Of a DNA stretch of 64,000 bases, positions 1 through 64,000 are shown piece by piece. The DNA is taken from assembly GCA_036008605.1 (NCBI GenBank), contig DASYNL010000045.1, positions 67,855-131,854 of the forward strand, in the 5' to 3' direction. The notes under the pieces are model-generated. The model was not told where the DNA came from. It saw nothing but the letters and a program-made list of their open reading frames with translations, and made no database searches. How positions within the stretch are numbered: the first letter of the stretch is position 1; every line of letters starts with the position of its first letter. The position numbers and the translations under genes are program-made. This stretch comes from Solirubrobacteraceae bacterium. GTDB lineage: Bacteria; Actinomycetota; Thermoleophilia; Solirubrobacterales; Solirubrobacteraceae.

Positions 1-20
1 ATCGCAATCGCCAACCATCG

Positions 21-380
21 CTAGAGGCCGGGGAGACCGAGCCCGCCGAGCCCGCCGAGCGCACCGGGGTCCAAGCCGCCGGTGACCGCGCCCATCTTGC
101 TCGCCGCCAGCTCCTGGGCTGAGCGCAACGCCTCGTTTGTGGCGGCGAGCACGAGGTCGCAAAGCATGTCCACGTCCTCAGGGTCCACAGCCGCGGGATC
201 GATCTTTACCGAGCGCAGCTCGAGCTCGCCGGAGACGACGACCGTGACGATGCCGCCGCCGGCCGAGGCCTCGACCGTCTCGTTGGCCAGCTCCTGTTGG
301 GCCAGCTCCATGTCTTGCTGCATCTTCTGGACCTGCTTGAGCATCTGCTGCATGTTTGGACGCTGCTGCTTTGGGGGCAC
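21..380 (-). CDS. ybaB: YbaB/EbfC family nucleoid-associated protein
   Basis: MQQMLKQVQKMQQ...VEASAGGGIVTVVVSG...LCDLVLAATNEAL; directly downstream of dnaX; GTG start overlaps the dnaX stop. Confidence 0.9.
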   Translation of the reverse strand: MPPKQQRPNMQQMLKQVQKMQQDMELAQQELANETVEASAGGGIVTVVVSGELELRSVKIDPAAVDPEDVDMLCDLVLAATNEALRSAQELAASKMGAVTGGLDPGALGGLGGLGLPGL

Positions 381-2347
381 TAGTCGCCGCCTTTCTGCTG
401 TTGAAGCCAATCCTCGGGGAGCTCCTCCGCGTCGAGCTCTGCCATCAGGCGCGACATGACCTCCTCCTCGCTGGGAGGCGCACCGTTGCTACCCGCATCC
501 GCCGGCAGGTCCTCGCGCAGCTCGAACTCGAGACGGTAGTGACGACCTGTCAGCCGACGTAGCGTCTCGATCAAGACGGAGCGGTTGGCCGAATCCTCGG
601 CCTTGCGCTTGTGAAAGGCCGCGGTAGTCGGAAAGGCAAGCGTGAGCTCCTGCTCCGTCAGAATCACAGGCGTGGCCTCGCTGAGGACAGCGCCAAGCAG
701 GCCATGCTCGGCACGGACCGACTCGTGCGCGGCGGCCCACAGCGAGTCGAGATCGCCTGGGAGCACGGTGGCCGTCGTTGCGAGCTGCCCCTCATCAGGG
801 GGTGTCGAGGCCGCCGGCGCCGCGACGGCAGCAAGCGCACCCTCGCTCGCGGGGGCCTGCTCGGAGACAACCGAAGATGCAATCCCGTTAACAGGGGCCT
901 GTGCGGACACAGCGGAAGAGACGGCCTCATCGACAGGGGCCTTTCCAGACACACCAGAAGAGACGACCCCGCCAACAGGGGCCTGACCGGACATAACCGA
1001 AGCCGCAACCCCATCGACATGGTCCTGTCCGACCGTCTTGGAAGACCCAACCCCGTCAACAGGGGTCTTTCCGGACACAGCAGAAGAGGAAACCTCAGGC
1101 GAAGGCACGATTGACGTAGGCGACGGGGCGGGCGCGCTCGGAGATGCTGAGGTAGAGGAAACTGGTGCAGCCGGCGTCTGCCGGCCCGCGGCGCCCGCCA
1201 AGCTCTCCTCGAGCCGCTCGATGCGTGCAAGCAAGGCGCGCGCGGAGCCGTCCACCTGGGGAGCCGCGGCCTTGACCAGCGCCAGCTCCAGCTGCGTGCG
1301 CGGGTCGGCGCCGGCGCGCGTGGCCTCCAGTGCGGCGCCGAGGAGGTCGAGCATCCGCACCACCTCGGCCGGCCCGATGCGCTGCGCTTGATCGTACAGT
1401 CGCTCGTCGATCTCAGGAGTGAGCGACAGCTCCGACGGCACCTCCCCCAGCGTTTGCACGACCAGCAGATCGCGGGCGCGAGCCTCGAGGTCGCGCGTGA
1501 ACGAAGCGGCGTCGCGACCGCCCTCGGCGCAGCGCGCCACCGCATGCAAAGCTGCACGCGCATCGCCGGACTGAACCGCATCGAAGGCGTCCGAGAGCAG
1601 CTGCTCGTCGGCGACGCCGAGCACCGCCAGCACGTCGGCAAGCTCGATTCGTGTGCCGCTGTAGGTGACCAACTGCTCGAGCGTGCCGAGCGCGTCGCGG
1701 AAGCTGCCGGTCGCCGAGCGCGCGATCGCCGCCACCGCCTCCGGAGGCATCTCGATCGACTCCGAAGCGGCAGCGCGAGACAGCACGCTTGCGATCTGCT
1801 CGACCGTCGGGCGGTGAAAGTCGAAGCGGTGACAGCGATCGACGACGGTGGCCGGCACCTTGGCGGCCTCGGTCGTGGCGAGCACGAAGACCGTGTGCGG
1901 CGGCGGCTCCTCGAGCGTCTTTAGGAACGCGTTCCAAGCAGCCTGGGAGAGCATGTGCGCCTCATCGAGGATGTAGACCTTGTGACGACCCGAGACCGGC
2001 GCGAACACGACCGACTCGCGCAGTTCGCGGATGTCGTCGACCGAGTTGTTGGAGGCCGCGTCCATCTCGATCACGTCGAGCGAAGTGGCCGAGGCAATCG
2101 AACGGCACGAGTCGCACTGGCCGCACGGCTGCACCGTCGGTCCTTGCTCGCAGTTCAGGCAGGAGGCGAGGATCTTCGCCATCGAGGTCTTGCCAGTGCC
2201 GCGCGAGCCCACGAACAGGTAGGCGTGATGAACGTTTCCCCGTTCAACGGCATGACGCAGAGTGCGCACAACCGGCTCCTGGCCGACGACGTCGGCAAAC
2301 GAGCGCGGGCGGTGTTTGCGGTACAGGGATTGGGCGGCGGCAGCCAT
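380..2347 (-). CDS. dnaX: DNA polymerase III subunit gamma/tau
   Basis: LYRKHRPRSFADVVGQ, Walker A GSRGTGKT, Zn Cys cluster, EMDAASNNSVDDIR, ILDEAHMLS, AFLKTLEEPP. Confidence 0.96.
   Translation of the reverse strand: MAAAAQSLYRKHRPRSFADVVGQEPVVRTLRHAVERGNVHHAYLFVGSRGTGKTSMAKILASCLNCEQGPTVQPCGQCDSCRSIASATSLDVIEMDAASNNSVDDIRELRESVVFAPVSGRHKVYILDEAHMLSQAAWNAFLKTLEEPPPHTVFVLATTEAAKVPATVVDRCHRFDFHRPTVEQIASVLSRAAASESIEMPPEAVAAIARSATGSFRDALGTLEQLVTYSGTRIELADVLAVLGVADEQLLSDAFDAVQSGDARAALHAVARCAEGGRDAASFTRDLEARARDLLVVQTLGEVPSELSLTPEIDERLYDQAQRIGPAEVVRMLDLLGAALEATRAGADPRTQLELALVKAAAPQVDGSARALLARIERLEESLAGAAGRQTPAAPVSSTSASPSAPAPSPTSIVPSPEVSSSAVSGKTPVDGVGSSKTVGQDHVDGVAASVMSGQAPVGGVVSSGVSGKAPVDEAVSSAVSAQAPVNGIASSVVSEQAPASEGALAAVAAPAASTPPDEGQLATTATVLPGDLDSLWAAAHESVRAEHGLLGAVLSEATPVILTEQELTLAFPTTAAFHKRKAEDSANRSVLIETLRRLTGRHYRLEFELREDLPADAGSNGAPPSEEEVMSRLMAELDAEELPEDWLQQQKGGD
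845..1096 (-). repeat. Six degenerate 42-nt tandem repeats in the dnaX linker (14-aa units like SSAVSGKTPVDGVG)
   Basis: aggggcct-like motif recurs at 851, 893, 935, 977, 1019, 1061 (period 42). Confidence 0.85.
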
Positions 2348-2415
2348 CGAGGCCAGTCTACCCCGGCCCGCGGCCCGCTCAGATAGCGTGCGCCGCTGTG
2401 GCTAGCACCGTAAAA

Positions 2416-3915
2416 ATGGACGATGCCCCTCCCGCGCGCGCGGGGCATCGCACTCTGGCGAACATCCGGCGACGCCTCCGGGGCTGGGCGCCGGCAACGC
2501 TTGCGATCCTCGCCGGCGCGCTCGTGCTGTGGCTAATCACGGGCGTCGGCTTCGTCAACTACGACACGCTGTACGGCCTCGTCTGGGGCCAGCAGCTGAC
2601 GCGTGGGGAAACGCCCGAATACGGCCTGCCGATCGCCCCCACGCCGCACCCGTTGGTCGAGCTGCTCGGCATCCCGCTGGCCCCGCTCGGCGCAAGCGCC
2701 GCCACCACGATCACGGTGGCGCTCGCCTTTCTCGCGCTGTCGGCGTGCGGTTGGATCGTCTACCGGCTCGGCAGCGCTTGGTTCGGGCGCGCCGCCGGAA
2801 TCGTGGCAGCGCTGATCCTGCTGACCCGCCCGGAAGTGCTCTCCTACGGGGTCCGCGCTTACGTGGACGTCCCTTACCTGCTGTTGGTCTTGAGCGCACT
2901 GCTCGTGGAGACGCGCAAGCCCCGCGCGGGAGCGCCCGTGCTCGTGCTGCTGGGGCTGGCAGGCTTGCTGCGCCCAGAGGCCTGGGCTTTTTCTGGGATT
3001 TATTGGGTCGTGCTGGTCGTCTACTCGGCCCGGTCCACGCCCGAGCGCACGCGCCGGCAACTCGCCCAGCTCGCGCTGCTCGCCGCGGCCGCACCCTTGA
3101 TCTGGGTATTGAGCGACCTGCTCGTCACCGGCAACGCGATGTGGTCCCTGACCAACACCAAACACACCGCGGAGATCCTCGGCCGCGAGACCGGTATAGC
3201 CAAGGTGCCCGAATACATACCAAGGCGCATCGGCGAGATCCTGCGCCCCGTTCCGCTGCTCGGTGCCGCGCTCGGCGCGGTCCTGTCGCTCGTCTGGCTG
3301 GGCAAGCGCGCCAGGCTGGCCGCGGCGGCGGGGCTGCTTGCCGTAATCGTGTTTGCCGCAATGGCAACTTTCGGCCTGCCGATCGATACCCGCTACGCGT
3401 TCCTGGCCTCGGCGATCCTGTGTCTGTTCTGTGGCGCCGGCGTGTTCGGCTGGAGCGCCTTGCCCAAGGGCGACAGACGCCGCCTACCGTGGATGGCGGC
3501 CGGCGGTGTCGTGCTCTTGGCGCTGCTCGCGACGCTGCCAGGCCAGGTGCGCTCAGCCCACCACCAGCTGCGCAACCTGGCCCATCAAGAAAGCATCCAG
3601 GACGAACTGCTGGCGATGGTGCACAACAAAGCAATCGCTCTGAAGTGCGGCCCGGTGGGAGTCCCAAACCACGCTCCCATCCCTTTGCTCGCGCTCTACC
3701 TGAAAGCGCGCCCCGGCTTGATCGTCAGCGCCGAAGCGACCCGTGCCGAAGCCAAACAGCAGGAATACGGAAGCTACGCCGACCCGGCAAGCGTCGAAGT
3801 CGAAAAGGACTACGTCCTCGACCCGAAGGATCCGCACCTACCCGTGTCGATCCCTCCCGGCTTCCTGGAGACCAAGGCAAACACCTCCTGGCTGGTATTC
3901 GCGCACTGTCACTGA
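2416..3915 (+). CDS. Polytopic membrane protein, possibly GT-C fold glycosyltransferase-like
   Basis: Many hydrophobic helices; acidic NYD in first extracytoplasmic loop; ATG 2416 chosen over the long upstream ORF extension that is antisense to dnaX. Confidence 0.5.
   Translation: MDDAPPARAGHRTLANIRRRLRGWAPATLAILAGALVLWLITGVGFVNYDTLYGLVWGQQLTRGETPEYGLPIAPTPHPLVELLGIPLAPLGASAATTITVALAFLALSACGWIVYRLGSAWFGRAAGIVAALILLTRPEVLSYGVRAYVDVPYLLLVLSALLVETRKPRAGAPVLVLLGLAGLLRPEAWAFSGIYWVVLVVYSARSTPERTRRQLAQLALLAAAAPLIWVLSDLLVTGNAMWSLTNTKHTAEILGRETGIAKVPEYIPRRIGEILRPVPLLGAALGAVLSLVWLGKRARLAAAAGLLAVIVFAAMATFGLPIDTRYAFLASAILCLFCGAGVFGWSALPKGDRRRLPWMAAGGVVLLALLATLPGQVRSAHHQLRNLAHQESIQDELLAMVHNKAIALKCGPVGVPNHAPIPLLALYLKARPGLIVSAEATRAEAKQQEYGSYADPASVEVEKDYVLDPKDPHLPVSIPPGFLETKANTSWLVFAHCH
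2421..2450. repeat. REP-like GC palindrome CGATGCCCC..GCGCGCGC..GGGGCATCG, copy 1
   Basis: 9-bp perfect arms; related copies at 39097, 44549, 46031. Confidence 0.7.
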
Positions 3916-4065
3916 GCGGCACGCCCAACCCTTGCTTGGTACCCGCGCAGAGTCAATGGTTGGTATTCAGCGCCCTGTTACCGGAGGGCACGCCAACCCT
4001 GCCCGGGACCCGCGCGAGCGTTCGGGGTTGGTTTTCGTCGACTGTCACCAGCGGGCACGCCAAAT
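3891..4065. repeat. Degenerate 68-bp tandem repeat, about 2.6 copies
   Basis: Units start at 3891 (gctggtattc), 3959 (gttggtattc), 4027 (gttggttttc); shared core actgt(c/t)ac..ggcacgcc(c)aa. Confidence 0.75.
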
Positions 4066-4079
4066 CCAATCCAAAAAAT

Positions 4080-4354
4080 GGACCGTGCACCCCTCGTCGA
4101 AGCTTCCGCCTCCAATCGCCTGATCGCCGCCCGGAACTCCGGATCGGGTGCTCCCGCTGCGCCTGCCGGGGTTCGCTTAAGGCTGCTTCCTTCCGGACCT
4201 GACCTGGTTCACGAGCCGACACCGCGCGGGACCCGAGCCATCGACGCTCCAAAGCGGCGGAGCGACCGGAGCGAAACCCCTCGAAGGGGAGTTCAGCCCC
4301 GCTAGAGCGGATTGCGGATTCAGGGCGCCGCTACATCCCCGCCTAGCACGGTCC
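4080..4354 (-). ncRNA. ffs: Large (Alu-domain-containing) bacterial SRP RNA
   Basis: Minus strand: 5' GGACCGTGCTAGGCGGGGATGTAGCGGCGCCCTG..GCAATCCGCTCTAGCGGGGCTGAA (Alu domain); S-domain GTGAACCAGGTCAGGTCCGGAAGGAAGCAGC; 3' GGTGCACGGTCC pairs with the 5' end; near dnaX. Confidence 0.93.
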
Positions 4355-4446
4355 ATGAGCGATCGTAGCGCGAAGCCCAAGTCGAGATGCTGCGCACGCT
4401 TGTGTGCAACGCCGAAGGCCCCGATACGTTAGGCTGCCGAACCGTT

Positions 4447-5061
4447 ATGAACTTCAACTACTTCCACTCCCCCAAGCTTCCCGGGCGCACGCGCCTCGGC
4501 CTCACGTTGGCGACGCTCGGTACAGCCGCCCTGATCGCCGGCTGCGGCGGCAGCTCCAGCGGATCGAGCTCGATCACTGTCGGCAACGAGTCTGACGTCA
4601 CCTCCGTGCCACACGTCTCCGGCGAAACGACGCCGACGAGCAGCACGCCGACGACCCCGACTTCGACGGCCAAGACGCCCACCAGCGGGCCGCTTGCGAG
4701 CAAGCCGACGGTTACGGTGCCAAGCGGCGCTGCACCGACGGCGCTCGTGACCAAGGAACTCATCGTTGGCACCGGGCCGGAAGCCAAGGCCGGCGACTCG
4801 GTGACGGTCAACTACGTCGGCGTGCTCTACAACGGCGGCAAGGAATTCGACTCTTCGTGGAAGCGCAACGAACCGTTCACGTTCACGCTCGGCAAGGGTC
4901 AGGTCATCCCAGGCTGGGACCAGGGAGTGGCGGGCATGAAGGTCGGTGGACGGCGCGAGCTGATCATCCCCTCAGAACTTGCCTACGGCAAGCGTGGCTC
5001 GCCACCCACGATCCCGGCGAACGCGCCGCTCGTGTTCGTGGTGGATCTGCTCGGCGTCTAG
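4447..5061 (+). CDS. FKBP-type peptidyl-prolyl isomerase (lipoprotein-like N-terminus)
   Basis: VTVNYVGVL..GKEFDSSW..FTLGKGQVIPGWDQGVAGMKVGGRRELIIPSELAYG; lipobox LIAGC. Confidence 0.92.
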   Translation: MNFNYFHSPKLPGRTRLGLTLATLGTAALIAGCGGSSSGSSSITVGNESDVTSVPHVSGETTPTSSTPTTPTSTAKTPTSGPLASKPTVTVPSGAAPTALVTKELIVGTGPEAKAGDSVTVNYVGVLYNGGKEFDSSWKRNEPFTFTLGKGQVIPGWDQGVAGMKVGGRRELIIPSELAYGKRGSPPTIPANAPLVFVVDLLGV

Positions 5062-5202
5062 CGCAAACGCGAGCCCATAGCGCCCAGCACAAGCCTCTCG
5101 CGCAGTAAGAGCCCTCGCGCCATCTGCACACGCGGCGCGAGGTCCCGGTCGCCGCGCCTGAGCGGGCGCATCGGGAGCAATGTCATTACGAGCGCTCGCG
5201 CG

Positions 5203-5907
5203 TTGAGCCTTGGAGTAGTCGCCCTGGTGTGCATTGCTGCGCCGATCGCCGGCTGCGGCCCGAGCTCGGCCTCTCATGCGCAGAGCGACCGTGAACTGGC
5301 ACTCCAGCGCACGCAGTTCGAGCAGGTGTCAAGCCAGTTGAGTGCCCTCGAGGGAGCGGTCAAGCGCGAGGTCACCGCCTCGCGTGGGGCGTGGACGCCG
5401 ATAGCGGACGGCCTGCCCCGGGTGCTGGGGAGCAGTTTGCGCACAGCTGTGAGCCTCGCAAATGCGCGCGCCAAGGCGCTCCCCGAACCATCGTTCCTGG
5501 CAAACGCAAGCAAGCTCACAGGCCCTGCCGCCGGCATCGCCGGCATCTACGAGAACTACGAACAGCTCGCCCAGCGCGGCTGGAACCTGAGCGAAGCAGC
5601 GGTCCGAGCGATCTCAAACGCCGGCCCTGCCCGTAGGAGCAGGGATGCTGCCAGCGCTAGGACGAGCGTCGCGCAAGCGAGCTTTGCGCGCATGAACACC
5701 CCCCTTTACATAGACAGCGTCTATGACGGCCACTTCGACCTGTCGTTGCTTGGCAAGAGCATCTCCAACGGCTACGAAAAGCTAGGTGGCACGCAAGCGT
5801 TCGGCACAGCACTCACGCAAAGCCAAATCAATGCGCTCGCAGCTGCCTATTCGATCCCAGCGGTGCGCTTGGAGCCACATCCGGCGGGGGCCGCCAAGGA
5901 CGGGTAG
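5203..5907 (+). CDS. Hypothetical lipoprotein
   Basis: Signal-like N-terminus ending PIAGC; 234-aa ORF with no recognised domain. Confidence 0.5.
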   Translation: MSLGVVALVCIAAPIAGCGPSSASHAQSDRELALQRTQFEQVSSQLSALEGAVKREVTASRGAWTPIADGLPRVLGSSLRTAVSLANARAKALPEPSFLANASKLTGPAAGIAGIYENYEQLAQRGWNLSEAAVRAISNAGPARRSRDAASARTSVAQASFARMNTPLYIDSVYDGHFDLSLLGKSISNGYEKLGGTQAFGTALTQSQINALAAAYSIPAVRLEPHPAGAAKDG

Positions 5908-6027
5908 GCACAGCCTGCACCGGCATCTTCGACAGCCGACCGCGACGACCCAAGTGGCTCGCAGGCGCCATTCTTAGACTGGGAGTCATACTCAGCTAGC
6001 CACTTTCTCCCTATCCCCAGGAGCCAA

Positions 6028-6456
6028 ATGTCCACCTCGCCGCAGGACTTCAACGCCAAGATCATCGACGAATTCCACGCCAACGAAGGACGCGTCGGTG
6101 GCATGTTCGAGGGCATGCCGCTGCTGCTCCTGCATCACACCGGAGCCAAGTCGGGCCAGAGTCGCATCAACCCGCTTACCTACCAGGACGACAACGGACG
6201 CTACGTCATATTCGCGTCCAAGGCCGGGGCACCCACCAACCCCGACTGGTACTACAACCTCAAGGCCAACCCGAACGTCAAGATCGAGGTCGGCGGCGAC
6301 ACGATCGACGCCGTCGCCAGCGAGGCCACCGGCGCTGAGCGCGAGCGACTGTTCGACACACAGAAGGCACGCGTGCCGCAGTTCGCTGAGTACGAACAGA
6401 AAGCAGCCGGGCGGGTTATCCCGGTGATCGTGCTCACGCCGGTGGAAGCCGCTTGA
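6028..6456 (+). CDS. Deazaflavin (F420)-dependent nitroreductase family oxidoreductase
   Basis: LLLHHTGAKSGQSRINPL, ASKAGAPTNPDWYYNL, FAEYEQKAAGRVIPVIVL. Confidence 0.9.
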   Translation: MSTSPQDFNAKIIDEFHANEGRVGGMFEGMPLLLLHHTGAKSGQSRINPLTYQDDNGRYVIFASKAGAPTNPDWYYNLKANPNVKIEVGGDTIDAVASEATGAERERLFDTQKARVPQFAEYEQKAAGRVIPVIVLTPVEAA

Positions 6457-6590
6457 CAGCGCTGGGGAGGCGCAGGACGTGGCTAGCTGCCCGCCAGGCG
6501 TCGAGAATGTAGCCGGGCCGCTCGCGAAGAATGGGCGCGCTCTGGATGGGGCGGCGAGCGCCAGGCAAGCCCAATACACTCAGGAGCCTG

Positions 6591-6662
6591 GGACGCGTAG
6601 CTCAGTGGGAGAGCGCTCGCTTCACACGCGAGAGGTCGCAGGTTCGAAACCCGCCGCGTCCA
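6591..6662 (+). tRNA. tRNA-Val (anticodon CAC), CCA not encoded
   Basis: Acceptor GGACGCG/CGCGTCC; D arm GCTCAGTGGGAGAGC; anticodon arm CTCGC-TTCACAC-GCGAG; T loop GGTTCGAA. Confidence 0.95.
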
Positions 6663-6747
6663 TTTGTAGGGAGGAGAGCAGCCCTAATCGAACCCATTTG
6701 GGGCTTGCCGTCATTTGACAACTCGCCCGTCGGCTCCGTCCGCTAGC

Positions 6748-7071
6748 GTGATCCTCATGGATGACGACATCGAGCGTGCCGCGCGTACGCTGGCCGAAAC
6801 CGCAGGATCGCCAGTGCGCGTGATCCTTTTCGGCTCGCACGCACGCGGAGAAGCGCGCGCCGGGAGCGATCTCGACTTCCTCGTAATCGAGCCCGAAGTG
6901 TCCGACCGCCACGCTGAGATGGTGCGCCTGAGAAGTGCACTGCATGGCATGCGCCGACCGATCGACGTACTCGTCTACAGCGAGGCACAGGTAGATGAGT
7001 GGGGCGAGGCACGGGGCTCCGTACTTCACGCCGCGCTTTCCGAGGGCAGGGTGCTTGTCGAAGCTCGATGA
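6748..7071 (+). CDS. Minimal nucleotidyltransferase (MNT) antitoxin-like protein
   Basis: VILFGSHARGEARAGSDLDFLVI (GSxARG..SDxD motif). Confidence 0.88.
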   Translation: MILMDDDIERAARTLAETAGSPVRVILFGSHARGEARAGSDLDFLVIEPEVSDRHAEMVRLRSALHGMRRPIDVLVYSEAQVDEWGEARGSVLHAALSEGRVLVEAR

Positions 7072-7474
7072 ACGAGATGTAGCCGACGCTCTCCTGGCCA
7101 AGGCAGGTGGCGATGAGGCTGGACTGCGCGCACTCGCAGACAACCCTGACGTGCCTGACCATGTCGCCGGCTTCCTCGCGCAGCAAGCGATCGAGAAGGC
7201 GCTCAAGGCAGTTCTCACAGCGCGCGACGTGCAGTTTGAGCGCAGCCACGACATCGACTACCTATGCGACCTGATCGAGAGCGCCGGGCTGACTCTGACG
7301 CCAGAGCTGAAGTCTGCCGTCGCGCTAACGCCGTGGGCAGTCGAGTTTCGTTACGCCGACCCTTACGACGTGGCCCCACTCGATCGGACCGAGGCGTTGA
7401 CGACCGTCGTCGCCGTGCGAGAATGGGCCACCGAGACCATCAAGTCTTCCAACGGAGACGAAACTCCTCACTGA
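7055..7474 (+). CDS. HEPN domain protein (partner of MNT)
   Basis: FLAQQAIEKALKAVL...RSHDIDYL...RY; overlaps the MNT gene. Confidence 0.85.
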   Translation: MSKLDERDVADALLAKAGGDEAGLRALADNPDVPDHVAGFLAQQAIEKALKAVLTARDVQFERSHDIDYLCDLIESAGLTLTPELKSAVALTPWAVEFRYADPYDVAPLDRTEALTTVVAVREWATETIKSSNGDETPH

Positions 7475-7586
7475 CCGCTATCTTGCCCAGTTTCTCTGAC
7501 CGGCCTAGCAGCTGCGGATCACCGCCTTGAAGCCGATCAATCGTGGTGACTTGAGGGGCTGATTAGAGCCGAGGATTGGTGCACAG

Positions 7587-8186
7587 GTGTGTCGTACAGG
7601 CGTTGAGCGCTCGTTGGTTCCGTCAACCACACCAAGCGTCGCTCCGAGTCAAATGGTTGACATGTCTAAGGGAGCGCGAGGCAAAGCGGTCAGTCGCAAA
7701 CCTTCGATCGTCTATTCGGCGATCGTCGTTGTCAGCCTGGCGATGACAGTCCTTGGCGCCGTCGTCGCCGTCATCGGAGTCTCAAGTGGCGGCCTGTTCA
7801 GCGCCAGTATTGGCGATGCACACGTCAAGACCACCAGCGTGGGGCTCTCCATAATGGTGGTGGGGGCATTGCTCGACTTGGTCCCGCTCACCGGCGACCT
7901 CTCCGACATTCAGCCGGAGGAGTACACACGCCAAGTCGTCGAGGCGATGATCAGCTACGCACCCCAGCTAACGCCCACCCGATGCGAACAGGCACTCATA
8001 TCCACCGCCGTGCCCGCCAGCTATCAGGCGGGGAGCCAGTGGCCCACAGGGAAGCCAACGGTCAACCTCGCCAGCGCCTTCCGCAATGTCGGCTTGGGGT
8101 GGCTGGTTGAGGAGGGCCTGACGAACAAGGCAGTCGCTGAGCGACGGCGCAGCGGACGGGTCCCGCCAGTGGTGCGGGGTTACTGA
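7587..8186 (+). CDS. Hypothetical protein, possibly a chimeric remnant (two TM helices plus subtilase-C-terminus-like segment)
   Basis: Hydrophobic helices then ISYAPQLTPTRCEQALISTA..GKPTVNLASAF; resemblance judged by eye only. Confidence 0.3.
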   Translation: MCRTGVERSLVPSTTPSVAPSQMVDMSKGARGKAVSRKPSIVYSAIVVVSLAMTVLGAVVAVIGVSSGGLFSASIGDAHVKTTSVGLSIMVVGALLDLVPLTGDLSDIQPEEYTRQVVEAMISYAPQLTPTRCEQALISTAVPASYQAGSQWPTGKPTVNLASAFRNVGLGWLVEEGLTNKAVAERRRSGRVPPVVRGY

Positions 8187-8276
8187 GAGATTCGCTCAGC
8201 GCGACCATTGCGTCGGGGTCGGGGACGCAGTCCTATCCGGGTCGGCAGCATCGCCACGCGCCAGACGAGAAGTGTG

Positions 8277-8651
8277 TTAGATCAGCCGATACCGCCCGCG
8301 TTCCAGCCGCACGACTCGGGACTGCCGATCCTGAACCTGCTTAGCCAACCAGTTCTTGACCGAGGAGGCCGGCACCGACATCCCGAGGAACTCTTCGACC
8401 TCGGCATGGACGTCGCGTACCCTCATAGGCTTGCCAGCATCGGCCAAGACACGCTCGATGGCCTTGGGCACGATGCCACCACGGAGCTTACGGTCCTGGC
8501 GAACTGAAGGACGAGGAGCCGCGTCGCTGGCCACAAGCCGGTCCAACTTATCGGACAACTGGCGTAGCCGCTCTTGGATCTCCGGGTTCGAATAGCACCC
8601 AAGCAGCCCCATTTGTGGGAGGAGACTCGCAGATATCTTGGGGCGCTTCAC
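8277..8651 (-). CDS. Hypothetical winged-helix-like protein reading across the att-like repeat
   Basis: AIERVLADAGKPMRVRDVHAEVEEFLG..SSVKNWL..VVRLERGRYRL; N-terminus QMGLLGCYSNP spans 8585-8625. Confidence 0.5.
   Translation of the reverse strand: MKRPKISASLLPQMGLLGCYSNPEIQERLRQLSDKLDRLVASDAAPRPSVRQDRKLRGGIVPKAIERVLADAGKPMRVRDVHAEVEEFLGMSVPASSVKNWLAKQVQDRQSRVVRLERGRYRLI
8585..8625 (+). repeat. Degenerate direct repeat of the tRNA-Val 3' end plus downstream flank (att-like)
   Basis: GGTTCGAA-tagc-ACCC-aagcagcc-CCATTTGT-GGGAGGAGA versus 6641-6677 GGTTCGAA-ACCC-gccgcgt-CCATTTGTAGGGAGGAGA. Confidence 0.7.
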
Positions 8652-8980
8652 GCTAACCCGTCAGTCGCGTTATCTGTCGTCTCGGCGGACAAGACGGATA
8701 GCGTCACTGCGGACAGCATGCCGACGAGAACACCGGTAGCCGACCACAGTTGCAGCCAGAGCGGTGTCGCATCTAGCAAAAGCCCGGCCATGGCCGCCCC
8801 CTCACCCAGAAGCATGACAAAGAGGCCGTAGACCCAGTAAAACGTCTTGAATGGCAACGCTCCGCCCCCTTTGTCAGCACGTGGCTGCACAACGACCGCA
8901 ACGAAGAGAACAGGGATCGCTGTTCCACAGACAAGGTAGAAATTTTGTAGATGCGCGGAAAGGGCGTCGCTCGCCATCAT
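8648..8980 (-). CDS. Small hypothetical membrane protein (about 3 TM)
   Basis: 110-aa hydrophobic ORF. Confidence 0.4.
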   Translation of the reverse strand: MMASDALSAHLQNFYLVCGTAIPVLFVAVVVQPRADKGGGALPFKTFYWVYGLFVMLLGEGAAMAGLLLDATPLWLQLWSATGVLVGMLSAVTLSVLSAETTDNATDGLA

Positions 8981-9265
8981 CGTCTCGCCTCATTCGCACC
9001 ACACGAGATATTCCCTGCACAGGCAGAGCAACTCCCTGCCGGCGCGTGCTCGACGCCCTGCTCGAGCCGGGCGAGGCGGGCGAGGCGGCCATTACGGACG
9101 CTGACCGAGGGTTGCCAGTTACGCGGCAGGCCGTCTTCGTGGTCCGCGCTGCGTGGCATGGGCGATCTTCGACGATCCAGATCACAAGTACCGGACGCTC
9201 GAAGGAGGGTAGCTTCTCGATCGAGGTGAGTACCGACTTGATGTCCATCCGACGCCCGAAGCATC

Positions 9266-10006
9266 ATGCACGCTATGAGCGCTTCGGACACCAGTGTGGC
9301 GGGGACCGACCCTAAGGCCGTCGTCCTGCTCTCAGGTGGCCTGGACTCGGCCACCGCGCTTGCGATAGCCCAAAGCGAGGGCTATGAGCCTTACGCCATC
9401 TCGTTTAGCTACGGCCAGCGTCACGCTGTCGAGTTGGAGGCTGCCCGCGCCGTGGCCGAGACGGCTGGGGTCGCGCGTCACATTGTCGTCGAGATCGACC
9501 TGAGGGTCTTCGGGGGGTCTGCGCTGACCTCTGACATAGCAGTGCCCAAGCACAATTCTGCCTCCGAACTTACGGATGACATCCCGATCACCTACGTGCC
9601 AGCTCGCAACACGATCTTCCTCTCCTACGCTCTCGCGTACGCAGAGGTGCTAGAGGCTGACGACATCTTCATCGGGGTCAATGCGCTCGACTACAGTGGC
9701 TACCCCGACTGCCGCCCCGAGTACATTCGTGCGTTTGAGGCGATGGCCAATCTGGCTACGAAGCGTGGCGTCGAGGGCGGCAGCCTATGCATCCATACGC
9801 CGCTCATCGATCTCACGAAGGCCGAGACGGTCCGCCGCGGGCTTGCTCTAGGTATCGACTATGCGCAGACGCGGTCGTGCTACGACCCCGCAGCCACCGG
9901 CGAGGCCTGCGGCCATTGCGATTCTTGCTTGTTGCGCTTGCGCGCGTTTGCGGAGAACGATCTCTTCGACCCCGCGCCCTACCAGCCCCAGGCTGGGGTC
10001 GCCTAG
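9266..10006 (+). CDS. queC: 7-cyano-7-deazaguanine (preQ0) synthase
   Basis: [52 protein letters not shown]. Confidence 0.96.
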
Positions 10007-10010
10007 CCGC

Positions 10011-10772
10011 ATGCTCACGACACCAGCAACCCCAACCCGTCGGCATACGGCGGGCGCCGTAACGCTACCTGTGGTCGAGATCTTCGGCCCGACCATTCAA
10101 GGCGAGGGTCCGGATGCTGGCGTGCCCGCCTACTTCGTGCGCTTCGGGGGATGCGACTACCGCTGTATCTGGTGTGACTCGATGCACGCCGTCGACCCCG
10201 TGGAAGTTCGGTCGAACGCCGAGCGCCTGACGGCAGAGCAGATCATCCAGCGAGTAACAGAATTGCCGCCCGGCCCCGACCTTGTCGTGCTCTCCGGCGG
10301 GAACCCCGCATTGCTCGACCTCGGTGCACTCGTCCTCGCACTCAGGCGCGAAGGCAAGCGTGTCGCGGTCGAGACGCAAGGAAGTCGCTGGTGCGCCTGG
10401 CTCGCCGACGTCGACCGACTCGTTATTTCCCCCAAGCCACCCTCCTCGGGCATGGCGGGTCCCGACGAGTTGATTGCGCTGCGGGCTTTCTTGGGCAACG
10501 TGACCTCTGCCTCCACACCGGCACTGAAGATAGTCATCTTCGACCAGGCTGATCTCGACTGGGCAGCCACGTGCCATAGCAACTATCCCCAACTGCCTCT
10601 CTTCCTCTCCGCCGGCACCGATATCGGCCTGCCCGAGGAGAAGACACTGACTCGCCTGCGCGAGCGCTACCGTTGGCTGTGCGAGACGGTCTCCCGCCGG
10701 GCCGACCTCCGCGCCGCGAGCGTCCTGCCGCAGTTGCACGTGATCGCCTGGGGCACGGCGAGGGGAGTTTGA
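10011..10772 (+). CDS. queE: 7-carboxy-7-deazaguanine synthase (radical SAM)
   Basis: [27 protein letters not shown] (CxxxCxxC), [25 protein letters not shown]. Confidence 0.95.
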
Positions 10773-10774
10773 AG

Positions 10775-11140
10775 ATGGAGCTCTTCAAGGAGTTCACCTT
10801 CGAGGCGGCCCATCGCCTGCCGGGTGTACCCCCAGACCACAGGTGCGCACGGCTGCACGGGCATTCCTACCGTGTGCAAATACACGTCAGTGGCGAAGTC
10901 GACCCCACATCTGGCATGGTCATGGACTTCGCTGACATCAAGGCCGCGTTCAAGCCGATCATCGATGAACACCTCGACCATTACTACCTCAACGATGTTG
11001 CCGGACTGGAGAACCCAACGTCGGAGAACCTGGCCCGCTGGATCTGGCACCGGCTTAGCCCCACCCTGCCCCAGTTGAGTGCCATCGAGGTGCGTGAGAC
11101 CTGCACCTCTGGGGTCATCTACCGCGGTGGGCACGAGTGA
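10775..11140 (+). CDS. queD: 6-carboxytetrahydropterin synthase
   Basis: [45 protein letters not shown]. Confidence 0.95.
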
Positions 11141-11958
11141 TGAGCCTGCTCGTGGAGGGAACGCTGCCTGACGTCCAAGCTGGCGACGACGAGCGGGGGG
11201 TCGCCCTCGATGAGGTGGGTATCTCTGGCTTGCGCTACCCGGCAACGATCGAATGCGCCGATGGTAGTTTGCAGCAAACAATCTGTGAGGCTCAACTCGC
11301 CGTTGCGCTAGCGGCGCCGACACGCGGCACGCACATGAGCCGTTTTGTCGAGGCGTTGCATGAGCAGCGCGGGACCCTCTCGCCTGTGAGTATTCTCGCG
11401 ACGGCCCGCGGCCTTGCCGCCCGGCTTGACGCCGACGAGGCGGCGATCCGGTTCGCTTTCCCGCTGTTCCTCTCGCGTAAGGCGCCCGTCACCAGGCAGG
11501 AGGCGCTGCTCGGTATCGACTGCACGCTCACGGCACGGTCTAGGACGAATGGTGCTGGGGAGGTACGCATCGGAGCCCGCGTGCCGGTGACAAGCCTATG
11601 TCCCTGCTCCAAGGAGATCGCTGACTACAGCGCCCACTCCCAACGCGGACACGTGCTTATAGAGGTGCTTGACGGCCGTTGGCCAATCGGCGCCCCCGGG
11701 CTCTGGCCGGAGGAGTTGCTGACCGTCTGCGACCAGGCGGCATCGGCGCCGATCTATCCCCTACTCAAGCGCCCTGATGAGCGCCATGTGACGATGCTTG
11801 CCTACGATCGCCCCGCGTTCGTAGAGGATCTTGCGCGCGATGTCGCCCTAGCGCTAAAGGCAGACGAGCGGGTTGACGGCTTCGACCTCGAAGTCGTCAA
11901 CCAGGAGAGCATCCACGACCACCAGGCATTTGCGCGACTTGAGTGGAGGCGCCTGTGA
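11137..11958 (+). CDS. folE2: GTP cyclohydrolase I type IB
   Basis: [36 protein letters not shown]. Confidence 0.92.
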
Positions 11959-12620
11959 GCGGAAACATCCTCGTTGTTAGCTCGTGCACAGCGACCAAGC
12001 TTGCAACGCCCAACAGACGATCGCGCTGGGCTGAGTCGCTGTATGCCGGTCAGCAGCACACGCGCCTGATGCGAGGGATTCAGGAGTATCGCGATGCCGG
12101 GCAGCCTGCCGGCGAACTGCGCTTCCGCATCCTCTCAGCTTTCCACGGGCTTATGCCTCCGCGCAGACCGATCTCCTCCTACAACCATTCGTTCTCCGGA
12201 CTGCCAGCCGCGGCCATCCGCCAGCAGGGCCGTGAGAAGAATGTGCCCGAGGATCTCCGCATGCTGCTGCGCAAGCCGTTCGATATCGGCTTGCTGCTAC
12301 TCGGCGATCCCTATCTGCGCGCTTGTGACCTAGACGCCGAGGTCAAGCTGGGAGGCCACCTCCTCTGCTTTTGCAGTCCCGCTGTCGCGCGGCGCATGCC
12401 AGAGATCGACGGACTACGCACGATCCCCCTTGCCAACGCCGAGGCGCGGCGCTTCTCCTGCGGTCTGATCGCACTCAAGGGCGAGCTCGGAGGGCGTCTA
12501 CTCTCACAACTTGTAGCTGAACCGGAAAAGATTGACCGCTTCACTGCGCCAAACGCAGATATCCTGCGCCAGCTAGACGAGAGCCCAGGCCTGTGCCGAT
12601 CGCAGTCCATCGCGGCGTAG
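11955..12620 (+). CDS. YaaA/DUF328-like protein, probable DpdC equivalent
   Basis: VVSSCTATK..AESLYAGQQH..FRILSAFHGL..ISSYNHSF pattern; lies between folE2 and dpdA. Confidence 0.65.
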   Translation: MSGNILVVSSCTATKLATPNRRSRWAESLYAGQQHTRLMRGIQEYRDAGQPAGELRFRILSAFHGLMPPRRPISSYNHSFSGLPAAAIRQQGREKNVPEDLRMLLRKPFDIGLLLLGDPYLRACDLDAEVKLGGHLLCFCSPAVARRMPEIDGLRTIPLANAEARRFSCGLIALKGELGGRLLSQLVAEPEKIDRFTAPNADILRQLDESPGLCRSQSIAA

Positions 12621-12622
12621 CG

Positions 12623-13882
12623 ATGGACTTCTACTTCCCCGACAGCCAGGATCAGGTAGACCCCGACTTCGACTTCGACGCCGAAGTCCATCCCCCGTTT
12701 CACGTGCGTCAGCGAGACGATCGCTACGCACACGAGGTTCACGATCAGCCGCCTTACAGCGGAATGCTCATTTCCAAGACGATGGTTGACGGCTACGGTG
12801 GGGCCGGTCGCTACACCGCTGCTCAACGCCACCGCCTCCATAGACTGGGAGCGCACACGTTCTTCCGACTGCCGGAGGGGCTCAAAGTCATCGGCGACTG
12901 TGGCGGCTTCAGCTATGTCACGGAGGACAAACCCCCTGTCACGGTCGAAGAGGTCATTGACTTCTATGAGCACACCGGAGTTGACGAGGGCGTGTCCGTC
13001 GATCACGTGATTCTCGGCTATCAAGCTGACTCGGCTATGAGCCCACCGCCGGAGGAGTGGATTGATCGCCAGGTGCTCACCCTCGAACTGGCTGCCGAAT
13101 TCTTTGCCGAGCACAAGCGTCGCGGCTGCCAGTTTACGCCGATGGGCGCGGCGCAGGGCTGGAGTCCCGAGTCCTACGCCGTGTCGGTGCAACGTCTACA
13201 GGAGATCGGCTATCGACGCATCGCGCTCGGAGGGATGGTGTCTTTGAAGTTCGAGCAGATCGTGACCTGCCTGGAGGCTATCGCCAAAGTGAGGCTCTCC
13301 GGTACGAGTTTGCACCTGCTCGGCATCAGCCGGGCCGAGCACTATGCGACCTTTCACGAACTTGGTGTACGCAGCCTCGACTCGACTTCGCCGTTCCGTC
13401 AAGCGTTCAAGGACGACAAGGACAACTACTACACGACGGGCGACAACCACGTTGCGCTGCGCATCCCGCCGTCGGAAGGGAATCCAAGTCTGCGTGGACG
13501 CATCCGCGCAGGCCAACTCGACCAGAGCGTCGTCGTCAAGGCGGAGAAGCGCGCGCTAGACGCAGTGCGTGCTTACGACCGGGGCACCGGCACGCTGACG
13601 GTTGCTCTCAAAGCGTTGAGGACGTACGAGCGGATCTTCGATATCAAAGAACGCGACCGCACCGAGGTGTACCGTGCGATGCTCGAAGTGCGCCCCTGGC
13701 AGAGGTGTCCGTGCGCAGTCTGTCGTCGCTGGGGCGTCGAGGTGGCGATCTTTCGCGGTACCGAGCGCAACAAGCGCCGGGGCTTTCACAACCTATGGGT
13801 CTTCAATCAAGTGGCTCAGGAGCAGATAATCGGGATGAGTACGGTCAAGATAGATACGGAGGCGATCAGTGAACCGGCCTGA
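12623..13882 (+). CDS. dpdA: TGT-paralog DNA base-exchange enzyme DpdA
   Basis: FYFPDSQDQVDP N-terminus; TGT catalytic motifs IGDCGGFSY, SVDH, LHLLG, DSTS; RRGFHN; clustered with preQ0 genes and DGQHR proteins. Confidence 0.9.
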   Translation: MDFYFPDSQDQVDPDFDFDAEVHPPFHVRQRDDRYAHEVHDQPPYSGMLISKTMVDGYGGAGRYTAAQRHRLHRLGAHTFFRLPEGLKVIGDCGGFSYVTEDKPPVTVEEVIDFYEHTGVDEGVSVDHVILGYQADSAMSPPPEEWIDRQVLTLELAAEFFAEHKRRGCQFTPMGAAQGWSPESYAVSVQRLQEIGYRRIALGGMVSLKFEQIVTCLEAIAKVRLSGTSLHLLGISRAEHYATFHELGVRSLDSTSPFRQAFKDDKDNYYTTGDNHVALRIPPSEGNPSLRGRIRAGQLDQSVVVKAEKRALDAVRAYDRGTGTLTVALKALRTYERIFDIKERDRTEVYRAMLEVRPWQRCPCAVCRRWGVEVAIFRGTERNKRRGFHNLWVFNQVAQEQIIGMSTVKIDTEAISEPA

Positions 13883-15032
13883 TCTACGCCTGGACGCACT
13901 TGAGGTCCGCCAGGGCAAGCGCCGGCTCTATCAGTTCGCTGTAGACGGCAAGCAGCTCGCTGGCATCAGTACCGTCTCGCGCATTCACCGTGACCATGAG
14001 GGTCACATCGGCGGCTACCAGCGTCCTGAGGTCCTACGTCACGTCAAGGCCATCCGCGACTACCTGGAGAGCCCCGGCGCGCTCATGCCAAATGCGATCG
14101 TGATCGCGTTCGACTCGCGCGTGCGCTTCGAGCCGGCGCCAGGCATAAAAGCTAGCGCCGGGAGCGCCGCGGGGAGCATCGTCATCCCAGCGCCTGAGCC
14201 GGACTCGCCCAATGCGCCGGGATGGATCGTGGACGGCCAGCAGCGTGTCGCGGCACTCAGGGACGCACAGCTCGACAACTTTCCCGTGCCGGTCGTAGCG
14301 TTTATTACTGACGATCTGCGCGAGCAGCGCGCCCAGTTCATCCTCGTCAACAACACCAAGCCCCTGCCCAAGGGCCTGATTCACGAGCTCCTGCCAGACA
14401 CCGAGGGGCATTTGCCTCATGCACTACTACGCAAGCGTTACCCGTCGAAGCTACTCTCACTGCTCAACCTACTCCCCGACTCACCGATGGCGGGGGCGAT
14501 AAAGACCCCCACTATGCCCGACGGACGCATCCGCGACAACTCAGTGCTGAAGATGATCGAGAACTCGATCACCGACGGCGCCCTGTACCGCTACCGGGAT
14601 CCCAGAACGGGCGAGGGCGACACCAGTCGGATGGTCCAGGTCCTGTGGAACTTCTGGGAAGCTGTTGCTGCCACCTGGCCTGACGCTTGGGCATTGCCGC
14701 CTCGCAAGTCGCGACTAACGCACGGTGTAGGGATTGTCGCGCTTGGCTTCGTTATGGACGAGATCACCGAATGTTGTTCGGTCGGATCTGAGGTACCCAC
14801 AAGCAAGACATACTCGGAGCACCTTAAGCCGCTTGTTGAGATTTGTGCCTGGACACGAGGACAGTGGGCCTTCGGGCTTCGCGAACACCGAGCTTGGAAT
14901 GAGCTTCAGGTCACTCCAAAGGACATTCTTAAGCTGACGGAGCTTCTTCTGCGGGCCTATAGAGCCAAGAATCTAGTCGAGAAAGACCGTGAATTGCATG
15001 CATCTAAGGATTCCATCGCAGCGCTTCAGTAG
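13869..15032 (+). CDS. dpdB: DGQHR/DndB-like protein DpdB
   Basis: GYQRPEV, MPNAIVIAF, WIVDGQQR, QFILVNNTKPLPKGLIHELLP; overlaps dpdA. Confidence 0.88.
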   Translation: MNRPDLRLDALEVRQGKRRLYQFAVDGKQLAGISTVSRIHRDHEGHIGGYQRPEVLRHVKAIRDYLESPGALMPNAIVIAFDSRVRFEPAPGIKASAGSAAGSIVIPAPEPDSPNAPGWIVDGQQRVAALRDAQLDNFPVPVVAFITDDLREQRAQFILVNNTKPLPKGLIHELLPDTEGHLPHALLRKRYPSKLLSLLNLLPDSPMAGAIKTPTMPDGRIRDNSVLKMIENSITDGALYRYRDPRTGEGDTSRMVQVLWNFWEAVAATWPDAWALPPRKSRLTHGVGIVALGFVMDEITECCSVGSEVPTSKTYSEHLKPLVEICAWTRGQWAFGLREHRAWNELQVTPKDILKLTELLLRAYRAKNLVEKDRELHASKDSIAALQ

Positions 15033-15093
15033 CGGTTGTAATAGTAATTCATACCTCAATATCAGCTCCCTTACCTACGTACAGGGTTAAAAT

Positions 15094-16665
15094 ATGGATA
15101 CTTACGATGTCATAAGATTTAGTCAATACGAGTCCGATTCTGAAGATGACGATCTACTTCTGTTCGCTGCGCCAGCTAAGCAAATCTGGCGTTGGGCTGG
15201 CATCCCACGTAAGGGATGGGATGTACGTATGCTTTTCCAGCGATGGATCACTCCAGCGCGCCAACAGGAAGTAACGGCGTTTTGGGATTACGCATCGCAG
15301 TCAGTACCGCACGAACGACAAGGAAAGAATTACATCCTCGGGCCGACCGCCCTAACAGTTGCGGTCTTCGATTCACCGGAGGTCGAGTCCGGCAAGATCG
15401 CGCTCAAATACGAGCCGCCATTCGCCATATCCGATGAGCGGCCACGGAAGCTGTCACTTGCCGCAACTGTAGTGGTTGATCGTATGTCGAAGCGCCTCAC
15501 TCCCCAGGAAAAGGAGGTGCTTCTAGGTGTTCGATCAGAGCCAACCTGTGAGTTCCCCGATGTATCCCCGAACTGGGTACTACAATCTCTGTGCCAAATA
15601 GTCCAGGCAGCCTCAGACCCTGAATATTTCGTCCAGACCAACAATTTGACGGATGGGGATGTAGATGGACTAATAGAGTCCCTAGAGGCACTTTGTCGTC
15701 CTGCCCTCGTTGTCGATGGCCAGCACCGCTTGTACGGTGCCGCGCACGCTGCGGCAGATATATGGCTCCCCATAGTAGCCATGCCTAACAGTCCGTGGAC
15801 ACAGGGCATCTACCAGTTCATTGTGATCAACGAGAAGGCCCAGCGGGTTGATACCGGGCTACTAACGGACATTTTCGGCAGTTCACTAACTCCAACTGAG
15901 CAGAAGGCCATCGAAAGTCAACTTGATCGAAGCGGGGCACGAGTCCAGGAGCGGATCGCGGCAGTGGTGGCCGCCAGGGATGAGGACAGCCCCTTTTATG
16001 AATTGGTTCGCTTTTCTCTCCAAGGTGAGTCGCAAGGGATTATTCCGACGCTCACGGTCCGTCAACTAATAGAGGGTGGTAGTCGCGGCGCACGGGGATG
16101 GAGGAGTGATACCGAGTTCTACACCATGTACGTCAAGCCTACGTTTCCCAATGCAGCAGAGTGGGATAGTTGGACCGATGGCAAGTGGAAGGACTATTGG
16201 TTCGCGTTCTGGGCTGAGGTACGGGACTATTACAACGCACAAGCCAGCAACGAACTATGGACAAAGGAGGCGCAGACTAATTTGACCAAGGCTGTATCGC
16301 TACGTCTATTTCAGAGGCTGTTTATCGAAAAGATGATCGAGAGTATCCGCGACGTGGTAAAAACGCGCGAGACGCTGGCGGCCATGCTCAAAGACGAGGA
16401 GCGGGCCGACGAGGCGGTAGAGGCACAAATCAAGGCGGTCGCCCTGCCAGACTCCATCAATGAGTTTAGAACAAGAGTGCGAGAGCAGTTTCTAGAGAAG
16501 GGGGTGCCTGTCCGGGTTTTTGAGCGTCCCTGGGTGAGCAGCCTCGATGACCAGCAAGGTCAACAGTATCTTTATGAAGAGTTTCTGAAGGCTTATGAGT
16601 CCTCTCAGCGAGATACGCTCTACTACGCACGCAATAAGGATGTCTTTGCCGTAACAGAAGACTGA
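15094..16665 (+). CDS. Second DGQHR-domain protein (523 aa, with an internal insertion)
   Basis: FQRWI..GPTALTVA..(long insert)..LVVDGQHRLYG..QFIVINEKAQRV. Confidence 0.82.
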   Translation: MDTYDVIRFSQYESDSEDDDLLLFAAPAKQIWRWAGIPRKGWDVRMLFQRWITPARQQEVTAFWDYASQSVPHERQGKNYILGPTALTVAVFDSPEVESGKIALKYEPPFAISDERPRKLSLAATVVVDRMSKRLTPQEKEVLLGVRSEPTCEFPDVSPNWVLQSLCQIVQAASDPEYFVQTNNLTDGDVDGLIESLEALCRPALVVDGQHRLYGAAHAAADIWLPIVAMPNSPWTQGIYQFIVINEKAQRVDTGLLTDIFGSSLTPTEQKAIESQLDRSGARVQERIAAVVAARDEDSPFYELVRFSLQGESQGIIPTLTVRQLIEGGSRGARGWRSDTEFYTMYVKPTFPNAAEWDSWTDGKWKDYWFAFWAEVRDYYNAQASNELWTKEAQTNLTKAVSLRLFQRLFIEKMIESIRDVVKTRETLAAMLKDEERADEAVEAQIKAVALPDSINEFRTRVREQFLEKGVPVRVFERPWVSSLDDQQGQQYLYEEFLKAYESSQRDTLYYARNKDVFAVTED

Positions 16666-16703
16666 CATTATGTGCTTGCGAGCACAGCAGCGGAAGGTGC
16701 CGT

Positions 16704-17579
16704 GTGCTCACTAATGAAGTCTTGGACGAGGGCGAGTTCTTCGCTGCGCTTGAGGCGTTGTGTGCGAGTGTCGAGGAGTCTGAGGCGCGCGCAATCCGAA
16801 TAGCTCTCACATCCGTGATAGCTCGTCTTGTGGAGACGCGTTTGTTGAGCGACCAGCAATTGCGCGAGGTGGCTCGATACCCTGATGTGTATCTAGAGCA
16901 GTCTCGACAGATCGTAGAAGATAGAGTCGCTGAGCTCGGCTTGAGCACGTATGTGGACGAGAATGACGTACGTTACCTCGCGCGATTGTTGACTTCGGGG
17001 GTTCCGCATCGGACTAGACCCGAGCCAGTGGGCACTGAGCTTATCTCCGTACTGTTTAGAGAGAGCTATCGCAATGGGGGCCGGGAGCTTCGCTGTGCTA
17101 TTTGCGGCTTTCATTTCCGCGAAGGCGACGTGTCGGAGGCTCGACGGGAACTCGCACGACAATTCGAATTCGTATATGCAGCAGAATTTGATCCAAGACG
17201 GGTCGCGGATGGATTGAAGCCACCACATAAAACTGCCCTACACATCGACCATGTCATACCACGCTTGGGGTGGGGTCCGACTCGGGCTGAGAACTTGCAG
17301 GTGCTATGCGAGTTCTGTAATCAGGGCAAGCTATCGTTCCGTCGCGGCTTGGAGAACCTCTCGGGCTTTGCTGCAGCAAGCGTTCCGCCACTGGATCGCC
17401 TGCCCGCGGAGTGGGCGACACGACAAGCTGTCGTAGCAGCGCTCATGACCGCTCAGAGTAGTTGCGGAGCCTGCGGCACTCGTGCTGACCAGCGGGAGCT
17501 AACGGCAGTAGTGCAGGGCGAGTGGTTTGTACCGTGGATGCTCGAAGTACGATGCTATGACTGTGTCGAGAGTATTTAA
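16704..17579 (+). CDS. HNH endonuclease with Zn ribbons
   Basis: CAICG..LHIDHVIPRLGWGPTRAENLQVLCEFCNQGK; second CGACG..CYDC at the C-terminus. Confidence 0.85.
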   Translation: MLTNEVLDEGEFFAALEALCASVEESEARAIRIALTSVIARLVETRLLSDQQLREVARYPDVYLEQSRQIVEDRVAELGLSTYVDENDVRYLARLLTSGVPHRTRPEPVGTELISVLFRESYRNGGRELRCAICGFHFREGDVSEARRELARQFEFVYAAEFDPRRVADGLKPPHKTALHIDHVIPRLGWGPTRAENLQVLCEFCNQGKLSFRRGLENLSGFAAASVPPLDRLPAEWATRQAVVAALMTAQSSCGACGTRADQRELTAVVQGEWFVPWMLEVRCYDCVESI

Positions 17580-17802
17580 TTTAGGCGCAGCGGCAGAAAC
17601 CGGACCCGATTGTACGGCCGAGAAGGAGAGAACGATGATCGGGTCCAGCGTCCGTTCGCGGATCTCTCCAGAGGCCGCTCGCAGCTCCTCGTTTACCACT
17701 TCGTGTTCGGCCCCGACTCCACAGCAGGCTGCCCTCCTGCTCAGCGACCGCCGACGGCTTCGCACCAGAGTAAACCCTGGTCGAGAGACCTTAGCTAGCC
17801 AG

Positions 17803-18651
17803 CTATATCTTCTCTGCCGCCGCTCTTACGTGTGGCCCGAACTTGGTTCTCATCGCCACGGCGGACATGCTCTTGGCAGGGACTGTCACGCTGATCGCCA
17901 TCGGTCGAGTGCGGTCCGTGCGGGTGACGGCGCAAGCAATTGAGCGTACGCCGCACCCTCGCTCTTCGTCAAAAACGGAGAAGCCGACGGCGTAGATCGC
18001 CAGCAGTTGCTCTGCCAAGACAAGCCTCTTGGTGATAGCGCTGGGACCATTACGCTTGAATTTGAGTTCGGCGATCACCTCGCGCTGGTCGGGAGCGCTG
18101 AGACTGGCCATCAGCGCTCGGCCTATCGCGGTGCAGTATGCGGGCACATAGGCACCGACGTCGAGGCCGAGATCGGCCTCGTGCTGGCCGGGTCCGTGTG
18201 CGAACAGCCTCTCGGTGTAGAGCACTCGGACCCCTTCCAGCACCCCCATGCTGACGGTGTGGCCGGTCACTTCGCGCAGATCTTCAAGGATCGTTCTGGC
18301 GGCGGGCGTCTCTAAGCGCAGGGTGTTGATGAAATCGATACCTGGCCCGCCAGCGCTGCGGGCTAGGCGATAGCGACGGTCTTTGTCCTGCTCGAGATAG
18401 CCAAGCTCCACAAGCGTCTTCCCGTAACGGTGGGTGGTGGCGCGGCTGACCTCGAGGATGTCGGAGAGCTCGCTAATGCGCAACACAGGCCGGCGAGCAC
18501 TGAAGCACTCGAGCATCGCGACCCCATATTCCAACGAGCGAGAATATTTTGTCACCGGCTCAGGCCTGATGCGAGGCTCACGATCCTCAGAGGCCCCGTA
18601 CCCGTCATCTGTATATGGAGCTCCCCCTGCCTCTTGATAGCCCAAATCCAT
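17803..18651 (-). CDS. IclR family transcriptional regulator
   Basis: SRSLEYGVAMLECF..LRISELSDILEVSRATTHRY..LVELGYL; CTAIGRALMA; AISVTVP. Confidence 0.9.
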   Translation of the reverse strand: MDLGYQEAGGAPYTDDGYGASEDREPRIRPEPVTKYSRSLEYGVAMLECFSARRPVLRISELSDILEVSRATTHRYGKTLVELGYLEQDKDRRYRLARSAGGPGIDFINTLRLETPAARTILEDLREVTGHTVSMGVLEGVRVLYTERLFAHGPGQHEADLGLDVGAYVPAYCTAIGRALMASLSAPDQREVIAELKFKRNGPSAITKRLVLAEQLLAIYAVGFSVFDEERGCGVRSIACAVTRTDRTRPMAISVTVPAKSMSAVAMRTKFGPHVRAAAEKI

Positions 18652-18712
18652 TGGCCTCAATGCTCGCGTACCCGGCGAGTTTCCGCTAGAGACCGCGAAA
18701 CTAGTATCCGGG

Positions 18713-19876
18713 CTACTTGTCGTGTAGCAATCCGGGGGCGGACATGGGATAGCGTGAAGCCAAGTAGCGTGGGGATCTACGCGTCCACGCTCGGCGTGTC
18801 CTGAGCAGGATAAATGCCGGGATGGCCCGCGTACCCGCCGCCTCGAAGACCACCCGCGTGACCATCCCCACCTCGGGCGTAGCGGCTTGTGGCGTGGAAT
18901 GAAAGAACGCCGCCATCGCGGCAAAAATCAGACGGTGATGCTCCGCGTCCGGAAGCTCGCTGACCGCGTCCATGGCTCTCAACGTCATCATCCTCAAGCG
19001 CTCCGCGGCGATCTGCGGCGAGCGATAGTGGTCGACGAGGCTCTGCTGGTTTTCGGCCCTGTCGGCTCGCTGATCGATAACGCTGTCAAGCAACGTGCTG
19101 AGCGCTCCCACCCAGGGAAAGTAGGCGCGCTCCAGTGCAGCCGCATGTTCCGGACCCATTGTCGGGTCACCCGCCGCGGCAATGAGTGCAAGCACCGAAA
19201 GCTGCGAGCCTGCGGCAGCGGCTATCTCCCACCATCTCAGACTTGCCCCCTCTACCGTTTGTGAGCGAGCCCAGTCCCCGAACGCATCCCGTGAGCCGTT
19301 TGCGTCGCCGTGGTTGAGGCTTTGATAGGTCGTGATTCGAGACACAGCCCTGTACATTGGCTCAGCGACAGCGGCAAATGACGGTAGCGAGCCTAGCGCC
19401 GCTTGACAGGTGCAGACGAGCGCCTCGAGATAGCCAGCGTCCTCACAACTAGGGAAGTGTCGGTAATAGTCAAGGTGATGCGTGCCGGGCGAGAGCGCCA
19501 CAAGCAGAGCTTCATTGAGACTGCGGCCATTTGCAATCGGGTCTTGGCTAGGCAACTCAACGACGCTGTCTAGATAATCGAACGCAATCTCAAACGCAGT
19601 GATCGCACGCACGACCTTTCCTTGCAGGGGCGGCGGCACGAATGCCGCGAATGCGGTCGCGCCCTCCAGATCAACGCTCTTATAGACGAGTCCGTCAAAT
19701 GCTGCCTTGCGCAACACAAGGTCGGGTATCTGCTCAGCGCGGCGGCACCACGCACTCAATTCACTCCGCGCGCGCGGGAAGACGCTCAACCAGTACTGCC
19801 GGGCAGCACGCGTATATAGAGCGACTTGGATGATCCTTCTGCAGCCCAGTGCCGCCACGTTTGAACCGCCCCTCAC
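18713..19876 (-). CDS. Tetraprenyl-beta-curcumene synthase (YtpB/DUF2600, class IB terpene synthase) family protein
   Basis: FDYLDSVVE, WWEIAAAAGSQL, YFPWVGALSTLLDSVIDQRAD align by eye with YtpB DYLDNLCD, WYEF..AGSTL, YFPY..GLHILLDY.IDQEED. Confidence 0.82.
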   Translation of the reverse strand: MRGGSNVAALGCRRIIQVALYTRAARQYWLSVFPRARSELSAWCRRAEQIPDLVLRKAAFDGLVYKSVDLEGATAFAAFVPPPLQGKVVRAITAFEIAFDYLDSVVELPSQDPIANGRSLNEALLVALSPGTHHLDYYRHFPSCEDAGYLEALVCTCQAALGSLPSFAAVAEPMYRAVSRITTYQSLNHGDANGSRDAFGDWARSQTVEGASLRWWEIAAAAGSQLSVLALIAAAGDPTMGPEHAAALERAYFPWVGALSTLLDSVIDQRADRAENQQSLVDHYRSPQIAAERLRMMTLRAMDAVSELPDAEHHRLIFAAMAAFFHSTPQAATPEVGMVTRVVFEAAGTRAIPAFILLRTRRAWTRRSPRYLASRYPMSAPGLLHDK

Positions 19877-19894
19877 AAACCAGCATCGCAGTCG

Positions 19895-22453
19895 TCACTC
19901 TTGAAAACTTGCGCTGGCTGGCACCTGTGCCGCCGAGAAGCCCGGAATCGCAACTACCGCCATCGCAATTCCCACGATTAGCAACAGAGTGAGGAACACC
20001 TGCGAGCCGCTGATCGCAAACGGCGCCGGGAAATCAGTTGTCAACCTCAACCAGCGGTCGGCTAGCGCATGTCCATAGAGTCCAAGGATAGCCCCCTCGA
20101 CGCAACCGACTACAAGTAGTATCACGCTCTCGAGAAGTATCGACCGCCATAGCTGAAGATAGTCATATCCCCAGGTCTTCATCGCCGCAAGGCGGGATCT
20201 CCGTTGCCAGATGGTCGCGCCGAGAGAAGCGGCAACCGCGAGCGCACCCGTGATGAGGATCAGAGTCGATATCGCACCAAGGCTGCTCAAGCCCTGGCGC
20301 GCACTGCGATCGGTCTGGACTTCGCGTTCGCGGAAGGTCTGGACGCTGAGACCTGAGCTTGGGCCTAGAGCCGCGAGCACCGCACGCTTGCCCGCGGCCA
20401 GACTTATCCCTGGCTTCAAACTAACTTCGAACGCAGCTGCATCAGTTGTATCCCATAGCTTGCTGTAGTCGGCGGAAGTAAGTGTGATCGCCCCAGCCGG
20501 CCAGCCTGAGTTTGTCGTGATCGCCGCCAAGCCAAGGCGCGCCGCTCCAGATGGCGTCGGCAGCAAAAAGTAGCTGCCCACATGCAAGTGGTGTTCGCTC
20601 GCAAATTCGCTCGACACGGCCGCCCAGCCGCCGGATCGTATGAGTCGCGTAGCGGTGGCATAGTTGCCCTTTAGCATCTGACTCGATGCGAACAAGGCTG
20701 GATCACTAGCAGGCTTTGCGTGCACCCAAATGCGCCGCTCGCCAACATCGAGCAATCCGCCTCGGTAAACCCGGACCGAGGCGATGCCCGGTGCCCTTGC
20801 TATATCAGCCGGTATGCCATCTGAGCGGAAATTGTCTGTGTTGAAGACATTGTCCCCAGTCGTGACCCAGATATCTGCCGTACTCTCATATTGAGTGACT
20901 GCGGTTTCAATACCGTGTATCAAGTCTGTCCTAGCACCACCGATTGCAAGACTGCCATAGACCGCCAGCGCCGCGATGGCGGCGAGAGCTACCGATCGAG
21001 TGGCTGTCGCCTCGAGCTCAACAACAGCGATTGATATGACGCCTTTGGAGCGTTCGCAAAGAGGCCGAAGAGCACCGAGCGTAGTTCTATATGCGAGGGG
21101 CAGCATGCATACAGCGGCAACCGCAAGCAACACCCCACCAACGATCGTCAGACGAGGTACTGCCACCGCTACCAAAGTGACAATCAGAATCAGCGCGACC
21201 CCTGTCAGAGCGAGTGCACTCGCGGCGCGTCTGGGAATGCTTTGTCCTGCCTCGCCCTGTTGATGCATGACCATATCGACGGCATACTTGGCCCGGAGAT
21301 CGAGCAGGGGCCGCACCGATGCCAGCAGCGCAGCGAGCACCCCTGAGCCTACGGCAATAAGAACCGTGGGGAGGGTAATGACTTGCGCTTGGCCGATCGG
21401 AAACGCATCCGTTAGATAGTTGGGCACGCCGCCGAAGAGAGTGTGAGAGAGCCAGTCGCCGAGCACGATTCCCATCAGCGATCCCACAAGGCCAAGCGCC
21501 AGTGCCTGAACAGCCAGCAACAAGGCAATCTGTGCCGGATCGTAGCCAAAAGTGCGCAGTTCGGCCACCAGACGACGGCGTTCCGGCACGGTGAGGAGCA
21601 TCGCGTTTAGTGCGAGCAGGAACCCCACCATTCCCGCGATAGCCGCGAAGAGAGTCGTTGACTGCTGGTTGGGCTTGGCGGCCGTACCGAGCAGTCGAAG
21701 CTCGTTATCCGCGGAGGTCACATTGAGCCTTCCAGCAGCGATTTGACGAAGCTCACCAGCCACCTTGGCTTCCGCACCGGGCTCGGCCTCAACCAGCACG
21801 TTCGTAACACGACCAGTCTGGTCGGTCAACTGTTGCGCCTTGCCCAGAAGGGTTATCGCGATCGGGCTGCTGGCGAGCGCACCGACAGTTTGACTCCCGA
21901 GCACGACGCTGACACCAACCCTCTGCTGCTTGCCGTCGACCCGCATGATTATCTTTTCGTCTGGCTTCGCGCCGATTGATTCTGCAACGCTTGAAGGGAG
22001 CCCGATCCCGCCTGAGATCAGGTTGGTCGCACCGGAGCCGAGATCTCGTGTCGCTTGCGGGTTCAAAGAGACTTGACGATCCGTCACACCGATCAGCTGC
22101 ACCGGCTCGCTGCCGTGAGAACCAGCGATCACAACATTCTCCCTCAAAAGAGGCGATGTCGCCAACACTCCAGGCAGCGACTGAACCCGTTCCGCGACTC
22201 GCTGGCTGAAGCCGTCTTGGGAGCGAGAAGCAAGCTGAAGCTGGGCCGAGCCGACTAGCTGGTGGACAAGTCCACTTGCCGACTCTCCGATACTCGTGTT
22301 GGCGACAAGCACCCCGAAAACAAGCGCAACTCCGACCGCGATCCCGACCGCAGCCAGCAGCTCCTGAGCCGCGCGCGTTCGCAACCGCCACGCGTACAAC
22401 GTGAACGGTAGACCGATACTCAAGCCGAGGACGGTTGGCGCTCTGATTTTCAT
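19895..22453 (-). CDS. MacB/FtsX-type ABC transporter permease (duplicated, ~8 TM)
   Basis: ELLAAVGIAVGVALVFGVL; large periplasmic-type domains; ERRRLVAELRTFG and QRRSRLAAMKTWG repeats; ATG overlaps the NBD stop. Confidence 0.88.
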   Translation of the reverse strand: MKIRAPTVLGLSIGLPFTLYAWRLRTRAAQELLAAVGIAVGVALVFGVLVANTSIGESASGLVHQLVGSAQLQLASRSQDGFSQRVAERVQSLPGVLATSPLLRENVVIAGSHGSEPVQLIGVTDRQVSLNPQATRDLGSGATNLISGGIGLPSSVAESIGAKPDEKIIMRVDGKQQRVGVSVVLGSQTVGALASSPIAITLLGKAQQLTDQTGRVTNVLVEAEPGAEAKVAGELRQIAAGRLNVTSADNELRLLGTAAKPNQQSTTLFAAIAGMVGFLLALNAMLLTVPERRRLVAELRTFGYDPAQIALLLAVQALALGLVGSLMGIVLGDWLSHTLFGGVPNYLTDAFPIGQAQVITLPTVLIAVGSGVLAALLASVRPLLDLRAKYAVDMVMHQQGEAGQSIPRRAASALALTGVALILIVTLVAVAVPRLTIVGGVLLAVAAVCMLPLAYRTTLGALRPLCERSKGVISIAVVELEATATRSVALAAIAALAVYGSLAIGGARTDLIHGIETAVTQYESTADIWVTTGDNVFNTDNFRSDGIPADIARAPGIASVRVYRGGLLDVGERRIWVHAKPASDPALFASSQMLKGNYATATRLIRSGGWAAVSSEFASEHHLHVGSYFLLPTPSGAARLGLAAITTNSGWPAGAITLTSADYSKLWDTTDAAAFEVSLKPGISLAAGKRAVLAALGPSSGLSVQTFREREVQTDRSARQGLSSLGAISTLILITGALAVAASLGATIWQRRSRLAAMKTWGYDYLQLWRSILLESVILLVVGCVEGAILGLYGHALADRWLRLTTDFPAPFAISGSQVFLTLLLIVGIAMAVVAIPGFSAAQVPASASFQE

Positions 22454-23154
22454 GCCAGCGAGCGCTCCAAGTCCGAGTCGAGTCCATCGTTGAGATGCCC
22501 ATCGCTCAGCGTGAGCACCCGATCGACAAACCGCTGTGCATGTAGGTCGTGCGTTACCAGCAAGCCTGGGATGCGCTGCTGGTGGCAAAGATCGCGCAAC
22601 AAGCCAAGGATCTCCTGCGTGCGCTGGCTGTCGAGATTCCCAGTGGGCTCATCGGCGAGCAACAACCGCGGATCGCCGGCAAGCGCTCGTGCGATGGCCA
22701 CCCGCTGTCGCTCGCCCATAGACAGCTGGGACGCGCGATGATTCATGCGGTGACCGAGGCCGACCTGTTCTAGCCAGGGGCGCACGGTCTGCTTGGCTTC
22801 ATGCAGGCTAGGACCCATAGCCATCAGCTTCAGCGCAGCGTTGTCGACCGCCGTGGCGCCTGCCAGCAAATGAAAGGATTGAAAGACGAAGCCGACGTCA
22901 TCGCGCCGGTAGCGGGCGCTCTCACGGGCCGATAGATGAGAGATGTCACGCCCGTCGAATGAGACGCTGCCACTGTCAGGCTCGAGCAGCGCGGCGGCGA
23001 TCAGCAGCAACGTCGTCTTGCCCGATCCACTGGGACCGTATAGCGCCACCAGCTCCCCTGGTGCCACGCTCAGCGATACCCCGTCGACCGCGCGCACAAT
23101 CTCCTCGCCCGCGGCATAGTGCTTGACGACGTCGCACAGCTCGAGGGCACTCAT
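22450..23154 (-). CDS. ABC transporter ATP-binding protein (LolD/MacB-type)
   Basis: GPSGSGKTT, GFVFQSFHL, LSMGERQRVAIARAL, LLADEPTGNLD, LVTHD. Confidence 0.93.
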   Translation of the reverse strand: MSALELCDVVKHYAAGEEIVRAVDGVSLSVAPGELVALYGPSGSGKTTLLLIAAALLEPDSGSVSFDGRDISHLSARESARYRRDDVGFVFQSFHLLAGATAVDNAALKLMAMGPSLHEAKQTVRPWLEQVGLGHRMNHRASQLSMGERQRVAIARALAGDPRLLLADEPTGNLDSQRTQEILGLLRDLCHQQRIPGLLVTHDLHAQRFVDRVLTLSDGHLNDGLDSDLERSLA

Positions 23155-23906
23155 GAGCGCGCGTCGTCAGCGCGCGTCGGGCGGGCGTCGGGCAAAGTCG
23201 GGAGCCTTACGACGACGCCGTCTTCATCCATTGAGCGCACCTCACCGCTTGAGACGGCCATCGTACGAAATGCCCCCGCGGTCGCCGCCAGATTCTCGGA
23301 GGCGATCACCACGGCGAGGTTCCTGTCCTCGCCGAGCGACCGCAGCAATCCATACAGCTCGTCGCTCTCGATTGGGCTTGGGAGCACCGCCGGCTCATCT
23401 ACGAGTAGCAGGCGCGGCTCGCGCACAAGCGCCATCGCGAGCGCAACCCGCAGACGCTCTCCAAGCGCGAGCCGATCCGTGCGTATATCGGCGCACTCGG
23501 TTATCGCGGCGCGTGAAAGCGCCTTCCGCGCCTGGGTCCTGGCTTCCGACATCGGCGTTCCGTCGCTCGCACATGCAGTCGCAACCAGCTCGACAACTGG
23601 GCGGACGATCTGCGGCCGCCATTCGCAGCTCATGAGCGCGATCCCACCGCGGCGCAGCTGTCGCGCCCGCTTACGCGTAGACATCGTCTGCAACGCACGA
23701 GCGTCGAAGCGCACCTCGCCCGAGTCGGGACGCTCGATCCCCGCCATCACGCGCAACAGCGTCGACTTGCCCGAGCGCTTCGGTCCCCACATGCCCACGA
23801 AATCGCCCTCGTCGATCTGAAGCGACACGTCGTCCAGGACCAAGGCCTCGCGACGCCCGTCGACGTAGCGCTTGGTCACATGGGTGAGCGAGAGCAACGG
23901 GGCCAT
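23151..23906 (-). CDS. ABC ATP-binding protein with degenerate motifs
   Basis: GPKRSGKST; signature LALGERLR; LLVDEPAVL; H-loop replaced by ASEN. Confidence 0.8.
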   Translation of the reverse strand: MAPLLSLTHVTKRYVDGRREALVLDDVSLQIDEGDFVGMWGPKRSGKSTLLRVMAGIERPDSGEVRFDARALQTMSTRKRARQLRRGGIALMSCEWRPQIVRPVVELVATACASDGTPMSEARTQARKALSRAAITECADIRTDRLALGERLRVALAMALVREPRLLLVDEPAVLPSPIESDELYGLLRSLGEDRNLAVVIASENLAATAGAFRTMAVSSGEVRSMDEDGVVVRLPTLPDARPTRADDARS

Positions 23907-23919
23907 GCTCGCTCCCGGC

Positions 23920-24504
23920 CTAGGATCCGATTAGGGCACGAATCGTCTGGCGCGACAGCTCCACCCACAGCAGCTCCCCGTTGATCTGTTGGATAGACGC
24001 TTCGCGTACTAGAAACATCATCGCCGCACGTAGCGACTGGCGCGCGGGCAAGCCAGCCTGGATCTCCGCTCGCTTGGCGAACAGAGCCCGCTCATAGCTG
24101 TTCAGCGCGAGCAGCAATCGCGGCAAGTCCTCCTGGCGTGCGACGACCATCCTCGCCTGCAGCTGTAATCTGCCCTGCTCGAGCGGCAGGGGGCTATCCA
24201 TCCATGCCAGCAGCGCCGTCTCGGCAAGCTCTGTGGCGCTGTAGACGATTCGAGCCGAGTTCGTCTCCTCAGGCGACTCCGATGAGACCAGCCCTTCTTT
24301 CTGCAGGTTCCTGAGCATCCGGTAGAGGCTCGGACGGATGATCGACCAACTCGGACCCAGCTGCCGCTCGAGCCGGTTGGCTAGCTCATAGCCATAGCTC
24401 GGCCCCTGCACGAGCAGCGCAAGCGCGGCCCCCTTCAGCGGCGACTGATTCTTAGCTTTGGAAACCGCCTCATTGGGCGTCGGTGCATTCATCCATAACC
24501 TCAC
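23920..24504 (-). CDS. PadR family transcriptional regulator
   Basis: ALLVQGPSYGYEL..SLYRMLRNLQKEGLV..IVYSATELAETALLAWM. Confidence 0.88.
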   Translation of the reverse strand: MRLWMNAPTPNEAVSKAKNQSPLKGAALALLVQGPSYGYELANRLERQLGPSWSIIRPSLYRMLRNLQKEGLVSSESPEETNSARIVYSATELAETALLAWMDSPLPLEQGRLQLQARMVVARQEDLPRLLLALNSYERALFAKRAEIQAGLPARQSLRAAMMFLVREASIQQINGELLWVELSRQTIRALIGS

Positions 24505-24770
24505 TCACCCTAGATGCCCACGGGACTTTACAGGATCGGGGCTTCTGACTATCTCTCGGATGTTTCCGAATCGATGGAACCTGTTGCGAGCCCGCTAGGC
24601 TCGCCGCTACTGGGCGCGAGAGACCCCGGCCACCGGGCCGAACTTTTGGTAGCCCTCGTGCCCGTTAGCGGGCCTGTTCATCTGTTCCCCGACAGGCGAG
24701 CCGCACGCGCCGACCCCTCGGCAGGCCGGTGCGCAGGCACCTAGTCAGCCTCGAGCGGAAAGCACACTCG

Positions 24771-25694
24771 CTATAGGTCAACTGTTGCGCGTAGATGCTC
24801 AAGCAAGGCTAGCCGTTGTTCAAAGGTGCTGCCACCTTCTTCTACGACAAGCCACGCATGGGGGATACGACGTCCGAGCATCTGTCCTTCTCCTGCTGTT
24901 CCCTGTGCTTCGAAAATACCGGGGTGACCGGCAACTGCCTTCACCGCAGGAAGTGGAGGCGGCTCGGCACCGGGATGGGATGCATCGAGCAGGACACCGG
25001 CCTCAACCGGCTCTTCTTCGCGGAAATACTCGGCGCTGGCGCACGACAGAAACGGACGACCCAGCAGACCCGAATATGAACTTCTGACCGCGGCGAGCAC
25101 TTCTCCCCACCGTGCCGAGATATCTGGAAATTTTTCCACTCTGAGTTCACAGATACCATGTGGTACACGCTCGGGCTTCTTCCAGCTACGAGTCGGCACG
25201 TTGAGTCCTAGCGGTATGTCCGGCTTCGCGGACCGTCGGAGCACCACTCCCTTTGCGCTCAGCGGCGTAAAATGAGGGTAGGACTTGTTGTCCTCTGATC
25301 GCAGCTTCTTGCTGTGGATTTCCACGATCACAGACCGCAAGCCGAGAGCACCTGCAACACCCGTAGCCCGCATCGTAGCAACAGATCGACCGCCATCCAC
25401 CGAAACCGCAGCCACTTCGCCAGTGGTGAACACAGCGCCTTCAGTCACCGATTCACTCGCAGACCAGCTTTCCGAAAAAATCGGACCGTTGGTGGTTGGA
25501 CCACCCCCGCATCCACTCGACCCGTTCCCAACAACAGCCATGCACCATCCCACCCAGCCCGCACTAATCTCCGGCACCAACATCACCTGTCCATTGGGTA
25601 CTACCCTGGCGATTGGCGTGGAACTAGCCGAGCATGACGACATCAAGACACATATAGCTGCCGCGAGAATGGACGTTACGAACCCACGCATCAC
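24771..25694 (-). CDS. Hypothetical exported/lipoprotein
   Basis: Hydrophobic N-terminus ending LMSSC; no recognised domain. Confidence 0.5.
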   Translation of the reverse strand: MMRGFVTSILAAAICVLMSSCSASSTPIARVVPNGQVMLVPEISAGWVGWCMAVVGNGSSGCGGGPTTNGPIFSESWSASESVTEGAVFTTGEVAAVSVDGGRSVATMRATGVAGALGLRSVIVEIHSKKLRSEDNKSYPHFTPLSAKGVVLRRSAKPDIPLGLNVPTRSWKKPERVPHGICELRVEKFPDISARWGEVLAAVRSSYSGLLGRPFLSCASAEYFREEEPVEAGVLLDASHPGAEPPPLPAVKAVAGHPGIFEAQGTAGEGQMLGRRIPHAWLVVEEGGSTFEQRLALLEHLRATVDL

Positions 25695-25792
25695 ATCTCA
25701 TCGAAGTGCCGGTAGAAGGCGGCGAACGCCTCGCCATCCGAGCTCGCCGCAGCCAGAAGGGCAGCCTCTTTGCGCGTATCCCACTTCATCAT
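25691..25792 (-). pseudogene. N-terminal fragment of an ECF sigma factor
   Basis: MMKWDTRKEAALLAAASSDGEAFAAFYRHFDEM-stop resembles the ECF start (LL..A..D.EAF..FY..H). Confidence 0.45.
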
Positions 25793-25886
25793 CCACACCT
25801 ATTAGCCCAAAGCCCCAGTCTCGTGACCGCAAGCCGCGAGGAAGGCGCACGCGTTCCCGCGCCCGGGAGATAGCGCCATCCCTCAC

Positions 25887-26318
25887 TCAGGACTGCGCAT
25901 GCGCATGAGCCTCGCTGGCCTGGTAGCGGGCATTGGCCCGCCATAGGTAGACCAACGTCCACAGTGCGACGAGGATCGGCAAGATGTGCGGCCAGTGAGG
26001 CAGCAGGACCCTCAGGACGTTGAGCACTCGCACCAGCAGCCCACTGAGGCCTTGGCCGACATGCAGGACGGAAGGGCGCAGCGCAGAGGGCGAGCACAGC
26101 CAGTGCACCCAGGTTGGGGTCTGCGAAGCGTGCGCCAATAGCACCGACCACTCGCCAATTCCGGCGACGGCGAGAACCGCGGTGAGGCGGATGAGTCTTC
26201 TATGCGTTGGACTCTGCACCACTCTCAACTTCCACAAGCGCCTTGCGTCCCGCCTCCACCGCTGCCGCTCCGGCAGCGCTCTGCTTCTGACAATATCCGC
26301 CCTAGAACGATCTATCAA
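25887..26318 (-). CDS. Hypothetical membrane protein or fragment
   Basis: Hydrophobic 143-aa ORF, no motif. Confidence 0.3.
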   Translation of the reverse strand: MIDRSRADIVRSRALPERQRWRRDARRLWKLRVVQSPTHRRLIRLTAVLAVAGIGEWSVLLAHASQTPTWVHWLCSPSALRPSVLHVGQGLSGLLVRVLNVLRVLLPHWPHILPILVALWTLVYLWRANARYQASEAHAHAQS

Positions 26319-26337
26319 CTAGACGTCGGAGGCGACC

Positions 26338-26769
26338 GTGCGAGCTGACGAACGACAAGCATTGACGCTACTGAAGGCGATCCTGGCAGCCGGCATGCTG
26401 TCCACCGCCATCCACTACACCGACAACTTCGTACAGGTCAAAAGCTACCCGGGTCCAGGAGGCAGCTTCTACACGGTCGTCCGCGTCGCGATAGTGATTG
26501 GCTGGCCGCTGCTTACCGCTATCGGCCTGATCGGCTATCGCCGCTACCGCGAACGCCGCTATCAAGAGGCAAGAGTCTGCCTGTGCGTCTACTCGCTCAC
26601 CGGCCTTGCCACCTTGGGCCACTTCGCCTACGGCAACCCCCAGATCCCACCGTTCTTCTACGCCACCCTCTTCACCGACGCGCTCGCAGGATTGGCAGTG
26701 CTCGCGTTCGTGCTGTGGTCCGCCAACGTATTCGAGCCAAATCAGCGAAAACTTGTTGACGTACTGTGA
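26338..26769 (+). CDS. Hypothetical 4-TM membrane protein
   Basis: Regular hydrophobic helices; STAIHYTDN..YP, TLGHFAYG. Confidence 0.6.
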   Translation: MRADERQALTLLKAILAAGMLSTAIHYTDNFVQVKSYPGPGGSFYTVVRVAIVIGWPLLTAIGLIGYRRYRERRYQEARVCLCVYSLTGLATLGHFAYGNPQIPPFFYATLFTDALAGLAVLAFVLWSANVFEPNQRKLVDVL

Positions 26770-26865
26770 TCATATAGTTCCGATATTGCGGCAAAATAGG
26801 CTGATCCGTATCATGGCGATCTAACAAGAGGTCGTCCGCGGCGTGCCGGGGCGGCTCCCCCAAAT

Positions 26866-27090
26866 CTGGAATTCACCCCGATCTCCGGGCCGATCCCAAA
26901 TCGCGGACCCCAACAGCCGGACATCTCCTTCTCGGCCTCACCTATCTGCAACGGATCAGCGACGCCGTGACGAGCGGCGGCCTGCACATCGAGCCAGGTA
27001 TCTGGATCAACGTGCCCGAAACCGAAGAGCCGAAGGCGCCGCCCAGCATCGTGCGCCTGTCCCATCCCGCATGGGAATGCGCTGCTCGCA
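26866..27090 (+). pseudogene. Doubly frameshifted internal fragment of a conserved protein (family often annotated heme-binding protein)
   Basis: Reconstructed LEFTPISGPIPNRGPQQPDISF/GLTYLQRISDAVTSGGLHIEPGIWINVPET..IVRLS/IPHGNALLA; family recognised from memory. Confidence 0.5.
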
Positions 27091-27180
27091 CATCTCGGTG
27101 GCGACCTTGGTCGAGTTCTAAGCCCGTGGCCGGCGTGGTTATCCCGACTGCGCCGGCCACGTGAACAGAACGGACCTAGT

Positions 27181-27522
27181 CTAGTCCTGCGACGAGGACC
27201 CGCCTTGCGGCGCTTCCCGCGGCTGGGGCGACGCCTCGGGTTGGGGACCAGTCTCGTCTTTGGACGACACCTCGCCGGCGGTCGCCGCTGGCTCCCCCCT
27301 GACCTCGTCGATCGGGGCCGAGGGGAGCGCGTCTGCCTGCGCCTCCGCCGCCGCCCGGTTCTCCTCCCTGACCGCGAGCCATATCTCCTCGCGGAAGATC
27401 GACACTCCGCGCGGGGCCTCGATCCCGAGGCGCACCGTGCTGGCGCTGACCTCCATAACGGTCACGAGGATGTCCTCGCCGATCACGACGCGCTCTCCGG
27501 GACGTCGCGCCAGTATCAGCAT
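27181..27522 (-). CDS. csrA: Carbon storage regulator
   Basis: MLILARRPGERVVIGEDILVTV..VRLGIEAPRGVSIFREEI. Confidence 0.95.
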   Translation of the reverse strand: MLILARRPGERVVIGEDILVTVMEVSASTVRLGIEAPRGVSIFREEIWLAVREENRAAAEAQADALPSAPIDEVRGEPAATAGEVSSKDETGPQPEASPQPREAPQGGSSSQD

Positions 27523-27530
27523 GCTTCAGA

Positions 27531-27980
27531 TTATGAAGCTATTCGCGCAGTCTCGTCTGAGAGCACGAACAAGGGGGCCTGCAGTTGGGCCTCCGGGTTG
27601 GCGTTGATCACCTGATAGCCGCGCCCTTCGTGGATCACAAGCGGCGCGCGCAGGTTGGCGGTGATGTCGAGCGGGTTGGGTGTGGCGCGCACAGTTACAT
27701 ATAGCTTGACATCCGCTCCCTGCTCGATGCCGGTCCGCTCGACGTCCTCGGGCGCCATGTGCAGCGAGAACTCCGAGAAGAACGGCTCGGGAGGCACAAC
27801 CGGCAAGGCAAGCGCAGGCTCCTCGACCGAGTGCAGCCACAAGAAGCCGGTGCCAGGGTTGCGGTCAAGCAGCGTGTAGCGCGATCCCCCGAGGCCGATC
27901 AGACCGAAGGGGAACTCGATCACGTCCTGCTCGGCGACCTGCACCTCTCCGAAACGGATGCTCTGGAATGTCACAGACAC
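27531..27980 (-). CDS. fliW: Flagellar assembly factor FliW
   Basis: RFGEV..IEFPFGLIG..FLWLHSVEEPALALPVV..TANLRAPLVI. Confidence 0.92.
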   Translation of the reverse strand: MSVTFQSIRFGEVQVAEQDVIEFPFGLIGLGGSRYTLLDRNPGTGFLWLHSVEEPALALPVVPPEPFFSEFSLHMAPEDVERTGIEQGADVKLYVTVRATPNPLDITANLRAPLVIHEGRGYQVINANPEAQLQAPLFVLSDETARIAS

Positions 27981-28002
27981 GTTTGGCTCTCTCCTCGGCC
28001 GG

Positions 28003-28917
28003 CTACTGCAGGAACTGGAGTAGTGATTCTTGGACGATGCTTGCGCCGGCGCGCAGCGCGGCCTCATAGGCAGCCTGCTCGTTGGAGTAGGCGATCGATG
28101 CCTGGGCAATACTCACGTCCTCTGTGTTGGCCAGGCTAGCGGTGATCGAGCTCTGCAGCGATTCGATACGACTCGTGGCAGTCTGCAACTGGTCGGTCAC
28201 GCTCCCGGCCGTGGCTTGCAATTGGCTCAAGCTGTCGATGCTCGATTCCAGGCTTTTCAGGTCGGTTGAGCCCAGCGCGCTGATGTCTTCGGCGCTACCG
28301 CCGCGCAAGTGTTCTGAGATCGTGCGCAGCGTGTCGAGCAGCTTGCCGTCGCCCGAGGCCTGACCGTTGCCGAGCAGCGAGGAGATGTCCGTGCTGATGT
28401 CGACTGACACGCCGGGGCCGATCGCGCGCGTGACCGTGCCGCTGTCGCCTTGGTAGGTGTCTTCGGCTCCCTGCGGGTAGGGCACGGTGGTCGTGTCGGT
28501 GCCCGAGAACACGTACTGACCCGCGTATTGCGTGTTTGCGTCCTGCTTGACGGCTTCGGTCAGCTGGTCGACCTCGGTGGCGATGCTTTCGCGATCGCTT
28601 TGATTGTTGGTGCCGGTCGAGCTTTGCACCAGCAGCTCGCGCACCGTCTGCAGCACGTTTGAGATGTTCGCCATCGCGCCGCCAGCCGTGTTCTCCCAGG
28701 AGATCCCTTCCTGGGCGTTGGTCGCATAGGAGCTCAAGCCGTCGAGCTGGCTCTGCAGGTCGATCACCTGGCTGGCGCCGTAGGGGTTGTCCGAAGGTTC
28801 GTTGATCGTCTTGCCCGAGGACAGTTCGTTCGATGTACGCTCGAGGGTGGCCAGCGAGGAGTTGATGTCGTTGAGGGTCGTGGCCGTGACCATCGCCGGC
28901 GTGATGCGTTCGGTCAT
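28003..28917 (-). CDS. flgL: Hook-associated protein 3
   Basis: ELSSGKTINEPSDNP; C-terminal AYEAALRAGASIVQESLLQFL. Confidence 0.92.
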   Translation of the reverse strand: MTERITPAMVTATTLNDINSSLATLERTSNELSSGKTINEPSDNPYGASQVIDLQSQLDGLSSYATNAQEGISWENTAGGAMANISNVLQTVRELLVQSSTGTNNQSDRESIATEVDQLTEAVKQDANTQYAGQYVFSGTDTTTVPYPQGAEDTYQGDSGTVTRAIGPGVSVDISTDISSLLGNGQASGDGKLLDTLRTISEHLRGGSAEDISALGSTDLKSLESSIDSLSQLQATAGSVTDQLQTATSRIESLQSSITASLANTEDVSIAQASIAYSNEQAAYEAALRAGASIVQESLLQFLQ

Positions 28918-28999
28918 GGGTGAGCCTCCACGGACCCGGCGAGCTCGCCGTCGCTCATAGGACAAGCTTTGGCTACTCCAAGGTGCAGACCGGGCATCG

Positions 29000-30313
29000 C
29001 TACAAACCCACCGTTCCGGTGCGCTCGATCAGCGTTTCGAGCATGCTGTCCATCGCTGTGAGTGTGCGTGCCGAGGCCTGGTAGCCGCGCTGGAAGCTGA
29101 TCAGATTTGTCATTTCTTCATCGAGCGACACGCCTGAGACGCTCTGGCGCTGGTTGTCGATCGCGGTGACTGTCGTCTGCATGTTGGCTTGCTCGTCCTT
29201 GGCCGTCTGCACACCGCTGCCGACCTGCTCGACGAGCGCCGCATAAGCCTGTTCGGCGGCCCCGCCGCGCAGCGCCGCGATCGCCTGCGCCACGTTGTTA
29301 CCCCCCGCGGCTTCGGTCGAGGATGTCTGCACCTGAGCGGCCTTCACAGCCACCTTGAGTGTGGCGGCGGTGGCGCCGGAGAAGAACGGCGTGCTCGTGT
29401 GCAGTGCGTTGACCGTGCTCGCCAGCGTGTTTGCCACGTTGTCGAGCGCCGTCTGATAGTTGTTGAGCGTCCCGGTCGGCGCCGTCAGGCCGAGCAGCGC
29501 GCCGAGCTTTCCGCCGGCAGCTTGCGTGAGTTCCTGGGGCCAGTTGACCGTCGTGCCTTCGACCAGCGGCTTGGGCGCATCGCCGAAGCTGACCGTGTCG
29601 GTGCCGTCTGGCTGCTCGCTGACTGTGACCTGCGCGAGGCTTGAGAGCTTGTCGAGCAAGAGATCGCGCCGGTCGAGCATTTCGTTCGGCTTCTGGCCCG
29701 CTTGTTCGGCGAGCTTGATCTGCCCGTTGAGCTGAGCGATCTGGTTGGCGTCGTTTTGCACTTCGCCGGAAGCTCCGGTTAGGGCCGCGTACTGCTCGCC
29801 GGCCTGGCTTGAGATCGTCGAGAGTTGCGCGCTGAGTTCGTGGAAGGTGTTTGCCAACGATTCGCCAGCGGCCACCACACCTTGCTTGGCGGCAATGCTT
29901 GTGGGGGCGTTGGCGAGATCGCTCCAGGCGCTCCAGAACGCCGAGATCTGGCTGGCAAGCCCAGAGCTCGATGGTTCGTTGAACGCCGCCTGGGCTTGGG
30001 TCAGCTCTTCGGACTGGGTACTGGCTTCGCTCAACGCGCTGTTTTGCGTGCGGTACTGCGCGTCCAGGTAGACGTTGCGCACGCGCGTGATCGTCGCGAC
30101 GCTGACGCCGGTGCCAAGCTGCGCGCCTTCACCGGTCAGCGGCGAGATCGCCGGGATCACGATCGGCTCGTTGGTCTGCAGCACCGCCCTCTGGCGCGAA
30201 TAGCCTTCGGTGTCCGAGTTGGCGATGTTGTTGCCGGTGACGTCTAGCGCCGCTTGCTCGGCGACCAGCCCGCTGAGCGCGGTTTGCAGGCCTTGCAGAG
30301 TTGGAATCGACAC
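29000..30313 (-). CDS. flgK: Hook-associated protein 1
   Basis: VTGNNIANSDTEGYSRQ; SGVSLDEEMTNLISFQRGYQASAR. Confidence 0.95.
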   Translation of the reverse strand: MSIPTLQGLQTALSGLVAEQAALDVTGNNIANSDTEGYSRQRAVLQTNEPIVIPAISPLTGEGAQLGTGVSVATITRVRNVYLDAQYRTQNSALSEASTQSEELTQAQAAFNEPSSSGLASQISAFWSAWSDLANAPTSIAAKQGVVAAGESLANTFHELSAQLSTISSQAGEQYAALTGASGEVQNDANQIAQLNGQIKLAEQAGQKPNEMLDRRDLLLDKLSSLAQVTVSEQPDGTDTVSFGDAPKPLVEGTTVNWPQELTQAAGGKLGALLGLTAPTGTLNNYQTALDNVANTLASTVNALHTSTPFFSGATAATLKVAVKAAQVQTSSTEAAGGNNVAQAIAALRGGAAEQAYAALVEQVGSGVQTAKDEQANMQTTVTAIDNQRQSVSGVSLDEEMTNLISFQRGYQASARTLTAMDSMLETLIERTGTVGL

Positions 30314-30317
30314 GGGC

Positions 30318-30869
30318 TTAGGCGCGCAGGTCGAGGACGTGCAGGTTGCCGTTTGGGCGCGCCCGCGTGATCGGCGTGGAGGAGCCGTGCGTGTCGTAGC
30401 CGGTGACTCCGTCGAGCGCCAGCACGCCCATCAGGTGGTCGAGGAAACCCAGTTCGATTTGCATCAATGCACGGTTGCAGGAGTGCTCGCGCTGCAGCTC
30501 GCGCAACAGGCCGCGCAGCTCCGCGCTCAGAGCGGAGGCACGCTCGGCGAGAGCATCGTCCATCAACGTGCACAAGCGCTCGAGCGTCACCGCCTCGGCC
30601 GCGATGCCCAGCCGCTCGCCGCTGCGAGCAAGCAGACGCGAGCGCTCCTCCTCGAGCAGCTGACGGCGGCCCATCTCCCCGCGCAGGATCCCGGCCAAGC
30701 GTACGACCGTGTCCACGTCGCGCGCACGTATCGCCTTGCCTTGCTCCAGCACGACCCCGAGCAGGCTTCGCGCCGAGCCGATTTGCGCGTCCAGGTGTGC
30801 GAGCACTTCCACGGCCAGCGCACGATCCTCGGCGAGCCCTTGGGGTGCGGCCAGCGCGGCCAAGCTCAT
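30318..30869 (-). CDS. flgN: Flagellar export chaperone FlgN
   Basis: Helical; LRELQREHSCNRALMQIELGFLDHLM; upstream of flgK. Confidence 0.75.
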   Translation of the reverse strand: MSLAALAAPQGLAEDRALAVEVLAHLDAQIGSARSLLGVVLEQGKAIRARDVDTVVRLAGILRGEMGRRQLLEEERSRLLARSGERLGIAAEAVTLERLCTLMDDALAERASALSAELRGLLRELQREHSCNRALMQIELGFLDHLMGVLALDGVTGYDTHGSSTPITRARPNGNLHVLDLRA

Positions 30870-31366
30870 GCGCTGGTGCCCCCGGTGGTGGCGGAACCGC
30901 CTGGCGGTGCGGTGACAGGTGGGTTGCTGTTTGTTGGGATTGGCGTGCTCGCGCCTGTACTTGCGCTGGTACCACCTGTCGTTGCCGCACCTACCCCGGC
31001 GCCTTGCGCGGCGGTACCTGCCAGCTGGCGAGTCATTTGAGCGGCGAGACCGAGGCCGCCCGCGCTCATCACACCGCTGGTCAGCGCCTGCGGCAACATC
31101 GAAGACAGCGGGCCGCTTGCGCCGCCGCTGCCCGGAGAGCCTTCAGTGGATTCGCCTTCCACGCCGCTTTCGCCGCCGAGGCCACTGCTCGCCGTCAGCG
31201 ATTGCGAGAGCTCTTCGACCAGCATCTGTTCGAAGGCAAGCGCTGTCTCATAGGCCTTTTGCGTGGCGGCGGAGCCTTTGCGCACCCAGGCGGGCTCGAG
31301 CGTCTGGTTGACGGCAGGCAGGTCGCTCGAGGAAAGCGGCGCGCCCGAGGACAGCGGGACGCTCAC
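30866..31366 (-). CDS. FlgJ-like rod-binding small protein
   Basis: ETALAFEQMLVEEL..GGLGLAAQM resembles the rod-binding motif; no muramidase domain. Confidence 0.6.
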   Translation of the reverse strand: MSVPLSSGAPLSSSDLPAVNQTLEPAWVRKGSAATQKAYETALAFEQMLVEELSQSLTASSGLGGESGVEGESTEGSPGSGGASGPLSSMLPQALTSGVMSAGGLGLAAQMTRQLAGTAAQGAGVGAATTGGTSASTGASTPIPTNSNPPVTAPPGGSATTGGTSA

Positions 31367-32103
31367 GACGGGCGCAGCTGGTTGGCGATCGACATCATCT
31401 GACTCTCGGTCTGGATCGCCGAGCTGCTCATCTGGTAGGCGCGTTGGGTGCTCACCATCAGCGCCATCTCCTTCGACATGTCTACGTTGGAGCCCTCCAA
31501 CGCGCCCTGACGAATCTTCGCGGCGCTCGCTTCCACGGCCTGCGGTGCGCCACTGGCCGTGGTCGGCGTCAGCGTGCCGCCGCCGCCAGCGAGCAGGTGG
31601 TCCGGCGAGCGGACGGTGACAAGCTTGATCTGGCCCAGCGTGCGCTTGCCGGCGCTCACGCTGCCGTCGGTGCCGATCTTCACCTCCTCGGCAGAGATAC
31701 CCGCCGGCAGCTTGATCGGCGGTTCGAGCTGGTTGCCTTCGGCGTCGACGATCGTGCCGTTGGCATCGACGGCGAAGCTGCCGTTGCGAGTCAACGCCGG
31801 CTGGCCGCCCGGACCCTTGACCTGGAAGTAGCCCGCGCCTTCGATCGCTAGGTCGAGCGGATCGCCGGTTTCCTGGATCGGCCCCTGGGCATGGCTGCGC
31901 CCGATCACCTGCGCGCTTGCGCCGGCGCCGATGCTCGATTCGGTGCCGGCCTCGTCAACCGCGTTGTAGAGCAGATCGCTGAAGGCGACGCGCTCGGATT
32001 GGTAGCCGGTGGTGGAGATGTTGGCGAGATCGTTTGAGACCGCGTCGAGCTGTTCCTGTTGCGCGGACATGCCTGCGGCAGCGGAATAAAGGCCTTCGAG
32101 CAT
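31363..32103 (-). CDS. flgG: Flagellar basal-body rod protein FlgG
   Basis: SNDLANISTTGY; ETGDPLDLAIEGAGYFQV; TRNGSF; LEGSNVDMSKEM. Confidence 0.85.
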   Translation of the reverse strand: MLEGLYSAAAGMSAQQEQLDAVSNDLANISTTGYQSERVAFSDLLYNAVDEAGTESSIGAGASAQVIGRSHAQGPIQETGDPLDLAIEGAGYFQVKGPGGQPALTRNGSFAVDANGTIVDAEGNQLEPPIKLPAGISAEEVKIGTDGSVSAGKRTLGQIKLVTVRSPDHLLAGGGGTLTPTTASGAPQAVEASAAKIRQGALEGSNVDMSKEMALMVSTQRAYQMSSSAIQTESQMMSIANQLRPS

Positions 32104-32107
32104 CAGT

Positions 32108-32265
32108 GATCCATCCCGTGAATTCGCTGTGGGTTTGCCGCTTGTATGTGCGTGATCTGACGGTTCACGGTATCCGTGCGCGTACTGGTAGTACGTGTGC
32201 GGACAGCGGGGACCGTCAGACGCGTGCAGACGCCGGGAAACACCAGTGGATTTACGAGATGGACC
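32108..32265. repeat. Long imperfect inverted repeat between flgF and flgG
   Basis: gatccatcccgtgaattc/ggatttacgagatggacc, tctgacggttc/ggaccgtcaga and ccgtgcgcgtac/gtacgtgtgcgg nest into one hairpin. Confidence 0.7.
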
Positions 32266-32266
32266 A

Positions 32267-32962
32267 CTAGGCGCCGCCGTTCAGTGAGCCGACCTGCGAG
32301 GCCGACTCCTGCAGAGTCTGGCCGATCGACTGGATCGCCTGCTGGCCGGACTGGAAGCTGCGCAGCGAAGTGATCATTTCGACCATGATCTTCGCCGCGT
32401 CCACACCCGAGCCCTCCAATGAGCCCTGGCGCACCGTGCCTGTCGGCTTGCCGGAGGGGCTGCCTGTGTAGAGGTTTTCTCCCTGCTTGACAGCCCCCGG
32501 CACTTCGAAGACGCCGAGCGTGCTCGGCGCGACGGTACCGTCGGCGGCGACCTTCACCGGCGCTCCGCTCTGGTCGAGCACGGGGTCGCCGCTGGCGTCC
32601 GTCAGCACCCCCTGCGCCGAACTGGTGAACTGCCCGTCGCGGGTGTAGCGCACGCCTTGGGCGGTCTTGACCGCGAAGAAGCCGCTGCCGGAGATCGCGA
32701 AGTCCAGCGGTTCGCCGGTTTCCTGGAGGGAGCCTTGCGTCATGTCTGTGTAGGTCTTGCCGAGCGCGACGCCGGCGTCGACCGATCCGATCGCCGGCCC
32801 GCCCTCGCTGTTGGCCAACAACACGTCGCCGAAGCTGTGTTGGGAGGATTCGTCGGGCTTGTAGCCGGGAGTCGAAGCGTTGGCCAGGTCGTTTGAGAGC
32901 TGGTCCTGGCGGACCTGCTCGGCGACCATCCCGGAGGCGGCGATGTACAGGCCAAGATCCAT
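32267..32962 (-). CDS. flgF: Flagellar basal-body rod protein FlgF
   Basis: LYIAASGMV..LSNDLANASTPGYK; ETGEPLDFAI; YTRDGQF; LEGSGVD. Confidence 0.82.
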   Translation of the reverse strand: MDLGLYIAASGMVAEQVRQDQLSNDLANASTPGYKPDESSQHSFGDVLLANSEGGPAIGSVDAGVALGKTYTDMTQGSLQETGEPLDFAISGSGFFAVKTAQGVRYTRDGQFTSSAQGVLTDASGDPVLDQSGAPVKVAADGTVAPSTLGVFEVPGAVKQGENLYTGSPSGKPTGTVRQGSLEGSGVDAAKIMVEMITSLRSFQSGQQAIQSIGQTLQESASQVGSLNGGA

Positions 32963-32973
32963 GTCCCCCCGGG

Positions 32974-33000
32974 TGTTCGACCGCGGATGGCGATTCTTTA
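32974..33000 (-). promoter_or_regulatory. Sigma-28-type promoter for the flgF operon
   Basis: Minus strand TAAA-N15-GTCGAACA. Confidence 0.6.
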
Positions 33001-33003
33001 GGC

Positions 33004-33816
33004 TCAGCCGACGGCGCTGAACAGCGACAGCTCGTCGGAGAGCCGGTCGTACAGGCGCCGGCGCAGCTGTGTGTGGATCTGGGAGACGCGGCTCTCCGAC
33101 ACTCCCAGCCGAGCGCCAATGTCGCGCAGCGTCCAGTGCTCCAGGTAGAGCAGCACGGCCACTTCGCGCTCGACCGGCGGCAGCAGCGCAAACGCGGCGC
33201 GAAAGCGTTCCTTGGCTTCGCGGCGCTCGGCGCACACGATCGGGTCGCAGTCGGTGTCCGGGCTCTCCAGCGTGTCGATCCGCTCGATCGTGGCGTTCTC
33301 GTCCGAGCGGACCGTGCGGTTGAGCGAGCCGACCTCCGCCAAAGCGACCTCGTCGAGGCGGCCCACGAGCTCTCTCGGGTCCATGTCGAGCATTGCCGCC
33401 AACTCGTCGCGGCTCGGCTGGCGGTCGTGGTTAGCCAGGAACACCTCGCGAGCATGGTTGATCGCGCGCTCGTCTCGGCGCAGCGAGCGGGGCGCCCAGT
33501 CGTGGCGGCGCAGCTCGTCGAGCACGGCACCGTGTATGCGTGTCCATGCGTATTGCTCGAGCGTGGCCCCCTTCTCCGGGTCGTAGCGCTCGATCGAGCG
33601 GATCAGCGCCTCCAGACCGCAGGATAGGAAGTCCTCGACATCGCACTGGGCCGGAACCTCGCGCACCTTGCGGTAGACGATGTAGCGCACCATCGGCGTG
33701 AAGATGAAGATCAGCTGGTCGCGCAAGCGCAGATCGCCGCTCTGGCGGTATTCGCGCCATGTCCTGAGAGCCTCCGCCGCGGAGATCCTCACGGCCCCTT
33801 TTGCGATCGTTTCCAT
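33004..33816 (-). CDS. fliA: FliA/WhiG family sigma-28 factor
   Basis: DFLSCGLEALIRSIERYDPEKG; RIHGAVLDELRRHDWAPRS; LGVSESRVSQIH. Confidence 0.92.
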   Translation of the reverse strand: METIAKGAVRISAAEALRTWREYRQSGDLRLRDQLIFIFTPMVRYIVYRKVREVPAQCDVEDFLSCGLEALIRSIERYDPEKGATLEQYAWTRIHGAVLDELRRHDWAPRSLRRDERAINHAREVFLANHDRQPSRDELAAMLDMDPRELVGRLDEVALAEVGSLNRTVRSDENATIERIDTLESPDTDCDPIVCAERREAKERFRAAFALLPPVEREVAVLLYLEHWTLRDIGARLGVSESRVSQIHTQLRRRLYDRLSDELSLFSAVG

Positions 33817-34158
33817 TTGCGACTCCGATTTCGAGGGAACTGCGAACAGGTGCCCTCGCCTGCGCCAAACCTGCCCGAGGTCTGAGATGCGCTATTTGCG
33901 AAGATTTCGGCCGCGGACCGTATCGGCCGTGCCGGTCGTAACCGTTTGAGTTGCTCAATCGGGACCAGTTAGCCGACTCTGCACAAACCTACGCAAAATC
34001 CTCATATTGATCACCTTTTAAATGATGTATTTCTTGCGTGTGGCTCGCGGGCTGGACACAGCACGCCATACACAGCACGCCACGGAGCGCGCGGGCGGTC
34101 GCATCGCACGAAGCCGTACGTGGCAAGGCGCGAGCCGCGGAACGGCACTTGCGCTCGC

Positions 34159-34185
34159 TCAGATATCGGCCAACCCGGTCGATGA
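34159..34185 (+). promoter_or_regulatory. Weak sigma-28-like promoter for the glycosyltransferase
   Basis: TCAG-N15-GTCGATGA. Confidence 0.4.
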
Positions 34186-34191
34186 CCATGC

Positions 34192-36711
34192 GTGAAGATG
34201 GCTGCTCGCTCCCCCGCCCCCATCCCTCCCGGCGACGGTGCCGCCAAGGCCGCGGGCCAAGCCCAACCGCCGATTTCGTCGCACAGCGACGACAGTGCCG
34301 CACTTGCGACCGAGCTCTCGGCCCGCGCTCAGCGCCTGCTCGACGCCGGCGAGCTTGACGGCTACCGCCGGCTGTTTGACGAGCTCGACTCGATCGCCGA
34401 CCCCCACCGCCGCTACCAGGCGGGCGTCGGCCTGATCGAGCGGGGCTTTATCGCAAGCGGCGATGCCCCCCGCACGCCCGCCCCCGTGAGGGGGCGCGTG
34501 GAGGGCGTGCTTTCCGCGATCGCAGCCGGCGCCATCGAGCTGCTCGACCAGCAACCGAGCGAGCCCAAGCTGCTCAACTACGCAGGCGTCGCCTTTTACG
34601 AGCTGTGGAGCCTCGACGCCGCTCGAGCCCTGTTCAAGGCCGCCAAGCGCCTGGACCCTCGCTCCGAGCAGGTGGACGACAACCTGGCCGCACTCGCGGG
34701 ACGAAGACGACAGCTGCGCAGCGCCGCCCGCGCCACGCCGCAACACCCAGTGCTCGTCGAGCTCGCAAACCGAGCGCTCAAGATCGCAGGGCGCGCACGA
34801 CCCGCCACGGGCATGCGCCTGAGCCTGTGCATGATCGTGCGCGACGAGCAAGAGATGTTGCCGCGCTGTCTTGCCTCCGTGGCCGACGCGGTCGACGAGA
34901 TCGTGATCGTCGACACCGGCTCCACCGACGCCACTGTCGAGATCGCGCGCTCGTTTGGCGCGCGCGTGCTCTTCCATGAGTGGACCGGCTCTTTTGCACA
35001 GGCGCGCAACGTCTCCTTTGATGCCGCCGAGGGCGACTGGCTGCTGTGCCTGGACGCCGACGAGGTGCTGGTGGAGGAGGACGCGCCACTGCTGCGCTCA
35101 CTCACTGGGCGCACTTGGCGCGAGGCGTTCTACCTCTCGGAGACCAACTACACCGGCGATCTCGAGGACGGCACCGCCGTCACCCACAATGCGCTGCGCG
35201 TATTTCGCAACCGGCCCGAGTACCGCTTCGAGGGCCGCCTGCACGAGCAGATCGCCCACTGCCTGCCCGGCTACCTGCCAGAGCGCGTCGAAGCAAGCGG
35301 CGTGCGCATCGAGCACTACGGCTATCTCGGCGCCGTGCGCGACAGTCGCGAGAAGTCGCGGCGCAACATCGAGCTGCTGCGCTTGCAACAAGCCGAGAGC
35401 CCGCCCACACCATTCCTGCACTACAACCTTGGCTCTGAGTACGCGGCCGCGGGCGAACCGCAGGCCGCGCTCGCCGAGTTCGAACGCGCCTGGAAGCTGC
35501 TACAGAGCCTGCCCGATCGCGACAGCTACCAGTTCGCACCGGCGCTGATGAGTCGCATGGTCAAGGCGTTGCGTGCGTGCGGACGTCCCGCTGACGCGAT
35601 CGCGCGCGCCGAGGAGGGGCTGCTGCGCTTCCAGGGCTTTACCGACCTCGTGCTGGAGCAGGCAATCGCCGCGATTGCGCTGGAGCAGAACGAGCGCGCG
35701 ATCGAATTGCTCGAGCGCTGCATCGAGATGGGCGACGCACCACGCCGCTACACCGCAACGCAGGGCAGTGGCAGCTATCTGCCAAGGCTGCAGCTGGCCG
35801 AGCTCAGACGGGCAGCAGGAGATCTCGAGGAGGCGACTCGCCTGCTCGAGCATTGCCTGCGCGAGTACCCGCGCTTTATCGGCTCGGTGTTGCCCTACGC
35901 GGGTCTGCTGCTGGCAAGCGGTGTCGAGCCGGGCGAGGTCTTGGCGCGAGTCGAGCAGCACATGCCAGACCCGCCGCCCGCGGCTCGCTTCATGCTCGGC
36001 ACCGCCCTGTACGAGTCCGGCGCCACGGTCGCCGGCGAGCTCCAGTACAGGGAGGTGCTCGCGCGCCAACCGCACTCCAGCCGCGCACGCGTCGCACTTG
36101 GCGAGACGCTACTTGCGCAGCGACGCTACGACGAGGCGGCCGAGGTGGCCTGCGAGCTTGCAGACGACGACACGCTCGCGGTGATCGCCCGCCGCACAGA
36201 GCTGTTCGCGCGCATCGCCGGCGGCGACTACGAAGGCGCGAAGGAGGCGCTCGAAAGAGCGCGCGCGACGGGCATGGCCCAGCACGAGCTCGACCTGTTC
36301 GCAACCTGGCAAGAGCTCGCGCTTGGCGGAGTTGACGTCGCCGCACTCTCAGAGCTTGCCCTGGCGCCGCTCGAAGTGATGCTCGAGGCGCTGCTGCGCG
36401 TGCACGACTTCAAGAGCTTTGAAGTGCTGCTCGGCGCGCTCGAGCGCACGCCGCTACAGCCGCGCGAGCGCCGCGAACTGCTCGCCAAGATGTACCTCCG
36501 GCGTGGGTTCCTGGCATCCGCGGCCGAGGAGTGGATAGCCGTCTGCGAGCAGGAGCCCGACGTCCCCGCGCTGCTGGGCCTCGCCCGCGTTGCCGCAGCG
36601 AGAGGCATGACACACGAGATGAGCGACTTCGCGGCCGCGGCGCTCGCGCGCGACCCCGACAACGAGGATGCCGCCAGCCTCCTCTCTCAAGCACATGCCG
36701 CAACCGCGTAG
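34192..36711 (+). CDS. GT2 glycosyltransferase with TPR repeats (probable flagellin glycosylation)
   Basis: LSLCMIVRDEQEMLPRCL, VDTGSTD, FAQARN, LDADE, RLHEQ, IEHYGY, KSRRNIELL; TPR-like helices. Confidence 0.88.
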   Translation: MKMAARSPAPIPPGDGAAKAAGQAQPPISSHSDDSAALATELSARAQRLLDAGELDGYRRLFDELDSIADPHRRYQAGVGLIERGFIASGDAPRTPAPVRGRVEGVLSAIAAGAIELLDQQPSEPKLLNYAGVAFYELWSLDAARALFKAAKRLDPRSEQVDDNLAALAGRRRQLRSAARATPQHPVLVELANRALKIAGRARPATGMRLSLCMIVRDEQEMLPRCLASVADAVDEIVIVDTGSTDATVEIARSFGARVLFHEWTGSFAQARNVSFDAAEGDWLLCLDADEVLVEEDAPLLRSLTGRTWREAFYLSETNYTGDLEDGTAVTHNALRVFRNRPEYRFEGRLHEQIAHCLPGYLPERVEASGVRIEHYGYLGAVRDSREKSRRNIELLRLQQAESPPTPFLHYNLGSEYAAAGEPQAALAEFERAWKLLQSLPDRDSYQFAPALMSRMVKALRACGRPADAIARAEEGLLRFQGFTDLVLEQAIAAIALEQNERAIELLERCIEMGDAPRRYTATQGSGSYLPRLQLAELRRAAGDLEEATRLLEHCLREYPRFIGSVLPYAGLLLASGVEPGEVLARVEQHMPDPPPAARFMLGTALYESGATVAGELQYREVLARQPHSSRARVALGETLLAQRRYDEAAEVACELADDDTLAVIARRTELFARIAGGDYEGAKEALERARATGMAQHELDLFATWQELALGGVDVAALSELALAPLEVMLEALLRVHDFKSFEVLLGALERTPLQPRERRELLAKMYLRRGFLASAAEEWIAVCEQEPDVPALLGLARVAAARGMTHEMSDFAAAALARDPDNEDAASLLSQAHAATA

Positions 36712-36798
36712 GCACTCGAGCCCCTGCAAGCGCGGCCTTCGCCCGTCTGCTTGTCACCAAGCGATGGATGTTCGCCGAGCAAGGAGGGTAGGCCTGAA

Positions 36799-36825
36799 TA
36801 AAGTTTTCGCGAAAGACGCCGATCA
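36799..36825 (+). promoter_or_regulatory. Sigma-28 promoter for flaG-fliD-fliS
   Basis: TAAA-N15-GCCGATCA. Confidence 0.8.
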
Positions 36826-36898
36826 CTTGAAGAGATATCAATCGCGAGGCGGCCCAGGGAACGGGTCGTCGCACACGTTTTCAGGGAGAAAACGCCAT

Positions 36899-37279
36899 AT
36901 GACCTCGCCGATCCTGCCATTCAATGGCCCGTCTTCGCTTGCGGGCTCTTCGTATCCGGTGTCGTTCATGAGCGACACCGGCGATCCAGCCGCGTTTCAG
37001 TCCGAGCTCAGCGCGAGCGATCGTCTGCTTGCAAGCCAAGACGACAGCGGCACACCGCCGCCCGAGGTGCTCGACCAGGTCGCGGCCGCGGGAAGGATAA
37101 GCCGCGAAATGCGCGAAAGCGGACATGAGCTGCGCTTCTCCGAGGGCAAGGGGGGGCGAGTCACCGTCGAGCTTTCCGATCGCAAGGGCAAAACCGTGAA
37201 GAGCATGTCGATTTCAGAGGTACTAGAGATCGCCGCCGGAAAGCCGGTGGAGAACCTCACCGGAAAGCCCTCGGTGTAA
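36899..37279 (+). CDS. flaG: FlaG-like protein
   Basis: ELRFSEGKGGRVTVELSDRKGKTVKSMSISEVL; upstream of fliD. Confidence 0.6.
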   Translation: MTSPILPFNGPSSLAGSSYPVSFMSDTGDPAAFQSELSASDRLLASQDDSGTPPPEVLDQVAAAGRISREMRESGHELRFSEGKGGRVTVELSDRKGKTVKSMSISEVLEIAAGKPVENLTGKPSV

Positions 37280-37286
37280 GACCTCG

Positions 37287-38681
37287 ATGTCGTCGCTTGC
37301 GATCAGCTCCGCCGCCGGTTCGCCGATCTCAGTCTCAGGTCTCGCCTCGGGGCTTGACACGAGCTCGATCATCTCGGCGCTGATGGCCGTCGAACGTGAG
37401 CCGGTCACACGGCTCACCGATGCCCAGGAAAAGCTGCAAGGCCAGCAGAAAGAGCTGACAAGCGTTCAGAGCAGCCTCCAGCAACTGGCGCTTGCCGCCT
37501 CGGAATTCAGCATGCCCTCGCTGTTTGAAACCTCGCAGGCGGTCATCTCAAGCGAACCCACTCGAGTCAGCGCAGCCACCAGCGAGGGAGCCGCGATCGG
37601 CGGCTATGAGGTGGAAGTCACGCAGCTGGCCAACTCGGCCCAGCGCACGTTCACGTTCACGAGTCCCGCCGCCGAAGACACGCTCACGATCGACGGCAAC
37701 AGCTTCACGGTGAAGGCCGGCGAGAGCGCCAAGGAATTCGCGAACGCGATCAACTCCGACAGCAGCTCAACGGTATATGCCGCTGTGCTCGAAGGCAACA
37801 CCCTGGTGCTGTCCAACCGCGCGACGGGCAACACTGGCGCGGAATTCATCCAGGTGAGCGATCCTGGCGCGACGCTCGTCGAAAAGGCCGGCACCGCCAA
37901 GGAAGGCAAGAACGCCGAATACAAGGTCGACGGAGTCGCGGGGACCTCGACATCCAACACCGTCACCAACGCGATCGCCGGCGTAACCCTGACTTTGGGC
38001 GGACTTACCACCACCGGCCCCGTCACAATTGACGTGCAGGCTCCGGGTGCAAGCGTCAGCGCCGTGGAAGCGCAGGTGCAGTCGTTCGTCAAGCTCTACA
38101 ACTCGACGGTCGAAGCGATTCAGAAGCAGCTGACCACCAAGCCGATCGCCAAGCCGACCAGCGCCAGCGAATTCGGCACGGGCACCCTGTTTGGGGACTT
38201 CGAACTGGAGAGCCTGCTCGGGAATATGCGCCAGAGCATGTACGAACCGATCGCTGGGCTTGCCGCCGAAATGTCCAATCCCAGCGATATCGGGATCAGC
38301 ACGGGCGCGGCCTCGGCCGGCGGCGCCTCCCAGTCCTCGATCGAAGGGCTGCTGACGGTCAACTCCACCAAGCTCTCCGAAGCGATCAAGACGAATCCCG
38401 CGGGCGTGCAGCAGATGCTCGAGAAGTGGTCGCAGGGCTTGCAGAGCACGCTCGAAAACGTCGCTGGACCCGGGGGGACGCTCGAAGCGCGAGCCACAGG
38501 CGACACAACGCAGATCACCGAGTTGACCAGCCAGATCGACACGATGAACGAAATGCTTGCCGTGCGCGAAAAGGCGCTGCAGGCTACCTATGCCGAGCTC
38601 GAAAGCGCGATATCGCGGAACACTTCACAGGCCGACTGGCTGACCAGTCAAGAAGCCTCGCTAGTGGCCAGCAAGGCATGA
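37287..38681 (+). CDS. fliD: Flagellar filament cap protein
   Basis: SGLASGLDTSSIISALMAVER; YEVEVTQLANSAQ; FVKLYNS. Confidence 0.93.
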   Translation: MSSLAISSAAGSPISVSGLASGLDTSSIISALMAVEREPVTRLTDAQEKLQGQQKELTSVQSSLQQLALAASEFSMPSLFETSQAVISSEPTRVSAATSEGAAIGGYEVEVTQLANSAQRTFTFTSPAAEDTLTIDGNSFTVKAGESAKEFANAINSDSSSTVYAAVLEGNTLVLSNRATGNTGAEFIQVSDPGATLVEKAGTAKEGKNAEYKVDGVAGTSTSNTVTNAIAGVTLTLGGLTTTGPVTIDVQAPGASVSAVEAQVQSFVKLYNSTVEAIQKQLTTKPIAKPTSASEFGTGTLFGDFELESLLGNMRQSMYEPIAGLAAEMSNPSDIGISTGAASAGGASQSSIEGLLTVNSTKLSEAIKTNPAGVQQMLEKWSQGLQSTLENVAGPGGTLEARATGDTTQITELTSQIDTMNEMLAVREKALQATYAELESAISRNTSQADWLTSQEASLVASKA

Positions 38682-39061
38682 GCAACCTCACCGCAACGCC
38701 GAACGCCTACCGCCAGGGGGCGGTACTTGCCGCCACGCCGGGGGAGCTTGTCGTGATGCTCTACGACGGCGCACGGCGCTTCTTGCGCCAGGCAAGTGTC
38801 GCGATGCGCGAGGGGCAGGTCGAGCGCGCGCACAACACGCTGCGTCGGGCGGAGTTGATCATTGCCCACCTAGACGGCATCCTCGACTTCGAACAAGGCG
38901 AAGTCTCCGATCGCCTGCATGCGATCTACCAGTTCTGCTTGGCGCATCTCAACAGCGCGCGCCACGATCAGGATGCCGACAAGCTCGAAAAAGTCAGCGA
39001 GCTGTTGGGCGAGCTGCGCGAGGCGTGGGCACAAGTCGCCGAGGAGATCGCCCGCGCGTGA
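38678..39061 (+). CDS. fliS: Flagellin chaperone FliS
   Basis: AYRQGAVLAATPGELVVMLYDGA; LHAIYQF; ELREAWAQV. Confidence 0.93.
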   Translation: MSNLTATPNAYRQGAVLAATPGELVVMLYDGARRFLRQASVAMREGQVERAHNTLRRAELIIAHLDGILDFEQGEVSDRLHAIYQFCLAHLNSARHDQDADKLEKVSELLGELREAWAQVAEEIARA

Positions 39062-39096
39062 GCGAGATCTCGCTCATTCGCGATCCCGCTGATCGA

Positions 39097-39123
39097 CATG
39101 CCCCGCGCGCACGCGGGGGGCAC
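39097..39123. repeat. REP-like palindrome, copy 2
   Basis: catgccccgcgcgcacgcggggggcac. Confidence 0.6.
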
Positions 39124-39128
39124 ACCAA

Positions 39129-39482
39129 ATGAGAGACGACCCGCACACCGGCGACAGCCACACCTCTCTGCGCCCCTATGAGGCGATCCACGAGCACGCC
39201 GAGCTCGAACTGGAGCTGGTGGGACGCGGCGAAATAGAGTCTCTTGGCGAACTCGGCGAGCGTTGGGAGCAGCTGACACGCGACCTGCCTGCTCGCCCAC
39301 CCGCGGCGGCGGCGGCGTTGTTGCGCCAAGCCCGGCTGATCCACGAGCGCACACGCATCGAGCTGATTCGCCTACGCGAGTCGCTGTTGGCCGAGATCGG
39401 TACCAGCGCGCGTGCGCGGCGCGCGGCCGACGGCTATGGGGGACAGCTTGCGCGCCGTCCCCGCCTGGATCGCAGCGCCTGA
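39129..39482 (+). CDS. FliT-like protein
   Basis: Helical; follows fliS; C-terminal RRAADGY..LDRSA. Confidence 0.5.
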   Translation: MRDDPHTGDSHTSLRPYEAIHEHAELELELVGRGEIESLGELGERWEQLTRDLPARPPAAAAALLRQARLIHERTRIELIRLRESLLAEIGTSARARRAADGYGGQLARRPRLDRSA

Positions 39483-39531
39483 CCAGAATCGCCGCATTGG
39501 GTCCAGTGCATCCAGTCCGGCTAGAAAGATC

Positions 39532-39657
39532 TTTCAAAATGAGCTGCACGGCTAACACCCCCTTTGCGTGACAAGGAGGTTTTATTTAGGTACCTAACCT
39601 TTACCTGAGCCTCCGCATAAGGGGGGTGTTGGGTGGTTCATTGAAAATGAGCTGCAC
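39532..39657. promoter_or_regulatory. AT-rich structured element A upstream of flgB
   Basis: Palindrome TTAGGTACCTAA (39586-39597) inside IR aacaccccctttgcg/cgcataaggggggtgtt, flanked by direct repeat AAAATGAGCTGCAC; homologous to 51403-51519. Confidence 0.6.
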
Positions 39658-39730
39658 ATTCCCAGCTGCACAACCCCGGCGTTCACGGCACACGGACGCA
39701 CCGCCGCATGGCTCAGTTTGGAAGACCCTC

Positions 39731-39757
39731 TAAAGACCCAGGCAGGGCGGCCGATCA
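39731..39757 (+). promoter_or_regulatory. Sigma-28 promoter for the flgB operon
   Basis: TAAA-N15-GCCGATCA. Confidence 0.8.
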
Positions 39758-39770
39758 CCAGGGACGGTAT

Positions 39771-40124
39771 ATGGCTCCCATTGACTCGACCCAGCAACTG
39801 CTCGAGGCCGCGATGCGCGGCTCCTGGCAGCGCGAGACTGCCCTGACAAGCAATATTGCCAACGCCGATACACCCGGCTACAAACGCCAGGAAGTCAACT
39901 TCGAGTCCGAGCTGCAGAGCGCGATGAACAGCGGCGAACCGCTGGAACAAGTTGAGTTTCAGACCGAAGTGCAGCCCGAAGAGGACGGTCCAAACGGCAC
40001 CAGCGTCAGCGTCGATCAGGAATCGGCGAAGCTCGCCGAAAACGGGCTCGACTATCAGGCCCTCACACAGGTGCTCGGAGCCCGCAACAGCATCCTGAGC
40101 GCGGCGATCGGGGTCACCTCGTGA
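39771..40124 (+). CDS. flgB: Flagellar rod protein FlgB
   Basis: LTSNIANADTPGYKRQEVNFE; DGPNGTSVSVDQE. Confidence 0.9.
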   Translation: MAPIDSTQQLLEAAMRGSWQRETALTSNIANADTPGYKRQEVNFESELQSAMNSGEPLEQVEFQTEVQPEEDGPNGTSVSVDQESAKLAENGLDYQALTQVLGARNSILSAAIGVTS

Positions 40125-40125
40125 A

Positions 40126-40217
40126 CGCGGCCGACACGTCGCGTCATGGATGCCCCAGTCGATGTCCCCTCGTAGGCGCAGCCGACACGTCGCATTGTCG
40201 ATGCCCCAGTCGATGTC
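40126..40217. repeat. 51-bp tandem duplication between flgB and flgC
   Basis: cgc(g/a)gccgacacgtcgc..gatgccccagtcgatgtc at 40126 and 40177. Confidence 0.85.
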
Positions 40218-40248
40218 AGCCACCGAGCACGACCGACGTGGGGGCCTG

Positions 40249-40698
40249 ATGGGGCTCTTCGAAGCAATCGGCATCGCCGGCAGCGGACTGACCGCCGAGC
40301 GCGTGCGCATGGACGTGACCGCCGAGAACCTCGCCAACGCCGACACCACGAAGGCCGCGGGCGGACAGCCCTACCAGCGCCAGGAGGTCGAGCTCGCACA
40401 GGCCAGCGAAGGTGGCTTCGGCAGCGCGCTTTCTGGAGCTATCCAGCAAGCAGAAAGCTCGGCCCCGGCCGGCGGTGTCCAAGTAACGGGGATCGTCAGC
40501 GACGCCACTCCCGACCAGCAGGTCTACGACCCCGGCAACCCCGAAGCCGACGCCCAGGGCTACGTGAAGATGCCGAACATCAGCACCGTCACCGAAATGA
40601 CCGACCTGATCTCCGAGTCGCAGTCCTATCAGTCCGATGTGACTGCGATGCAGACCGCCAAGTCGATGTTCAGCGCGACGCTCGGGGTGCTCAAATGA
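40249..40698 (+). CDS. flgC: Flagellar rod protein FlgC
   Basis: SGLTAERVRMDVTAENLANADTT; YDPGNPEADAQGYVKMPN. Confidence 0.94.
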   Translation: MGLFEAIGIAGSGLTAERVRMDVTAENLANADTTKAAGGQPYQRQEVELAQASEGGFGSALSGAIQQAESSAPAGGVQVTGIVSDATPDQQVYDPGNPEADAQGYVKMPNISTVTEMTDLISESQSYQSDVTAMQTAKSMFSATLGVLK

Positions 40699-41198
40699 TC
40701 GTGCCCGCGGTCAGCGGACTGGCGAGCAAACTCTCCGAAGGCCTCTCCAACAGCGCCTCGCCGCAGACGGTCGGCGGCCTGACCCAGGGCGGCCAGAGCG
40801 CCCAGGCCGGCAGTTCCGGGCTGAAGCTGGAAGGCAGCAGCGGCCTCGGAGGCAGCAGCGGCCTCGGAGGGAGCAACGCCCTCGAAGGAGCACGCGGTGT
40901 CGAAGGCACTGGAGGTGTGGAAGGGACCAGCGGCATCGAAGGAGCCGGCAGCCTCGGCGGCGCGTCAGGCAGCGGGTCGGGCGGCTTTGGCAGCGAGCTC
41001 TCAGAAGCGATCTCCTCGCTCGAAGGCACCCAGCTGAGCTCCGACAGCGCAGCCCAGTCGCTTGCCACCGGCACCGCCAAGGATCCCGAGAGCGCGGTCG
41101 TGACCGTCGAGGATGCGCAGATGGCAATGGACCTGGCCTCGCAGCTGCGCACCAAGGCCGTCGAAGCGGCTCAGAACATCTTCCAGACACAGGTCTGA
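40695..41198 (+). CDS. fliE: Hook-basal body protein FliE with Gly/Ser-rich repeat insertion
   Basis: AQMAMDLASQLRTKAVEAAQNIFQTQV; repeated EG(S/T)(S/G)GLG units. Confidence 0.85.
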   Translation: MIVPAVSGLASKLSEGLSNSASPQTVGGLTQGGQSAQAGSSGLKLEGSSGLGGSSGLGGSNALEGARGVEGTGGVEGTSGIEGAGSLGGASGSGSGGFGSELSEAISSLEGTQLSSDSAAQSLATGTAKDPESAVVTVEDAQMAMDLASQLRTKAVEAAQNIFQTQV

Positions 41199-41258
41199 TC
41201 GGTGGCGCTCGCACCACCGCTTTCACAGCTCATGACCTTCGGATCGCGGGCCTAGGCT

Positions 41259-42800
41259 GTGCCCCTCTCCCAGCTCGCCTCGCGGCTCACTACTCGCGGA
41301 TGGCTGATCGTCGGCGGGGCCACGGTCGGCGCGATCCTGTTCATCTACCTGTTCCTGCACATGGTCTCGGCGCCGAGCTACACGACGCTCGTCAGTGGTG
41401 TTAATCCCTCCGAAACCGGCAAGATGACGAGCACGCTCAGCGAGCACGGCGTCAATTACGAGCTACAGAACAACGGCACAGCGCTTGCCGTCCAGTCCAA
41501 CCAGACCGCCGAAGCGCGCGTGGCCCTCGCCGGCGCGGACCTACTCGGCAACACCCAGCCAGACTTCAAGCTGTTTGAAAAACAGAATCTCGGCGAAAGC
41601 ACCTTCCAGCAAGGAGTTACCTACCAGCGCGCGCTGCAGGGACAGCTGGCGGAGACGATCGACTCGATACAAGGTGTCTCCGGAGCGCAGGTCGAGCTGG
41701 TGTTGCCCAGCTCTCAGAACCAGATCTTTGGCGAAAACCAAGGGGTCTCGTCAGCCGCCGTGCTGCTATCCGGCACCACCTCGATGCCACAGAGCTCGGT
41801 GCAGGGGATCGCCCAACTGGTCGCCTCCAGCGTGCCTGGCCTGCAGTTGAGCAAGGTCACGATCACCGACGCCTCGGGACAGCTTCTGTGGCCACAGGCC
41901 GCCGGCGGCGGCGACGGCAACGGCGTGCAGGAAACCGAGCAGCGCTATGACCAGAGCATGGGGGCAAGCATCGACGCGATGCTTGCGCAAACGCTTGGTC
42001 CCGGTAAGGCGCAGGTGTTGGTGTACGCCAATATGAACGTAAACCAGAGCACCCAGGAACAGCTCAGCTACGGCAAGGCCGGTGTGCCCCTGCAGCAGAG
42101 CAAGGACATCGAGACGCTCACCGGCAACGGCTCTGGTGCCGCTGGCGCCACCGGCACCGCGAATCTTCCGACCGGCACCAGCACAGGTGGGAAGTCCAAC
42201 TACAAGCACGAAACGACGAGCAGCACTCTGGGCGTCAGCAAGACCGTGACCCACACCACTACCGCTCCAGGGACGGTCGAAAGTCAGCATGTCTCGGTGC
42301 TGCTCGACCATTCCGTTCCCGCCGCCTCGCTGCCGGCGATCCGCGAAGCGATCACCAACGCCGCCGGCATCCAGACCAAGCGCGGCGACACGATCTCGAT
42401 CGGGCAGATCCCATTCGCGAGCCCGACCACAAGTACCGCAAGCTCCACTAGCAGCATGCTCGGCTACGCCAAGTACGCGCTGCTCGGCATCGCTTCGCTG
42501 CTCTTCCTGTTCTTCACCACGCGCTCTCTGCGCCGCCGCGAATCGGACACGATCGACGATCCAGTCTGGCTACGCGAGCTGGAGACGCCGATGCGCCTCT
42601 CCGAGCTGCAGCGCGAAAGTGCGCCAAGACCGGTACCGGCGATGGCCGGCGTGGCGCCTCCCAACGGCAACGGAAATGGCAATGGGAACGGGAACGGGCA
42701 CGCCGGCGGCGACCAACTCCGCCGCCAGGTCGAGCAGCTCGCCGACAGCGATCCCGATCGCGTCGCCCAGCAGCTTCGTAACTGGATGCAAGAGGACTAG
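41259..42800 (+). CDS. fliF: MS-ring protein FliF
   Basis: VTYQRALQGQLAETIDSIQGV; SAAVLL; two TM segments. Confidence 0.93.
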   Translation: MPLSQLASRLTTRGWLIVGGATVGAILFIYLFLHMVSAPSYTTLVSGVNPSETGKMTSTLSEHGVNYELQNNGTALAVQSNQTAEARVALAGADLLGNTQPDFKLFEKQNLGESTFQQGVTYQRALQGQLAETIDSIQGVSGAQVELVLPSSQNQIFGENQGVSSAAVLLSGTTSMPQSSVQGIAQLVASSVPGLQLSKVTITDASGQLLWPQAAGGGDGNGVQETEQRYDQSMGASIDAMLAQTLGPGKAQVLVYANMNVNQSTQEQLSYGKAGVPLQQSKDIETLTGNGSGAAGATGTANLPTGTSTGGKSNYKHETTSSTLGVSKTVTHTTTAPGTVESQHVSVLLDHSVPAASLPAIREAITNAAGIQTKRGDTISIGQIPFASPTTSTASSTSSMLGYAKYALLGIASLLFLFFTTRSLRRRESDTIDDPVWLRELETPMRLSELQRESAPRPVPAMAGVAPPNGNGNGNGNGNGHAGGDQLRRQVEQLADSDPDRVAQQLRNWMQED

Positions 42801-42805
42801 CGCGA

Positions 42806-43909
42806 ATGGCCGACTCACCTTCAGAGACGGCGCCGAAACTGCCGGGCACTCTGGCAGAGCGCTCAGCGGGCAGCCCATCCGCACCCTTGCCGGCCGCCCC
42901 AAGCGAGCGCTTGCCAGGAGCGCGCAGGGCGGCCGTGCTGATGGCGGCGCTCGGACCCGAGCGCGCAGCGAACGTGATGCAGCGCATGGACGAGGAGGCG
43001 ATCGAGAGCCTCTCGATGGAGATGGCGCGACTCTCCTCTGTCGGCGCTGAGACAACCGAGTCGGTCTTCGGAGAACTGGCTGCCGAGGCCGGCGAGGGCC
43101 AGGGGGCTGTCAGCGGCGGGTTGGACTTTGCGCGCGGCGTGATTGAGCGCGCTCTCGACCCCGAGCGCGCCACCGATCTGCTCGGGCGCCTGGAGAGCGC
43201 CAGCGAAACACGACCGTTTGAGTTTCTGCGCCGTGTGCCGCCCGAGCGGATCGCTGCGCTGCTGCGTGGCGAGTCGCCTCAGACCGTTGCGCTCGTACTC
43301 GCCAGCCTGCACACGAATCTGGCCGCCGGCGTGCTCGCCCGGCTGCCCGAGTCAGAGCAACCCGACATCGCGTTGCGGATCGCGCGGATGGGCAACGCCG
43401 GCACGCGCGTCATCCAGCAGGTCGAGCAGATGATTCGCCACAAGCTCGGGGCGACGGTCGAGCGCAAGTATTCCGCCAGCGGCGGGGCGAAGACGCTCGC
43501 GGGAATCCTCAACCATGCCGACCGCACCACTGAGCGCAACGTGCTCGAGCGCCTCGCCGGAGCCGACAAGGCGCTTGCGGAGGAGGTGCGCGGAATGCTG
43601 TTCGTGTTCGAGGATATCGTCAAGCTCGACGAGCGCGCGATCCAGCAAGTGCTGCGCGAGGTCGACCAGAAGGACCTTGTGCTGGCACTGCGCGGCGCAC
43701 CAGAGAACGTGATGGAAGTCGTGCTCACAAACATGTCAGAGCGCGGCGCGGCGATGCTCAAGGAGGAGATGGAGATCCAGCCACCCCAGCGCCAGCGCGA
43801 CGTCGACGAGGCGCAGAGCCGCGTGGTCGCGGTCGTGCGCAAGCTGGACGAGGCTGGCACGATCGTGATCGCCGGGGGCGACGAGGAGCAGGGCGAAGCG
43901 GTTGTCTGA
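42806..43909 (+). CDS. fliG: Motor switch protein FliG
   Basis: PFEFLRR, ESPQTVALVL, GGAKTLAGILN, MLFVFEDI, NMSERGAAML. Confidence 0.95.
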   Translation: MADSPSETAPKLPGTLAERSAGSPSAPLPAAPSERLPGARRAAVLMAALGPERAANVMQRMDEEAIESLSMEMARLSSVGAETTESVFGELAAEAGEGQGAVSGGLDFARGVIERALDPERATDLLGRLESASETRPFEFLRRVPPERIAALLRGESPQTVALVLASLHTNLAAGVLARLPESEQPDIALRIARMGNAGTRVIQQVEQMIRHKLGATVERKYSASGGAKTLAGILNHADRTTERNVLERLAGADKALAEEVRGMLFVFEDIVKLDERAIQQVLREVDQKDLVLALRGAPENVMEVVLTNMSERGAAMLKEEMEIQPPQRQRDVDEAQSRVVAVVRKLDEAGTIVIAGGDEEQGEAVV

Positions 43910-44525
43910 CACCACCGTCAGCTACGCCTTCGAGCAACTCGAGCCATCCGAGCCCAAGCCGCGCGACGCGCCGGCTCGCATGCTCGCGCAAGCCCAGCTC
44001 GAAGCCGAGCAGATCCGCGAGCAGGCACGCGCCGAAGGCTATGCCGAGGGGCGCAGTGCCGGCCACGAATATGGAGCCGCCGAGATGGATCTCGCGACGC
44101 GAGCGCTCGACGAGGCCATGCAAGACATCGAGTCGCTGCGCGTCGAGTTGGTGGCAGCGATCGAAAACGACGCCATCCAGCTTGGGTTGCAGCTGGCCGA
44201 GAAGATCCTTGGCGGCACGCGGCAGTTGCCCAGCGAGCGCATACTCGAAACCGTGCAGGGGGGGCTGCGACGTGTCACCGACCGACGCAAGATCGCCGTG
44301 CTCGTCAATCCCGCTGAGCTCGAAGCTGTCAGCTCGGCCATCGCGGAGCTGACCACCGGCAGAAGTGGCGTCGAGCTGTGCGACATCCAGCCCGACGAGC
44401 GCGTCGAGCCCGGCGGGGCGATCGTGCGCACCGCCGAGGGCGAGGTGGACGCCAGCGTAGAGACACAGCTGGAGCGGGCGCGCGAGGTCGTCGAAGCCTC
44501 GCTGGCGGCCGAGCGCGCGGCGTGA
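43902..44525 (+). CDS. fliH: Flagellar export regulator FliH
   Basis: ARAEGYAEGRSAG; VEPGGAIVRTAEGEVDAS. Confidence 0.88.
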   Translation: MSDTTVSYAFEQLEPSEPKPRDAPARMLAQAQLEAEQIREQARAEGYAEGRSAGHEYGAAEMDLATRALDEAMQDIESLRVELVAAIENDAIQLGLQLAEKILGGTRQLPSERILETVQGGLRRVTDRRKIAVLVNPAELEAVSSAIAELTTGRSGVELCDIQPDERVEPGGAIVRTAEGEVDASVETQLERAREVVEASLAAERAA

Positions 44526-46024
44526 GCGAGTCTTCCGATTTGGACGTTCCCCCGCGCGCGCGGGGGGCATCGCCTTTTCAGAGCACACCACCCGGCGCGC
44601 TGCTGGCAAGCGCCACACAAGCCGTGCGCGAGGCCGACCTTGCGCGGCGCCACGGTTTTGTAAGCAACCTGATCGGCCTGATCATCGAGGTGACAGGACT
44701 TCAGGCGGAGATCGGAGAGGTGTGTCTCATCGATAGCCGGATTCCTGCCGAGGTGGTCGGGTTCCGCGACGGGCGCACCCTGCTGATGCCTTTGGGCGAG
44801 CTGCACGGGATCGGCCCTGGCACACGCGTGCTCGCAACCGGCGCCCCCTTTCGTGTCGCCGTCGGTCCCGGCCTGCTCGGACGCGTCCTCGACGGACTGG
44901 GAGTGCCGTTGGATGAGCTTCCAGCACCGTCGGGAGTCGAGCGCTCCACGATCGCCCCGCCGCCAAGCGCGCTCTCCAGACCCCGCATCACCGAGCGCGT
45001 CGGGCTGGGCGTGCGCGCGCTCGACTCGCTCGTGCCCTGCGGGCGCGGGCAGCGACTCGGCATCTTCGCCGGCTCCGGCGTCGGCAAGTCCTCGCTGATG
45101 GGCATGATCGCCCGCTCGACAAGCGCTCAAGTGAACGTGATCGCGCTCGTCGGCGAGCGTGGACGCGAGGTACGCGAGTTCATCGAGCGCGACCTCGCAG
45201 GCGCGCTCGAGCGCTCTGTCGTCGTCGTGGCCACCTCCGACCAACCTGCGCTTGTGCGCATCAAGGCCGCTTTCACCGCGACGACGATCGCCGAGCACTT
45301 CCGCGACCAGGGCCACGACGTGCTCTTGATGATGGACTCGGTCACGCGCTTTGCGATGGCCCAGCGCGAGGTGGGCCTCGCGATCGGCGAGCCGCCCGCC
45401 ACACGCGGCTACACACCGAGCGTGTTCGCTCTGCTTCCGCGTCTGCTGGAGCGCGCCGGCACGAGTACAAGCGGTTCGATTACCGGGCTGTACACGGTGC
45501 TGGTCGACGGCGACGACATGAACGAGCCGATCGCCGACGCGACGCGCGCGATCCTCGACGGGCACGTCGTGCTCACCCGCTCGCTCGCCCACGCCGGTCA
45601 CTACCCCGCGATCGACGTCTTGCAAAGTGTCTCGCGCTTGGTCGGCGAGATCGTCTCCCCCGAGGTGGCGAGCGCCGCACAGCGATTGCGCGCCGCGCTG
45701 GCCGTGCTGCACGAGAAGGAAGACCTCGTCGCGATCGGGGCCTACCAGCCGGGCAGCGATCCTTTGCTCGACATGGCGCTTGCGCATCGTGCCTCGATCG
45801 AGGACTTCTTGCGCCAGAGCGTGGACGAGCGCAGCACGCCCGAGCAAGCCGACGCACAACTGCTCGAACTGGCCGCCTCGCTTGCGGGTGAGGCCGTATT
45901 CAGCCCCGGGGACACTCCCGATGGCGAGGAAGTAACCGCCGAGCGAATCGATCCAAGCGCCGCGCCGGCGGTGAATGCCGTGGCCGAGGTACCGGCCATA
46001 CCGGCGCTTGGGTTGAGCATCTAA
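44522..46024 (+). CDS. fliI: Flagellar export ATPase FliI
   Basis: GIFAGSGVGKS, GERGREVREF, DSVTRFAMAQRE, GEPPATRGY, HYPAIDVLQSVSR. Confidence 0.96.
   Translation: MSESSDLDVPPRARGASPFQSTPPGALLASATQAVREADLARRHGFVSNLIGLIIEVTGLQAEIGEVCLIDSRIPAEVVGFRDGRTLLMPLGELHGIGPGTRVLATGAPFRVAVGPGLLGRVLDGLGVPLDELPAPSGVERSTIAPPPSALSRPRITERVGLGVRALDSLVPCGRGQRLGIFAGSGVGKSSLMGMIARSTSAQVNVIALVGERGREVREFIERDLAGALERSVVVVATSDQPALVRIKAAFTATTIAEHFRDQGHDVLLMMDSVTRFAMAQREVGLAIGEPPATRGYTPSVFALLPRLLERAGTSTSGSITGLYTVLVDGDDMNEPIADATRAILDGHVVLTRSLAHAGHYPAIDVLQSVSRLVGEIVSPEVASAAQRLRAALAVLHEKEDLVAIGAYQPGSDPLLDMALAHRASIEDFLRQSVDERSTPEQADAQLLELAASLAGEAVFSPGDTPDGEEVTAERIDPSAAPAVNAVAEVPAIPALGLSI
44549..44572. repeat. REP-like palindrome, copy 3 (inside the fliI N-terminus)
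   Basis: cccccgcgcgcgcggggggcatcg. Confidence 0.65.
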
Positions 46025-46030
46025 AATCGA

Positions 46031-46058
46031 CGATGCCCCCCGCGCGCGCGGGGGGCAT
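46031..46058. repeat. REP-like palindrome, copy 4 (just after fliI)
   Basis: cgatgcccccgcgcgcgcgggggggcat. Confidence 0.7.
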
Positions 46059-46171
46059 GCCCAAATCCGCATACCATGCACCGTGCCTGCCTGCGCCCTT
46101 CAGGGTGTCCCCCGCGCTGGGGGATCGCCCCCGGCGAAAGCCGACATCGCAGCTGTCGCGCAGGCTAGACC

Positions 46172-46198
46172 TAAAGAAAGGCGCGCCGCGTCCGATAA
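46172..46198 (+). promoter_or_regulatory. Sigma-28 promoter for fliJ
   Basis: TAAA-N15-TCCGATAA. Confidence 0.75.
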
Positions 46199-46205
46199 CC
46201 GGACC

Positions 46206-46664
46206 GTGAATGGACCCGTTTTCCGCTTTCGGCTCGAGCGCGTGCGCGCACTGCGCGAGCGCAAAGAGCAGCAGGCCCAGCAGGAGCTGGCACAGGCGAT
46301 CGCGTCGCGTACGAGCACTGCGGCCGAGCTACGCGCCGCCGAAGCTCATCTAGAGCAGGCGCACTCAGACCACCGGGCCGAAGCTGTCGAGGTCCAAACG
46401 CTCAATGCGGATGAACTGGTCGCGCGCCAAGCCTTCCTCGAGCGCATCGAGGCACAGCGCGGAGCGTACGCCCAAGAGCTCCAGCAGCGCGAGGCCGTCG
46501 TAGCCGAGCACGACGCCAAGCTCACTGCCGCGGCCAGCGACCACGAGATGCTCAAGCGCCTTTCCGAGCGCCGCCGCGGCGAGCACGAGCGTGCCGCCAC
46601 TAGCCGCGAACAGGGGGAGCTAGACGAGATGACCGTGGCGCGCTTCGGCCGAGGCGAGACATGA
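46206..46664 (+). CDS. fliJ: Flagellar export protein FliJ
   Basis: FRFRLERVRALRERKEQQAQQEL; coiled coil; EQGELDE. Confidence 0.88.
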   Translation: MNGPVFRFRLERVRALRERKEQQAQQELAQAIASRTSTAAELRAAEAHLEQAHSDHRAEAVEVQTLNADELVARQAFLERIEAQRGAYAQELQQREAVVAEHDAKLTAAASDHEMLKRLSERRRGEHERAATSREQGELDEMTVARFGRGET

Positions 46665-47350
46665 GTACCGCGATCGCTCCCAACGTTGGCGTTCCTGAAG
46701 ACGAGCAGGCGATTGTCCAGCGCGTGCAACAGCTGCAGGGACTGATCGAACAGACCCGCCAGGTTGGCTCGGGGATCGCCCCGACGAGTGCCACGGCCAG
46801 TTCATCCACTACGGCCTCACAAGTGCCAACGGGAGACTTTGCCGCAGCGCTCCAGGCAGCCACCGCCGCGGACGCGTCCTCACCTATCGCCGTACAGAGC
46901 CAAGGCGTAGCAGGTACCGCGGGCGACGGTGGCGAATACGACGGTGTGATCGAACAGGCAGCTGAGCGCTATGGCGTAGATCCCGCGGTGCTGCACGGCT
47001 TGATCCAGCAGGAGTCGGGGTTCAATCCGAGCGCCCAAAGCAGCGCCGGCGCGAGCGGCCTGACACAGCTGATGCCGGGCACCGCTTCGTCCATGGGTGT
47101 CTCAAACCCACTCAACCCGACCGAATCGATCGAAGGCGGCGCGCGCTACCTGGGCCAGCTGATGAACCAGTTCGGCGGCAGCACCGAAGACGCTTTGGCC
47201 GCTTACAACGCTGGACCCGGAGCCGTTCGGCAGTACGGCGGCATACCCCCCTATGCCGAAACCCAGAGCTATGTGTCCAAAGTACTCAGCTACGCCGAAA
47301 CCTACCGTCAGACTCACCCTGCTTCGATCTCCGCCGGGGGGCTGGCATGA
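46661..47350 (+). CDS. Lytic transglycosylase (SLT family)
   Basis: IQQESGFNPSAQSSAGASGLTQLMP; ALAAYNAGPG; PPYAETQSYV. Confidence 0.92.
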   Translation: MSTAIAPNVGVPEDEQAIVQRVQQLQGLIEQTRQVGSGIAPTSATASSSTTASQVPTGDFAAALQAATAADASSPIAVQSQGVAGTAGDGGEYDGVIEQAAERYGVDPAVLHGLIQQESGFNPSAQSSAGASGLTQLMPGTASSMGVSNPLNPTESIEGGARYLGQLMNQFGGSTEDALAAYNAGPGAVRQYGGIPPYAETQSYVSKVLSYAETYRQTHPASISAGGLA

Positions 47351-49260
47351 ACAGCCCTATAGCTCTCGACATGCCAGCGACGTCGCTGCCCTCCGGCTCG
47401 CCCTCCAGCGGTGCGAACCGATCGAGCCCGCCCTCAGGCGCTCCACCGGGAGCCTCAGCGGGGGTCCCGCCACCGGGGGCTCCACCGGGCGCGCCGTTCC
47501 AGAGCGCGCTTGCCACACATTGGGCCCGGACCGCCACTGCGGAAGGCCATCCAAGGAGCAGCCTCAGAGGGGCTGCCGACAAGAGCTTGCACCCCTCGCA
47601 CGCGACGCGTGCATCCAAAAGCGGTGCAAGCGGGGGCGGCGGGGTCGTGACGGCGCCTTCGTCGGTGTATGGGGTCCCAGCCCCAAATGCCGTTGAAACT
47701 CCGGCAACGACTTTGGCCGGTGGATTGGAAGCTGCCACGGGAGCCGCCGATACAACCGGCACGACGCCGGTTGCCGCGGCCGCAGCGGCCACGCTCACCT
47801 CTACGCCCGAAGCAGGCACTGCGGCTGTCCTACCGTCGGGGCTTGCTTCGCCACCAGCAGGCACTCCGGACTCAAGCTCGGCTGCCGACGCACCAATGTC
47901 TTCGCTTCCTGCCTTCGCCCCGGTCAATGCGGCTGCATCGACACCCGTGGACGCATCACCCGACATTGCATCGCCCGCCGGCGCCGATGTCTCATCCGCC
48001 ACGACTTCCTTCCCGGCAGCCGCATACTCCGACAGCCCTGATGTCTCATCCGCGACGACTTCCTCATCCGCAGCGGCACCCTCCACCGGTCCCGATGCCC
48101 AACCAGCCACGACTTCCTCACCCGCGGCGAAATCCCCCGCCGATGCCGGTGCCTCACCTGCGACGACATCCTCGATAGTCCCCGCCTCCTCATCCGCCGC
48201 GGGATCGACTCCCGCTCCACTATCAACCCTCGGAGTTTCCGAAGCTCCCACCGGCGCCGCGCCGACACCCACGGCCACTCCATTGCCGCCCACGGCGACG
48301 GCTCCCACACCAATGGTTGTGCTCAGTCCAGGAAATACTCCGAATGCATCGGGCTCACAAGCAGCCGAACAGCCGAGCGCCGCGACATCCCAAGCCGCCG
48401 AAGGCACGACGACTGCACCGTCCTCCGACCAGTCGGACTTGAACCAGATACCAGGGACAAGCGCACTCGACGCGGCCACACGCAGTCAAAGCGCCACCCA
48501 AACCACTCCCTCCTCACTAAGCGCGCGCGCTGCCTCCGCGCCCTTCCAGAATCGGACAGCCGCTGCGCCGGCCCCAAACGGCAGCGACACGCCCAACTCG
48601 ACGACAGAGCTCACCGGTCGGTCCTTGGCAGCATTCAACCAGGCACAAACAGCAGATGCGCAGCCGGCCGCGCAGACCGTCACCGCGGCGCCGGCGAGCG
48701 CAGCAGCGGCCTCGACTATGGCCCAAGCAAGCCTCGACACCTGGATGAGCCCCAACCCCGAAGCGAGCGCCGGTGTTGGTGCAAGCCCCAGCACGGGCGC
48801 AAGCCCACTGCCCGTCCCGGGTGTGCCGATGCAGGAGATGATCGACGCGATTGGCGCAACGATCGAGCTGGCCGCCCGGCAGGGCATCGCCAGGGCGCGG
48901 ATCGAACTTCAGCCCGAAGAGCTCGGTCACATCAGCATCTGCTTGAGCCAGACCAGCGAAGGACTGCGTGCGCGCGTCACCGCCGACACGCCCGCCGGCG
49001 CGCAAGCGCTCACCCAAGGCCGCTCTGAGCTGCGCCAGTCGCTGGGCTCGCTCGGACTGTCGCTGCTACAGCTCGATATCGGCTCCTCTGGCCAACCGCA
49101 GACCGGCGAACAGGACGGACGCTTTGCCGCCAACGCCGACGAGTCGAGTGCCGTCGGCGCAACGGGCACAGCCGAGGAGAGCGAAGCATCCGCCGAGCCG
49201 CAGGACAACACACGTCCGGCCGGTAACCCCCTGGGCGAAATCGTCGACGTGCTCGCGTGA
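47347..49260 (+). CDS. fliK: Hook-length control protein FliK (long, repeat-rich)
   Basis: C-terminal ARIELQPEELGHISI..ELRQSL; Ala/Ser/Pro/Thr-rich N-terminus. Confidence 0.88.
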   Translation: MNSPIALDMPATSLPSGSPSSGANRSSPPSGAPPGASAGVPPPGAPPGAPFQSALATHWARTATAEGHPRSSLRGAADKSLHPSHATRASKSGASGGGGVVTAPSSVYGVPAPNAVETPATTLAGGLEAATGAADTTGTTPVAAAAAATLTSTPEAGTAAVLPSGLASPPAGTPDSSSAADAPMSSLPAFAPVNAAASTPVDASPDIASPAGADVSSATTSFPAAAYSDSPDVSSATTSSSAAAPSTGPDAQPATTSSPAAKSPADAGASPATTSSIVPASSSAAGSTPAPLSTLGVSEAPTGAAPTPTATPLPPTATAPTPMVVLSPGNTPNASGSQAAEQPSAATSQAAEGTTTAPSSDQSDLNQIPGTSALDAATRSQSATQTTPSSLSARAASAPFQNRTAAAPAPNGSDTPNSTTELTGRSLAAFNQAQTADAQPAAQTVTAAPASAAAASTMAQASLDTWMSPNPEASAGVGASPSTGASPLPVPGVPMQEMIDAIGATIELAARQGIARARIELQPEELGHISICLSQTSEGLRARVTADTPAGAQALTQGRSELRQSLGSLGLSLLQLDIGSSGQPQTGEQDGRFAANADESSAVGATGTAEESEASAEPQDNTRPAGNPLGEIVDVLA

Positions 49261-49321
49261 GCCACCCCATCCACCCAGCAACCGAAGGTTGTCCTGTGAG
49301 CGAACGAAAGGACAGAGAACC

Positions 49322-49723
49322 GTGACATCTCCAGTCGCACAAGCCGCCTCCGCCCCTTCCAGCGGCTCCACGTCGGCGGCGAGCCCCGAAAACCCGAACA
49401 GTGTGCTCGGGCAAAACGATTTTCTCAAGCTGATGATCGCTCAGCTGCAGGCACAGAATCCTCTGGAACCGGCCAACGGCAACGAATACGTGACCGAGCT
49501 GGCGCAGTTCACCCAACTCGAGCAGACGACCAACCTCGCGAGCGCCAGCGAGCTCTCGAGCGCGGTTCAACTGATCGGCCACACCGTCAGCTACAGCGAT
49601 CCCTCCACCGGTGCCACGGCTACCGGCAAGGTCGAAAGCGTCCAGTCCACCAGCTCCGGTCCGACCCTCACGGTCGAAGGCGTCCCGGGCGTGAAGGTCG
49701 CGAGCGTCAGCGAAGTCAAATGA
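49322..49723 (+). CDS. flgD: Hook cap protein FlgD
   Basis: LGQNDFLKLMIAQLQAQNPLEP..ELAQFTQLEQ. Confidence 0.92.
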   Translation: MTSPVAQAASAPSSGSTSAASPENPNSVLGQNDFLKLMIAQLQAQNPLEPANGNEYVTELAQFTQLEQTTNLASASELSSAVQLIGHTVSYSDPSTGATATGKVESVQSTSSGPTLTVEGVPGVKVASVSEVK

Positions 49724-49733
49724 GCCAATTCAA

Positions 49734-50213
49734 ATGAACCCGATCTCAAACCAAGCGCTGATCCCTCCGGGTGGATTGAGCACCCCGCCGATCCCGCGCG
49801 ACGCCCCGGCGACCCCGGCGACCCCCGCGGGCGCACCGACCGCCCCCGGCGCGACCAAGCCGGCTGACGAGACCACGCGCAAGCGCGCCGGGGGCGGTGC
49901 CGCCGGCGCCGCCGGCGACCAGTCTTTCGCCGAGGCGCTCCAGCAGGCCGGCGGCTCTCAGCCGCTGCAGTTCTCCCGCCACGCGCTCGCCCGTGTGCAG
50001 CGCCGCGGGATCGAGCTCGACCCCACCACGCTTGGGCGACTCTCAGAGGGAGTGGGACGCGCGGCGAGCAAGGGCTCGCGCGATTCCCTCGTACTTGTCG
50101 ACGGCACCGCCTTCGTGGTGTCGGTCAGCAACCGCACGGTCATAACAGCCGTGGGATCCGAGCAAATGAAAGACAACGTATTCACCAACATCGACAGCGC
50201 CGTCATCGCATAA
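49734..50213 (+). CDS. Flagellar operon protein (TIGR02530-like)
   Basis: LQFSRHALARVQRRGI..KGSRDSLVLVD..FVVSVSNRTVITA..NVFTNIDSAVI. Confidence 0.88.
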   Translation: MNPISNQALIPPGGLSTPPIPRDAPATPATPAGAPTAPGATKPADETTRKRAGGGAAGAAGDQSFAEALQQAGGSQPLQFSRHALARVQRRGIELDPTTLGRLSEGVGRAASKGSRDSLVLVDGTAFVVSVSNRTVITAVGSEQMKDNVFTNIDSAVIA

Positions 50214-50279
50214 GCGCGACGGCAACCACGACAACGGCTGGACCTCACAGAGGGGGCCGCGAAAGGAAGGGCAGTCACG

Positions 50280-51179
50280 ATGATGACTGGAATGTATGCC
50301 GCGATCAGCGGCCTGGACGCAAACCAGGCGCTGCTGAACGAGACGGCGAATGACTTGGCGAACGTAAACACAGTGGGCTACAAGGCCTCCAGTGTCACGT
50401 TCTCCGAATCGCTGACACAAGTGATGCGAGGAGCATCCGGACCGACAGCCACCAACGGCGGCTCCAACCCCGTTCAAATCGGGCTCGGGGTACAGGTCGC
50501 CGCCACCCGTAACGAAATGACAGAGGGCTCCTTCCAGACCACCAACAACCCGCTGGACGTCGCGATCGAGGGCAGTGGCTTTCTGCGTGTGGGCGCCGGC
50601 ACACCGCCAGCCAAGGAACCGTACACAACCGGCTTGCCCGCCAAAGTCAACTACACGCGAGCCGGCGACCTGACAACCAACTCGCAAGGATTCCTCACCA
50701 CCGAAGCCGGTGAATACGTGATCGGCCGCAACGCCGTGGCGACCGAAACCGAAGCCGGCACCACCTACGCGGCCGGTAAGGAAGAAAGCTACATCAGGAT
50801 CCCGCCGGGCTCCAGCAACGTGACGATCGGCCCCGACGGATCCGTCACCTACACCGACGAGAACCCCGAATCCAAGACCTACCAACAGCGCGTAACCGCA
50901 GGCTACATAACGCTTGCGACATTCCCCAACGAAGACGGACTGGAACGTCTGGGTGGCTCACTTTGGGGGCAGACGGCAAACTCGGGAGCACCGATCGTCG
51001 GCACACCCAATACCCCGGGCTTCGGCTCGACGATCGGCGGGGAGCTCGAGATGTCAAACGTCGACCTTGCCACCGAGATGACCAACATGATCACGGCCGA
51101 GCGTGGCTATCAAGCAAACTCGCGCGTGATCTCGACAGCCGACGAAATGCTCGGGACGCTGGTCACGATGGTGCAGTAG
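50280..51179 (+). CDS. flgE: Flagellar hook protein FlgE (short form)
   Basis: ANDLANVNTVGYKAS; QIGLGVQV; TNNPLDVAIEGSGF; YTRAGD; LEMSNVDLATEM. Confidence 0.9.
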   Translation: MMTGMYAAISGLDANQALLNETANDLANVNTVGYKASSVTFSESLTQVMRGASGPTATNGGSNPVQIGLGVQVAATRNEMTEGSFQTTNNPLDVAIEGSGFLRVGAGTPPAKEPYTTGLPAKVNYTRAGDLTTNSQGFLTTEAGEYVIGRNAVATETEAGTTYAAGKEESYIRIPPGSSNVTIGPDGSVTYTDENPESKTYQQRVTAGYITLATFPNEDGLERLGGSLWGQTANSGAPIVGTPNTPGFGSTIGGELEMSNVDLATEMTNMITAERGYQANSRVISTADEMLGTLVTMVQ

Positions 51180-51402
51180 CTCGCACACGCTTGCCAACCC
51201 CGCGCACTTCGCGAATATGACCGGTTCCTGGCAAATCTTTACAGCGCGACCAAGGAGGTCGAAGTAGAGCGGACAACTCCGAGGAGCATGGGATGGGACG
51301 GCGCGCTTGCACTGTCCCATCCCATCGCTGATTTCGACCGATCGCCAGTAGCCCACGCATCTTGGTGGGCACCTCGCGCATCTCGATGGGTACAGCTGTG
51401 TA

Positions 51403-51519
51403 TTTCAAAACGCTCTGCGCACCAACACCCCCCTTTTAGTGAGCAAAGGCAAATATTTAGGTACCGAAGCTTTAGGTACACACCCAAATTTTCTAGGTTT
51501 TTCGCGCAAGGGAGTTGGA
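51403..51519. promoter_or_regulatory. AT-rich structured element B upstream of flbD (homolog of element A)
   Basis: TTTCAAAA..CCAACACCCCCCTTTT..GTGAGCAA..ATTTAGGTACCGAAGCTTTAGGTAC..AAGGGAGTTGG. Confidence 0.6.
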
Positions 51520-51520
51520 G

Positions 51521-51805
51521 ATGATCACGCTCAACCGGCTCGGCCACAGTGACGAGCCCTTCCAACTGAATCCGGACATGGTCGTGACCGTCGAATCGAC
51601 TCCCGACACCGTCATCACGCTCGCCACGGGCGCGAAGGTGGTCGTGGCCGAGACGCCTGAGGAGGTCGCGGCCGCCCTGCATGCCTATCGCGCCAGCGTG
51701 CTCAGCGAGGCGCTGCGCAACCGCCGCCCGCCGCGCCAGCCCGGCCCTTCGGCCGGCGCGCGCGAGCAGGGCCGGCTCAGCGCAGTAGAAGACGACCCGG
51801 CGTAG
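51521..51805 (+). CDS. flbD: Flagellar FlbD family protein
   Basis: MITLNRL..LNPDMVVTVESTPDTVITLATGAKVVVAE. Confidence 0.9.
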   Translation: MITLNRLGHSDEPFQLNPDMVVTVESTPDTVITLATGAKVVVAETPEEVAAALHAYRASVLSEALRNRRPPRQPGPSAGAREQGRLSAVEDDPA

Positions 51806-51925
51806 CCACCCAGCGCTGCAGACAGAGTCGACGGACAGGATCGCCCCTCGACGGACAGGACCGACCCCCCCCCTCCGGAGCTTTCGAGCGTTCGCCGCGC
51901 TCCAAGCAGGTTCATCGCCCAGCTG

Positions 51926-51952
51926 TCAAGGATTTTTCCGCAGCGCCGATAG
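51926..51952 (+). promoter_or_regulatory. Sigma-28 promoter for motAB
   Basis: TCAA-N15-GCCGATAG. Confidence 0.72.
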
Positions 51953-51960
51953 TTGAGCAA

Positions 51961-52767
51961 ATGAAAGCTTCAACGGCCATTGGGATTGGCGCGGCTTTTG
52001 GCGCGCTCTTGCTCAGCTCGATGATGGACGGGACGAGTCCCGCGTCCTTCATCAACATCCCGGCGCTGATGATCATCATCGGCGGCACCTTCGGCGTGAC
52101 GCTGGCCAGCACCGGCATGGACGTCATGAAGCGCGTGCCGGGCCTCTACAAACTCGTCATCTCGGCCGAACCCCCCGACACGCGCGGGCGCCTCGACCAG
52201 TTGGTCGGCCTGGCCGACCAAGCTCGCCGCGAGGGCCTGCTTGCACTCGACGCCCAGTTGCCCGAGATCGAGGACCCCTTCACCCGCAACGCCCTGCAGT
52301 TGGTCGTCGACGGAACCGACCCGGAGATGGTGCACACGATCCTCGAGGCCGAGGTCGACGGCATGGCCGCCCGCCACGCCGTCGGCGCCTCACCGTTTGA
52401 GAAGGCCGGCGGCTTTGCACCGACGATGGGGATCATCGGCACCGTCCTCGGCCTTGTGCACGTGCTGCAGAACCTGGCGGCGCCCTCCACGCTCGGACCG
52501 TCGATCTCCGCGGCCTTCATCGCCACGCTGATGGGCGTCGGCTCGGCCAACGTTATCTTCCTACCGATCGCCAACCGCTTGAAGGCGATCTCCGCCGAAG
52601 AGGTCGAGCTGCGCATGATGACCGTCGAGGGGATCCTCTCGATACAGGCAGGCGATAACCCGCGCCTGGTATCCGAAAAGCTGATGTCCTACGTGCCCCC
52701 CGCCGAGCGCTCAGAGGACGACGAACAGTCGGTCGCGCCACCGAGCGTCGAGTCCAAGGCGGCCTGA
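51961..52767 (+). CDS. motA: Flagellar stator protein MotA
   Basis: ARREGLLAL; GGFAPTMGIIGTVLGL; AFIATLMG. Confidence 0.95.
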   Translation: MKASTAIGIGAAFGALLLSSMMDGTSPASFINIPALMIIIGGTFGVTLASTGMDVMKRVPGLYKLVISAEPPDTRGRLDQLVGLADQARREGLLALDAQLPEIEDPFTRNALQLVVDGTDPEMVHTILEAEVDGMAARHAVGASPFEKAGGFAPTMGIIGTVLGLVHVLQNLAAPSTLGPSISAAFIATLMGVGSANVIFLPIANRLKAISAEEVELRMMTVEGILSIQAGDNPRLVSEKLMSYVPPAERSEDDEQSVAPPSVESKAA

Positions 52768-52769
52768 GC

Positions 52770-53648
52770 GTGGCTCGCGGGCGCGGGCGCCATCGCGGTG
52801 GGGCTCATAGCGAGGAGAGCGAGGAGCGCTGGCTGCTGACCTACGCAGACATGATCACGCTGCTGATGGCTCTGTTCATGGTCCTCTTCTCGATCTCCTC
52901 GGTCAATATTTCCAAGTACAAAACCCTGCAGCAATCGCTGAAGGCCGCCTTCTCGGGCAACGTCCTTCCCGGCGGCAAGGCAGTCGCCCAACAGGGCTCA
53001 ACCGCCAACTCGAGCCAGATCCCCGCAAGCGTCGAACTGCAGGCGATCGAGCCGGTGACCACCCAGGGCGCCGCCAGTCTGCAGAACAGCAACGCGCACG
53101 GTACGCAGAGCACCACAGCGGCCGCCCAGCAGGAAACACCCGCCCAGCGCGAGAACAACGAGTTCGCGCAGATCAAGCACGAGCTGGACGCATATGCCAA
53201 GTCGCACGGTTTCAGCTCGAGCGTGCAGACCTCGATCGAACAGCGCGGCCTGGTCATCAAGGTGCTTACTGACGACCTGCTTTTCCCATCGGGCCAAGCG
53301 ACGCTCGACGCACAGTCCTACGCGCTGCTCGGAGAGATCGGCCAGCTGCTGAACATCGACGAAACCCATCCGATCAGCGTCGAAGGCAACACCGACAACG
53401 TCCCGATCCACAGCTCCCAGTTCTCGAGCAACTGGGAGCTCTCGACCGCTCGCGCCAGCGCCGTGGTCGAATTCCTGGCCGAACACGGGGTCGCCGAGCA
53501 CAGGCTGACCGCGAGCGGCAACGCCGACCAGCAACCGGTGGCCAGCAACGCAAGCGAAAGCGGCCGTGCCCGCAACCGGCGCGTGGAGATTGTGATGCGC
53601 CGCATCTACGGCGGAGAAGGCGAAAGCAACACCGGCAGCGAACCATAA
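52770..53648 (+). CDS. motB: Flagellar stator protein MotB
   Basis: ERWLLTYADMITLLMALFMVLF; EGNTDN; NWELSTARA; RNRRVEI. Confidence 0.95.
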   Translation: MARGRGRHRGGAHSEESEERWLLTYADMITLLMALFMVLFSISSVNISKYKTLQQSLKAAFSGNVLPGGKAVAQQGSTANSSQIPASVELQAIEPVTTQGAASLQNSNAHGTQSTTAAAQQETPAQRENNEFAQIKHELDAYAKSHGFSSSVQTSIEQRGLVIKVLTDDLLFPSGQATLDAQSYALLGEIGQLLNIDETHPISVEGNTDNVPIHSSQFSSNWELSTARASAVVEFLAEHGVAEHRLTASGNADQQPVASNASESGRARNRRVEIVMRRIYGGEGESNTGSEP

Positions 53649-53706
53649 GCAGAGATACATCCAGAAAGCCCAACGAAGCCCAGCCCAATACCACAGCACC
53701 AAGACC

Positions 53707-54144
53707 ATGCTCAAAAACAAGAAGATCCTGCTCGTCGCGATCGTCCCGATCCTGTTGTTCGGCGGCTACACGATGACCAAGGCCAAGCCGGTGGTCAAGG
53801 AGAAGGTCAAGGGCACCATCTACGTGATGCCACAGTCCTTCCTGCTTAACCTCAGCGACGGGCGCTACGCCAAGATCAGCGTGGCGCTCGAGCTGGCGCC
53901 CGGACAGAGCGATGGCGCAAGCGCCGCCACCAGCTCATCCGGTTCCGAAAGTGGACCCGGTACTCTGCCCGAGGAAGCGATCGTGCGCGAAATCATCACA
54001 AATGCCGTAGCCGGTCAGAGCGGTGAAACGCTCATAAGCAGTCACGGCCGGGAAGCGATCAAGCGTCAGATCCTCCACACAATTCAGCAAAGGACCGACG
54101 TCAAGGTCGAAGAAGTGCTCTTTCCGGATTTCACAGTTCAATAG
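53707..54144 (+). CDS. fliL: Flagellar protein FliL
   Basis: N-terminal TM; FLLNLSDGRYAKISVAL; EVLFPDFTVQ. Confidence 0.85.
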   Translation: MLKNKKILLVAIVPILLFGGYTMTKAKPVVKEKVKGTIYVMPQSFLLNLSDGRYAKISVALELAPGQSDGASAATSSSGSESGPGTLPEEAIVREIITNAVAGQSGETLISSHGREAIKRQILHTIQQRTDVKVEEVLFPDFTVQ

Positions 54145-54152
54145 GAGGCAAA

Positions 54153-54542
54153 GTGGCTGAGGCAATCGAGTACGAGCAGTTCGATCAGAACCCGTCGAGT
54201 GGAGCCACGAGCACCGAACTTGGCGGAGCCTCGCCCTCCGATCCCGACCTGAGCCGCCTCAGCGACATACCGATGGAGTTGAGCGTGGAGATCGGCCGTA
54301 CGCATATGACCGTCGGCGAGACGCTCGACCTGCGCGTCGGCTCTGTTGTGGCACTCGAGCGCCAGGCCGGCGAGGCGGCCGACCTGCTGGTCAACGGCAC
54401 GGCGATCGCCCGCGGCGAGGTGATCGTCATGGACGAGCGCTACGGTCTGCGCGTCACCGAGATTCTCGAGAGCAATCAGATCTCAGCCTCCACGGGCACC
54501 GACGAGGCGATGGTGAGCGAGGCCATGGCCACCAACAGCTGA
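54153..54542 (+). CDS. fliN: Motor switch protein FliN
   Basis: LSDIPMELSVEIGRT; DLLVNG..ARGEVIV..YGLRVTEI. Confidence 0.9.
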   Translation: MAEAIEYEQFDQNPSSGATSTELGGASPSDPDLSRLSDIPMELSVEIGRTHMTVGETLDLRVGSVVALERQAGEAADLLVNGTAIARGEVIVMDERYGLRVTEILESNQISASTGTDEAMVSEAMATNS

Positions 54543-54560
54543 CTTGGAAGGTGAGCACAG

Positions 54561-55988
54561 TTGAGCCCGAAGAGCCGCGCCGGCGCTTCCAAGGACGAGC
54601 CACAAAGCTCCAAGAAGCCCGCGTCCTCTGGCACAGACGAGTCGGCCGGCTCCAAGAAGCGCACGCCGGCCGCCAAGGCGGGGGCAGCCGCCGGCAAGGC
54701 CCGCGGCGGTGCAGCCAAGGGTGAGCCTGACGGCGCACAGGCGGGAGAGACAGGCACACAGGCCGACACTTCAGACGCTGCTGAAGCAAGCAGCCAGGCG
54801 GGCGGGCGCATACGCACGCTCGACTTCTCCCAGCCGACCAAGTTCACGACCGAGATCAGACGCCGCATCTCGAGCGCGATCGAACAGTTCTGCGAGGCGC
54901 TGTCGGGCCGTTTGACGAACGAGTTGTCAGTGGAAGTCGAGCTCAGCGTCGCCGAGGTCGACCAGCACACTTGGGCGGCCGCCAAGGCACGGCTGGCCGC
55001 GGACGCCGTCGCAGTTGCCGTCGAAGCAAAGGCGATCGAGCGTCAGATGCTGCTCAGCGTCGAGCAGCCGCTCTTGCTGCAAGCGCTCGAATGCCTGCTC
55101 GGCGGCCAGGCAGCCCAGGCACCGTCAGAGCGCCACCTGACCGACATCGACTGGGTACTCGCAAGAGGCCTCCTCGATGGGATCGTCGCCGATCTCTCAA
55201 GCTCCTGGAACGAGCTCGGCGGCCCACAACTGACGCGCGGCGAGGTCGATTTGGAGGCCGACGCCGGCGTCTTTGCACCCGTCGGCGAGCCCACCTTCGC
55301 AGTCACCCTCGCGAGCAGGATCGACGGCCAGTCGGCCACGATGTCCTTGTTGATTCCCTGGGCGGCGGTCGAGCCGGTCTCCGAGAGCATCCGCGGCGGC
55401 GGCGGTCCGCCGCTTACGGGCGACGTGCGCGATCCCGATGCGTTGCGGCGCGGTCTCGCCCGCGCCCAGATACTGCTGCGCGCCGAGGTCGGCTCGGCGC
55501 AGATGCCGATCGAGCAGATGCTGGGACTCGTCCCGGGCACGCTCGCCGAGCTACAGGGTCGCGCCGATGACGGCGTGTGGCTATTCGCCGAAGGCGTGCT
55601 GCTCGGACGCGGAAAGCCCGGACGTTCTGGTACGCGACGGGCGATCAAGCTGCACTCCATAAGCGATACGCCGACGCGCGCCGACACTTACGCAAAGCTT
55701 GGCCGAGCCGAGCTCGAGCGTGCACGGGCGCATGTGGACGGCACGGGCGAGAGCGCCGAGGGCCGAGCGATCTTGCGCAGCATCTTCGTACGCGTATGGG
55801 CCGAGCTGGGACGAACGCACCTCCCGCTCAGAGACGCCGTCGAGCTCGCACCGGGCGCTGTCGTCGAGCTCGATCAAGCCGCCGAGGCGCCGGTCGAGCT
55901 GTTCGTCAACGGGCTGTGCTTTGCCAACGGCACGCTCGTGGTGACATCAGACGGCGGCTGGGGCGTGCAGGTCTCAGCGCTCGTCTGA
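54561..55988 (+). CDS. fliM: FliM with an extra C-terminal SpoA/FliN-like domain
   Basis: RTLDFSQPTKF; LLQALECLLGG; ERHLTDID; two SpoA domains (LRAEVG..GKPGRSG and VWAELGRT..ELFVNG). Confidence 0.82.
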   Translation: MSPKSRAGASKDEPQSSKKPASSGTDESAGSKKRTPAAKAGAAAGKARGGAAKGEPDGAQAGETGTQADTSDAAEASSQAGGRIRTLDFSQPTKFTTEIRRRISSAIEQFCEALSGRLTNELSVEVELSVAEVDQHTWAAAKARLAADAVAVAVEAKAIERQMLLSVEQPLLLQALECLLGGQAAQAPSERHLTDIDWVLARGLLDGIVADLSSSWNELGGPQLTRGEVDLEADAGVFAPVGEPTFAVTLASRIDGQSATMSLLIPWAAVEPVSESIRGGGGPPLTGDVRDPDALRRGLARAQILLRAEVGSAQMPIEQMLGLVPGTLAELQGRADDGVWLFAEGVLLGRGKPGRSGTRRAIKLHSISDTPTRADTYAKLGRAELERARAHVDGTGESAEGRAILRSIFVRVWAELGRTHLPLRDAVELAPGAVVELDQAAEAPVELFVNGLCFANGTLVVTSDGGWGVQVSALV

Positions 55989-56032
55989 GGTTTGCCGGAG
56001 GAACCGGCGAAAAGTTATGCACCCTTTTGAGT

Positions 56033-56069
56033 TTACAATAGTAACTACTTTATGTAGTTACTATTGTAA
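56033..56069. promoter_or_regulatory. Perfect 16-bp AT-rich inverted repeat (operator or hairpin)
   Basis: TTACAATAGTAACTAC-TTTAT-GTAGTTACTATTGTAA. Confidence 0.7.
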
Positions 56070-56174
56070 GTCATAGAAAATTTATATACCTCCCTACGAC
56101 TCCTTGCCCTAAAAAGTCGTCAAGCCGGGAGCCGACCGACTTTGCACCTGGGCGCATCCGTCGACACCAGACCC

Positions 56175-56201
56175 TCAAGACCTGCCCCTTCGGGCCGATA
56201 A
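56175..56201 (+). promoter_or_regulatory. Sigma-28 promoter for the fliO-fliPQR-flhBAF operon
   Basis: TCAA-N15-GCCGATAA. Confidence 0.78.
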
Positions 56202-56234
56202 CCGGGGGCGACTCTTCCTCGGAGTCGTCCCTCG

Positions 56235-57026
56235 ATGACTAAGTTGACCCTTCCCCGTGCGGCCACGCAAGTGGTCGCCTTGCTGTGTTGCTGCCTGCTC
56301 GTGTGGGCCAGTCCCGCGTCGGCTTTCACTGCAGCCAACACCAAGAAGGGCACAGGCGAACAGACGCCGCTGAACCTTGGCTCGCCCAGCCCCGGGTCAC
56401 ACCCGAGCTCCGGCGGAGCCAGCATCGTGCGTACGATCGTTGGCCTGGCGATCGTGCTTGGCGTGATCTGGGGGCTTTCGTGGATCTTGCGCCAAGTCAA
56501 GGGAAGGCGCGATCCGCGTGTTGCCGCAACCGGCCTGACCAGCGTCGCCGCGTTGCCGCTCAGCTCCGGGCGCTCGGTGCACCTGGTCAGAGCCGGCAAC
56601 GACTATTTGCTGCTGGGTAGCGCCGAGCACGGCCTGATGCCGATCCACCGCTACACCGAGCAGCAGGCGCTCGAAGCGGGCTTGCTCTCGCCCGAGGAGC
56701 CCATGCAGCCGCGCAAACGCCGCATCAACCTCGGTCTGCTCGCCCCGCCCAGCTCGCAAGTTGACGATCTTCGGACGGGCTGGGCGGGGCCACATCAGGA
56801 AGGCGAGCATTGGTTGAGCGCACACGAGGGCAGTCGCTGGCCTGAGCGATCGGCAACCGCGCGGCCCGTGGCTCCACCCATGGCGGTGCTTCCGCGGAGC
56901 ACGCCTGAGCGACCCCGCCCCACGAGAACGCTCGAATCCGGCGAGCGGCAGAGCGACCCGATGCACATGCCCTCGGTGTCGTCGAGCCTGATCGAACGCC
57001 TGCGCGAACTGACGGTGCGCCGTTGA
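56235..57026 (+). CDS. fliO: Flagellar biosynthesis protein FliO
   Basis: TIVGLAIVLGVIWGLSWILR; LPLSSGRSVHLVRAGNDYLLLGSAE. Confidence 0.82.
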   Translation: MTKLTLPRAATQVVALLCCCLLVWASPASAFTAANTKKGTGEQTPLNLGSPSPGSHPSSGGASIVRTIVGLAIVLGVIWGLSWILRQVKGRRDPRVAATGLTSVAALPLSSGRSVHLVRAGNDYLLLGSAEHGLMPIHRYTEQQALEAGLLSPEEPMQPRKRRINLGLLAPPSSQVDDLRTGWAGPHQEGEHWLSAHEGSRWPERSATARPVAPPMAVLPRSTPERPRPTRTLESGERQSDPMHMPSVSSSLIERLRELTVRR

Positions 57027-57661
57027 ACCTCAGCTCCAGCAACTCCGTCCAAATCCTGCTGCTGGTCGCCGGCCTCACGCTCGTGCCGGCGATCCTCTTC
57101 ACGGTTACCGGCTTCAGCCGCATCTTGATCGTGCTCGGCTTCATCCGCTCTGCGATCGGCACCACCACCGAGCCGCCCAATCAGGTGCTCGTCGGGATCG
57201 CGCTGTTCTTGACGATCTTCGTGATGGCGCCCACCGTCGCCGCGATCAAGCGGGAGTCGGTCCAGCCGCTGATGGCCCATCAGATCAACACTGTCACCGC
57301 GCTCGAGCGCGCCGAGGAACCGATGCGCGAATTCATGTTCCGCCAAACGCGAGCACAGGACATCGCGCTGTTCGTCAACCTCGCCAAAGCAAAGACGCCG
57401 CACACTCGCGCCGAAGTCCCGACCGAGGTGCTGATCCCGGCCTTCATCGTCTCCGAGCTCAACATCGCGTTTCAAATCGGCTTCTTGATCTTCCTGCCGT
57501 TCCTGATCATCGACCTGATCGTCTCGGCGACGCTGATGAGCATGGGCATGATCATGCTGCCGCCGACCTTCATCTCCTTGCCTTTCAAGATCCTGCTGTT
57601 CGTGCTCGTCGATGGCTGGGATCTGGTCATAAGAGCACTCGTCCAGAGCTTTCACACCTAG
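57023..57661 (+). CDS. fliP: Export gate protein FliP
   Basis: PPNQVLVGIALFLTIFVMAP; LIPAFIVSEL; MLPPTFISLPFKILLFVLVDGW. Confidence 0.96.
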   Translation: MNLSSSNSVQILLLVAGLTLVPAILFTVTGFSRILIVLGFIRSAIGTTTEPPNQVLVGIALFLTIFVMAPTVAAIKRESVQPLMAHQINTVTALERAEEPMREFMFRQTRAQDIALFVNLAKAKTPHTRAEVPTEVLIPAFIVSELNIAFQIGFLIFLPFLIIDLIVSATLMSMGMIMLPPTFISLPFKILLFVLVDGWDLVIRALVQSFHT

Positions 57662-57674
57662 GAGGCGTCGTGCC

Positions 57675-57947
57675 GTGAACCAGGACACCGTCGTCAACCT
57701 CGCTTCCCAGGCCATGAGCCTGGCGCTGAAGATCGCCGGACCGTTGCTGATCGTCGCGCTCGTCGCCGGGCTGGCGGTCAGCATCTTCCAGGCGGTCACA
57801 CAGATCCAAGAGCAAAGCCTCACGCTGATCCCAAAGATCATCGGCGTCGCCGCCGTGATGATCGTGCTCGGACCTTGGATGCTAGGCCAGCTCGTCGCCT
57901 ACACGACCGCTCTGTATACATCGATCCCCACGATGGTCGGCTCGTGA
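57675..57947 (+). CDS. fliQ: Export gate protein FliQ
   Basis: GLAVSIFQAVTQIQEQSLTLIPKI. Confidence 0.95.
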   Translation: MNQDTVVNLASQAMSLALKIAGPLLIVALVAGLAVSIFQAVTQIQEQSLTLIPKIIGVAAVMIVLGPWMLGQLVAYTTALYTSIPTMVGS

Positions 57948-58053
57948 ATCGAAGGAGCGACCAGCCCCCCGCGTCGGGCGTGCCTGTGGGCGCAGCGCCT
58001 CATGCGTCAGGCATGCCCGTAAGTGCACCGTTCCGGCGGGCAAGGGCGCACAC

Positions 58054-58833
58054 GTGAACGAACTGCTCAGGAAGCTGGCCGCCGGCGAGCTCGTCGGCTT
58101 CATCCTGGTGCTGGCACGCGTCACGCCGCTGTTCATCGTCGCGCCGCTGTTCTCCTCCTCACTGGTCCCCGCACGGGTGCGCGGCATCATCGCCGTCGGC
58201 ATCTCGATCGGGTTGACGCCAATCGCCATGCACGGCCAGCACATACCGAGCCAGCCGCTGGTCGTAGCCGAGCTCGTGATCGAGGGGTTGCTGGTCGGCC
58301 TCGGTTTTGCATTTACGCTCGCGATCCTGCTGGCGGCCCTCGAAACTGCTGGCGCGATGATCGACGTCGTCTCGGGCTTCTCTTACGGAGAACTGATCAA
58401 CCCGATGACCGGTCAGAACGGCGCCGTCATCTCGCGCTTCTACTCACTGGTCGGGACGATGGTCTTCCTGATGATCCATGGCGAAGCATGGACGTTGCGC
58501 GGGCTTGGGCGCACCTTCCAACTCGTTCCCCTGACAAGCGGCCCGCGCATGCCCTCGCTGATCGGCGGCGCCGAGCAGGCATTCGCCGGCCTCTTCACCT
58601 CGGCGCTTGAGATCGCCGGACCCGTGCTGGTCGCGCTGCTGATAACCGACGTGGCATTCGGCGTCGTCTCGCGCGTCGTGCCGCAGTTGAACGTGTTCGC
58701 CGTCGGCTTCCCGGTAAAGGTGGCGGTGGCTCTGCTCGTCGTCGCTGCCGCGCTGCCGTTCACGGCCAACTGGATCTCAGAACAAATGTCGGTGAGCGTG
58801 GGTGCAGCGCTGGGCGCGCTGCACGTGGCCTGA
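58054..58833 (+). CDS. fliR: Export gate protein FliR
   Basis: LARVTPLFIVAPLF; VPQLNVFAVGFPVK. Confidence 0.94.
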   Translation: MNELLRKLAAGELVGFILVLARVTPLFIVAPLFSSSLVPARVRGIIAVGISIGLTPIAMHGQHIPSQPLVVAELVIEGLLVGLGFAFTLAILLAALETAGAMIDVVSGFSYGELINPMTGQNGAVISRFYSLVGTMVFLMIHGEAWTLRGLGRTFQLVPLTSGPRMPSLIGGAEQAFAGLFTSALEIAGPVLVALLITDVAFGVVSRVVPQLNVFAVGFPVKVAVALLVVAAALPFTANWISEQMSVSVGAALGALHVA

Positions 58834-58836
58834 GAC

Positions 58837-59907
58837 ATGGCTCGCGACGAACGCACAGAGAAGGCCACACCCAAGCACCGCCAGCGCGCCCGCGAGAAGG
58901 GCCAGGTCGCGCGCAGCCCAGACCTCAGCGGCTCGCTCGTCCTGATCGCGGGCCTGCTCGCGCTCAGCGTGATGGGTCCGAAGATCGTCGAATCCGGGGC
59001 CACGACCTTTCGCGAAACGCTGCGCGACGTCGCCAACCCCGCCCGCGCCATAAGTGCCGCCGGCCTCAGCGAACTGATGCACACGGCACTCACGACGATC
59101 GTGCTCGCCGTAGCCCCGGTAGCGGGCGCCTGCCTGCTCGCCGGGCTGCTTGGGGGAGTCGCGCAGGTTGGCTTCAAGCCCACCGCGCAAGCACTGAAAC
59201 TCGACTTCCGCCGCATCAACCCGTCTGCGGGCGCGCGCAATCTGTTTGGCCCCAATGCGATCTTCGAAGCACTCAAGGCGATCGCCAAGGTCGCAGTCGT
59301 CGGGCTGGTCGCAGGTCTTGCCGTGTTGCCGGGCTTGACCACGTTGGCAGCCAAGGTCGGCATGCAACCGGCTGCGCTTGGCGCCCTGATGGGCGCAAGC
59401 GCCCTCTCGATCGCCCAGCACGCAGCCATGGCCTATCTGGTGATTGGGCTGCTCGACTATGCCTGGCGACGCTATCGCCACGAGAAGCAACTGCGCATGA
59501 CCAAGCAGGAGATCAAGGAGGAGACCCGCCAGTACGGCATCTCCGCCGAGGTCAAAACGGCTCAGCGCCGCCGTCAGATGCAAGCAGCGCGAGCGCGCAT
59601 GATGGCCGCGGTGCCCAAAGCCGACGTGGTCGTGACCAACCCGACCCACTACGCCGTTGCGCTGCTCTACGACGGCTCGCATACAGCACCGCTGCTAGTA
59701 GCCAAGGGCAAGGATTTGATCGCCGCCCAAATCAGACGTGTCGCCGAGGAAAACGACGTGCCCGTGATCAGCAATCCGCCGCTTGCCAGGGCGCTTCACT
59801 CCTCGACCGAGATCGGCCAGATGATCCCTCGAGAACTGTACGCAGCGGTCGCCCAGGTACTCGCCTTCGTCTACCGCCTGGCCGGGCGTAGGAGGCTCGC
59901 CTCGTGA
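58837..59907 (+). CDS. flhB: Export switch protein FlhB
   Basis: TEKATPKHR; ADVVVTNPTHYAVAL; YAAVAQVLAFVY. Confidence 0.96.
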   Translation: MARDERTEKATPKHRQRAREKGQVARSPDLSGSLVLIAGLLALSVMGPKIVESGATTFRETLRDVANPARAISAAGLSELMHTALTTIVLAVAPVAGACLLAGLLGGVAQVGFKPTAQALKLDFRRINPSAGARNLFGPNAIFEALKAIAKVAVVGLVAGLAVLPGLTTLAAKVGMQPAALGALMGASALSIAQHAAMAYLVIGLLDYAWRRYRHEKQLRMTKQEIKEETRQYGISAEVKTAQRRRQMQAARARMMAAVPKADVVVTNPTHYAVALLYDGSHTAPLLVAKGKDLIAAQIRRVAEENDVPVISNPPLARALHSSTEIGQMIPRELYAAVAQVLAFVYRLAGRRRLAS

Positions 59908-61961
59908 ACAACCCCACCGTCAAGCGCCTCTTGGGCCATACCGATCTGCTCGCCGCCGTCGCCGTCGTCTGCGTCGTGACGATGCTGGTCGTGCCGCTGC
60001 CGCCGGCGCTCCTGGACCTGCTGATCACGCTCAACATCTCCGCGGCGCTCACGATCGTCGTGGCCACGATGTACCTGGGCAAGGCGCTTGACTTCGCCTC
60101 CTTCCCAAGCCTGCTGCTGCTGACGACGATGTTCCGCCTGGCGATCAACGTGTCGGTCACGCGCCTGATCCTCACCACCGGCGACGCCGGCAGCGTCGTC
60201 AAATCCTTTGGCCAGTTCGTCGTCGGCGGCAACGTCGTCGTCGGTCTCGTCATCTTCCTGATCCTCGTGGTGATCCAGTTCGTGGTCGTCACCAACGGCG
60301 CCGGGCGCGTCGCCGAGGTCGGCGCGCGTTTCACGCTCGACGCGATGCCGGGCAAGCAGATGGCGATCGACGCCGACCTCAACGCTGGCCTGATCTCAGA
60401 CGACCAGGCGCGCGAACGACGCTCGGAGATCGCACGCGAGGCCGACTTCTACGGGGCGATGGACGGCGCCTCGAAGTTCGTCAAGGGCGACGCGATGGCG
60501 GCGGTCATCATCACCGCGATCAACCTCGTTGGCGGGATCGTCGTGGGCATGCTGCAGATGCATCTCGGCTTCGGCGAAGCCACCCAGAAGTATTCGCTGC
60601 TGACGGTCGGCGATGGGCTCGCTGCGCAGATCCCGGCGCTGCTGATCTCGGTCGCCACGGGCATAATCGTCACACGCGCAGCTTCTGACCGCGACCTGGG
60701 CAGCGACATCGCCGGCCAGATCCTCTCCCAGCGTCGGGCGCCGATGGTCGCGGCCGGCGCGATCGGCCTGTTCGCGCTGATCCCCGGCCTGCCGAAGCTG
60801 CCGTTCTTGTTCATAGCGGCGATCTTCGGCCTGATCGGCTGGGCGGTGCGCAACGGCATGCCCGAGGCGCAGGAGGCCGCCGCGGCAGCCGCCAAGGCCA
60901 AGGCTGCGGAGCTGGCCGCGCCAGCTCCCACCCCGGAGCCGCTCTCGGAGGTGGGCGTCGACGCGCTGGAGCTCGCGATCGGCTTCGGCCTCGTGCCGCT
61001 CGTCAACGGTGGCGCGCTGCTACGCCGCGTGAGCATGATTCGCCGTCAGATCGCCGGCGACCTCGGCCTCGTGATCCCGCCAGTGCGCATCCACGACGAG
61101 CTAGGCATGGAATCGCACGAGTACGTCCTGAAGGTGCGCGGCTCGGAGGTCACGCGCGGGCGCATCATGCCCGGGCACCTGCTGGCGATGGACCCGGGCG
61201 ATGCAAGCGCAACGCTACAGGGCATCCCAACGCGTGAGCCGGCCTTCGGCCTGGACGCGATGTGGGTACACGACTCCGGGCGAGCCGAGGCCGAGGCGCT
61301 CGGCTACACCGTCGTCGACGCCGAGTCGGTGATCGTCACACACTTGACCGAGACGATCCGCTCGCACGCCGCCGAGCTGCTCACGCGCCAAGACGTGCGT
61401 GCGCTACTTGACAAGCTCAAGGAGTCAAACGCCGCGGTCGTCGAGGAGGTCGTGCCTGACACGCTGTCGCTCGGGGAGATCCAACGCGTATTGCAACTGC
61501 TGCTCTCCGAGGGCGTGCCGATCCGCGACCTGGGCACAATCGTGGAGGCGATCGGCGACAAGGCGCGAATAACGCGAGACACGAACCTATTGTCCGAGTA
61601 CGCGCGCCAAGCCCTTGGCCGAGCGATCACCGCACCCCATCTGGACGAGGAGCTGCGTTTGCGCGCGATCACCTTGGACCCAGCGATCGAGCAGGAGGTT
61701 GCGACCTCGATAACCCAGACGGCAGACGGAGAGTATTTGGCGATGGACCCGCCAAGAGCACAGGCAATCGTCGGCGCGTTGCGGGCGCAAGTGGAGCACG
61801 CGAGCGGACGCGGCGTCAGACCGGTGCTGCTGTGCTCAGCGCGTGTGCGCCGCCACCTGCGTAGGCTGATCGCCCAGGCCCAGCCGCACCTGCCAGTCTG
61901 CTCCTACAACGAGATCGCACCGGGAATCAATGTTGAGACCATCGGCGTCATCCACGCATGA
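59904..61961 (+). CDS. flhA: Export gate protein FlhA
   Basis: RVAEVGARFTLDAMPGKQMAIDADL; FYGAMDGASKFVKGDA. Confidence 0.97.
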   Translation: MNNPTVKRLLGHTDLLAAVAVVCVVTMLVVPLPPALLDLLITLNISAALTIVVATMYLGKALDFASFPSLLLLTTMFRLAINVSVTRLILTTGDAGSVVKSFGQFVVGGNVVVGLVIFLILVVIQFVVVTNGAGRVAEVGARFTLDAMPGKQMAIDADLNAGLISDDQARERRSEIAREADFYGAMDGASKFVKGDAMAAVIITAINLVGGIVVGMLQMHLGFGEATQKYSLLTVGDGLAAQIPALLISVATGIIVTRAASDRDLGSDIAGQILSQRRAPMVAAGAIGLFALIPGLPKLPFLFIAAIFGLIGWAVRNGMPEAQEAAAAAAKAKAAELAAPAPTPEPLSEVGVDALELAIGFGLVPLVNGGALLRRVSMIRRQIAGDLGLVIPPVRIHDELGMESHEYVLKVRGSEVTRGRIMPGHLLAMDPGDASATLQGIPTREPAFGLDAMWVHDSGRAEAEALGYTVVDAESVIVTHLTETIRSHAAELLTRQDVRALLDKLKESNAAVVEEVVPDTLSLGEIQRVLQLLLSEGVPIRDLGTIVEAIGDKARITRDTNLLSEYARQALGRAITAPHLDEELRLRAITLDPAIEQEVATSITQTADGEYLAMDPPRAQAIVGALRAQVEHASGRGVRPVLLCSARVRRHLRRLIAQAQPHLPVCSYNEIAPGINVETIGVIHA

Positions 61962-63466
61962 GTAACGCCTCGGCAGCCGACGCAGGCTCGATTCACACCT
62001 ACCGCGGGCGCACGGTCGAGGAGTTGCTGCCCAAGATCCAGGACGAGCTCGGCGCAAACGCGATCATCGTGCGCCGCCGCGAGGGCCTGAGCGGCGGCAT
62101 CGCCGGCTTCTTCCAACGGCGCTTCGTCGAGCTCGATGCGACCGAGGGCGGCCCACAGATCGACGTGTACGACGAACAGGGCAGGAGCGCACCAGCAGCT
62201 TTCACGCCTGAGCGCGAACCTTCGCTCCACCAACGCCCCGCGCCGGAAGCAGAGGCGTTGAGCCCCCTCAACACCGCCTATGTGACCGAGCGCCTGGCTG
62301 CCCTTGCACGAGCGGGGCCGCTGGAGCCGCCACGCCTGCCCGCCGCTCGTCATGGAGGGCCACAAGCCGAGTCGACCGCGCACATGCCGCAAGAAAGGGC
62401 GGCCGTCGCAGAGCCAGGCGATCCGTTCGCGCTCATGCTGGAGCGCGCCTCGTCGCACGACGAGCCCGGGCGTGTGCAGACGCCGTGGCCTGACTCACGT
62501 ACGGCCTCCGACCCGCACATATTCCCCGGAGCAGGCAGGCTCGCGGACGAGACTCAGTTTGCAGGCGAGGACACGTTCTCTGACCTGGGCCGCCGAAGCA
62601 CACCCCCTTACCAGAGAACACCCCCCTTCCAGAGCACACCCACTGGGCCCAGCGACAACGCACCTTCGCGTGGACCCTCTTCACGGCAAGGTCGGGCGCC
62701 CAGGCCTTCCCGTGCGCAAGCGAAGATCCACGAGGGACTGCTCGCGCTTGGAGCAAGCGAGCAGTTCACCCAAGAGCTAATCGACGGCGCAGCCGTCCAC
62801 ATCCGCCCGTTCGCGCCGCGAGCCAGCCTCAGCCAGGCCGTGCGATCGGCCCTGACAGGGCGCATACCTATCGCGCCGCCGCTACCGGCGCGTGGCGCGG
62901 CAATCGTGCTGGTGGGCCCAGGCGGCGCCGGCAAGACGAGCTGCTGCGCCGCGCTGCTCGGTGCCTATCGCAGGGGCTCGGCACTGCCGGCAAGCTGCGC
63001 AACCCTGACCAGGACGCAGGCAAGCGGCGAGTTGCAAATGCTGCTCAGCCCCTATGTAATGAAGCCAACGTCGATCGACAGCACCCGCGCCGTGCGGGCA
63101 TTGCGCAAGACCAAGGGCGAGGGCTTGCTCGTGATCGACACGCCCCCCATCTCCCCAGGAGACCGCTCGGGGATACGCAAGCTGGCAAACCTGCTCGCGG
63201 GACTCGAGCCCGAGCGCATTGTCGTGGTGCTGCCAACCACGTTGAGCGCGGTCGCCGCGGCACAGCTGCTGGAGTCATTGGCACCCCTGAAGGCAAACGC
63301 GTTGGCACTGACGCACGCCGACGACACCGACCAGATCGGCATGGCGATCGAGGCCGCTTGCAAGTTCGGCCTGGCCCCCGAGTACATGCTGGGCCGCCCC
63401 CGCACGGGCGGCTGGACGGTCGGGAGGCTCGACCCGGCCGGGCTCGCGGCCAAGCTAGTGCAGTGA
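61958..63466 (+). CDS. flhF: FlhF-like SRP-family GTPase with degenerate motifs
   Basis: After flhA; N-terminal YRGRTVEELLPKIQDELGANAII; GPGGAGKT; DTPP and THADD replace DTAG and TKxDE. Confidence 0.72.
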   Translation: MSNASAADAGSIHTYRGRTVEELLPKIQDELGANAIIVRRREGLSGGIAGFFQRRFVELDATEGGPQIDVYDEQGRSAPAAFTPEREPSLHQRPAPEAEALSPLNTAYVTERLAALARAGPLEPPRLPAARHGGPQAESTAHMPQERAAVAEPGDPFALMLERASSHDEPGRVQTPWPDSRTASDPHIFPGAGRLADETQFAGEDTFSDLGRRSTPPYQRTPPFQSTPTGPSDNAPSRGPSSRQGRAPRPSRAQAKIHEGLLALGASEQFTQELIDGAAVHIRPFAPRASLSQAVRSALTGRIPIAPPLPARGAAIVLVGPGGAGKTSCCAALLGAYRRGSALPASCATLTRTQASGELQMLLSPYVMKPTSIDSTRAVRALRKTKGEGLLVIDTPPISPGDRSGIRKLANLLAGLEPERIVVVLPTTLSAVAAAQLLESLAPLKANALALTHADDTDQIGMAIEAACKFGLAPEYMLGRPRTGGWTVGRLDPAGLAAKLVQ

Positions 63467-63825
63467 GCCAGCAACGCGACTATGTTCGCCTCCAGGCCGA
63501 CCGCCCTGTGCTCGTCTATATGGGCAAGGATCGCCAGCCTGTCCACACCTATGCCGTCGATCTCTCTGGTGGCGGCCTGCTGCTCGCGGGTCCGCACGTG
63601 CTGGAGATCGACGAGGAGATCGAGTTTCAGTTGAATCTAGGTCCCGATCGCGAGCCGATCGTGGGGATGGGTAGGGTCGTGCGCAACGATTCTCGGGGGC
63701 GGCGTGCCATAGCCTTCAGCCAGATGAGCGACGGCAACCGTCGCCGTCTGGTGCGCTTCATCTTCGAGCGCGAACGCGCCGAGCGGCGGCGTATGCTGGA
63801 AGCCGATGAGCGCGACGGCACCTGA
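63463..63825 (+). CDS. PilZ-domain (c-di-GMP-binding) protein
   Basis: RDYVR (RxxxR) and DLSGGG (DxSxxG). Confidence 0.85.
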   Translation: MSQQRDYVRLQADRPVLVYMGKDRQPVHTYAVDLSGGGLLLAGPHVLEIDEEIEFQLNLGPDREPIVGMGRVVRNDSRGRRAIAFSQMSDGNRRRLVRFIFERERAERRRMLEADERDGT

Positions 63826-64000
63826 GGCACAAGCCCCAGTCGAGCCGCCTCCGGCGAGCGAGGGCTCCAAGCCCGTGACGACTGCACCCACGGCGCCACA
63901 GGAGGCGGCCGGCAAGCAGCCCAAGGGCAAGGCGTCCAAAGACAAGGACGCAAAGGGCAAGGACGTAAAGGGCAAGGACGTAAAGGGGAAGAAGGGCAAA
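63806..64000 (+). CDS. Partial hypothetical protein with KGKD repeats (runs off the window)
   Basis: MSATAPEAQAPVE..KDKDAKGKDVKGKDVKGKKGK; 15-nt repeats. Confidence 0.5.
   Translation, partial: MSATAPEAQAPVEPPPASEGSKPVTTAPTAPQEAAGKQPKGKASKDKDAKGKDVKGKDVKGKKGK

What the first reader, a model, noticed from the sequence alone, without database searches (positions are those of the whole stretch)
9266..15032. Self-sufficient 7-deazaguanine DNA-modification operon (queC-queE-queD-folE2-dpdC-like-dpdA-dpdB)
Seen: seven tightly packed genes with intact catalytic motifs. Known: FolE2, QueD, QueE and QueC make preQ0 from GTP; DpdA+DpdB exchange guanine in DNA for preQ0; DpdC (YaaA/DUF328-like domain) is linked to conversion to ADG. 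There is no queF, queA or tRNA tgt, so DNA rather than tRNA is the likely target. The type IB cyclohydrolase FolE2 and a compact 221-aa stand-alone YaaA-like gene before dpdA make it a distinct architecture in a soil-type actinobacterial lineage.
Basis: partly seen in the sequence, partly recalled or inferred. Interest (0 to 1): 0.72.

Follow-up and report, generated by a model that had tools for sequence, protein, structure and literature searches.

The report
Deazaguanine DNA-marking operon with compact DpdC
Seven tightly linked genes should let this uncultured soil actinobacterium make the modified base preQ0 from GTP and swap it into its own DNA; this is a trimmed-down version of the already described Dpd self-marking system, not a new kind of system.

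Summary
Window 9266-15032 carries seven co-directional, translationally coupled genes: queC, queE, queD, folE2, a 221-aa gene, dpdA and dpdB. Six of them match their families over the full model length and above the curated cut-offs. DpdA matches the crystallised Salmonella Montevideo DpdA at E = 4e-113 and keeps that enzyme's catalytic aspartates and zinc site.

The 221-aa protein is not recognised by DpdC, YaaA or DUF328 models. It is nevertheless a compact DpdC homologue:
- It has the DUF6884 motifs CxxxK and LSAxxG.
- Its confident model finds YaaA as the best PDB fold.
- Profile-profile comparison with a canonical DpdC gives 94.7% probability.
- It sits in the slot that a canonical DpdC holds in another actinobacterium.

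The island brings the only preQ0 pathway in the genome. True QueC and DpdA were found in 1 of 101 sampled genomes of the family. The host has tgt and queA elsewhere, but no queF was found. About 22 related actinobacterial loci, including cultured Solirubrobacter soli, keep the same seven-gene core, with different candidate nuclease modules downstream.

In other phyla the compact DpdC is fused to DpdA, and those loci have no DpdB.

Verdict: a variant of a known system, of moderate interest. No DNA chemistry was tested.

The parts
6591..6662 (+). tRNA-Val(CAC). It marks the left edge of the variable region that holds the island.
   Evidence: ARAGORN and Rfam at 66.4 bits. Synteny with two congeners (dnaX, unknown, FKBP, unknown) ends here. 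No repeated att-like copy of the tRNA 3' end was found in the window.
9266..10006 (+). queC, 7-cyano-7-deazaguanine (preQ0) synthase.
   Evidence: PF06508 at 256.7 bits and TIGR00364 at 210.8 against a cut-off of 150.3. SGGLDS PP-loop and four Cys. It is the only queC in the genome.
10011..10772 (+). queE, radical-SAM 7-carboxy-7-deazaguanine synthase (B. subtilis type).
   Evidence: TIGR03365 at 256 bits against a cut-off of 206.1, over the full model. CDYRCIWC cluster motif; an ATG at 10011 lies 4 nt after the queC stop.
10775..11140 (+). queD, 6-carboxytetrahydropterin synthase.
   Evidence: TIGR03367 at 113.4 bits against a cut-off of 89.25; PF01242 at 135 bits. An ATG at 10775 lies 2 nt after the queE stop.
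11140..11958 (+). folE2, GTP cyclohydrolase IB.
   Evidence: NF010200 at 240.2 bits against a cut-off of 215; PF02649 at 257 bits over 1-260/260. SLCPCSK motif.
11955..12620 (+). Compact DpdC-like protein (221 aa) of the DUF6884 / YaaA-like fold. Its predicted role is conversion of dPreQ0 in DNA to dADG (inferred).
   Evidence: CxxxK (C15..K19) and LSAxxG motifs are invariant in 24 homologues. AF2 pLDDT 92, pTM 0.89. Best PDB fold is YaaA 5caj, E 1.2e-3. hhalign against a canonical DpdC gives 94.7%. More distant family members hit PADLOC DpdC models at 1e-8 to 1e-13. It holds the slot of canonical DpdC in genome G190. A GGAGG lies 7 nt upstream of the GTG at 11955.
12623..13882 (+). dpdA, DNA-guanine transglycosylase (bDpdA).
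   Evidence: NF041059 at 542.6 bits; PADLOC DpdA at 545.6. E = 4e-113 to PDB 7UI4, with the equivalents of Asp95, Phe99, Asp130, Leu236, Asp256 and Phe265 and the CxCxxC..H zinc site conserved; the His181 position is Gln.
13869..15032 (+). dpdB, DGQHR (ParB/DndB-like) ATPase partner of DpdA.
   Evidence: NF041060 at 474.9 bits against a cut-off of 300; PADLOC DpdB at 478.3. DGQQR motif; a GGAGG lies before the GTG at 13869.
15094..16665 (+). Second, divergent DGQHR-domain protein (523 aa), a candidate reader subunit of a nuclease module.
   Evidence: TIGR03187 at 40 bits, below the cut-off. Homologues follow dpdB in L004, L010 and L018. GC falls to 0.565 here.
16704..17579 (+). HNH endonuclease (291 aa), the candidate restriction nuclease paired with the 523-aa protein.
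   Evidence: PF01844 at 30.1 bits against a cut-off of 21.4. HNH partners are also present in L004, L010 and L018.

Best explanation
This is the modification half of a Dpd-type (7-deazaguanine) DNA self-marking island, and it carries its own precursor supply. FolE2, QueD, QueE and QueC convert GTP to free preQ0. DpdA, driven by the ATPase DpdB, exchanges guanine for preQ0 at specific sites in double-stranded DNA. The compact DpdC homologue then most likely hydrates the nitrile of DNA-bound preQ0 to the amide (dADG). Its conserved Cys of the CxxxK motif is the probable nucleophile. The mark presumably protects host DNA from a linked nuclease module, which here is a second DGQHR protein plus an HNH nuclease in place of DpdD-K. 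The gene identities, conserved catalytic residues, operon coupling and co-occurrence are shown. The chemistry in DNA, the dADG end product, the Cys mechanism and the restriction role are inferred.
For: Six of the seven genes give full-length matches above the curated cut-offs. DpdA matches the crystallised S. Montevideo DNA-guanine transglycosylase at 4e-113 and keeps the active-site residues that PMC10164549 showed to be essential. The genes are translationally coupled. The compact DpdC-like gene sits directly upstream of dpdA, or is fused to it, in 31 of 35 loci spanning at least eight phyla. It is homologous to canonical DpdC and holds the same operon slot as canonical DpdC in genome G190. 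It has a YaaA-like fold, as Pfam's authors describe for DUF6884 (PMC11701544), and the GATOR-GC preprint (10.1101/2025.02.24.639861; published as PMC12235509) assigns DpdC to DUF6884. The host lineage otherwise lacks preQ0 synthesis: in 101 sampled genomes of the family, a full-length QueC and a DpdA occur only in this genome, apart from one split QueC in G064. queC, queD and queE are single-copy here and queF was not found. This explains why the island carries the whole pathway and argues against a tRNA role. Downstream of the conserved seven-gene core, related loci carry interchangeable nuclease or ATPase modules, as expected for restriction-modification-like islands.
Against: The 221-aa protein fails the DpdC, DUF328 and DUF6884 thresholds on its own. 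Compared with canonical DpdC it lacks an insert of about 30 aa and a C-terminal domain of about 60 aa, so the same activity is not assured. No DpdD was found in the genome, though that search had no positive control. The DGQHR+HNH pair follows the core in only 4 of about 22 loci, so its coupling to the mark is not proven.
Confidence: 0.75

Rival explanations
1. DNA is modified, but the compact DpdC-like protein is not a nitrile hydratase. It would be a DNA-binding or base-flipping accessory subunit of DpdA, or it would make a different derivative, so the final mark would be dPreQ0 or something other than dADG.
For: In nine loci from other phyla the homologue is fused to the N-terminus of DpdA, and no DpdB lies within 10 kb. 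This suggests physical cooperation with DpdA rather than the independent action reported for Salmonella DpdC (PMC10164549). The protein lacks two segments of canonical DpdC. Pfam's authors predict a DNA-binding, base-flipping role for the DUF6884 member YfjM (PMC11701544). Some validated dpd islands are reported not to yield dADG (the GATOR-GC preprint 10.1101/2025.02.24.639861, citing the original PNAS study of dpd islands, which was not held).
Against: The CxxxK, LSAxxG, AExLYxG and YLxAC motifs are shared with canonical DpdC end to end, and the gene holds DpdC's operon slot. A fusion is also what one expects for two consecutive enzymes acting on the same flipped base.
Confidence: 0.2
2. The operon mainly supplies preQ0 for tRNA modification (queuosine or preQ0 in tRNA) through the chromosomal tgt and queA.
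For: The genome has a canonical tgt and a queA, and the island holds its only queC, queD and queE.
Against: No queF was found, so preQ0 cannot be reduced to preQ1 (the genome is 94% complete). Relatives carry a tgt-like gene without QueC, so the lineage probably salvages precursors. The que genes are translationally coupled to dpdA and dpdB, and that linkage is kept in about 22 loci.
Confidence: 0.03
3. The island is an orphan modification cassette (epigenetic, or an anti-restriction cassette on a mobile island) with no cognate restriction partner. The adjacent DGQHR and HNH genes would be an unrelated defence gene pair.
For: The downstream modules differ among loci, and only 4 of about 22 carry the DGQHR+HNH pair. 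In L004, L010 and L018 the pair is on the opposite strand. GC content drops to 0.565 across it, suggesting a separate acquisition. Dpd islands without restriction operons are known (PMC12235509).
Against: Most of the alternative downstream modules again contain a DndB/DpdB-like protein plus a nuclease or ATPase. This recurrent theme suggests that they read the mark.
Confidence: 0.15

Closest known systems
Dpd system of Salmonella enterica serovar Montevideo (DpdA/DpdB/DpdC modification module; Thiaville 2016; PMC10164549)
   Same: DpdA is about 50% identical to the Salmonella enzyme (PDB 7UI4, E 4e-113) with the same catalytic residues. DpdB is an equivalog-level match. A DpdC homologue is present. 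The predicted chemistry is the same: preQ0 is inserted into DNA and then converted to dADG.
   Different: DpdC is a 221-aa minimal form that the DpdC HMMs miss. No dpdD-K genes are present (none in the window; no DpdD in the genome). The whole preQ0 pathway, including FolE2, is built into the operon. The DpdA His181 position is Gln.
Canonical actinobacterial dpd cluster in genome G190 (locus L050): queC-queE-queD-folE2-dpdC-dpdB2-dpdA-dpdB
   Same: The gene order is almost identical, including FolE2. DpdA and DpdB are each 50% identical to those of the window.
   Different: G190 has a full-length DpdC of about 300 aa (PDLC02817 at 216 bits) and an extra DpdB paralogue between dpdC and dpdA. 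The window has the compact form, which is 32% identical to it over 114 aa.
DUF6884 (PF21818) / E. coli YaaA (DUF328, PDB 5CAJ)
   Same: CxxxK and LSAxxG motifs. YaaA is the best PDB fold match for the model (probability 1.00, E 1.2e-3).
   Different: The window protein scores below the DUF6884 gathering cut-off (20.6 against 30) and does not match PF03883. The TM-score to YaaA is only 0.41. YaaA is a peroxide-stress DNA-binding protein, not a Dpd component.
Dpd islands without a restriction operon surveyed by GATOR-GC (PMC12235509)
   Same: dpdAB, with or without dpdC, together with preQ0 genes and no dpdD-K. HNH endonucleases are noted near some of these islands.
   Different: That survey found no Solirubrobacterales (the word does not occur in the paper) and describes neither a compact DpdC clade nor DpdC-DpdA fusions.

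Membership tests
Dpd 7-deazaguanine DNA modification system | DpdA: a TGT-fold DNA-guanine transglycosylase scoring above the NF041059 equivalog cut-off | tested here: met
   542.6 bits against a cut-off of 200; PADLOC DpdA 545.6 bits; E = 4e-113 to PDB 7UI4.
Dpd 7-deazaguanine DNA modification system | DpdA catalytic residues (Asp95 acid/base, Asp130, Asp256 nucleophile, Phe265) and the zinc site | tested here: met
   The alignment to 7UI4 shows GDCGGF, SVDH, SLDST, RQAFKD and CPCAVC..H. The His181 position is Gln, as in 25 of 29 related DpdAs.
Dpd 7-deazaguanine DNA modification system | DpdB: a DGQHR/ParB-like partner scoring above the NF041060 cut-off, adjacent to dpdA | tested here: met
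   474.9 bits against a cut-off of 300. It overlaps the end of dpdA by 14 nt.
Dpd 7-deazaguanine DNA modification system | DpdC recognised by the existing DpdC models | tested here: not met
   No PADLOC DpdC hit at E < 0.01. PDLC02818 finds nothing in the genome.
Dpd 7-deazaguanine DNA modification system | A DpdC homologue by profile comparison, motifs and operon position | tested here: met
   hhalign 94.7%, E 6e-8. More distant family members hit DpdC HMMs at 1e-8 to 1e-13. Motifs are shared end to end. It holds the same slot as canonical DpdC in G190.
Dpd 7-deazaguanine DNA modification system | The DpdD-K restriction operon | tested here: not met
   The downstream genes are a DGQHR-like protein and an HNH nuclease, with no PADLOC Dpd hits other than a weak DpdB match. 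NF041061 (DpdD) was not found in the genome, but that search had no positive control.
Dpd 7-deazaguanine DNA modification system | dPreQ0 or dADG present in genomic DNA | not testable with these tools
   This needs LC-MS/MS of nucleosides.
preQ0 biosynthesis pathway (FolE/FolE2, QueD, QueE, QueC) | All four enzymes above their curated cut-offs, with catalytic motifs | tested here: met
YaaA / DUF328 (PF03883) | A match to PF03883 above the gathering score | tested here: not met
   No hit for the protein or anywhere in the genome. Only a fold-level resemblance to 5CAJ was found.
DUF6884 (PF21818) | A score at or above 30 bits, plus the CxxxK and LSAxxG motifs | tested here: inconclusive
   The window protein scores 20.6 bits, but both motifs are present. 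Close homologues, including the S. soli protein, pass the cut-off (34.9 bits; many homologues).
tRNA-guanine transglycosylase (Tgt) | Scores above the PF01702 and TIGR00449 cut-offs | tested here: not met
   26.2 against 26.3, and 15.9 against 47.6. The real tgt is on contig C12 at 391 bits.

The most novel reading that the evidence does not exclude
The compact DpdC-like protein may be a physical partner of DpdA rather than an independent finishing enzyme. In at least nine loci from Planctomycetota, Chloroflexota, Acidobacteriota, Bacteroidota, Verrucomicrobiota, Myxococcota and Gammaproteobacteria it is fused to DpdA, and no DpdB is nearby. In the two loci examined further (Singulisphaera and an Alteromonadaceae MAG), a HerA-like ATPase and a UvrD-like helicase follow the fusion gene. 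On this reading the compact DpdC clade defines a second, undescribed branch of deazaguanine DNA-marking systems. In that branch the DUF6884 domain flips and processes the base together with DpdA, possibly replacing DpdB or yielding a mark other than dADG. The Solirubrobacterales operon would then be a chimera of that branch's DpdC with canonical DpdA and DpdB.
Probability: 0.2. Interest if true: 0.6.

Novelty: new variant of a known kind. Interest (0 to 1): 0.38.

Why it matters
It extends the Dpd deazaguanine DNA-marking system into Solirubrobacterales, which the word search of the largest published survey did not find. The host lineage has no preQ0 synthesis of its own, and that explains why the island carries the full pathway. 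It also defines a minimal DpdC of about 220 aa: 613 clusters at 50% identity score at or below 1e-10 with its profile, yet current DpdC models miss it. That minimal form could serve for mechanistic work on how a nitrile in DNA is hydrated. The fusion of this protein to DpdA in other phyla gives a testable hint that DpdC and DpdA act together. One cultured strain, Solirubrobacter soli DSM 22325, carries the same core, so the chemistry can be tested directly.

Tried and rejected
- tRNA-modification role. Rejected: no queF was found, the host family lacks QueC, and the operon is coupled to dpdAB.
- Membership of YaaA/DUF328. Not met by HMM.
- A solved DpdC or DpdB structure by sequence. None was found.
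- preQ1 or any other riboswitch upstream of queC. None was found; Rfam lists only the tRNA.
- Sigma-70-like promoters and terminators. Nothing above chance.
- A duplicated att site at the tRNA-Val 3' end, or an integrase. No repeat was found, and no integrase was seen among the ORFs scanned.
- Defining the right border of the island from congeners. This failed because synteny is lost after tRNA-Val in both.
- Conservation of the region upstream of queC (6.7-9.3 kb) in related loci. Not conserved.
- Reads for expression or modification signals.
- The original PNAS 2016 paper. Not held.
- The BREX-related 'BRC' systems with TGT (10.1101/2025.10.09.681413). Checked and judged a different system.

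Full report
**Observation.** Window 9266-15032 holds seven co-directional ORFs. Profile searches identify six of them at full model length and above the curated cut-offs:
- QueC: PF06508, 256.7 bits; TIGR00364, 210.8 against a cut-off of 150.3.
- QueE of the B. subtilis type: TIGR03365, 256 against 206.1.
- QueD: TIGR03367, 113.4 against 89.25.
- FolE2: NF010200, 240.2 against 215.
- DpdA: NF041059, 542.6 against 200; PADLOC, 545.6.
- DpdB: NF041060, 474.9 against 300; PADLOC, 478.3.

The most plausible start codons are 9266, 10011, 10775, 11140, 11955, 12623 and 13869. They leave junctions of +4, +2, -1, -4, +2 and -14 nt, with GGAGG boxes before the fifth and seventh genes. This is a translationally coupled operon. 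The expected motifs are readable in the translations: SGGLDS plus four Cys in QueC, CxxxCxxC in QueE, C..LHGH in QueD and SLCPCSK in FolE2.

**DpdA is a DNA enzyme, not a tRNA Tgt.** It matches the crystallised S. Montevideo 'DNA-guanine transglycosylase' (PDB 7UI4) at E = 4e-113 over 395 residues. The PDB chain carries a 20-residue tag offset. Allowing for that, all the residues that PMC10164549 describes as catalytic or essential are conserved: Asp95, Phe99, Asp130, Leu236, Asp256, Phe265 and the CxCxxC..H zinc site. The His181 position is Gln. That is natural variation, since 25 of 29 related DpdAs have Gln. The tRNA-TGT models score below their cut-offs. The genome's real tgt lies on another contig at 391 bits.

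**The fifth gene (11955-12620, 221 aa).** On its own it gives only a sub-threshold DUF6884 match (20.6 bits against a cut-off of 30). It gives no DUF328, no NCBIfam and no PADLOC DpdC match. PF03883 finds nothing anywhere in the genome. It is nevertheless a real and widespread family:
- 154 close homologues, all unnamed, were found; the few that carry an organism name are Solirubrobacteraceae MAGs.
- Its profile finds 940, 613 and 228 clusters at 50% identity with E at or below 1e-3, 1e-10 and 1e-30.
- The 24-sequence alignment has an invariant S-C-T-x-x-K and L-S-A-x-x-G. These are the two motifs that Pfam's authors give as hallmarks of DUF6884, a family they describe as distantly related to YaaA (PMC11701544).
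- The GATOR-GC preprint (10.1101/2025.02.24.639861; published as PMC12235509) assigns Salmonella-type DpdC to DUF6884. Older literature calls it DUF328-like (PMC5699537).
- An AlphaFold2 model is confident (pLDDT 92, pTM 0.89). Its single best PDB match is E. coli YaaA 5CAJ (probability 1.00, E 1.2e-3, TM 0.41), and nothing else comes close.
- More distant members of the same family hit five PADLOC DpdC models at 1e-8 to 1e-13.

A canonical DpdC was found in another actinobacterial genome, G190 (PDLC02817 at 216 bits over the whole model). It aligns to the family profile with 94.7% hhalign probability. It also shares the SCxxxK, AExLYxG, SAxxG, Y..F and YLxAC motifs end to end. The G190 cluster reads queC-queE-queD-folE2-dpdC-dpdB2-dpdA-dpdB. 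The 221-aa gene therefore sits exactly where canonical DpdC sits. Compared with canonical DpdC, the window protein lacks an insert of about 30 residues after CxxxK and a C-terminal domain of about 60 residues. I conclude that it is a compact DpdC homologue. Whether it has the same activity is an inference.

**Genomic and phylogenetic context.** The window is chromosomal, with dnaX on one side and flagellar genes on the other. The island lies just after tRNA-Val(CAC), behind an MNT-HEPN toxin-antitoxin pair. Two congeners keep the order dnaX, unknown, FKBP, unknown, but share nothing beyond the tRNA, and both lack the island.

In a sample of 101 genomes of the same family, DpdA above cut-off occurs only in this genome. 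The same is true of a full-length QueC, apart from one split copy in G064. In the own genome queC, queD and queE are single-copy. tgt and queA are present elsewhere, and queF was not found (the genome is 94% complete). The host lineage therefore appears to salvage queuosine precursors, and the island imports a complete preQ0 pathway. This supports the 'self-sufficient' reading and argues against a tRNA role.

**Related loci.** A scan of species-representative genomes with the family profile returned 35 loci. In 31 of them dpdA follows directly or is fused. Of the other four, one is cut by a contig end and two look degraded. About 22 loci keep the full queC-queE-queD-folE2-dpdC-like-dpdA-dpdB order. 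All are Actinomycetota, mostly Solirubrobacterales MAGs, and they include cultured Solirubrobacter soli DSM 22325. The architecture is therefore typical of a lineage rather than unique.

Downstream of dpdB the content varies:
- The 523-aa DGQHR-like protein plus HNH: the window, L004, L010 and L018.
- A DndB-like protein with HerA-like and AAA ATPases and an AlbA_2/PLD nuclease: L011, L012, L017 and L035.
- A 438-aa DndB-like protein: L007, L020 and L028.
- A GHKL ATPase: L005 and L006.

A conserved marking core with swappable nuclease and ATPase modules is what restriction-modification-like islands look like. No DpdD was found in the genome (that search had no positive control). I only confirmed that the pair recurs in 4 of about 22 loci.

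**Side observation.** In nine loci from other phyla the compact DpdC is fused to the N-terminus of a DpdA (687-718 aa). The hosts are Singulisphaera, Anaerolineaceae, Vicinamibacterales, Pontibacter, Verrucomicrobia, Chloroflexia, Anaeromyxobacter, Cesiribacteraceae and Alteromonadaceae. PADLOC gives DpdA about 400 bits and also hits DpdC. No DpdB or DGQHR protein lies within 10 kb. In the two loci examined, four conserved genes follow, including a HerA-like ATPase and a UvrD-like helicase.

By pairwise identity, the window's DpdC-like protein is nearer to these fused domains (about 41%) than to canonical DpdC (32%). Its DpdA, in contrast, is nearer to canonical bDpdA (50%) than to the fused DpdA domains (33-37%). 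This hints at module shuffling, but these are identities and not a phylogeny. I found no description of such fusions in the papers I could search. The TGT-containing 'BRC' system of 10.1101/2025.10.09.681413 is a different assembly.

**Mechanism and confidence.**
- Shown: gene identities, conserved catalytic residues, operon coupling, co-occurrence, and the absence of a host preQ0 pathway.
- Inferred from the established biochemistry of the families (PMC10164549): GTP is converted to preQ0; DpdA, with the ATPase DpdB, exchanges guanine for preQ0 in DNA; and the compact DpdC hydrates dPreQ0 to dADG.
- My own inference: the CxxxK cysteine is the nucleophile.

I put 0.85 on deazaguanine modification of DNA, about 0.55 on dADG as the end product through this protein, and 0.75 on the overall statement.

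**Novelty.** The Dpd modification module, islands carrying preQ0 genes, and islands without dpdD-K are all published (PMC5699537, PMC10164549, PMC12235509). The new elements are the compact DpdC clade that current models miss, the occurrence in Solirubrobacterales, and the alternative downstream modules. This is a new variant of a known kind. Interest is moderate (0.38), because a specialist would not be surprised by the operon itself.

Noticed in passing
L015:9992-12055, L033:7102-9189, L025:9995-12118, L021:6815-8902, L024:7027-9087, L026:9836-11914, L030:9998-12079, L019:9863-12019, L022:8510-10282: These are DpdC-like::DpdA fusion proteins (687-718 aa) in nine loci from other phyla. No DpdB or DGQHR gene lies within 10 kb. 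In L015 and L033 four conserved genes follow: an unknown of about 410 aa, a HerA-like ATPase, an unknown of about 600 aa, and a UvrD/GajB-like helicase. This may be an undescribed DpdB-less deazaguanine system.
   Followed up: partly
window 6757-7474: An MNT (nucleotidyltransferase, 6757-7071) and HEPN (6995-7474) toxin-antitoxin-like pair lies directly after tRNA-Val, at the left edge of the island. A HEPN paralogue lies on contig C44.
   Followed up: partly
L011:13157-19389, and the equivalents in L012, L017 and L035; L007:13806-15119; L005:13114-14532: The seven-gene core is followed by different modules in different genomes: DndB-like + HerA-like + AAA + AlbA_2/PLD nuclease; a 438-aa DndB-like protein; or a GHKL ATPase. 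The effector arms appear to be swappable.
   Followed up: partly
own genome G000: C12:83421-84563 (tgt), C15:77429-78499 (queA): The host has tgt and queA but no queF, and outside the island it has no queC, queD or queE. Sampled genomes of the family also lack a true QueC. The lineage looks like a queuosine-precursor salvager.
   Followed up: partly
window 14000-18000: GC content falls to 0.565, against 0.62-0.64 in the que/dpd genes and 0.66-0.68 in the flanks. This suggests that the DGQHR/HNH part was acquired separately and more recently.
   Followed up: no
L050:13449-14546 (genome G190): A canonical actinobacterial dpd cluster carries two DpdB genes, one between dpdC and dpdA (39% identical to the window's DpdB) and one after dpdA (50%). 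A large Hhe/PDC-S37-like helicase lies upstream.
   Followed up: no
window 11955-13882 compared with L015 and L050: The similarities are discordant. The DpdC-like protein is closer to the fused-type domains (about 41%) than to canonical DpdC (32%). DpdA is closer to canonical bDpdA (50%) than to the fused DpdA domains (33-37%). This may indicate a chimeric origin.
   Followed up: no
window 7587-9265: A 199-aa ORF and several shorter ORFs between the toxin-antitoxin pair and queC have no family match and are not conserved upstream of queC in related loci.
   Followed up: partly

Follow-up and report, generated by a model that had tools for sequence, protein, structure and literature searches.

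Type VII ABC permeases offer their cargo at the outer face of the membrane, inward transport not being known for them, and usually operate with an extracytoplasmic partner. Among such transporters, YbbAP is a membrane-lipid extractor of E. coli with a proposed role in pulling hydrophobic molecules from the membrane, and LolCDE extracts lipid-anchored cargo (lipoprotein) from the outer leaflet. Within the Pfam family DUF2600, BalTS is the β-C25/C30/C35-prene synthase of B. alcalophilus (PDB 5yo8/6loo), in which six acidic positions were found to be essential by mutagenesis (PMC5939612). YtpB/BsuTS, the tetraprenyl-β-curcumene synthase of B. subtilis, draws on heptaprenyl diphosphate. In Lactococcus lactis, the LmrR–LmrCD system places a PadR-family repressor, released by lipophilic cargo, beside a heterodimeric ABC exporter with one degenerate ATP site; LmrCD, a type IV exporter, has its transmembrane and ATPase domains fused.

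Layout and conservation of the six-gene unit

The window analysed, a 64,000-nucleotide stretch of DNA from an uncultured soil actinobacterium, contains a unit encoding PadR, two ATPases (NBD1 and NBD2), a permease, a DUF2600 protein and IclR, all on the minus strand. An earlier note on this DNA had described six co-directional genes, and its coordinates and identities were confirmed. The packing is operon-like: NBD2 has an ATGA overlap at both ends, and the 13-bp and 61-bp gaps that the note had placed at the outer junctions were likewise reproduced. Its 18-bp gap between permease and DUF2600, however, is obtained only with a start at GTG 19876; with GTG 19858, the public gene call (381 aa), which has a GAGGGG Shine–Dalgarno sequence upstream, the gap is 36 bp. 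The padR start was assigned to ATG 24492, preceded by a GAGG Shine–Dalgarno sequence, and position 24504 of the note corresponds to an in-frame GTG further upstream. Purifying selection acts on each of the six genes (dN/dS 0.11–0.17).

The claim that these genes form one unit gained strong support from the synteny search that the note had suggested, as the six-gene order was kept, with differing flanks, in 28 of 29 species-representative Solirubrobacterales genomes. It was also found in 3/3 long contigs with unrelated flanks. The unit has been multiplied by duplication; no integrase, transposase or terminal repeats were seen that would support the mobile cassette proposed in the note. DUF2600 genes number seven in this 3.1-Mb genome and up to 17 in congeners. 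Across nine congeneric genomes, 69 of 76 DUF2600 matches lay <3 kb from a permease paralogue on the same strand, with the permease first in 61 of the 69 pairs; in the genome studied here, six of the seven copies adjoin a permease paralogue, and the remaining copy is separated by 10 kb from a co-oriented paralogue upstream of it. This arrangement is far from chance. DUF2600 and permease distance matrices were correlated (Mantel r 0.78; 0/2000 permutations as high), and the pairing holds at 25–33% identity between copies, in two gene orders and with gaps of 0–40 bp; 1:1 pairing and co-divergence have accompanied a 7–17-fold paralogue expansion. Both families are limited to, and expanded in, one genus, and none of 400 other genomes from the phylum carried DUF2600. 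About one-fifth of permease paralogues have no adjoining DUF2600, and this genome carries four complete PadR–NBD1–NBD2–permease units without it, so the transporter can do without the synthase; conversely, four DUF2600 genes have no permease nearby. Moreover, block duplication by itself would make linked genes co-diverge, and their co-divergence is no proof of a shared substrate. The note did not recognise the unit as a described system, and the literature searched likewise yielded no account of the synthase–transporter pairing.

Synthase, substrate pool and transporter

The DUF2600 gene (18713–19858, minus strand; PF10776, 245.8 bits, E 7e-73) encodes a class IB (large-)terpene-synthase homologue of 381 aa that matches BalTS 5yo8 by sequence (E 5.5e-39). 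Superposition of its AF2 model (pLDDT 82.6) on BalTS 6loo/5yo8 gave TM 0.82–0.90 and an rmsd of 2.4 Å, active-site helices included. The protein contains the motifs DYLDSVVE and DSVIDQRAD and keeps all six catalytic acidic positions, the third being Glu instead of Asp, as in all 62 aligned modules. The six positions are acidic in 51 of the 62 paralogous modules, four of them being invariant, and the remaining 11/62 copies carry Asn or Gln at one. With a dN/dS of 0.12, the gene upholds the earlier class IB call as a homologue whose acidic active site is retained in sequence and predicted fold. Motif 1 departs from the published signature DYLDNLxD and the clade sits on a long stem branch apart from characterised enzymes, so its chemistry may differ from theirs. 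Since no signal peptide was found and the N-terminus coincides with the first helix of the BalTS fold, the protein is cytoplasmic.

Further indications come from a sister subfamily, in which a P450 gene starts at most ~20 bp after DUF2600 in 16 of 26 modules and is fused to it in two. A search with a DUF2600–P450 fusion as query retrieved at least 120 metagenomic protein clusters, and all 120 listed carry both PF10776 and PF00067. These genes and fusions argue for real terpenoid synthesis and indicate, at the sequence level, that the DUF2600 product would be a hydrocarbon that is processed further. The module in the window has no P450.

As the earlier note had stated, no prenyltransferase adjoins the unit: the whole genome has two to three trans-prenyl diphosphate synthases (trans-IDS) and one UPP synthase, all away from it. 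The substrate would therefore probably come from the menaquinone side-chain pool. The top trans-IDS match adjoins a gene for a UbiE/MenG-like methyltransferase, which, together with the low number of such synthases, parallels the situation of B. subtilis YtpB.

NBD1 (23151–23906, minus strand; ABC_tran, E 1.8e-22) is a degenerate ABC ATPase subunit of 251 aa, which keeps Walker A, Walker B and the catalytic Glu, lacks the Q-loop Gln, the D-loop and the H-loop His, and has LALGE as its signature. This pattern is common to 55 homologues, and the gene co-diverges with DUF2600 (r 0.81; dN/dS 0.16). NBD2 (22450–23154, minus strand; ABC_tran, E 1.2e-35) is a canonical LolD/MacB/YbbA-type ATPase of 234 aa, with LolD, FtsE, YbbA and MacB as its top NCBIfam matches and catalytic motifs that are complete in 81 homologues. 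The permease (19895–22453, minus strand) is a duplicated FtsX protein of 852 aa with two FtsX domains (YbbP-like, type VII ABC), for which hydropathy predicts 10 transmembrane helices and extracytoplasmic domains of ~215 aa each at residues 51–267 and 507–729. The top match of its AF2 model (pLDDT 71) is E. coli YbbAP 9ge6_A (E 2.4e-18, TM 0.59/0.62, 871 columns), followed by LolE/LolC/MacB and, more weakly, BceB. This supports the type VII class, which handles membrane-embedded cargo, and agrees with the MacB/FtsX-type transporter for lipophilic cargo suggested previously. Neither an extracytoplasmic partner conserved with this transporter nor a BceRS-type kinase accompanying the unit was found.

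Upstream region and regulators

The padR gene (23920–24492, minus strand; PF03551, E 8.9e-12; dN/dS 0.17) encodes a PadR-family transcription regulator of 190 aa and opens the unit in 28 of 29 orthologous loci. The palindrome GTTCCATCGATTCGGAA(C) (24564..24580, minus strand), 72–88 bp upstream of padR, is a candidate operator. Its consensus, TTCC-N7/8-GGAA, recurs at the equivalent position in the padR upstream region of most orthologous loci; the window has a single copy, and about one is expected by chance, so the evidence lies in its conservation and not in its occurrence. The palindrome was not found upstream of paralogous padR genes, which fits operator specificity. The extended −10-like element TGTAAAGT (24525..24532, minus strand), 33–40 bp upstream of the padR ATG, is a putative promoter: TGTA.A.TTC is kept across the aligned upstream regions of orthologous loci, and TGTAnnnT precedes roughly half of the paralogous padR genes. 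A simple sigma-70 scan returned no promoter at this element.

The iclR gene (17803–18651, minus strand; HTH_IclR and IclR_C) encodes an IclR-family regulator of 282 aa that resembles PcaR/PobR, with a TIGR02431 score of 142.9 bits that is below the subfamily cut-off of 284.75, and matches PDB 2ia2 (E 2e-25). It follows DUF2600 in ~23 of 29 orthologous loci and in 27 of 65 modules, about half of the modules lacking it, and has a dN/dS of 0.12. As to the receptor role proposed earlier, PadR co-diverges with DUF2600 across modules (r 0.81), as would be expected of a module-specific sensor, but IclR does not (r 0.18), and its weak co-divergence and frequent absence mark it as a loose and probably generic add-on. 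The permease–DUF2600 pair is the core of the unit, tracked by PadR and not by IclR.

Interpretation and comparison with known systems

We lean towards reading the unit as a "make-and-extract" module, which would produce a large, very hydrophobic terpene from the menaquinone-type prenyl-diphosphate pool and then extract it from the membrane. The cytoplasmic DUF2600 protein, as a class IB synthase, would ionise the diphosphate of a long all-trans polyprenyl diphosphate, drawn from the housekeeping pool given that no dedicated prenyltransferase is present, and release a hydrocarbon of C25–C35 or longer into the membrane. One 10-helix YbbP-like permease and a heterodimer of catalytic NBD2 and non-hydrolysing NBD1 would form the transporter, whose type VII mechanotransmission cycle would pull the lipid from the outer leaflet and expel it toward the cell surface or the medium. 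PadR would most likely repress the operon at the conserved palindrome until a lipophilic ligand builds up, with IclR as a second, looser regulator. Substrate, product and direction of transport, as well as any physical contact between synthase and transporter and the ligands of the two regulators, are what we infer. The absence of a P450 from the module in the window and of a conserved extracytoplasmic partner both count against this reading, as does the disparity between 7–17 synthases and the two to three substrate pools that they would share.

An unlikely alternative is an envelope-stress or resistance module, in which the PadR-controlled transporter rids the membrane of a lipophilic toxin from outside or of a peptide that binds the lipid II cycle, many copies answering many threats. 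The synthase would then only assist, either by lowering the amount of free long-chain prenyl diphosphate or by making the membrane stiffer, a role that has been proposed for ytpB alongside BceAB. Cell-wall antibiotics induce ytpAB in B. subtilis, and cells that lose ytpB become sensitive to bacitracin as heptaprenyl diphosphate accumulates, alongside the FtsX-type BceAB. Drug exporters are classic targets of PadR regulators, BceAB-type modules are multi-copy in Firmicutes, and the four-gene transporter units also occur without DUF2600, all of which speak for such a role. A generic effect on membrane or pool, however, needs one synthase per cell and not one per transporter, whereas ~90% of DUF2600 copies have stayed in their pairs, with catalytic residues retained and divergence in step with that of the permease beside them. 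Furthermore, the P450 genes and fusions indicate an elaborated product instead of a by-product, and the permease, with two extracytoplasmic domains, is YbbP-like and not BceB-like, with no BceRS-type kinase.

Quite improbable is a disposal route in which the transporter passes membrane polyprenyl diphosphate, free or antibiotic-held, to DUF2600 as its downstream partner, like TesA for YbbAP, and DUF2600 strips the diphosphate. YbbAP–TesA is a precedent, in that a YbbP-type permease there supplies an enzyme that cleaves lipids, the substrates of DUF2600 enzymes are diphosphate lipids that BceAB-type systems handle, and the permease-then-enzyme order prevails (61/69 pairs); yet a protein without a signal peptide would stay in the cytoplasm while type VII cargo is presented on the outer face, and P450 tailoring fits biosynthesis and not disposal. 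That same tailoring, which requires a small-molecule product, makes it very improbable that DUF2600 of this clade is an ex-synthase that now binds prenyl diphosphate or lipid and serves the transporter as an accessory or regulatory subunit. The long stem branch, the Asp-to-Glu change in motif 1 of every member, the Asn or Gln replacements, the tight pairing with the transporter and the co-divergence with NBD1 would suit such a subunit, but the acidic positions are largely retained (four invariant, all six acidic in 51/62 copies) and the predicted fold and active-site helices match BalTS. Least probable of all is a terpene synthase hitch-hiking on an often-duplicated transporter operon with no shared function. 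Block duplication alone could yield the co-divergence, and each partner also occurs without the other, but the pairing persists at high divergence under purifying selection, characterised DUF2600 genes elsewhere have no such neighbour, and the two families are limited to and expanded in the same genus.

Among described systems, LolCDE resembles the transporter in that each permease half aligns with LolE/LolC and NBD2 with LolD; it differs in that its permease is split into two proteins and its LolD forms a homodimer, is found only in diderms with LolA as acceptor, and all scores from the window are far under the curated cut-offs. LmrR–LmrCD shares a PadR gene beside an ABC system with one degenerate ATPase but lacks an FtsX permease and a biosynthetic enzyme. 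YbbAP, the top full-length fold match, shares a single-chain 10-helix permease bearing two extracytoplasmic domains, a LolD/MacB-type ATPase and a transporter gene adjoining that of a lipid-acting enzyme. However, sequence identity is just 15%, YbbA is a homodimer in place of the canonical plus conserved degenerate ATPase pair, and its partner is a periplasmic esterase that docks onto the outer domains instead of a cytoplasmic terpene synthase; the present unit has no conserved extracytoplasmic partner, adds PadR and IclR, and occurs in 7–17 copies per genome. BalTS and YtpB share with the DUF2600 protein the Pfam family, the fold (28% identity), two acidic motifs at equivalent positions and a gene without an adjacent prenyltransferase. 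They differ in motif (DYLDNLxD and DY(F,L,W)IDxxED, compared with D(Y/F)LDxxxE and DS(L/Y)(V/I)DxxED in the separate, long-branched clade described here) and in context: the Bacillales gene follows the ytpA hydrolase gene and a cyanobacterium-labelled copy stands alone, whereas here an ABC transporter adjoins 69/76 copies in nine congeners, and each genome has many paralogues, some of which have a P450 after them or are fused to one. Finally, BceAB and YtpB in the bacitracin response of B. subtilis likewise combine an FtsX-family 10-helix ABC transporter and a DUF2600 enzyme, both bearing on membrane long-chain prenyl diphosphates. BceB, however, has a single extracytoplasmic domain and the BceRS kinase as its partner, and in Bacillus the genes are unlinked and connected indirectly, through substrate accumulation, whereas here they form one unit.

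Layout, conservation and regulators of the unit

The window corresponds to C45:67855–131854 of a genome of 3.1 Mb in 46 contigs and carries the unit on the minus strand. The earlier note's reading of six co-directional genes at 17803–24504 was confirmed, as they lie head to tail and their families were matched by Pfam and NCBIfam. They encode a PadR regulator with a winged-helix domain (23920–24492; PF03551, 45.3 bits, cut-off 27), whose start is most likely the ATG at 24492; the ABC ATPases NBD1 (23151–23906) and NBD2 (22450–23154); an 852-residue permease with two FtsX domains (19895–22453; PF02687 twice); a DUF2600 protein of 381 residues (18713–19858; PF10776, 245.8 bits, cut-off 25, with 322 of the 328 profile positions covered); and an IclR regulator with HTH_IclR and IclR_C domains (17803–18651). 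The proposed junctions of 13 bp, ATGA, ATGA and 61 bp held, but the 18 bp between permease and DUF2600 is obtained only with an upstream GTG. From the start with a Shine-Dalgarno sequence, as in the public gene calls (381 residues), this gap is 36 bp.

Conserved synteny, which the same note had put up as a check, was found: PadR, NBD1, NBD2, permease and DUF2600 occur together in 28 of 29 species-representative loci, the remaining locus being broken off by a contig end, and IclR is also present in about 23 of the 29. All related loci in this species-representative genome collection come from metagenome-assembled genomes of uncultured soil Solirubrobacterales or Solirubrobacteraceae. On three long contigs, whose DUF2600 proteins are 52–66% identical to that of the window, the PadR-ABC-ABC-FtsX-DUF2600-IclR order is the same and the flanks are unrelated. 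In the window, the unit is bordered at one end by a cluster for Dpd DNA modification and at the other by a lipoprotein gene together with csrA, fliW and flagellar genes, and none of these genes recurs within 9 kb of the orthologous cassettes. Since the order is kept, the flanks are not shared and dN/dS in close ortholog pairs is 0.11–0.17 for all six genes, these genes form one conserved, selected unit. No integrase or transposase was seen at the unit.

Two further features of this region were recorded. A complete-looking island for 7-deazaguanine DNA modification (Dpd) lies on the plus strand at 9266–17579, directly downstream of iclR, and comprises QueC (9266–10006), QueE (9861–10772), FolE2 (11137–11958), DpdA (12593–13882; 542 bits), DpdB (13869–15032; 475 bits), a second DGQHR protein (15094–16665) and an HNH nuclease (16704–17579), with the G+C content at 53–57% over 14–18 kb of the window versus about 66% elsewhere. 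Compared with window 17803–24492, the related locus L080 (CAWJJS010000001.1) shows mosaic identity, with PadR, NBD1 and NBD2 89–94% identical and permease, DUF2600 and IclR just 60–67%, a pattern that points either to a recombination breakpoint around the boundary between NBD2 and permease or to a distal half that has evolved much faster.

The two regulators differ in their attachment to the module, by which we mean any locus with a paralog or ortholog of the synthase-transporter pair. Co-divergence, calculated as the Mantel correlation of pairwise protein distances across modules, was as strong between PadR and DUF2600 (r = 0.81) as for the permease and NBD1, versus r = 0.18 for IclR, which is found in 27 of 65 modules. 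The latter scored 142.9 bits against TIGR02431 (the PcaR/PcaU/PobR subfamily), under the cut-off of 284.75, and is assigned to the IclR family. Alignment of orthologous padR upstream regions revealed a common palindrome, GTTCCATCGATTCGGAAC, at 24564–24580, and a second common element, TGTAAAGT, at 24525–24532. The palindrome was rejected as an operator common to all modules, as it is restricted to the orthologous group and missing from paralogous modules. Judged from these sequence patterns, PadR is probably the module's own, ligand-released repressor and IclR perhaps a looser, generic regulator.

Multiplication and pairing of permease and DUF2600 genes

The window's genome has seven DUF2600 genes, six of which directly abut an 850-residue permease paralog with an NBD2-like ATPase, one of them, at C32:205384–212236, within a paralogous unit that has all six genes (C numbers denote contigs of this genome). 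The seventh lies 10 kb downstream of a PadR-NBD1-NBD2-permease unit in the same orientation, the whole stretch being C40:122166–138063 (L110). Four genes, for large secreted proteins and a regulator, intervene (a collagen-repeat protein, a 1461-residue protein, a 1194-residue signal-peptide protein and a TetR/MarR-like regulator), and these could encode extracytoplasmic partners for the transporter at that locus. Of 49 genomes assigned to the window's GTDB genus, 41 contain DUF2600, at up to 17 matches each; it was missing from all 32 genomes that represent 15 further genera of the order and from all 400 in an even sample of the phylum. Within this order and phylum sample, it is thus confined to one GTDB genus.

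Across nine congeneric genomes, 69 of the 76 DUF2600 matches have a same-strand permease paralog at most 3 kb away, in permease-DUF2600 order (61 pairs) or in DUF2600-ATPase-permease order (8 pairs). Pairwise distances of DUF2600 and permease correlated with r = 0.78 over 62 modules, a value that none of 2000 permutations reached, and the nearest relative of both proteins belongs to the same module in 36 of the 62. In the tree, the module DUF2600 proteins form one long-branched clade, separate from the Bacillales enzymes and divided into two main groups, with the DUF2600-first arrangement as a nested subclade. The permease-DUF2600 pairing has a single origin and is kept across the whole radiation, down to 25–33% identity. 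Outside this clade, the characterised-type DUF2600 gene of a Halalkalibacter genome comes after a ytpA-type hydrolase gene and that of a genome labelled Tolypothrix sits among unrelated genes, neither being beside ABC genes.

Roughly one permease paralog in five has no DUF2600 beside it, and these include four full PadR-NBD1-NBD2-permease units in the window's genome. One of these lies 3.8 kb past the window end (C45:135657–140236, equivalent to 2157–6736 of extracted locus L113), encodes a permease 48% identical to that of the window and is followed by a divergent MFS transporter gene. The other DUF2600-less units are at C15:119296–124307, C32:94597–97838 and C40:122166–126936. At C32:94597–106433 (L111, L114), the NBD2-permease pair is followed by genes for a TetR regulator, a GT1 (EryCIII-like) glycosyltransferase and a Na+/H+ exchanger, then by those for an MMPL transporter, a P450 that shares 44% identity with the module-linked P450s, and a GDSL lipase. 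In content, this stretch resembles a cluster for lipids or glycolipids.

Active site, P450 partners and possible substrate supply of the putative synthase

The window's DUF2600 protein matched the Bacillales terpene synthase BalTS by phmmer (E 5.5e-39, residues 25–323 aligned). Its AlphaFold2 model (pLDDT 82.6, pTM 0.84) shows the all-helical class I alpha-domain fold of BalTS and superposes on entries 6loo_A and 5yo8_A of that enzyme with TM scores of 0.82–0.90 and an rmsd of 2.4 Å over about 345 columns. The signature motifs of BalTS are DYLDNLxD and DY(F,L,W)IDxxED, and mutation of any of their six aspartates abolished activity, only Asp-to-Ala changes having been tested (PMC5939612). Motif 1 of the window's protein reads DYLDSVVE and does not match the published form literally; it keeps the charge through two aspartates and a glutamate in the third acidic position, which is glutamate in 62 of 62 aligned modules. 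Motif 2, DSVIDQRAD, keeps all three aspartates (62, 60 and 62 of 62 modules, respectively), and its tyrosine is replaced by serine in the module clade. The resulting clade consensus over 62 modules is D(Y/F)LDxxxE and DS(L/Y)(V/I)DxxED. Among the six acidic positions, four show no variation, and 51 of the 62 copies have an acidic residue at every one of the six; the metal and diphosphate site is thus under selection in a clade-specific form.

The standard gene arrangement where a terpene hydrocarbon is produced and subsequently oxidised is a synthase with a P450 after it. In 16 of 26 sister-group modules, a P450 gene starts within about 20 bp after DUF2600, and modules with a P450 directly after it include extracted loci L013, L015–L020, L022, L024, L025, L029, L030, L032 and L039. 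In two of the 16, both domains were identified by Pfam within one reading frame, giving DUF2600-P450 fusions of 814 residues (L021:8465–10909, plus strand) and 960 residues (L033:6797–9679, minus strand). A database search with one fusion as the query returned 323 proteins, with PF10776 and PF00067 in all 120 clusters listed; no class IB terpene synthase-P450 fusion was found in the literature searched. A search with a sister-module P450 as the query gave no match at the window's own module, in its surroundings or at the 29 orthologous loci; two orthologous contigs have a distant P450 gene after iclR on the other strand. Such neighbours and fusions offer independent support for real terpenoid biosynthesis, and those of the sister modules indirectly favour a putative Mg2+-dependent conversion of C25–C35 prenyl diphosphates.

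Potential substrate sources in the window's genome are limited to a pair of clear trans-prenyl diphosphate synthases, a weak fragment and a single UPP synthase. The best trans-prenyl diphosphate synthase is probably the menaquinone side-chain enzyme, since its gene comes after a UbiE/MenG-like methyltransferase gene. This mirrors Bacillus subtilis, in which the menaquinone branch provides the heptaprenyl diphosphate for the DUF2600 enzyme YtpB, and we infer that the window's DUF2600 draws on a menaquinone-type pool. The prenyl diphosphate synthase gene 6.5 kb upstream of the paralogous C32 cassette was considered as a dedicated supplier and discarded, as it lies behind a UbiE/MenG-like gene with unrelated genes in between. 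A squalene-hopene-cyclase family gene (C13:27821–28846, minus strand; PF13243, E 7e-95) is situated about 9 kb from the DUF2600 module at C13:15052–19458; in B. subtilis, the homologue SqhC cyclises the YtpB product.

The transporter, candidate mechanisms and known systems

Hydropathy analysis of the permease gave ten hydrophobic segments, taken as ten transmembrane (TM) helices, and two extracytoplasmic domains of about 215 residues, at 51–267 (after TM1) and 507–729 (after TM7). By sequence, its halves weakly resemble LolF, LolE and LolC (E about 1e-5). In the AlphaFold2 model (pLDDT 71, from 20 sequences), the extracytoplasmic domains are mixed alpha/beta and correspond to the periplasmic ones of LolE, LolC and MacB. 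The best full-length match is E. coli YbbAP (E 2.4e-18, TM scores 0.59/0.62, 871 columns), followed by LolCDE, MacB and HrtB, with BceB more distant. A BceAB-type transporter was dismissed, given the two extracytoplasmic domains versus the single one of BceB between TM7 and TM8, the rank of BceB chains (20th or lower, TM scores 0.30–0.34), and the regulators of the unit, which are PadR and IclR, with no histidine kinase in the unit to correspond to a BceRS two-component partner.

NBD2 scored 213 bits against LolD and 179 bits against YbbA, both under the equivalog cut-offs, and its catalytic motifs are all intact. In NBD1, the catalytic glutamate and both Walker motifs (A and B) are present, but the Q-loop glutamine, the D-loop and the H-loop histidine have been lost and the signature is degraded. 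This degenerate pattern was shared by each of the 55 homologues examined, and purifying selection acts on NBD1. In 11 of the 55 (loci L013–L101), the Walker A lysine is replaced by arginine, which would weaken nucleotide binding further. The inferred assembly is one asymmetric permease with an NBD1/NBD2 heterodimer that has one active and one inactive ATP site. Among 96 related loci, no conserved secreted neighbour was found as an extracytoplasmic partner. A predicted lipoprotein of 307 residues encoded just upstream of padR (24771–25694, minus strand; signal sequence ending in LMSSC, no Pfam match) was excluded from this role, as it recurs at three of the 96 (L040, L072 and L084).

On balance, we consider it somewhat probable that the synthase makes a membrane hydrocarbon and the YbbAP-like transporter removes it: from a long prenyl diphosphate, DUF2600 would produce a hydrocarbon that remains within the membrane, from whose outer leaflet the YbbAP-like machine would draw it. 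Against this scheme stand the altered motif 1, the lack of a conserved extracytoplasmic acceptor and the permease paralogs without DUF2600, roughly one in five and including four full units of the same genome. Tentatively, and as a rather doubtful proposal, the modules might be diversified lipid extruders, in which each synthase docks on its own asymmetric transporter and passes it a distinct large terpenoid, to a total of 7–17 compounds of C25–C35 or more per cell. Docking would perhaps occur through the non-catalytic NBD1, which co-diverges with the synthase, and the terpenoids, some of them P450-oxidised, would be displayed or released as a surface layer, signals or weapons.

A stress or resistance module with a merely supporting synthase, which would echo ytpB and BceAB in B. 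subtilis, is unlikely in view of the strict 1:1 pairing, the P450 partners and the catalytic residues, which almost all copies have kept. The same three observations make it highly improbable that DUF2600 is a non-catalytic subunit, and leave least credence for genes that are merely neighbours. Extraction and destruction of prenyl diphosphates is very unlikely, since DUF2600 is cytoplasmic and type VII transporters face outward.

Because the 1:1 pairing runs through a genus-specific expansion, the hypothesis is directly testable by heterologous expression, despite the host being uncultured. To our knowledge, only a handful of Bacillus enzymes for large (C25–C35) head-to-tail terpenes are known, and their biology is poorly understood. 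The lineage holds hundreds of divergent class IB synthases, each with a dedicated transporter and regulator and some with a fused P450, as a ready-made source for new terpenoid scaffolds, and the unit would supply the export step, the limit in microbial terpene production. If the diversified-extruder proposal is true, a type VII ABC transporter would for the first time be found with a biosynthetic enzyme as an integral partner on its cytoplasmic side, and the modules would be a large reservoir of new large terpenoids. The newly recognised YbbAP class of membrane-lipid extractors would gain a defined endogenous cargo, together with an example of a partner enzyme on the cytoplasmic side and a natural heterodimer with one dead ATP site.

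No pairing of a class IB (DUF2600) synthase with an FtsX/MacB-type transporter was found in the literature searched. What is new is the obligatory synthase-transporter coupling, the heterodimeric ATPase and the expansion; both components are from known families. Like type VII YbbAP, whose mode of action is mechanotransmission without transport across the bilayer, the window's transporter has duplicated FtsX four-helix bundles in one chain, two linking helices for a total of ten TM helices, two large extracytoplasmic domains after TM1 and TM7, and, in NBD2, a LolD/MacB/YbbA-type ATPase with intact motifs. Unlike YbbAP, it adds the degenerate ATPase subunit NBD1, and whereas the partner of YbbAP is the extracytoplasmic TesA, the conserved partner in this unit is the cytoplasmic DUF2600.

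Follow-up and report, generated by a model that had tools for sequence, protein, structure and literature searches.

How neighbouring flagellar genes might stay translationally coupled after inserted DNA has pushed their junctions apart is the question raised by a gene cluster in a 64,000-nucleotide stretch of DNA (the window) from a Solirubrobacteraceae bacterium. A preliminary description had reported seven mini-ORFs, or bridges, each with its start on the upstream stop codon or at most 3 nt away and its stop placed likewise at the downstream start. All seven read as described (positions are those of the window):

28914–28997, minus strand: flgK-flgL bridge ORF, 27 codons
32103–32267, minus strand: flgF-flgG bridge ORF, 54 codons, TAGTG start and TGATG end
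39058–39132, plus strand: fliS-fliT bridge ORF, 24 codons, GTGA start and ATGA end
40121–40249, plus strand: flgB-flgC bridge ORF, 42 codons, GTGA start and TGATG end
41202–41255, plus strand: fliE-fliF bridge ORF, 17 codons
49257–49325, plus strand: fliK-flgD bridge ORF, 22 codons, GTGA start and GTGA end
57944–58057, plus strand: fliQ-fliR bridge ORF, 37 codons, GTGA start and GTGA end

Four bridges start as GTGA on the upstream TGA (fliS, flgB, fliK and fliQ), the others as TAGTG at flgF, TAGcgATG at flgK and TGAtcgGTG at fliE. Their ends are ATGA or GTGA on the downstream start at flgL, fliT, flgD and fliR, TGATG at flgG and flgC, and TAGgctGTG at fliF. NCBIfam profiles served to check which genes these are and where the downstream ones start; the profiles of FlgL, FlgG, FlgC, FlgD and FliR start at most a few residues from the start codons first proposed. 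The name "fliT" (39129–39482) is putative, as this ORF matched no NCBIfam family.

At two junctions the bridge begins where relatives start the downstream gene. The flgK-flgL ATG, 2 nt past the flgK TAG, occupies the flgL start position of relatives, and its TGA overlaps the flgL ATG (ATGA); the fliE-fliF GTG, 3 nt past the fliE TGA, lies at the position of their fliF ATG, and its TAG, 3 nt upstream of the fliF GTG, is in the fliF frame. Several spacers had been called tandem repeats or palindromes, which is true of four: flgB-flgC is a 51-nt unit present twice, with a 37-nt repeat recurring at a 51-nt period; fliS-fliT has two hairpins, a perfect palindrome of 18 nt and, at 39098–39122, a copy of the REP-like palindrome dispersed in the genome; flgF-flgG crosses a long, strong hairpin (z = -2.98) and part of a dispersed repeat of ~360 nt; and fliQ-fliR, bordered by GTGAA..GTGAA, holds a 30–33-nt repeated unit and a 12-bp hairpin. 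The fliK-flgD bridge carries a 39-nt insert between GTGAGC repeats, upstream of the conserved Shine-Dalgarno sequence GAAAGGAC. The earlier statement that the peptides are unrelated is close to true, but the flgK-flgL and fliK-flgD spacers have a common 22-nt motif in the same reading frame, with no further occurrence in the genome.

Four other junctions of the cluster are relevant:

46033–46209, plus strand: fliI-fliJ, looser eighth bridge, 58 codons
44522–44623, plus strand: fliH-fliI junction, with a GTG overlapping the fliH TGA in the fliI frame
50214–50279, plus strand: TIGR02530-flgE spacer, unbridged in this genome
53649–53706, plus strand: motB-fliL spacer, unbridged

The fliI-fliJ ORF starts at an ATG within a REP-like palindrome, 8 nt past the fliI TAA, and its TGA overlaps the fliJ GTG at 46206; it falls outside the 3-nt rule and is not among the seven. 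At fliH-fliI the open frame from the GTG into fliI runs through a REP-like palindrome (44549–44574). Relatives have a -4 junction here and a FliI that exceeds the one called in this genome by about 17 residues, and the insertion is taken up as a FliI N-terminal extension, with no separate bridge. The two exceptions named at the outset, motB-fliL and TIGR02530-flgE, are indeed unbridged; the hairpin of the latter (GGCYGGACCTC..GAGGAGGCC) and its strong Shine-Dalgarno sequence (GAAAGGAAG, duplex -14.3 kcal/mol) are both kept in 10/10 genus genomes compared. Sigma-28-like motifs (36799, 39731 and 56110) are confined to unbridged spacers. The seven bridges had been set against nine spacers, a subjective denominator; spacers longer than 40 nt number about 16 in the cluster.

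That the ORFs are chance products of a high-GC genome with rare stops, or else programmed-frameshift or tunable-stoichiometry elements, is scarcely credible. Openness alone is common: the three spacers with NTGA at both ends are open in 61–86% of shuffles (coding flanks and spacer length fixed) and are in this respect unremarkable. The improbable part is start, stop and phase in combination, which together lie far beyond chance. With spacer content alone randomised, 2.3 bridges are expected among the nine spacers of the preliminary description (probability of at least seven, 1.5e-7); with content and length modulo 3 randomised, 0.86 are expected against seven seen among 15 spacers of 40–250 nt (P ~6e-8), so that in the proposed comparison with shuffled spacers the bridges exceed chance. 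Across ten genomes of the genus, 6.8 bridges are expected in 114 spacers and 31 are seen (P ~2e-16); of the 22 spacers with NTGA at both ends, 16 are bridged, against about 22% expected. Copy-number variation of the 30–51-nt units could in principle modulate coupling, but the unit expansions maintain phase and do not switch it, and slippery heptamers, alternative-frame ORF fusions or other frame-linking signals were not noticed in passing; the earlier suggestion of tuning or frameshifting is thus left unsupported.

The genome at large, suggested as a source of a null rate, was also compared. Bridging was found in 81 of 572 same-strand gaps of 50–170 nt (14%), a rate that, like the other genome-wide figures, comes from a crude in-house gene caller with imprecise start calls. 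The flagellar spacers exceed it (7/15, P = 0.003; 7/9, P = 3e-5), but bridging also occurs genome-wide: NTGA..NTGA bridges number 47 against 15.5 expected, and where the start and stop contexts are in place 85% of the frames are open, the baseline being 46%. Bridges occur at nuoG-nuoH, nuoH-nuoI, gatA-gatB and gap-pgk, for which profile alignment verified the downstream starts. The effect is genome-wide and not flagellum-specific.

We consider it probable that inserted DNA has been kept as an uninterrupted relay ORF, its peptide irrelevant, which preserves translational coupling between the genes. In the ancestor, the stop and start codons of these gene pairs would have overlapped or abutted (NTGA, TGATG, 1–3 nt apart) and so coupled their translation; in the lineage of this uncultured soil actinobacterium the junctions were pushed 40–165 nt apart by tandem duplication or expansion of short units, by dispersed palindromic repeats and by pieces of a larger repeat. 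The start codon beside the upstream stop is often the downstream gene's orphaned ancestral start, opening a frame that crosses the insert and closes on or beside the new start of that gene. Ribosomes ending the upstream gene may restart at once and translate the hairpin-rich spacer, and termination of the bridge may lead to a second restart or expose the downstream Shine-Dalgarno sequence. Because ribosomes would be relayed through the spacer, coupling would survive and the spacer RNA would never be left untranslated. Selection would target three features only, namely a start at the upstream stop, the lack of an in-frame stop and a spacer length in the phase that brings the ORF to its end at the following start, and the amino-acid sequence would drift freely.

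Comparison of orthologous junctions, also proposed earlier, revealed that relatives have tight junctions at these places (NTGA, TGATG or gaps of 2–3 nt) and that the spacers are expansions specific to the lineage. In nine genomes of the same genus, where most of these junctions are tight, flgK-flgL stands at 2 to 7 nt or -4, fliS-fliT mostly at -4, flgB-flgC at TGATG (-1) in seven, fliE-fliF at 2–3 nt in four, fliK-flgD at 18–23 nt in five and fliQ-fliR at -4 in three. Among 11 sister species (FlgC 95–99% identical) flgK-flgL occurs in 82-, 76- and 43-nt versions (9/9 expanded versions bridged), flgF-flgG at 163, 70 and 25 nt (all bridged) or as a tight -1 junction, flgB-flgC at 121, 124, 127 and 73 nt (bridged, the last with one unit fewer) and in one broken 74-nt form, and fliK-flgD at 61, 58, 106 and 22 nt, all bridged. 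The 67-nt bridged fliS-fliT form is common to G042 and G046, and a 60-nt bridged fliE-fliF spacer to 11 of 12 clade genomes. Clade lengths of fliQ-fliR are 106, 103 and 73 nt (the last three times), all bridged, with -4 in five species. Several seeming exceptions consist of mini-ORFs coupled in a chain: two in the 104-nt fliE-fliF spacer of G050 and in a 102-nt fliQ-fliR spacer, three in the 143-nt fliK-flgD spacer of G051. The bridges persist across the 11 sister species, with length variants in phase in 12/17 cases (P = 0.002). A difference of +/-1 nt breaks roughly one in four homologous spacers (e.g. flgB-flgC at 74 nt; fliO-fliP at 54 and 56 nt); the bridge is therefore not strictly required.

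The same comparison bears on a quite improbable alternative, that the ORFs are an unselected mutational by-product. Tandem duplication over an overlapping junction fuses the first codons of the downstream gene to the last codons of the upstream one; each piece is open in the frame it came from, and young duplications would resemble bridges until they decay. There are fresh cases: the 25-nt flgF-flgG spacer of G041 and G049 reads MLE (the FlgG start), then ..GGA* (the FlgF end), the G050 fliE-fliF spacer has a 44-nt duplication, and some relatives' flhB-flhA spacers repeat the unit GCCTC-GTGAGC/GTGAAC. Against this, none of the seven spacers of this genome has detectable flank similarity (all P > 0.2) and GC content by codon position is flat, which points to old or unrelated sequence that is nevertheless open; the ORF is kept in spacers at 64–92% identity; and duplication predicts no phase bias, as opposed to that seen in the length variants above and in the wider sample below.

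It is very improbable that the ORFs code for genuine micro-proteins belonging to the flagellar or export apparatus. Short peptide motifs do recur in some groups (ERQRTHGGS before motB; GHPTPGRQA..LGGPA upstream of fliR in other species), but they coincide with Shine-Dalgarno sequences or hairpin arms, ORF length at one junction ranges from 9 to 74 codons, and close relatives lack the insertions. Peptide constraint is absent: substitutions are not concentrated at third positions (307/423/361 by codon position in the sister species; 281/335/280 in 80 species), and some 75–80% of codon changes alter the residue (synonymous to non-synonymous, 212:637 and 137:520). The GC3 signature is likewise absent, bridges genome-wide having 0.64/0.64/0.66 GC by codon position versus 0.69/0.45/0.79 in real short genes.

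In 80 Solirubrobacterales species, bridging is specific to certain junctions. It was found in 19/19 expansions at motA-motB and in the majority at fliO-fliP, fliQ-fliR, fliR-flhB and flhB-flhA; expanded spacers at motB-fliL (0/42), fliM-fliO (0/61) and fliL-fliN (0/10) had none. As species share ancestry, raw counts overstate independence, and distinct lengths were counted, a partial correction for kinship. At fliO-fliP, fliQ-fliR and flhB-flhA, ancestrally NTGA-overlapping, 43/62 distinct lengths equal 1 modulo 3 (P = 7.5e-9), the phase in which the ORF runs out exactly at the following start, compared with 40/115 at control junctions. The in-phase spacers are open in the bridge frame in 57/58 cases against 34.9 expected (P = 5e-13), and in the other two sense frames in 35 and 31, as chance predicts. 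Stop codons are avoided in the bridge frame only; the excess is absent from the two control frames and from control junctions.

Lineage-specific expansion, in-frame length change with peptide drift, phase bias and bridge-frame stop avoidance support the earlier proposal that selection preserves coupling through insertions. From this pattern we infer translation of the ORFs, with a benefit through termination-reinitiation coupling and/or RNA unfolding; RNA unfolding, Rho protection or avoidance of out-of-frame read-through would leave the same footprint as termination-reinitiation. It is conceivable, but rather unlikely, that the ORFs are selected for something other than a ribosome relay. Ribosomes on the spacer might avert Rho-dependent polarity or termination at inserted GC hairpins, or those starting at the orphaned ancestral start might be kept from crossing the downstream start out of frame. 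Rho loads on untranslated RNA, and polarity on such RNA is established (PMC12548453); the inserts are often rich in C and poor in G (G002, G009, G022) or have terminator-like palindromes, and would be harmful if untranslated. Bridged junctions also retain good Shine-Dalgarno sequences, so that restart by the same ribosome may be unneeded. In the flagellar set complementarity is stronger at bridged than at unbridged junctions (-9.75 vs -6.26 kcal/mol); the bridge is thus not a simple substitute for a missing ribosome-binding site, and the genes downstream might initiate independently. On the other side, the ORFs end precisely on or at most 6 nt from the downstream start, and bridges occur only at ancestrally tight junctions, with none at same-operon junctions that have ancestral Shine-Dalgarno gaps; both are expected under coupling and not required for simple ribosome coverage.

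The relay reading can be compared with three known systems. As with REP/BIME extragenic palindromes, about 88 copies of a GC-rich palindrome, GGCCGATGCCCCCCGCGCGCGCGGGGGGCATCGCC, are scattered over the genome, three of them inside the flagellar operon (39098, 44549 and 46031). Unlike those elements, only one of the seven bridges contains it, and all three operon copies lie in sense-strand open frames (the fliS-fliT bridge, the FliI N-terminus and the looser fliI-fliJ ORF). Translational coupling is described as efficient at -4 to +3 nt and mostly lost past 30–40 nt (PMC12548453), and a synthetic ORF for a nonsense peptide just upstream is reported to raise translation of the next gene (PMC13255528). 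In the NTGA/TGATG coupling and "delivery" ORFs covered by these two sources, the stop/start geometries are identical to those found here at both mini-ORF ends, function lies in translating the ORF and not in its product, as would be the case here, and a Shine-Dalgarno sequence is often embedded near the ORF 3' end. Natural delivery ORFs are described as mostly upstream ORFs at the message 5' end, whereas those of this cluster are coupled at both ends and would form a relay from one gene to the next, in some cases through two or three ORFs in series.

By analogy, the closest precedent for relay ORFs is that of the mycobacterial MIRU ORFs. The host here belongs to the Thermoleophilia (Solirubrobacterales), not to Mycobacterium. 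In contrast to MIRUs, the flagellar spacers are not one mobile family, being mutually unrelated save for one REP-like copy and one ~360-nt-repeat fragment, and some related spacers clearly stem from local junction duplication. Comparative evidence of selection (phase bias, frame-specific stop avoidance and junction specificity) is available here and does not appear in the MIRU literature as summarised in PMC12548453. According to that summary, the MIRU ORF is coupled at -4 to the gene lying where the unit was inserted (Supply et al. 1997). Both are short in-operon inserts at gene junctions with ORF ends coupled to both neighbours (-4 spacing), both vary in the tandem copy number of short units (here 51 nt at flgB-flgC, 39–45 nt at fliK-flgD and 30–33 nt at fliQ-fliR), and in both the arrangement is thought to let an insert sit with little effect on expression.

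The source draft genome comprises 3.1 Mb with a GC content of 64.6%; the window corresponds to C45:67855-131854, and NCBIfam profiles indicated that the flagellar cluster in the window is complete.

Genes of the flagellar cluster recognized with NCBIfam profiles
Minus strand: WhiG/FliA-type sigma factor, flgF, flgG, two unnamed ORFs, flgK, flgL, fliW, csrA
Plus strand, first part: fliD, fliS, unnamed ORF ("fliT"), flgB, flgC, fliE, fliF, fliG, fliH, fliI, fliJ
Plus strand, middle: lytic transglycosylase, fliK, flgD, TIGR02530 protein, flgE, motA, motB, fliL
Plus strand, end: fliN, fliM, fliO, fliP, fliQ, fliR, flhB, flhA

Most of the gene names in the preliminary description were recovered with these profiles, the exception being "fliT", an ORF without any family match; its starts for flgL, flgG, flgC, flgD and fliR agree with the profile alignments to a few residues. 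The seven mini-ORFs, all re-read in the sequence, are present precisely as it described them, in the flgK-flgL, flgF-flgG, fliS-fliT, flgB-flgC, fliE-fliF, fliK-flgD and fliQ-fliR spacers, each between same-strand flagellar genes. Such a bridge runs from the upstream stop to the downstream start, on these codons or within 3 nt of them. Four of the seven begin with GTGA overlapping the upstream TGA, four end with ATGA/GTGA overlapping the downstream start and two end in TGATG; the start of the flgK-flgL bridge and both ends of the fliE-fliF bridge lie 2–3 nt from the neighbouring codons. Translational coupling works efficiently at spacings between -4 and +3 nt and largely disappears past 30–40 nt (PMC12548453), and the stop-start spacing at every hand-over of the seven bridges falls within this efficient range. 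Codon-change counts and GC1/2/3 gave a negative result for small proteins, the bridge ORFs having neither a synonymous excess nor a coding GC3.

Open frames come cheap at 65% GC, and the three spacers with NTGA (a -4 stop-start overlap) at both ends are still open in 61–86% of dinucleotide shuffles that preserve the coding flanks and the spacer length. What chance rarely supplies is three features at once: a start codon at the upstream stop, a length in the right phase, and a stop codon at the downstream start. The excess reported earlier, 7 bridges among the 9 spacers longer than ~50 nt and lacking a sigma-28 promoter, compares with 2.3 expected when spacer content was shuffled (P(≥7) = 1.5e-7). 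When length modulo 3 was randomised too, 0.86 were expected versus 7 among all 15 cluster spacers of 40–250 nt (P = 6e-8).

Genes in the whole genome were taken from a purpose-written codon-usage caller with imprecise starts (flgC, flgD and fliK were among those misplaced), and the flagellar analyses therefore rest on ortholog-anchored starts. With this home-made caller, on which the genome-wide rates depend, 81/572 (14%) of same-strand gaps of 50–170 nt are bridged; against this null rate the 7/15 of the cluster is an excess (P = 0.003). The 14% is itself inflated above chance. NTGA..NTGA bridges number 47 genome-wide, versus 15.5 expected from the product of marginal frequencies; among gaps having both the start and the stop context, 60% match in frame (versus 37%) and 85% are open (versus 46%), and gaps without a start codon on the upstream stop are at baseline. 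GC by codon position is flat in the genome-wide bridge ORFs (0.64/0.64/0.66, versus 0.69/0.45/0.79 for called short genes), which sets them apart from ordinary coding sequence. Bridging is not flagella-specific, since it also occurs at the following junctions.

NTGA..NTGA bridges with profile-confirmed downstream starts on other contigs (C43, C20, C12) of this genome
C43:125994-127193 (range shared by both nuo bridges), nuoG-nuoH, 91 nt
C43:125994-127193 (the same range), nuoH-nuoI, 76 nt
C20:58308-58399, gatA-gatB, 88 nt, its frame passing through a REP-like palindrome
C12:77843-77955, gap-pgk, 109 nt

The orthologous junctions were compared in nine cluster-bearing genomes of the same genus (FliR 64–78% identical), with downstream starts assigned by nearness to the aligned N-terminus, and in a sister set comprising the cluster from 11 species (FlgC 95–99% identical). 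The spacers of this genome correspond mostly to tight junctions in the nine relatives.

Spacing at the seven junctions in same-genus relatives and in the sister clade
flgK-flgL: relatives 2, 2, -4, 4, 7 and 4 nt; clade bridged at 82, 76 and 43 nt (9/9 expansions bridged), 2 nt in one species
flgF-flgG: clade bridged at 163, 70 and 25 nt, or -1
fliS-fliT: relatives -4 for most; clade bridged at 67 nt in three, -4 or -37 in seven
flgB-flgC: relatives TGATG (-1) in seven; clade bridged at 121, 124, 127 and 73 nt, one broken at 74 (73 versus 121–127 being a 51-nt unit)
fliE-fliF: relatives TGAtcgATG in three, gap of 2–3 nt in four; clade bridged at 60 nt in 11/12
fliK-flgD: relatives 18–23 nt, with GAAAGGAC conserved; clade bridged at 61, 58, 106 and 22 nt, and a further form of 143 nt (unit-number variation)
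fliQ-fliR: relatives -4 in three; clade bridged at 106, 103 and 73 nt (the last in three; unit-number variation), -4 in five

A bridge often begins at the codon where the downstream gene started ancestrally and which the insertion has orphaned, as with TAGcgATG at flgK-flgL, TGAtcgGTG at fliE-fliF and the junctions with GTGA; a bridge may serve to prevent out-of-frame read-through from such a start. Independent expansions were found at other junctions in other same-genus genomes, many of them bridged. Overall, 31/114 spacers in the same-genus set are bridged versus 6.8 expected (P ~2e-16), as are 16/22 with NTGA at both ends.

In the sister set, additional length classes differ from this genome by multiples of three in 12/17 cases (P = 0.002); of the five cases out of phase, three consist of two or three mini-ORFs coupled in series as a chain (fliE-fliF and fliK-flgD in related genomes G050 and G051, respectively, and fliQ-fliR in related locus L024). 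The bridge peptides are not conserved. Pairwise differences amount to 307/423/361 at codon positions 1/2/3, with 212 synonymous to 637 non-synonymous codon changes, and spacer identity is 64–92% versus ~95–99% for the FlgC and FliP proteins.

A FliP scan yielded 80 Solirubrobacterales loci, which were followed from motA to flhA, counting spacers of 20–260 nt.

Bridged spacers at junctions of 80 Solirubrobacterales species
motA-motB: 19/19
fliO-fliP: 16/23
fliQ-fliR: 22/28
fliR-flhB: 23/30
flhB-flhA: 29/38
motB-fliL: 0/42
fliM-fliO: 0/61
fliL-fliN: 0/10
fliP-fliQ: 6/41

The common state of the junctions that get bridged is -4 or 1–3 nt. At three ancestrally overlapping junctions 43/62 distinct spacer lengths are 1 mod 3, the sole phase in which a bridge ORF closes at the following NTGA (P = 7.5e-9), versus 40/115 at control junctions (P = 0.40); the species share ancestry, for which counting distinct lengths corrects only in part. 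Among unique in-phase NTGA..NTGA spacers 57/58 are open versus 34.9 expected from shuffles (P = 5e-13), including all 17 of at least 100 nt (7.1 expected); in the two remaining sense frames, 35 and 31 of these 58 are open. Substitutions again fall evenly (281/335/280 by codon position; 137 synonymous to 520 non-synonymous), and shared bridge "peptide" motifs map onto the Shine-Dalgarno sequence or hairpin arms. In the motA-motB spacers of loci L032-L075, many species carry a TGATG-started mini-ORF upstream of motB; its module GAGCGCCAGCGGACYCACGGAGGGAGC (peptide ERQRTHGGS), which includes the motB Shine-Dalgarno sequence, recurs and is at times tandem-duplicated. The 130-nt fliO-fliP spacer of loci L017/L018 (genome G020) consists of four successive perfect palindromes centred on GCATGC, all spanned by a 44-codon bridge.

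The sources of the inserted sequence are mixed. By blastn against the genome and intergenic clustering, dispersed-repeat matches occur only in the fliS-fliT and flgF-flgG spacers, the other five being unique. The former contains a REP-like palindrome and the latter a fragment of a dispersed ~360-nt repeat, which may be a MITE-like or mobile-element remnant.

Dispersed repeats in the window
39098-39122, REP-like palindrome GGCCGATGCCCCCCGCGCGCGCGGGGGGCATCGCC, in fliS-fliT
44549-44574, the same palindrome, in fliH-fliI
46031-46058, the same palindrome, after fliI
2421-2451, the same palindrome
39483-39770, ~360-nt element with core CACGTACTAYCAGTACGCGC, in the fliT-flgB spacer
32104-32266, the same element
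6457-6747, the same element

The palindrome has ~88 copies genome-wide, often flanked by A- or T-runs and about half of them within ORFs (codon-usage gene calls); co-directional spacers of 50–170 nt are bridged in 6/13 cases with it versus 75/559 without. At fliH-fliI the REP-like insertion has become an in-frame part of the FliI N-terminus, and at fliI-fliJ an ORF runs from the palindrome's own ATG, 8 nt past the fliI stop, to the fliJ GTGA; both fit the same logic as the bridges. The ~360-nt element is found in 70 intergenic regions genome-wide. A further, operator-like AT-rich repeat of 65 nt, CTTTTTGTGCGATTCACTATGGTGACTACCATATGTAGCTACTAAAGTGACTTGCACAAAAATAG, is present in 14 intergenic regions, namely C45:67741-67874 (on the contig of the window, overlapping its first 20 nt) and 13 other loci.

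The flgB-flgC spacer is made of 51-nt tandem units, short direct repeats surround the inserts at fliQ-fliR (GTGAA..GTGAA) and fliK-flgD (GTGAGC..GTGAGC), and a GCCTC-GTGAGC unit is repeated in some flhB-flhA spacers of relatives. In genomes G041 and G049 the 25-nt flgF-flgG spacer reads MLE (FlgG start) and then ..GGA-stop (FlgF end), a fresh tandem duplication of the junction. Local alignments of the seven spacers with their own flanks (upstream 3' 90 nt, downstream 5' 90 nt), made to see whether the spacers are decayed duplications of these flanks, were no better than shuffles; the fliE-fliF bridge peptide suggestively echoes "PLSQL" of FliF. A single mobile family with target-site duplication at start codons was rejected as the general cause, with dispersed repeats in only 2/7 spacers. 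A 22-nt motif, CCRAAGSTTGTCCTRTGAGCGA, occurs genome-wide only at 28951-28972 (minus strand) and 49282-49303 (plus strand), in the flgK-flgL and fliK-flgD spacers, and is read in the identical frame in both bridges; TGTCCT of the fliK-flgD copy is able to pair with AGGACA of the flgD Shine-Dalgarno sequence.

Sigma-28-like motifs (TAAA-N13-17-GCCGA) lie only in unbridged spacers.

Sigma-28-like matches
36799-36822, upstream of the ORF preceding fliD
39731-39754, upstream of flgB
56110-56135, upstream of fliO

These matches suggest at least three internal promoters in the plus-strand cluster. The seven bridges contain no sense-strand terminator-like site and no sigma-70-like promoter, and known RNA families are absent from the spacers (Rfam, E ≤ 1). 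Strong RNA structure is not a shared feature, as flgF-flgG (z = -3.0) and fliS-fliT (z = -1.7) are the sole spacers with a notable score. Both exceptions named at the outset hold: motB-fliL is bridged in no species of the 80-species scan, and the TIGR02530-flgE spacer (50214-50279) is unbridged, carrying instead a hairpin and a strong Shine-Dalgarno sequence. The latter spacer is probably a site of independent initiation or of regulation. Its hairpin (GGCYGGACCTC..GAGGAGGCC) and the GAAAGGAAG that follows are conserved, with the strong Shine-Dalgarno sequence, in 10/10 genus genomes compared (including loci L001-L018) and form a candidate cis-regulatory RNA for translation of the hook protein; csrA and fliW belong to the same cluster.

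Four features make up the footprint (a start codon at the upstream stop, a frame free of stops, a length in the correct phase and an unconstrained peptide), which appears only at ancestrally coupled junctions, as expected if the spacer must be translated with translation ending at the next start. Coupling may proceed through ribosomes that restart or scan, or because structure near the next ribosome-binding site is unfolded (PMC12548453), and, according to PMC13255528, placing a synthetic ORF for a nonsense peptide directly upstream raises downstream translation. The bridge as a substitute for a missing Shine-Dalgarno sequence was rejected: anti-SD complementarity is stronger at bridged than at unbridged junctions. 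Miscalled unbridged starts may account for part of the genome-wide difference. Since bridged junctions keep good Shine-Dalgarno sequences, we favour, on the sequence evidence, a relay with two roles, in which the bridge ORF would hand ribosomes back to the next start and its translation would melt inserted hairpins. Untranslated RNA favours Rho-dependent polarity (PMC12548453), and protection against Rho, like prevention of out-of-frame read-through from an orphaned start, may explain the bridges instead of the relay. Beyond the two-role relay, it is conceivable, if rather unlikely, that Solirubrobacterales possess a general class of selected "relay ORFs", non-coding spacers arising from junction duplications and short-unit expansions and translated, whose copy number and length would set hand-over efficiency and so let them tune, as evolvable rheostats, the subunit stoichiometry of membrane complexes (MotA/B, the FliPQR-FlhBA export gate, NADH dehydrogenase).

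The usual basis for inferring translational coupling is gene spacing, with reporter demonstrations in a few model species. Natural insertions constitute a replicated evolutionary experiment: in ~90 species, tight junctions that were pushed apart persist chiefly where stop and start are rejoined by a frame that is open and in the right phase, while the peptide drifts. These data amount to evidence, on a population scale, of selection for ribosome hand-over (or at least for continuous translation) at motA-motB, the export-gate genes, nuo, gatAB and gap-pgk, with no such selection at neighbouring junctions of the same operon that have their own ribosome-binding sites. Annotators are warned on two counts: mini-ORFs of this kind are not genes for proteins, and "intergenic" spacers of high-GC operons may be translated. 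The bridges also supply natural designs for insulating sequence inserted into operons.

The closest known case is the mycobacterial MIRU ORF, which shares with the bridges its place between co-directional operon genes, its doubly coupled ORF and its unit-number variation. MIRUs are one dispersed repeat family, whereas the bridge spacers are mutually unrelated and partly local duplications; the bridges appear to act like the MIRU ORF yet to be no MIRU. A short ORF serving only to deliver ribosomes is already an accepted concept; the new elements are the lineage (Thermoleophilia), the mixed origins of the spacers, and comparative evidence of junction-specific selection on the frame and not the peptide.
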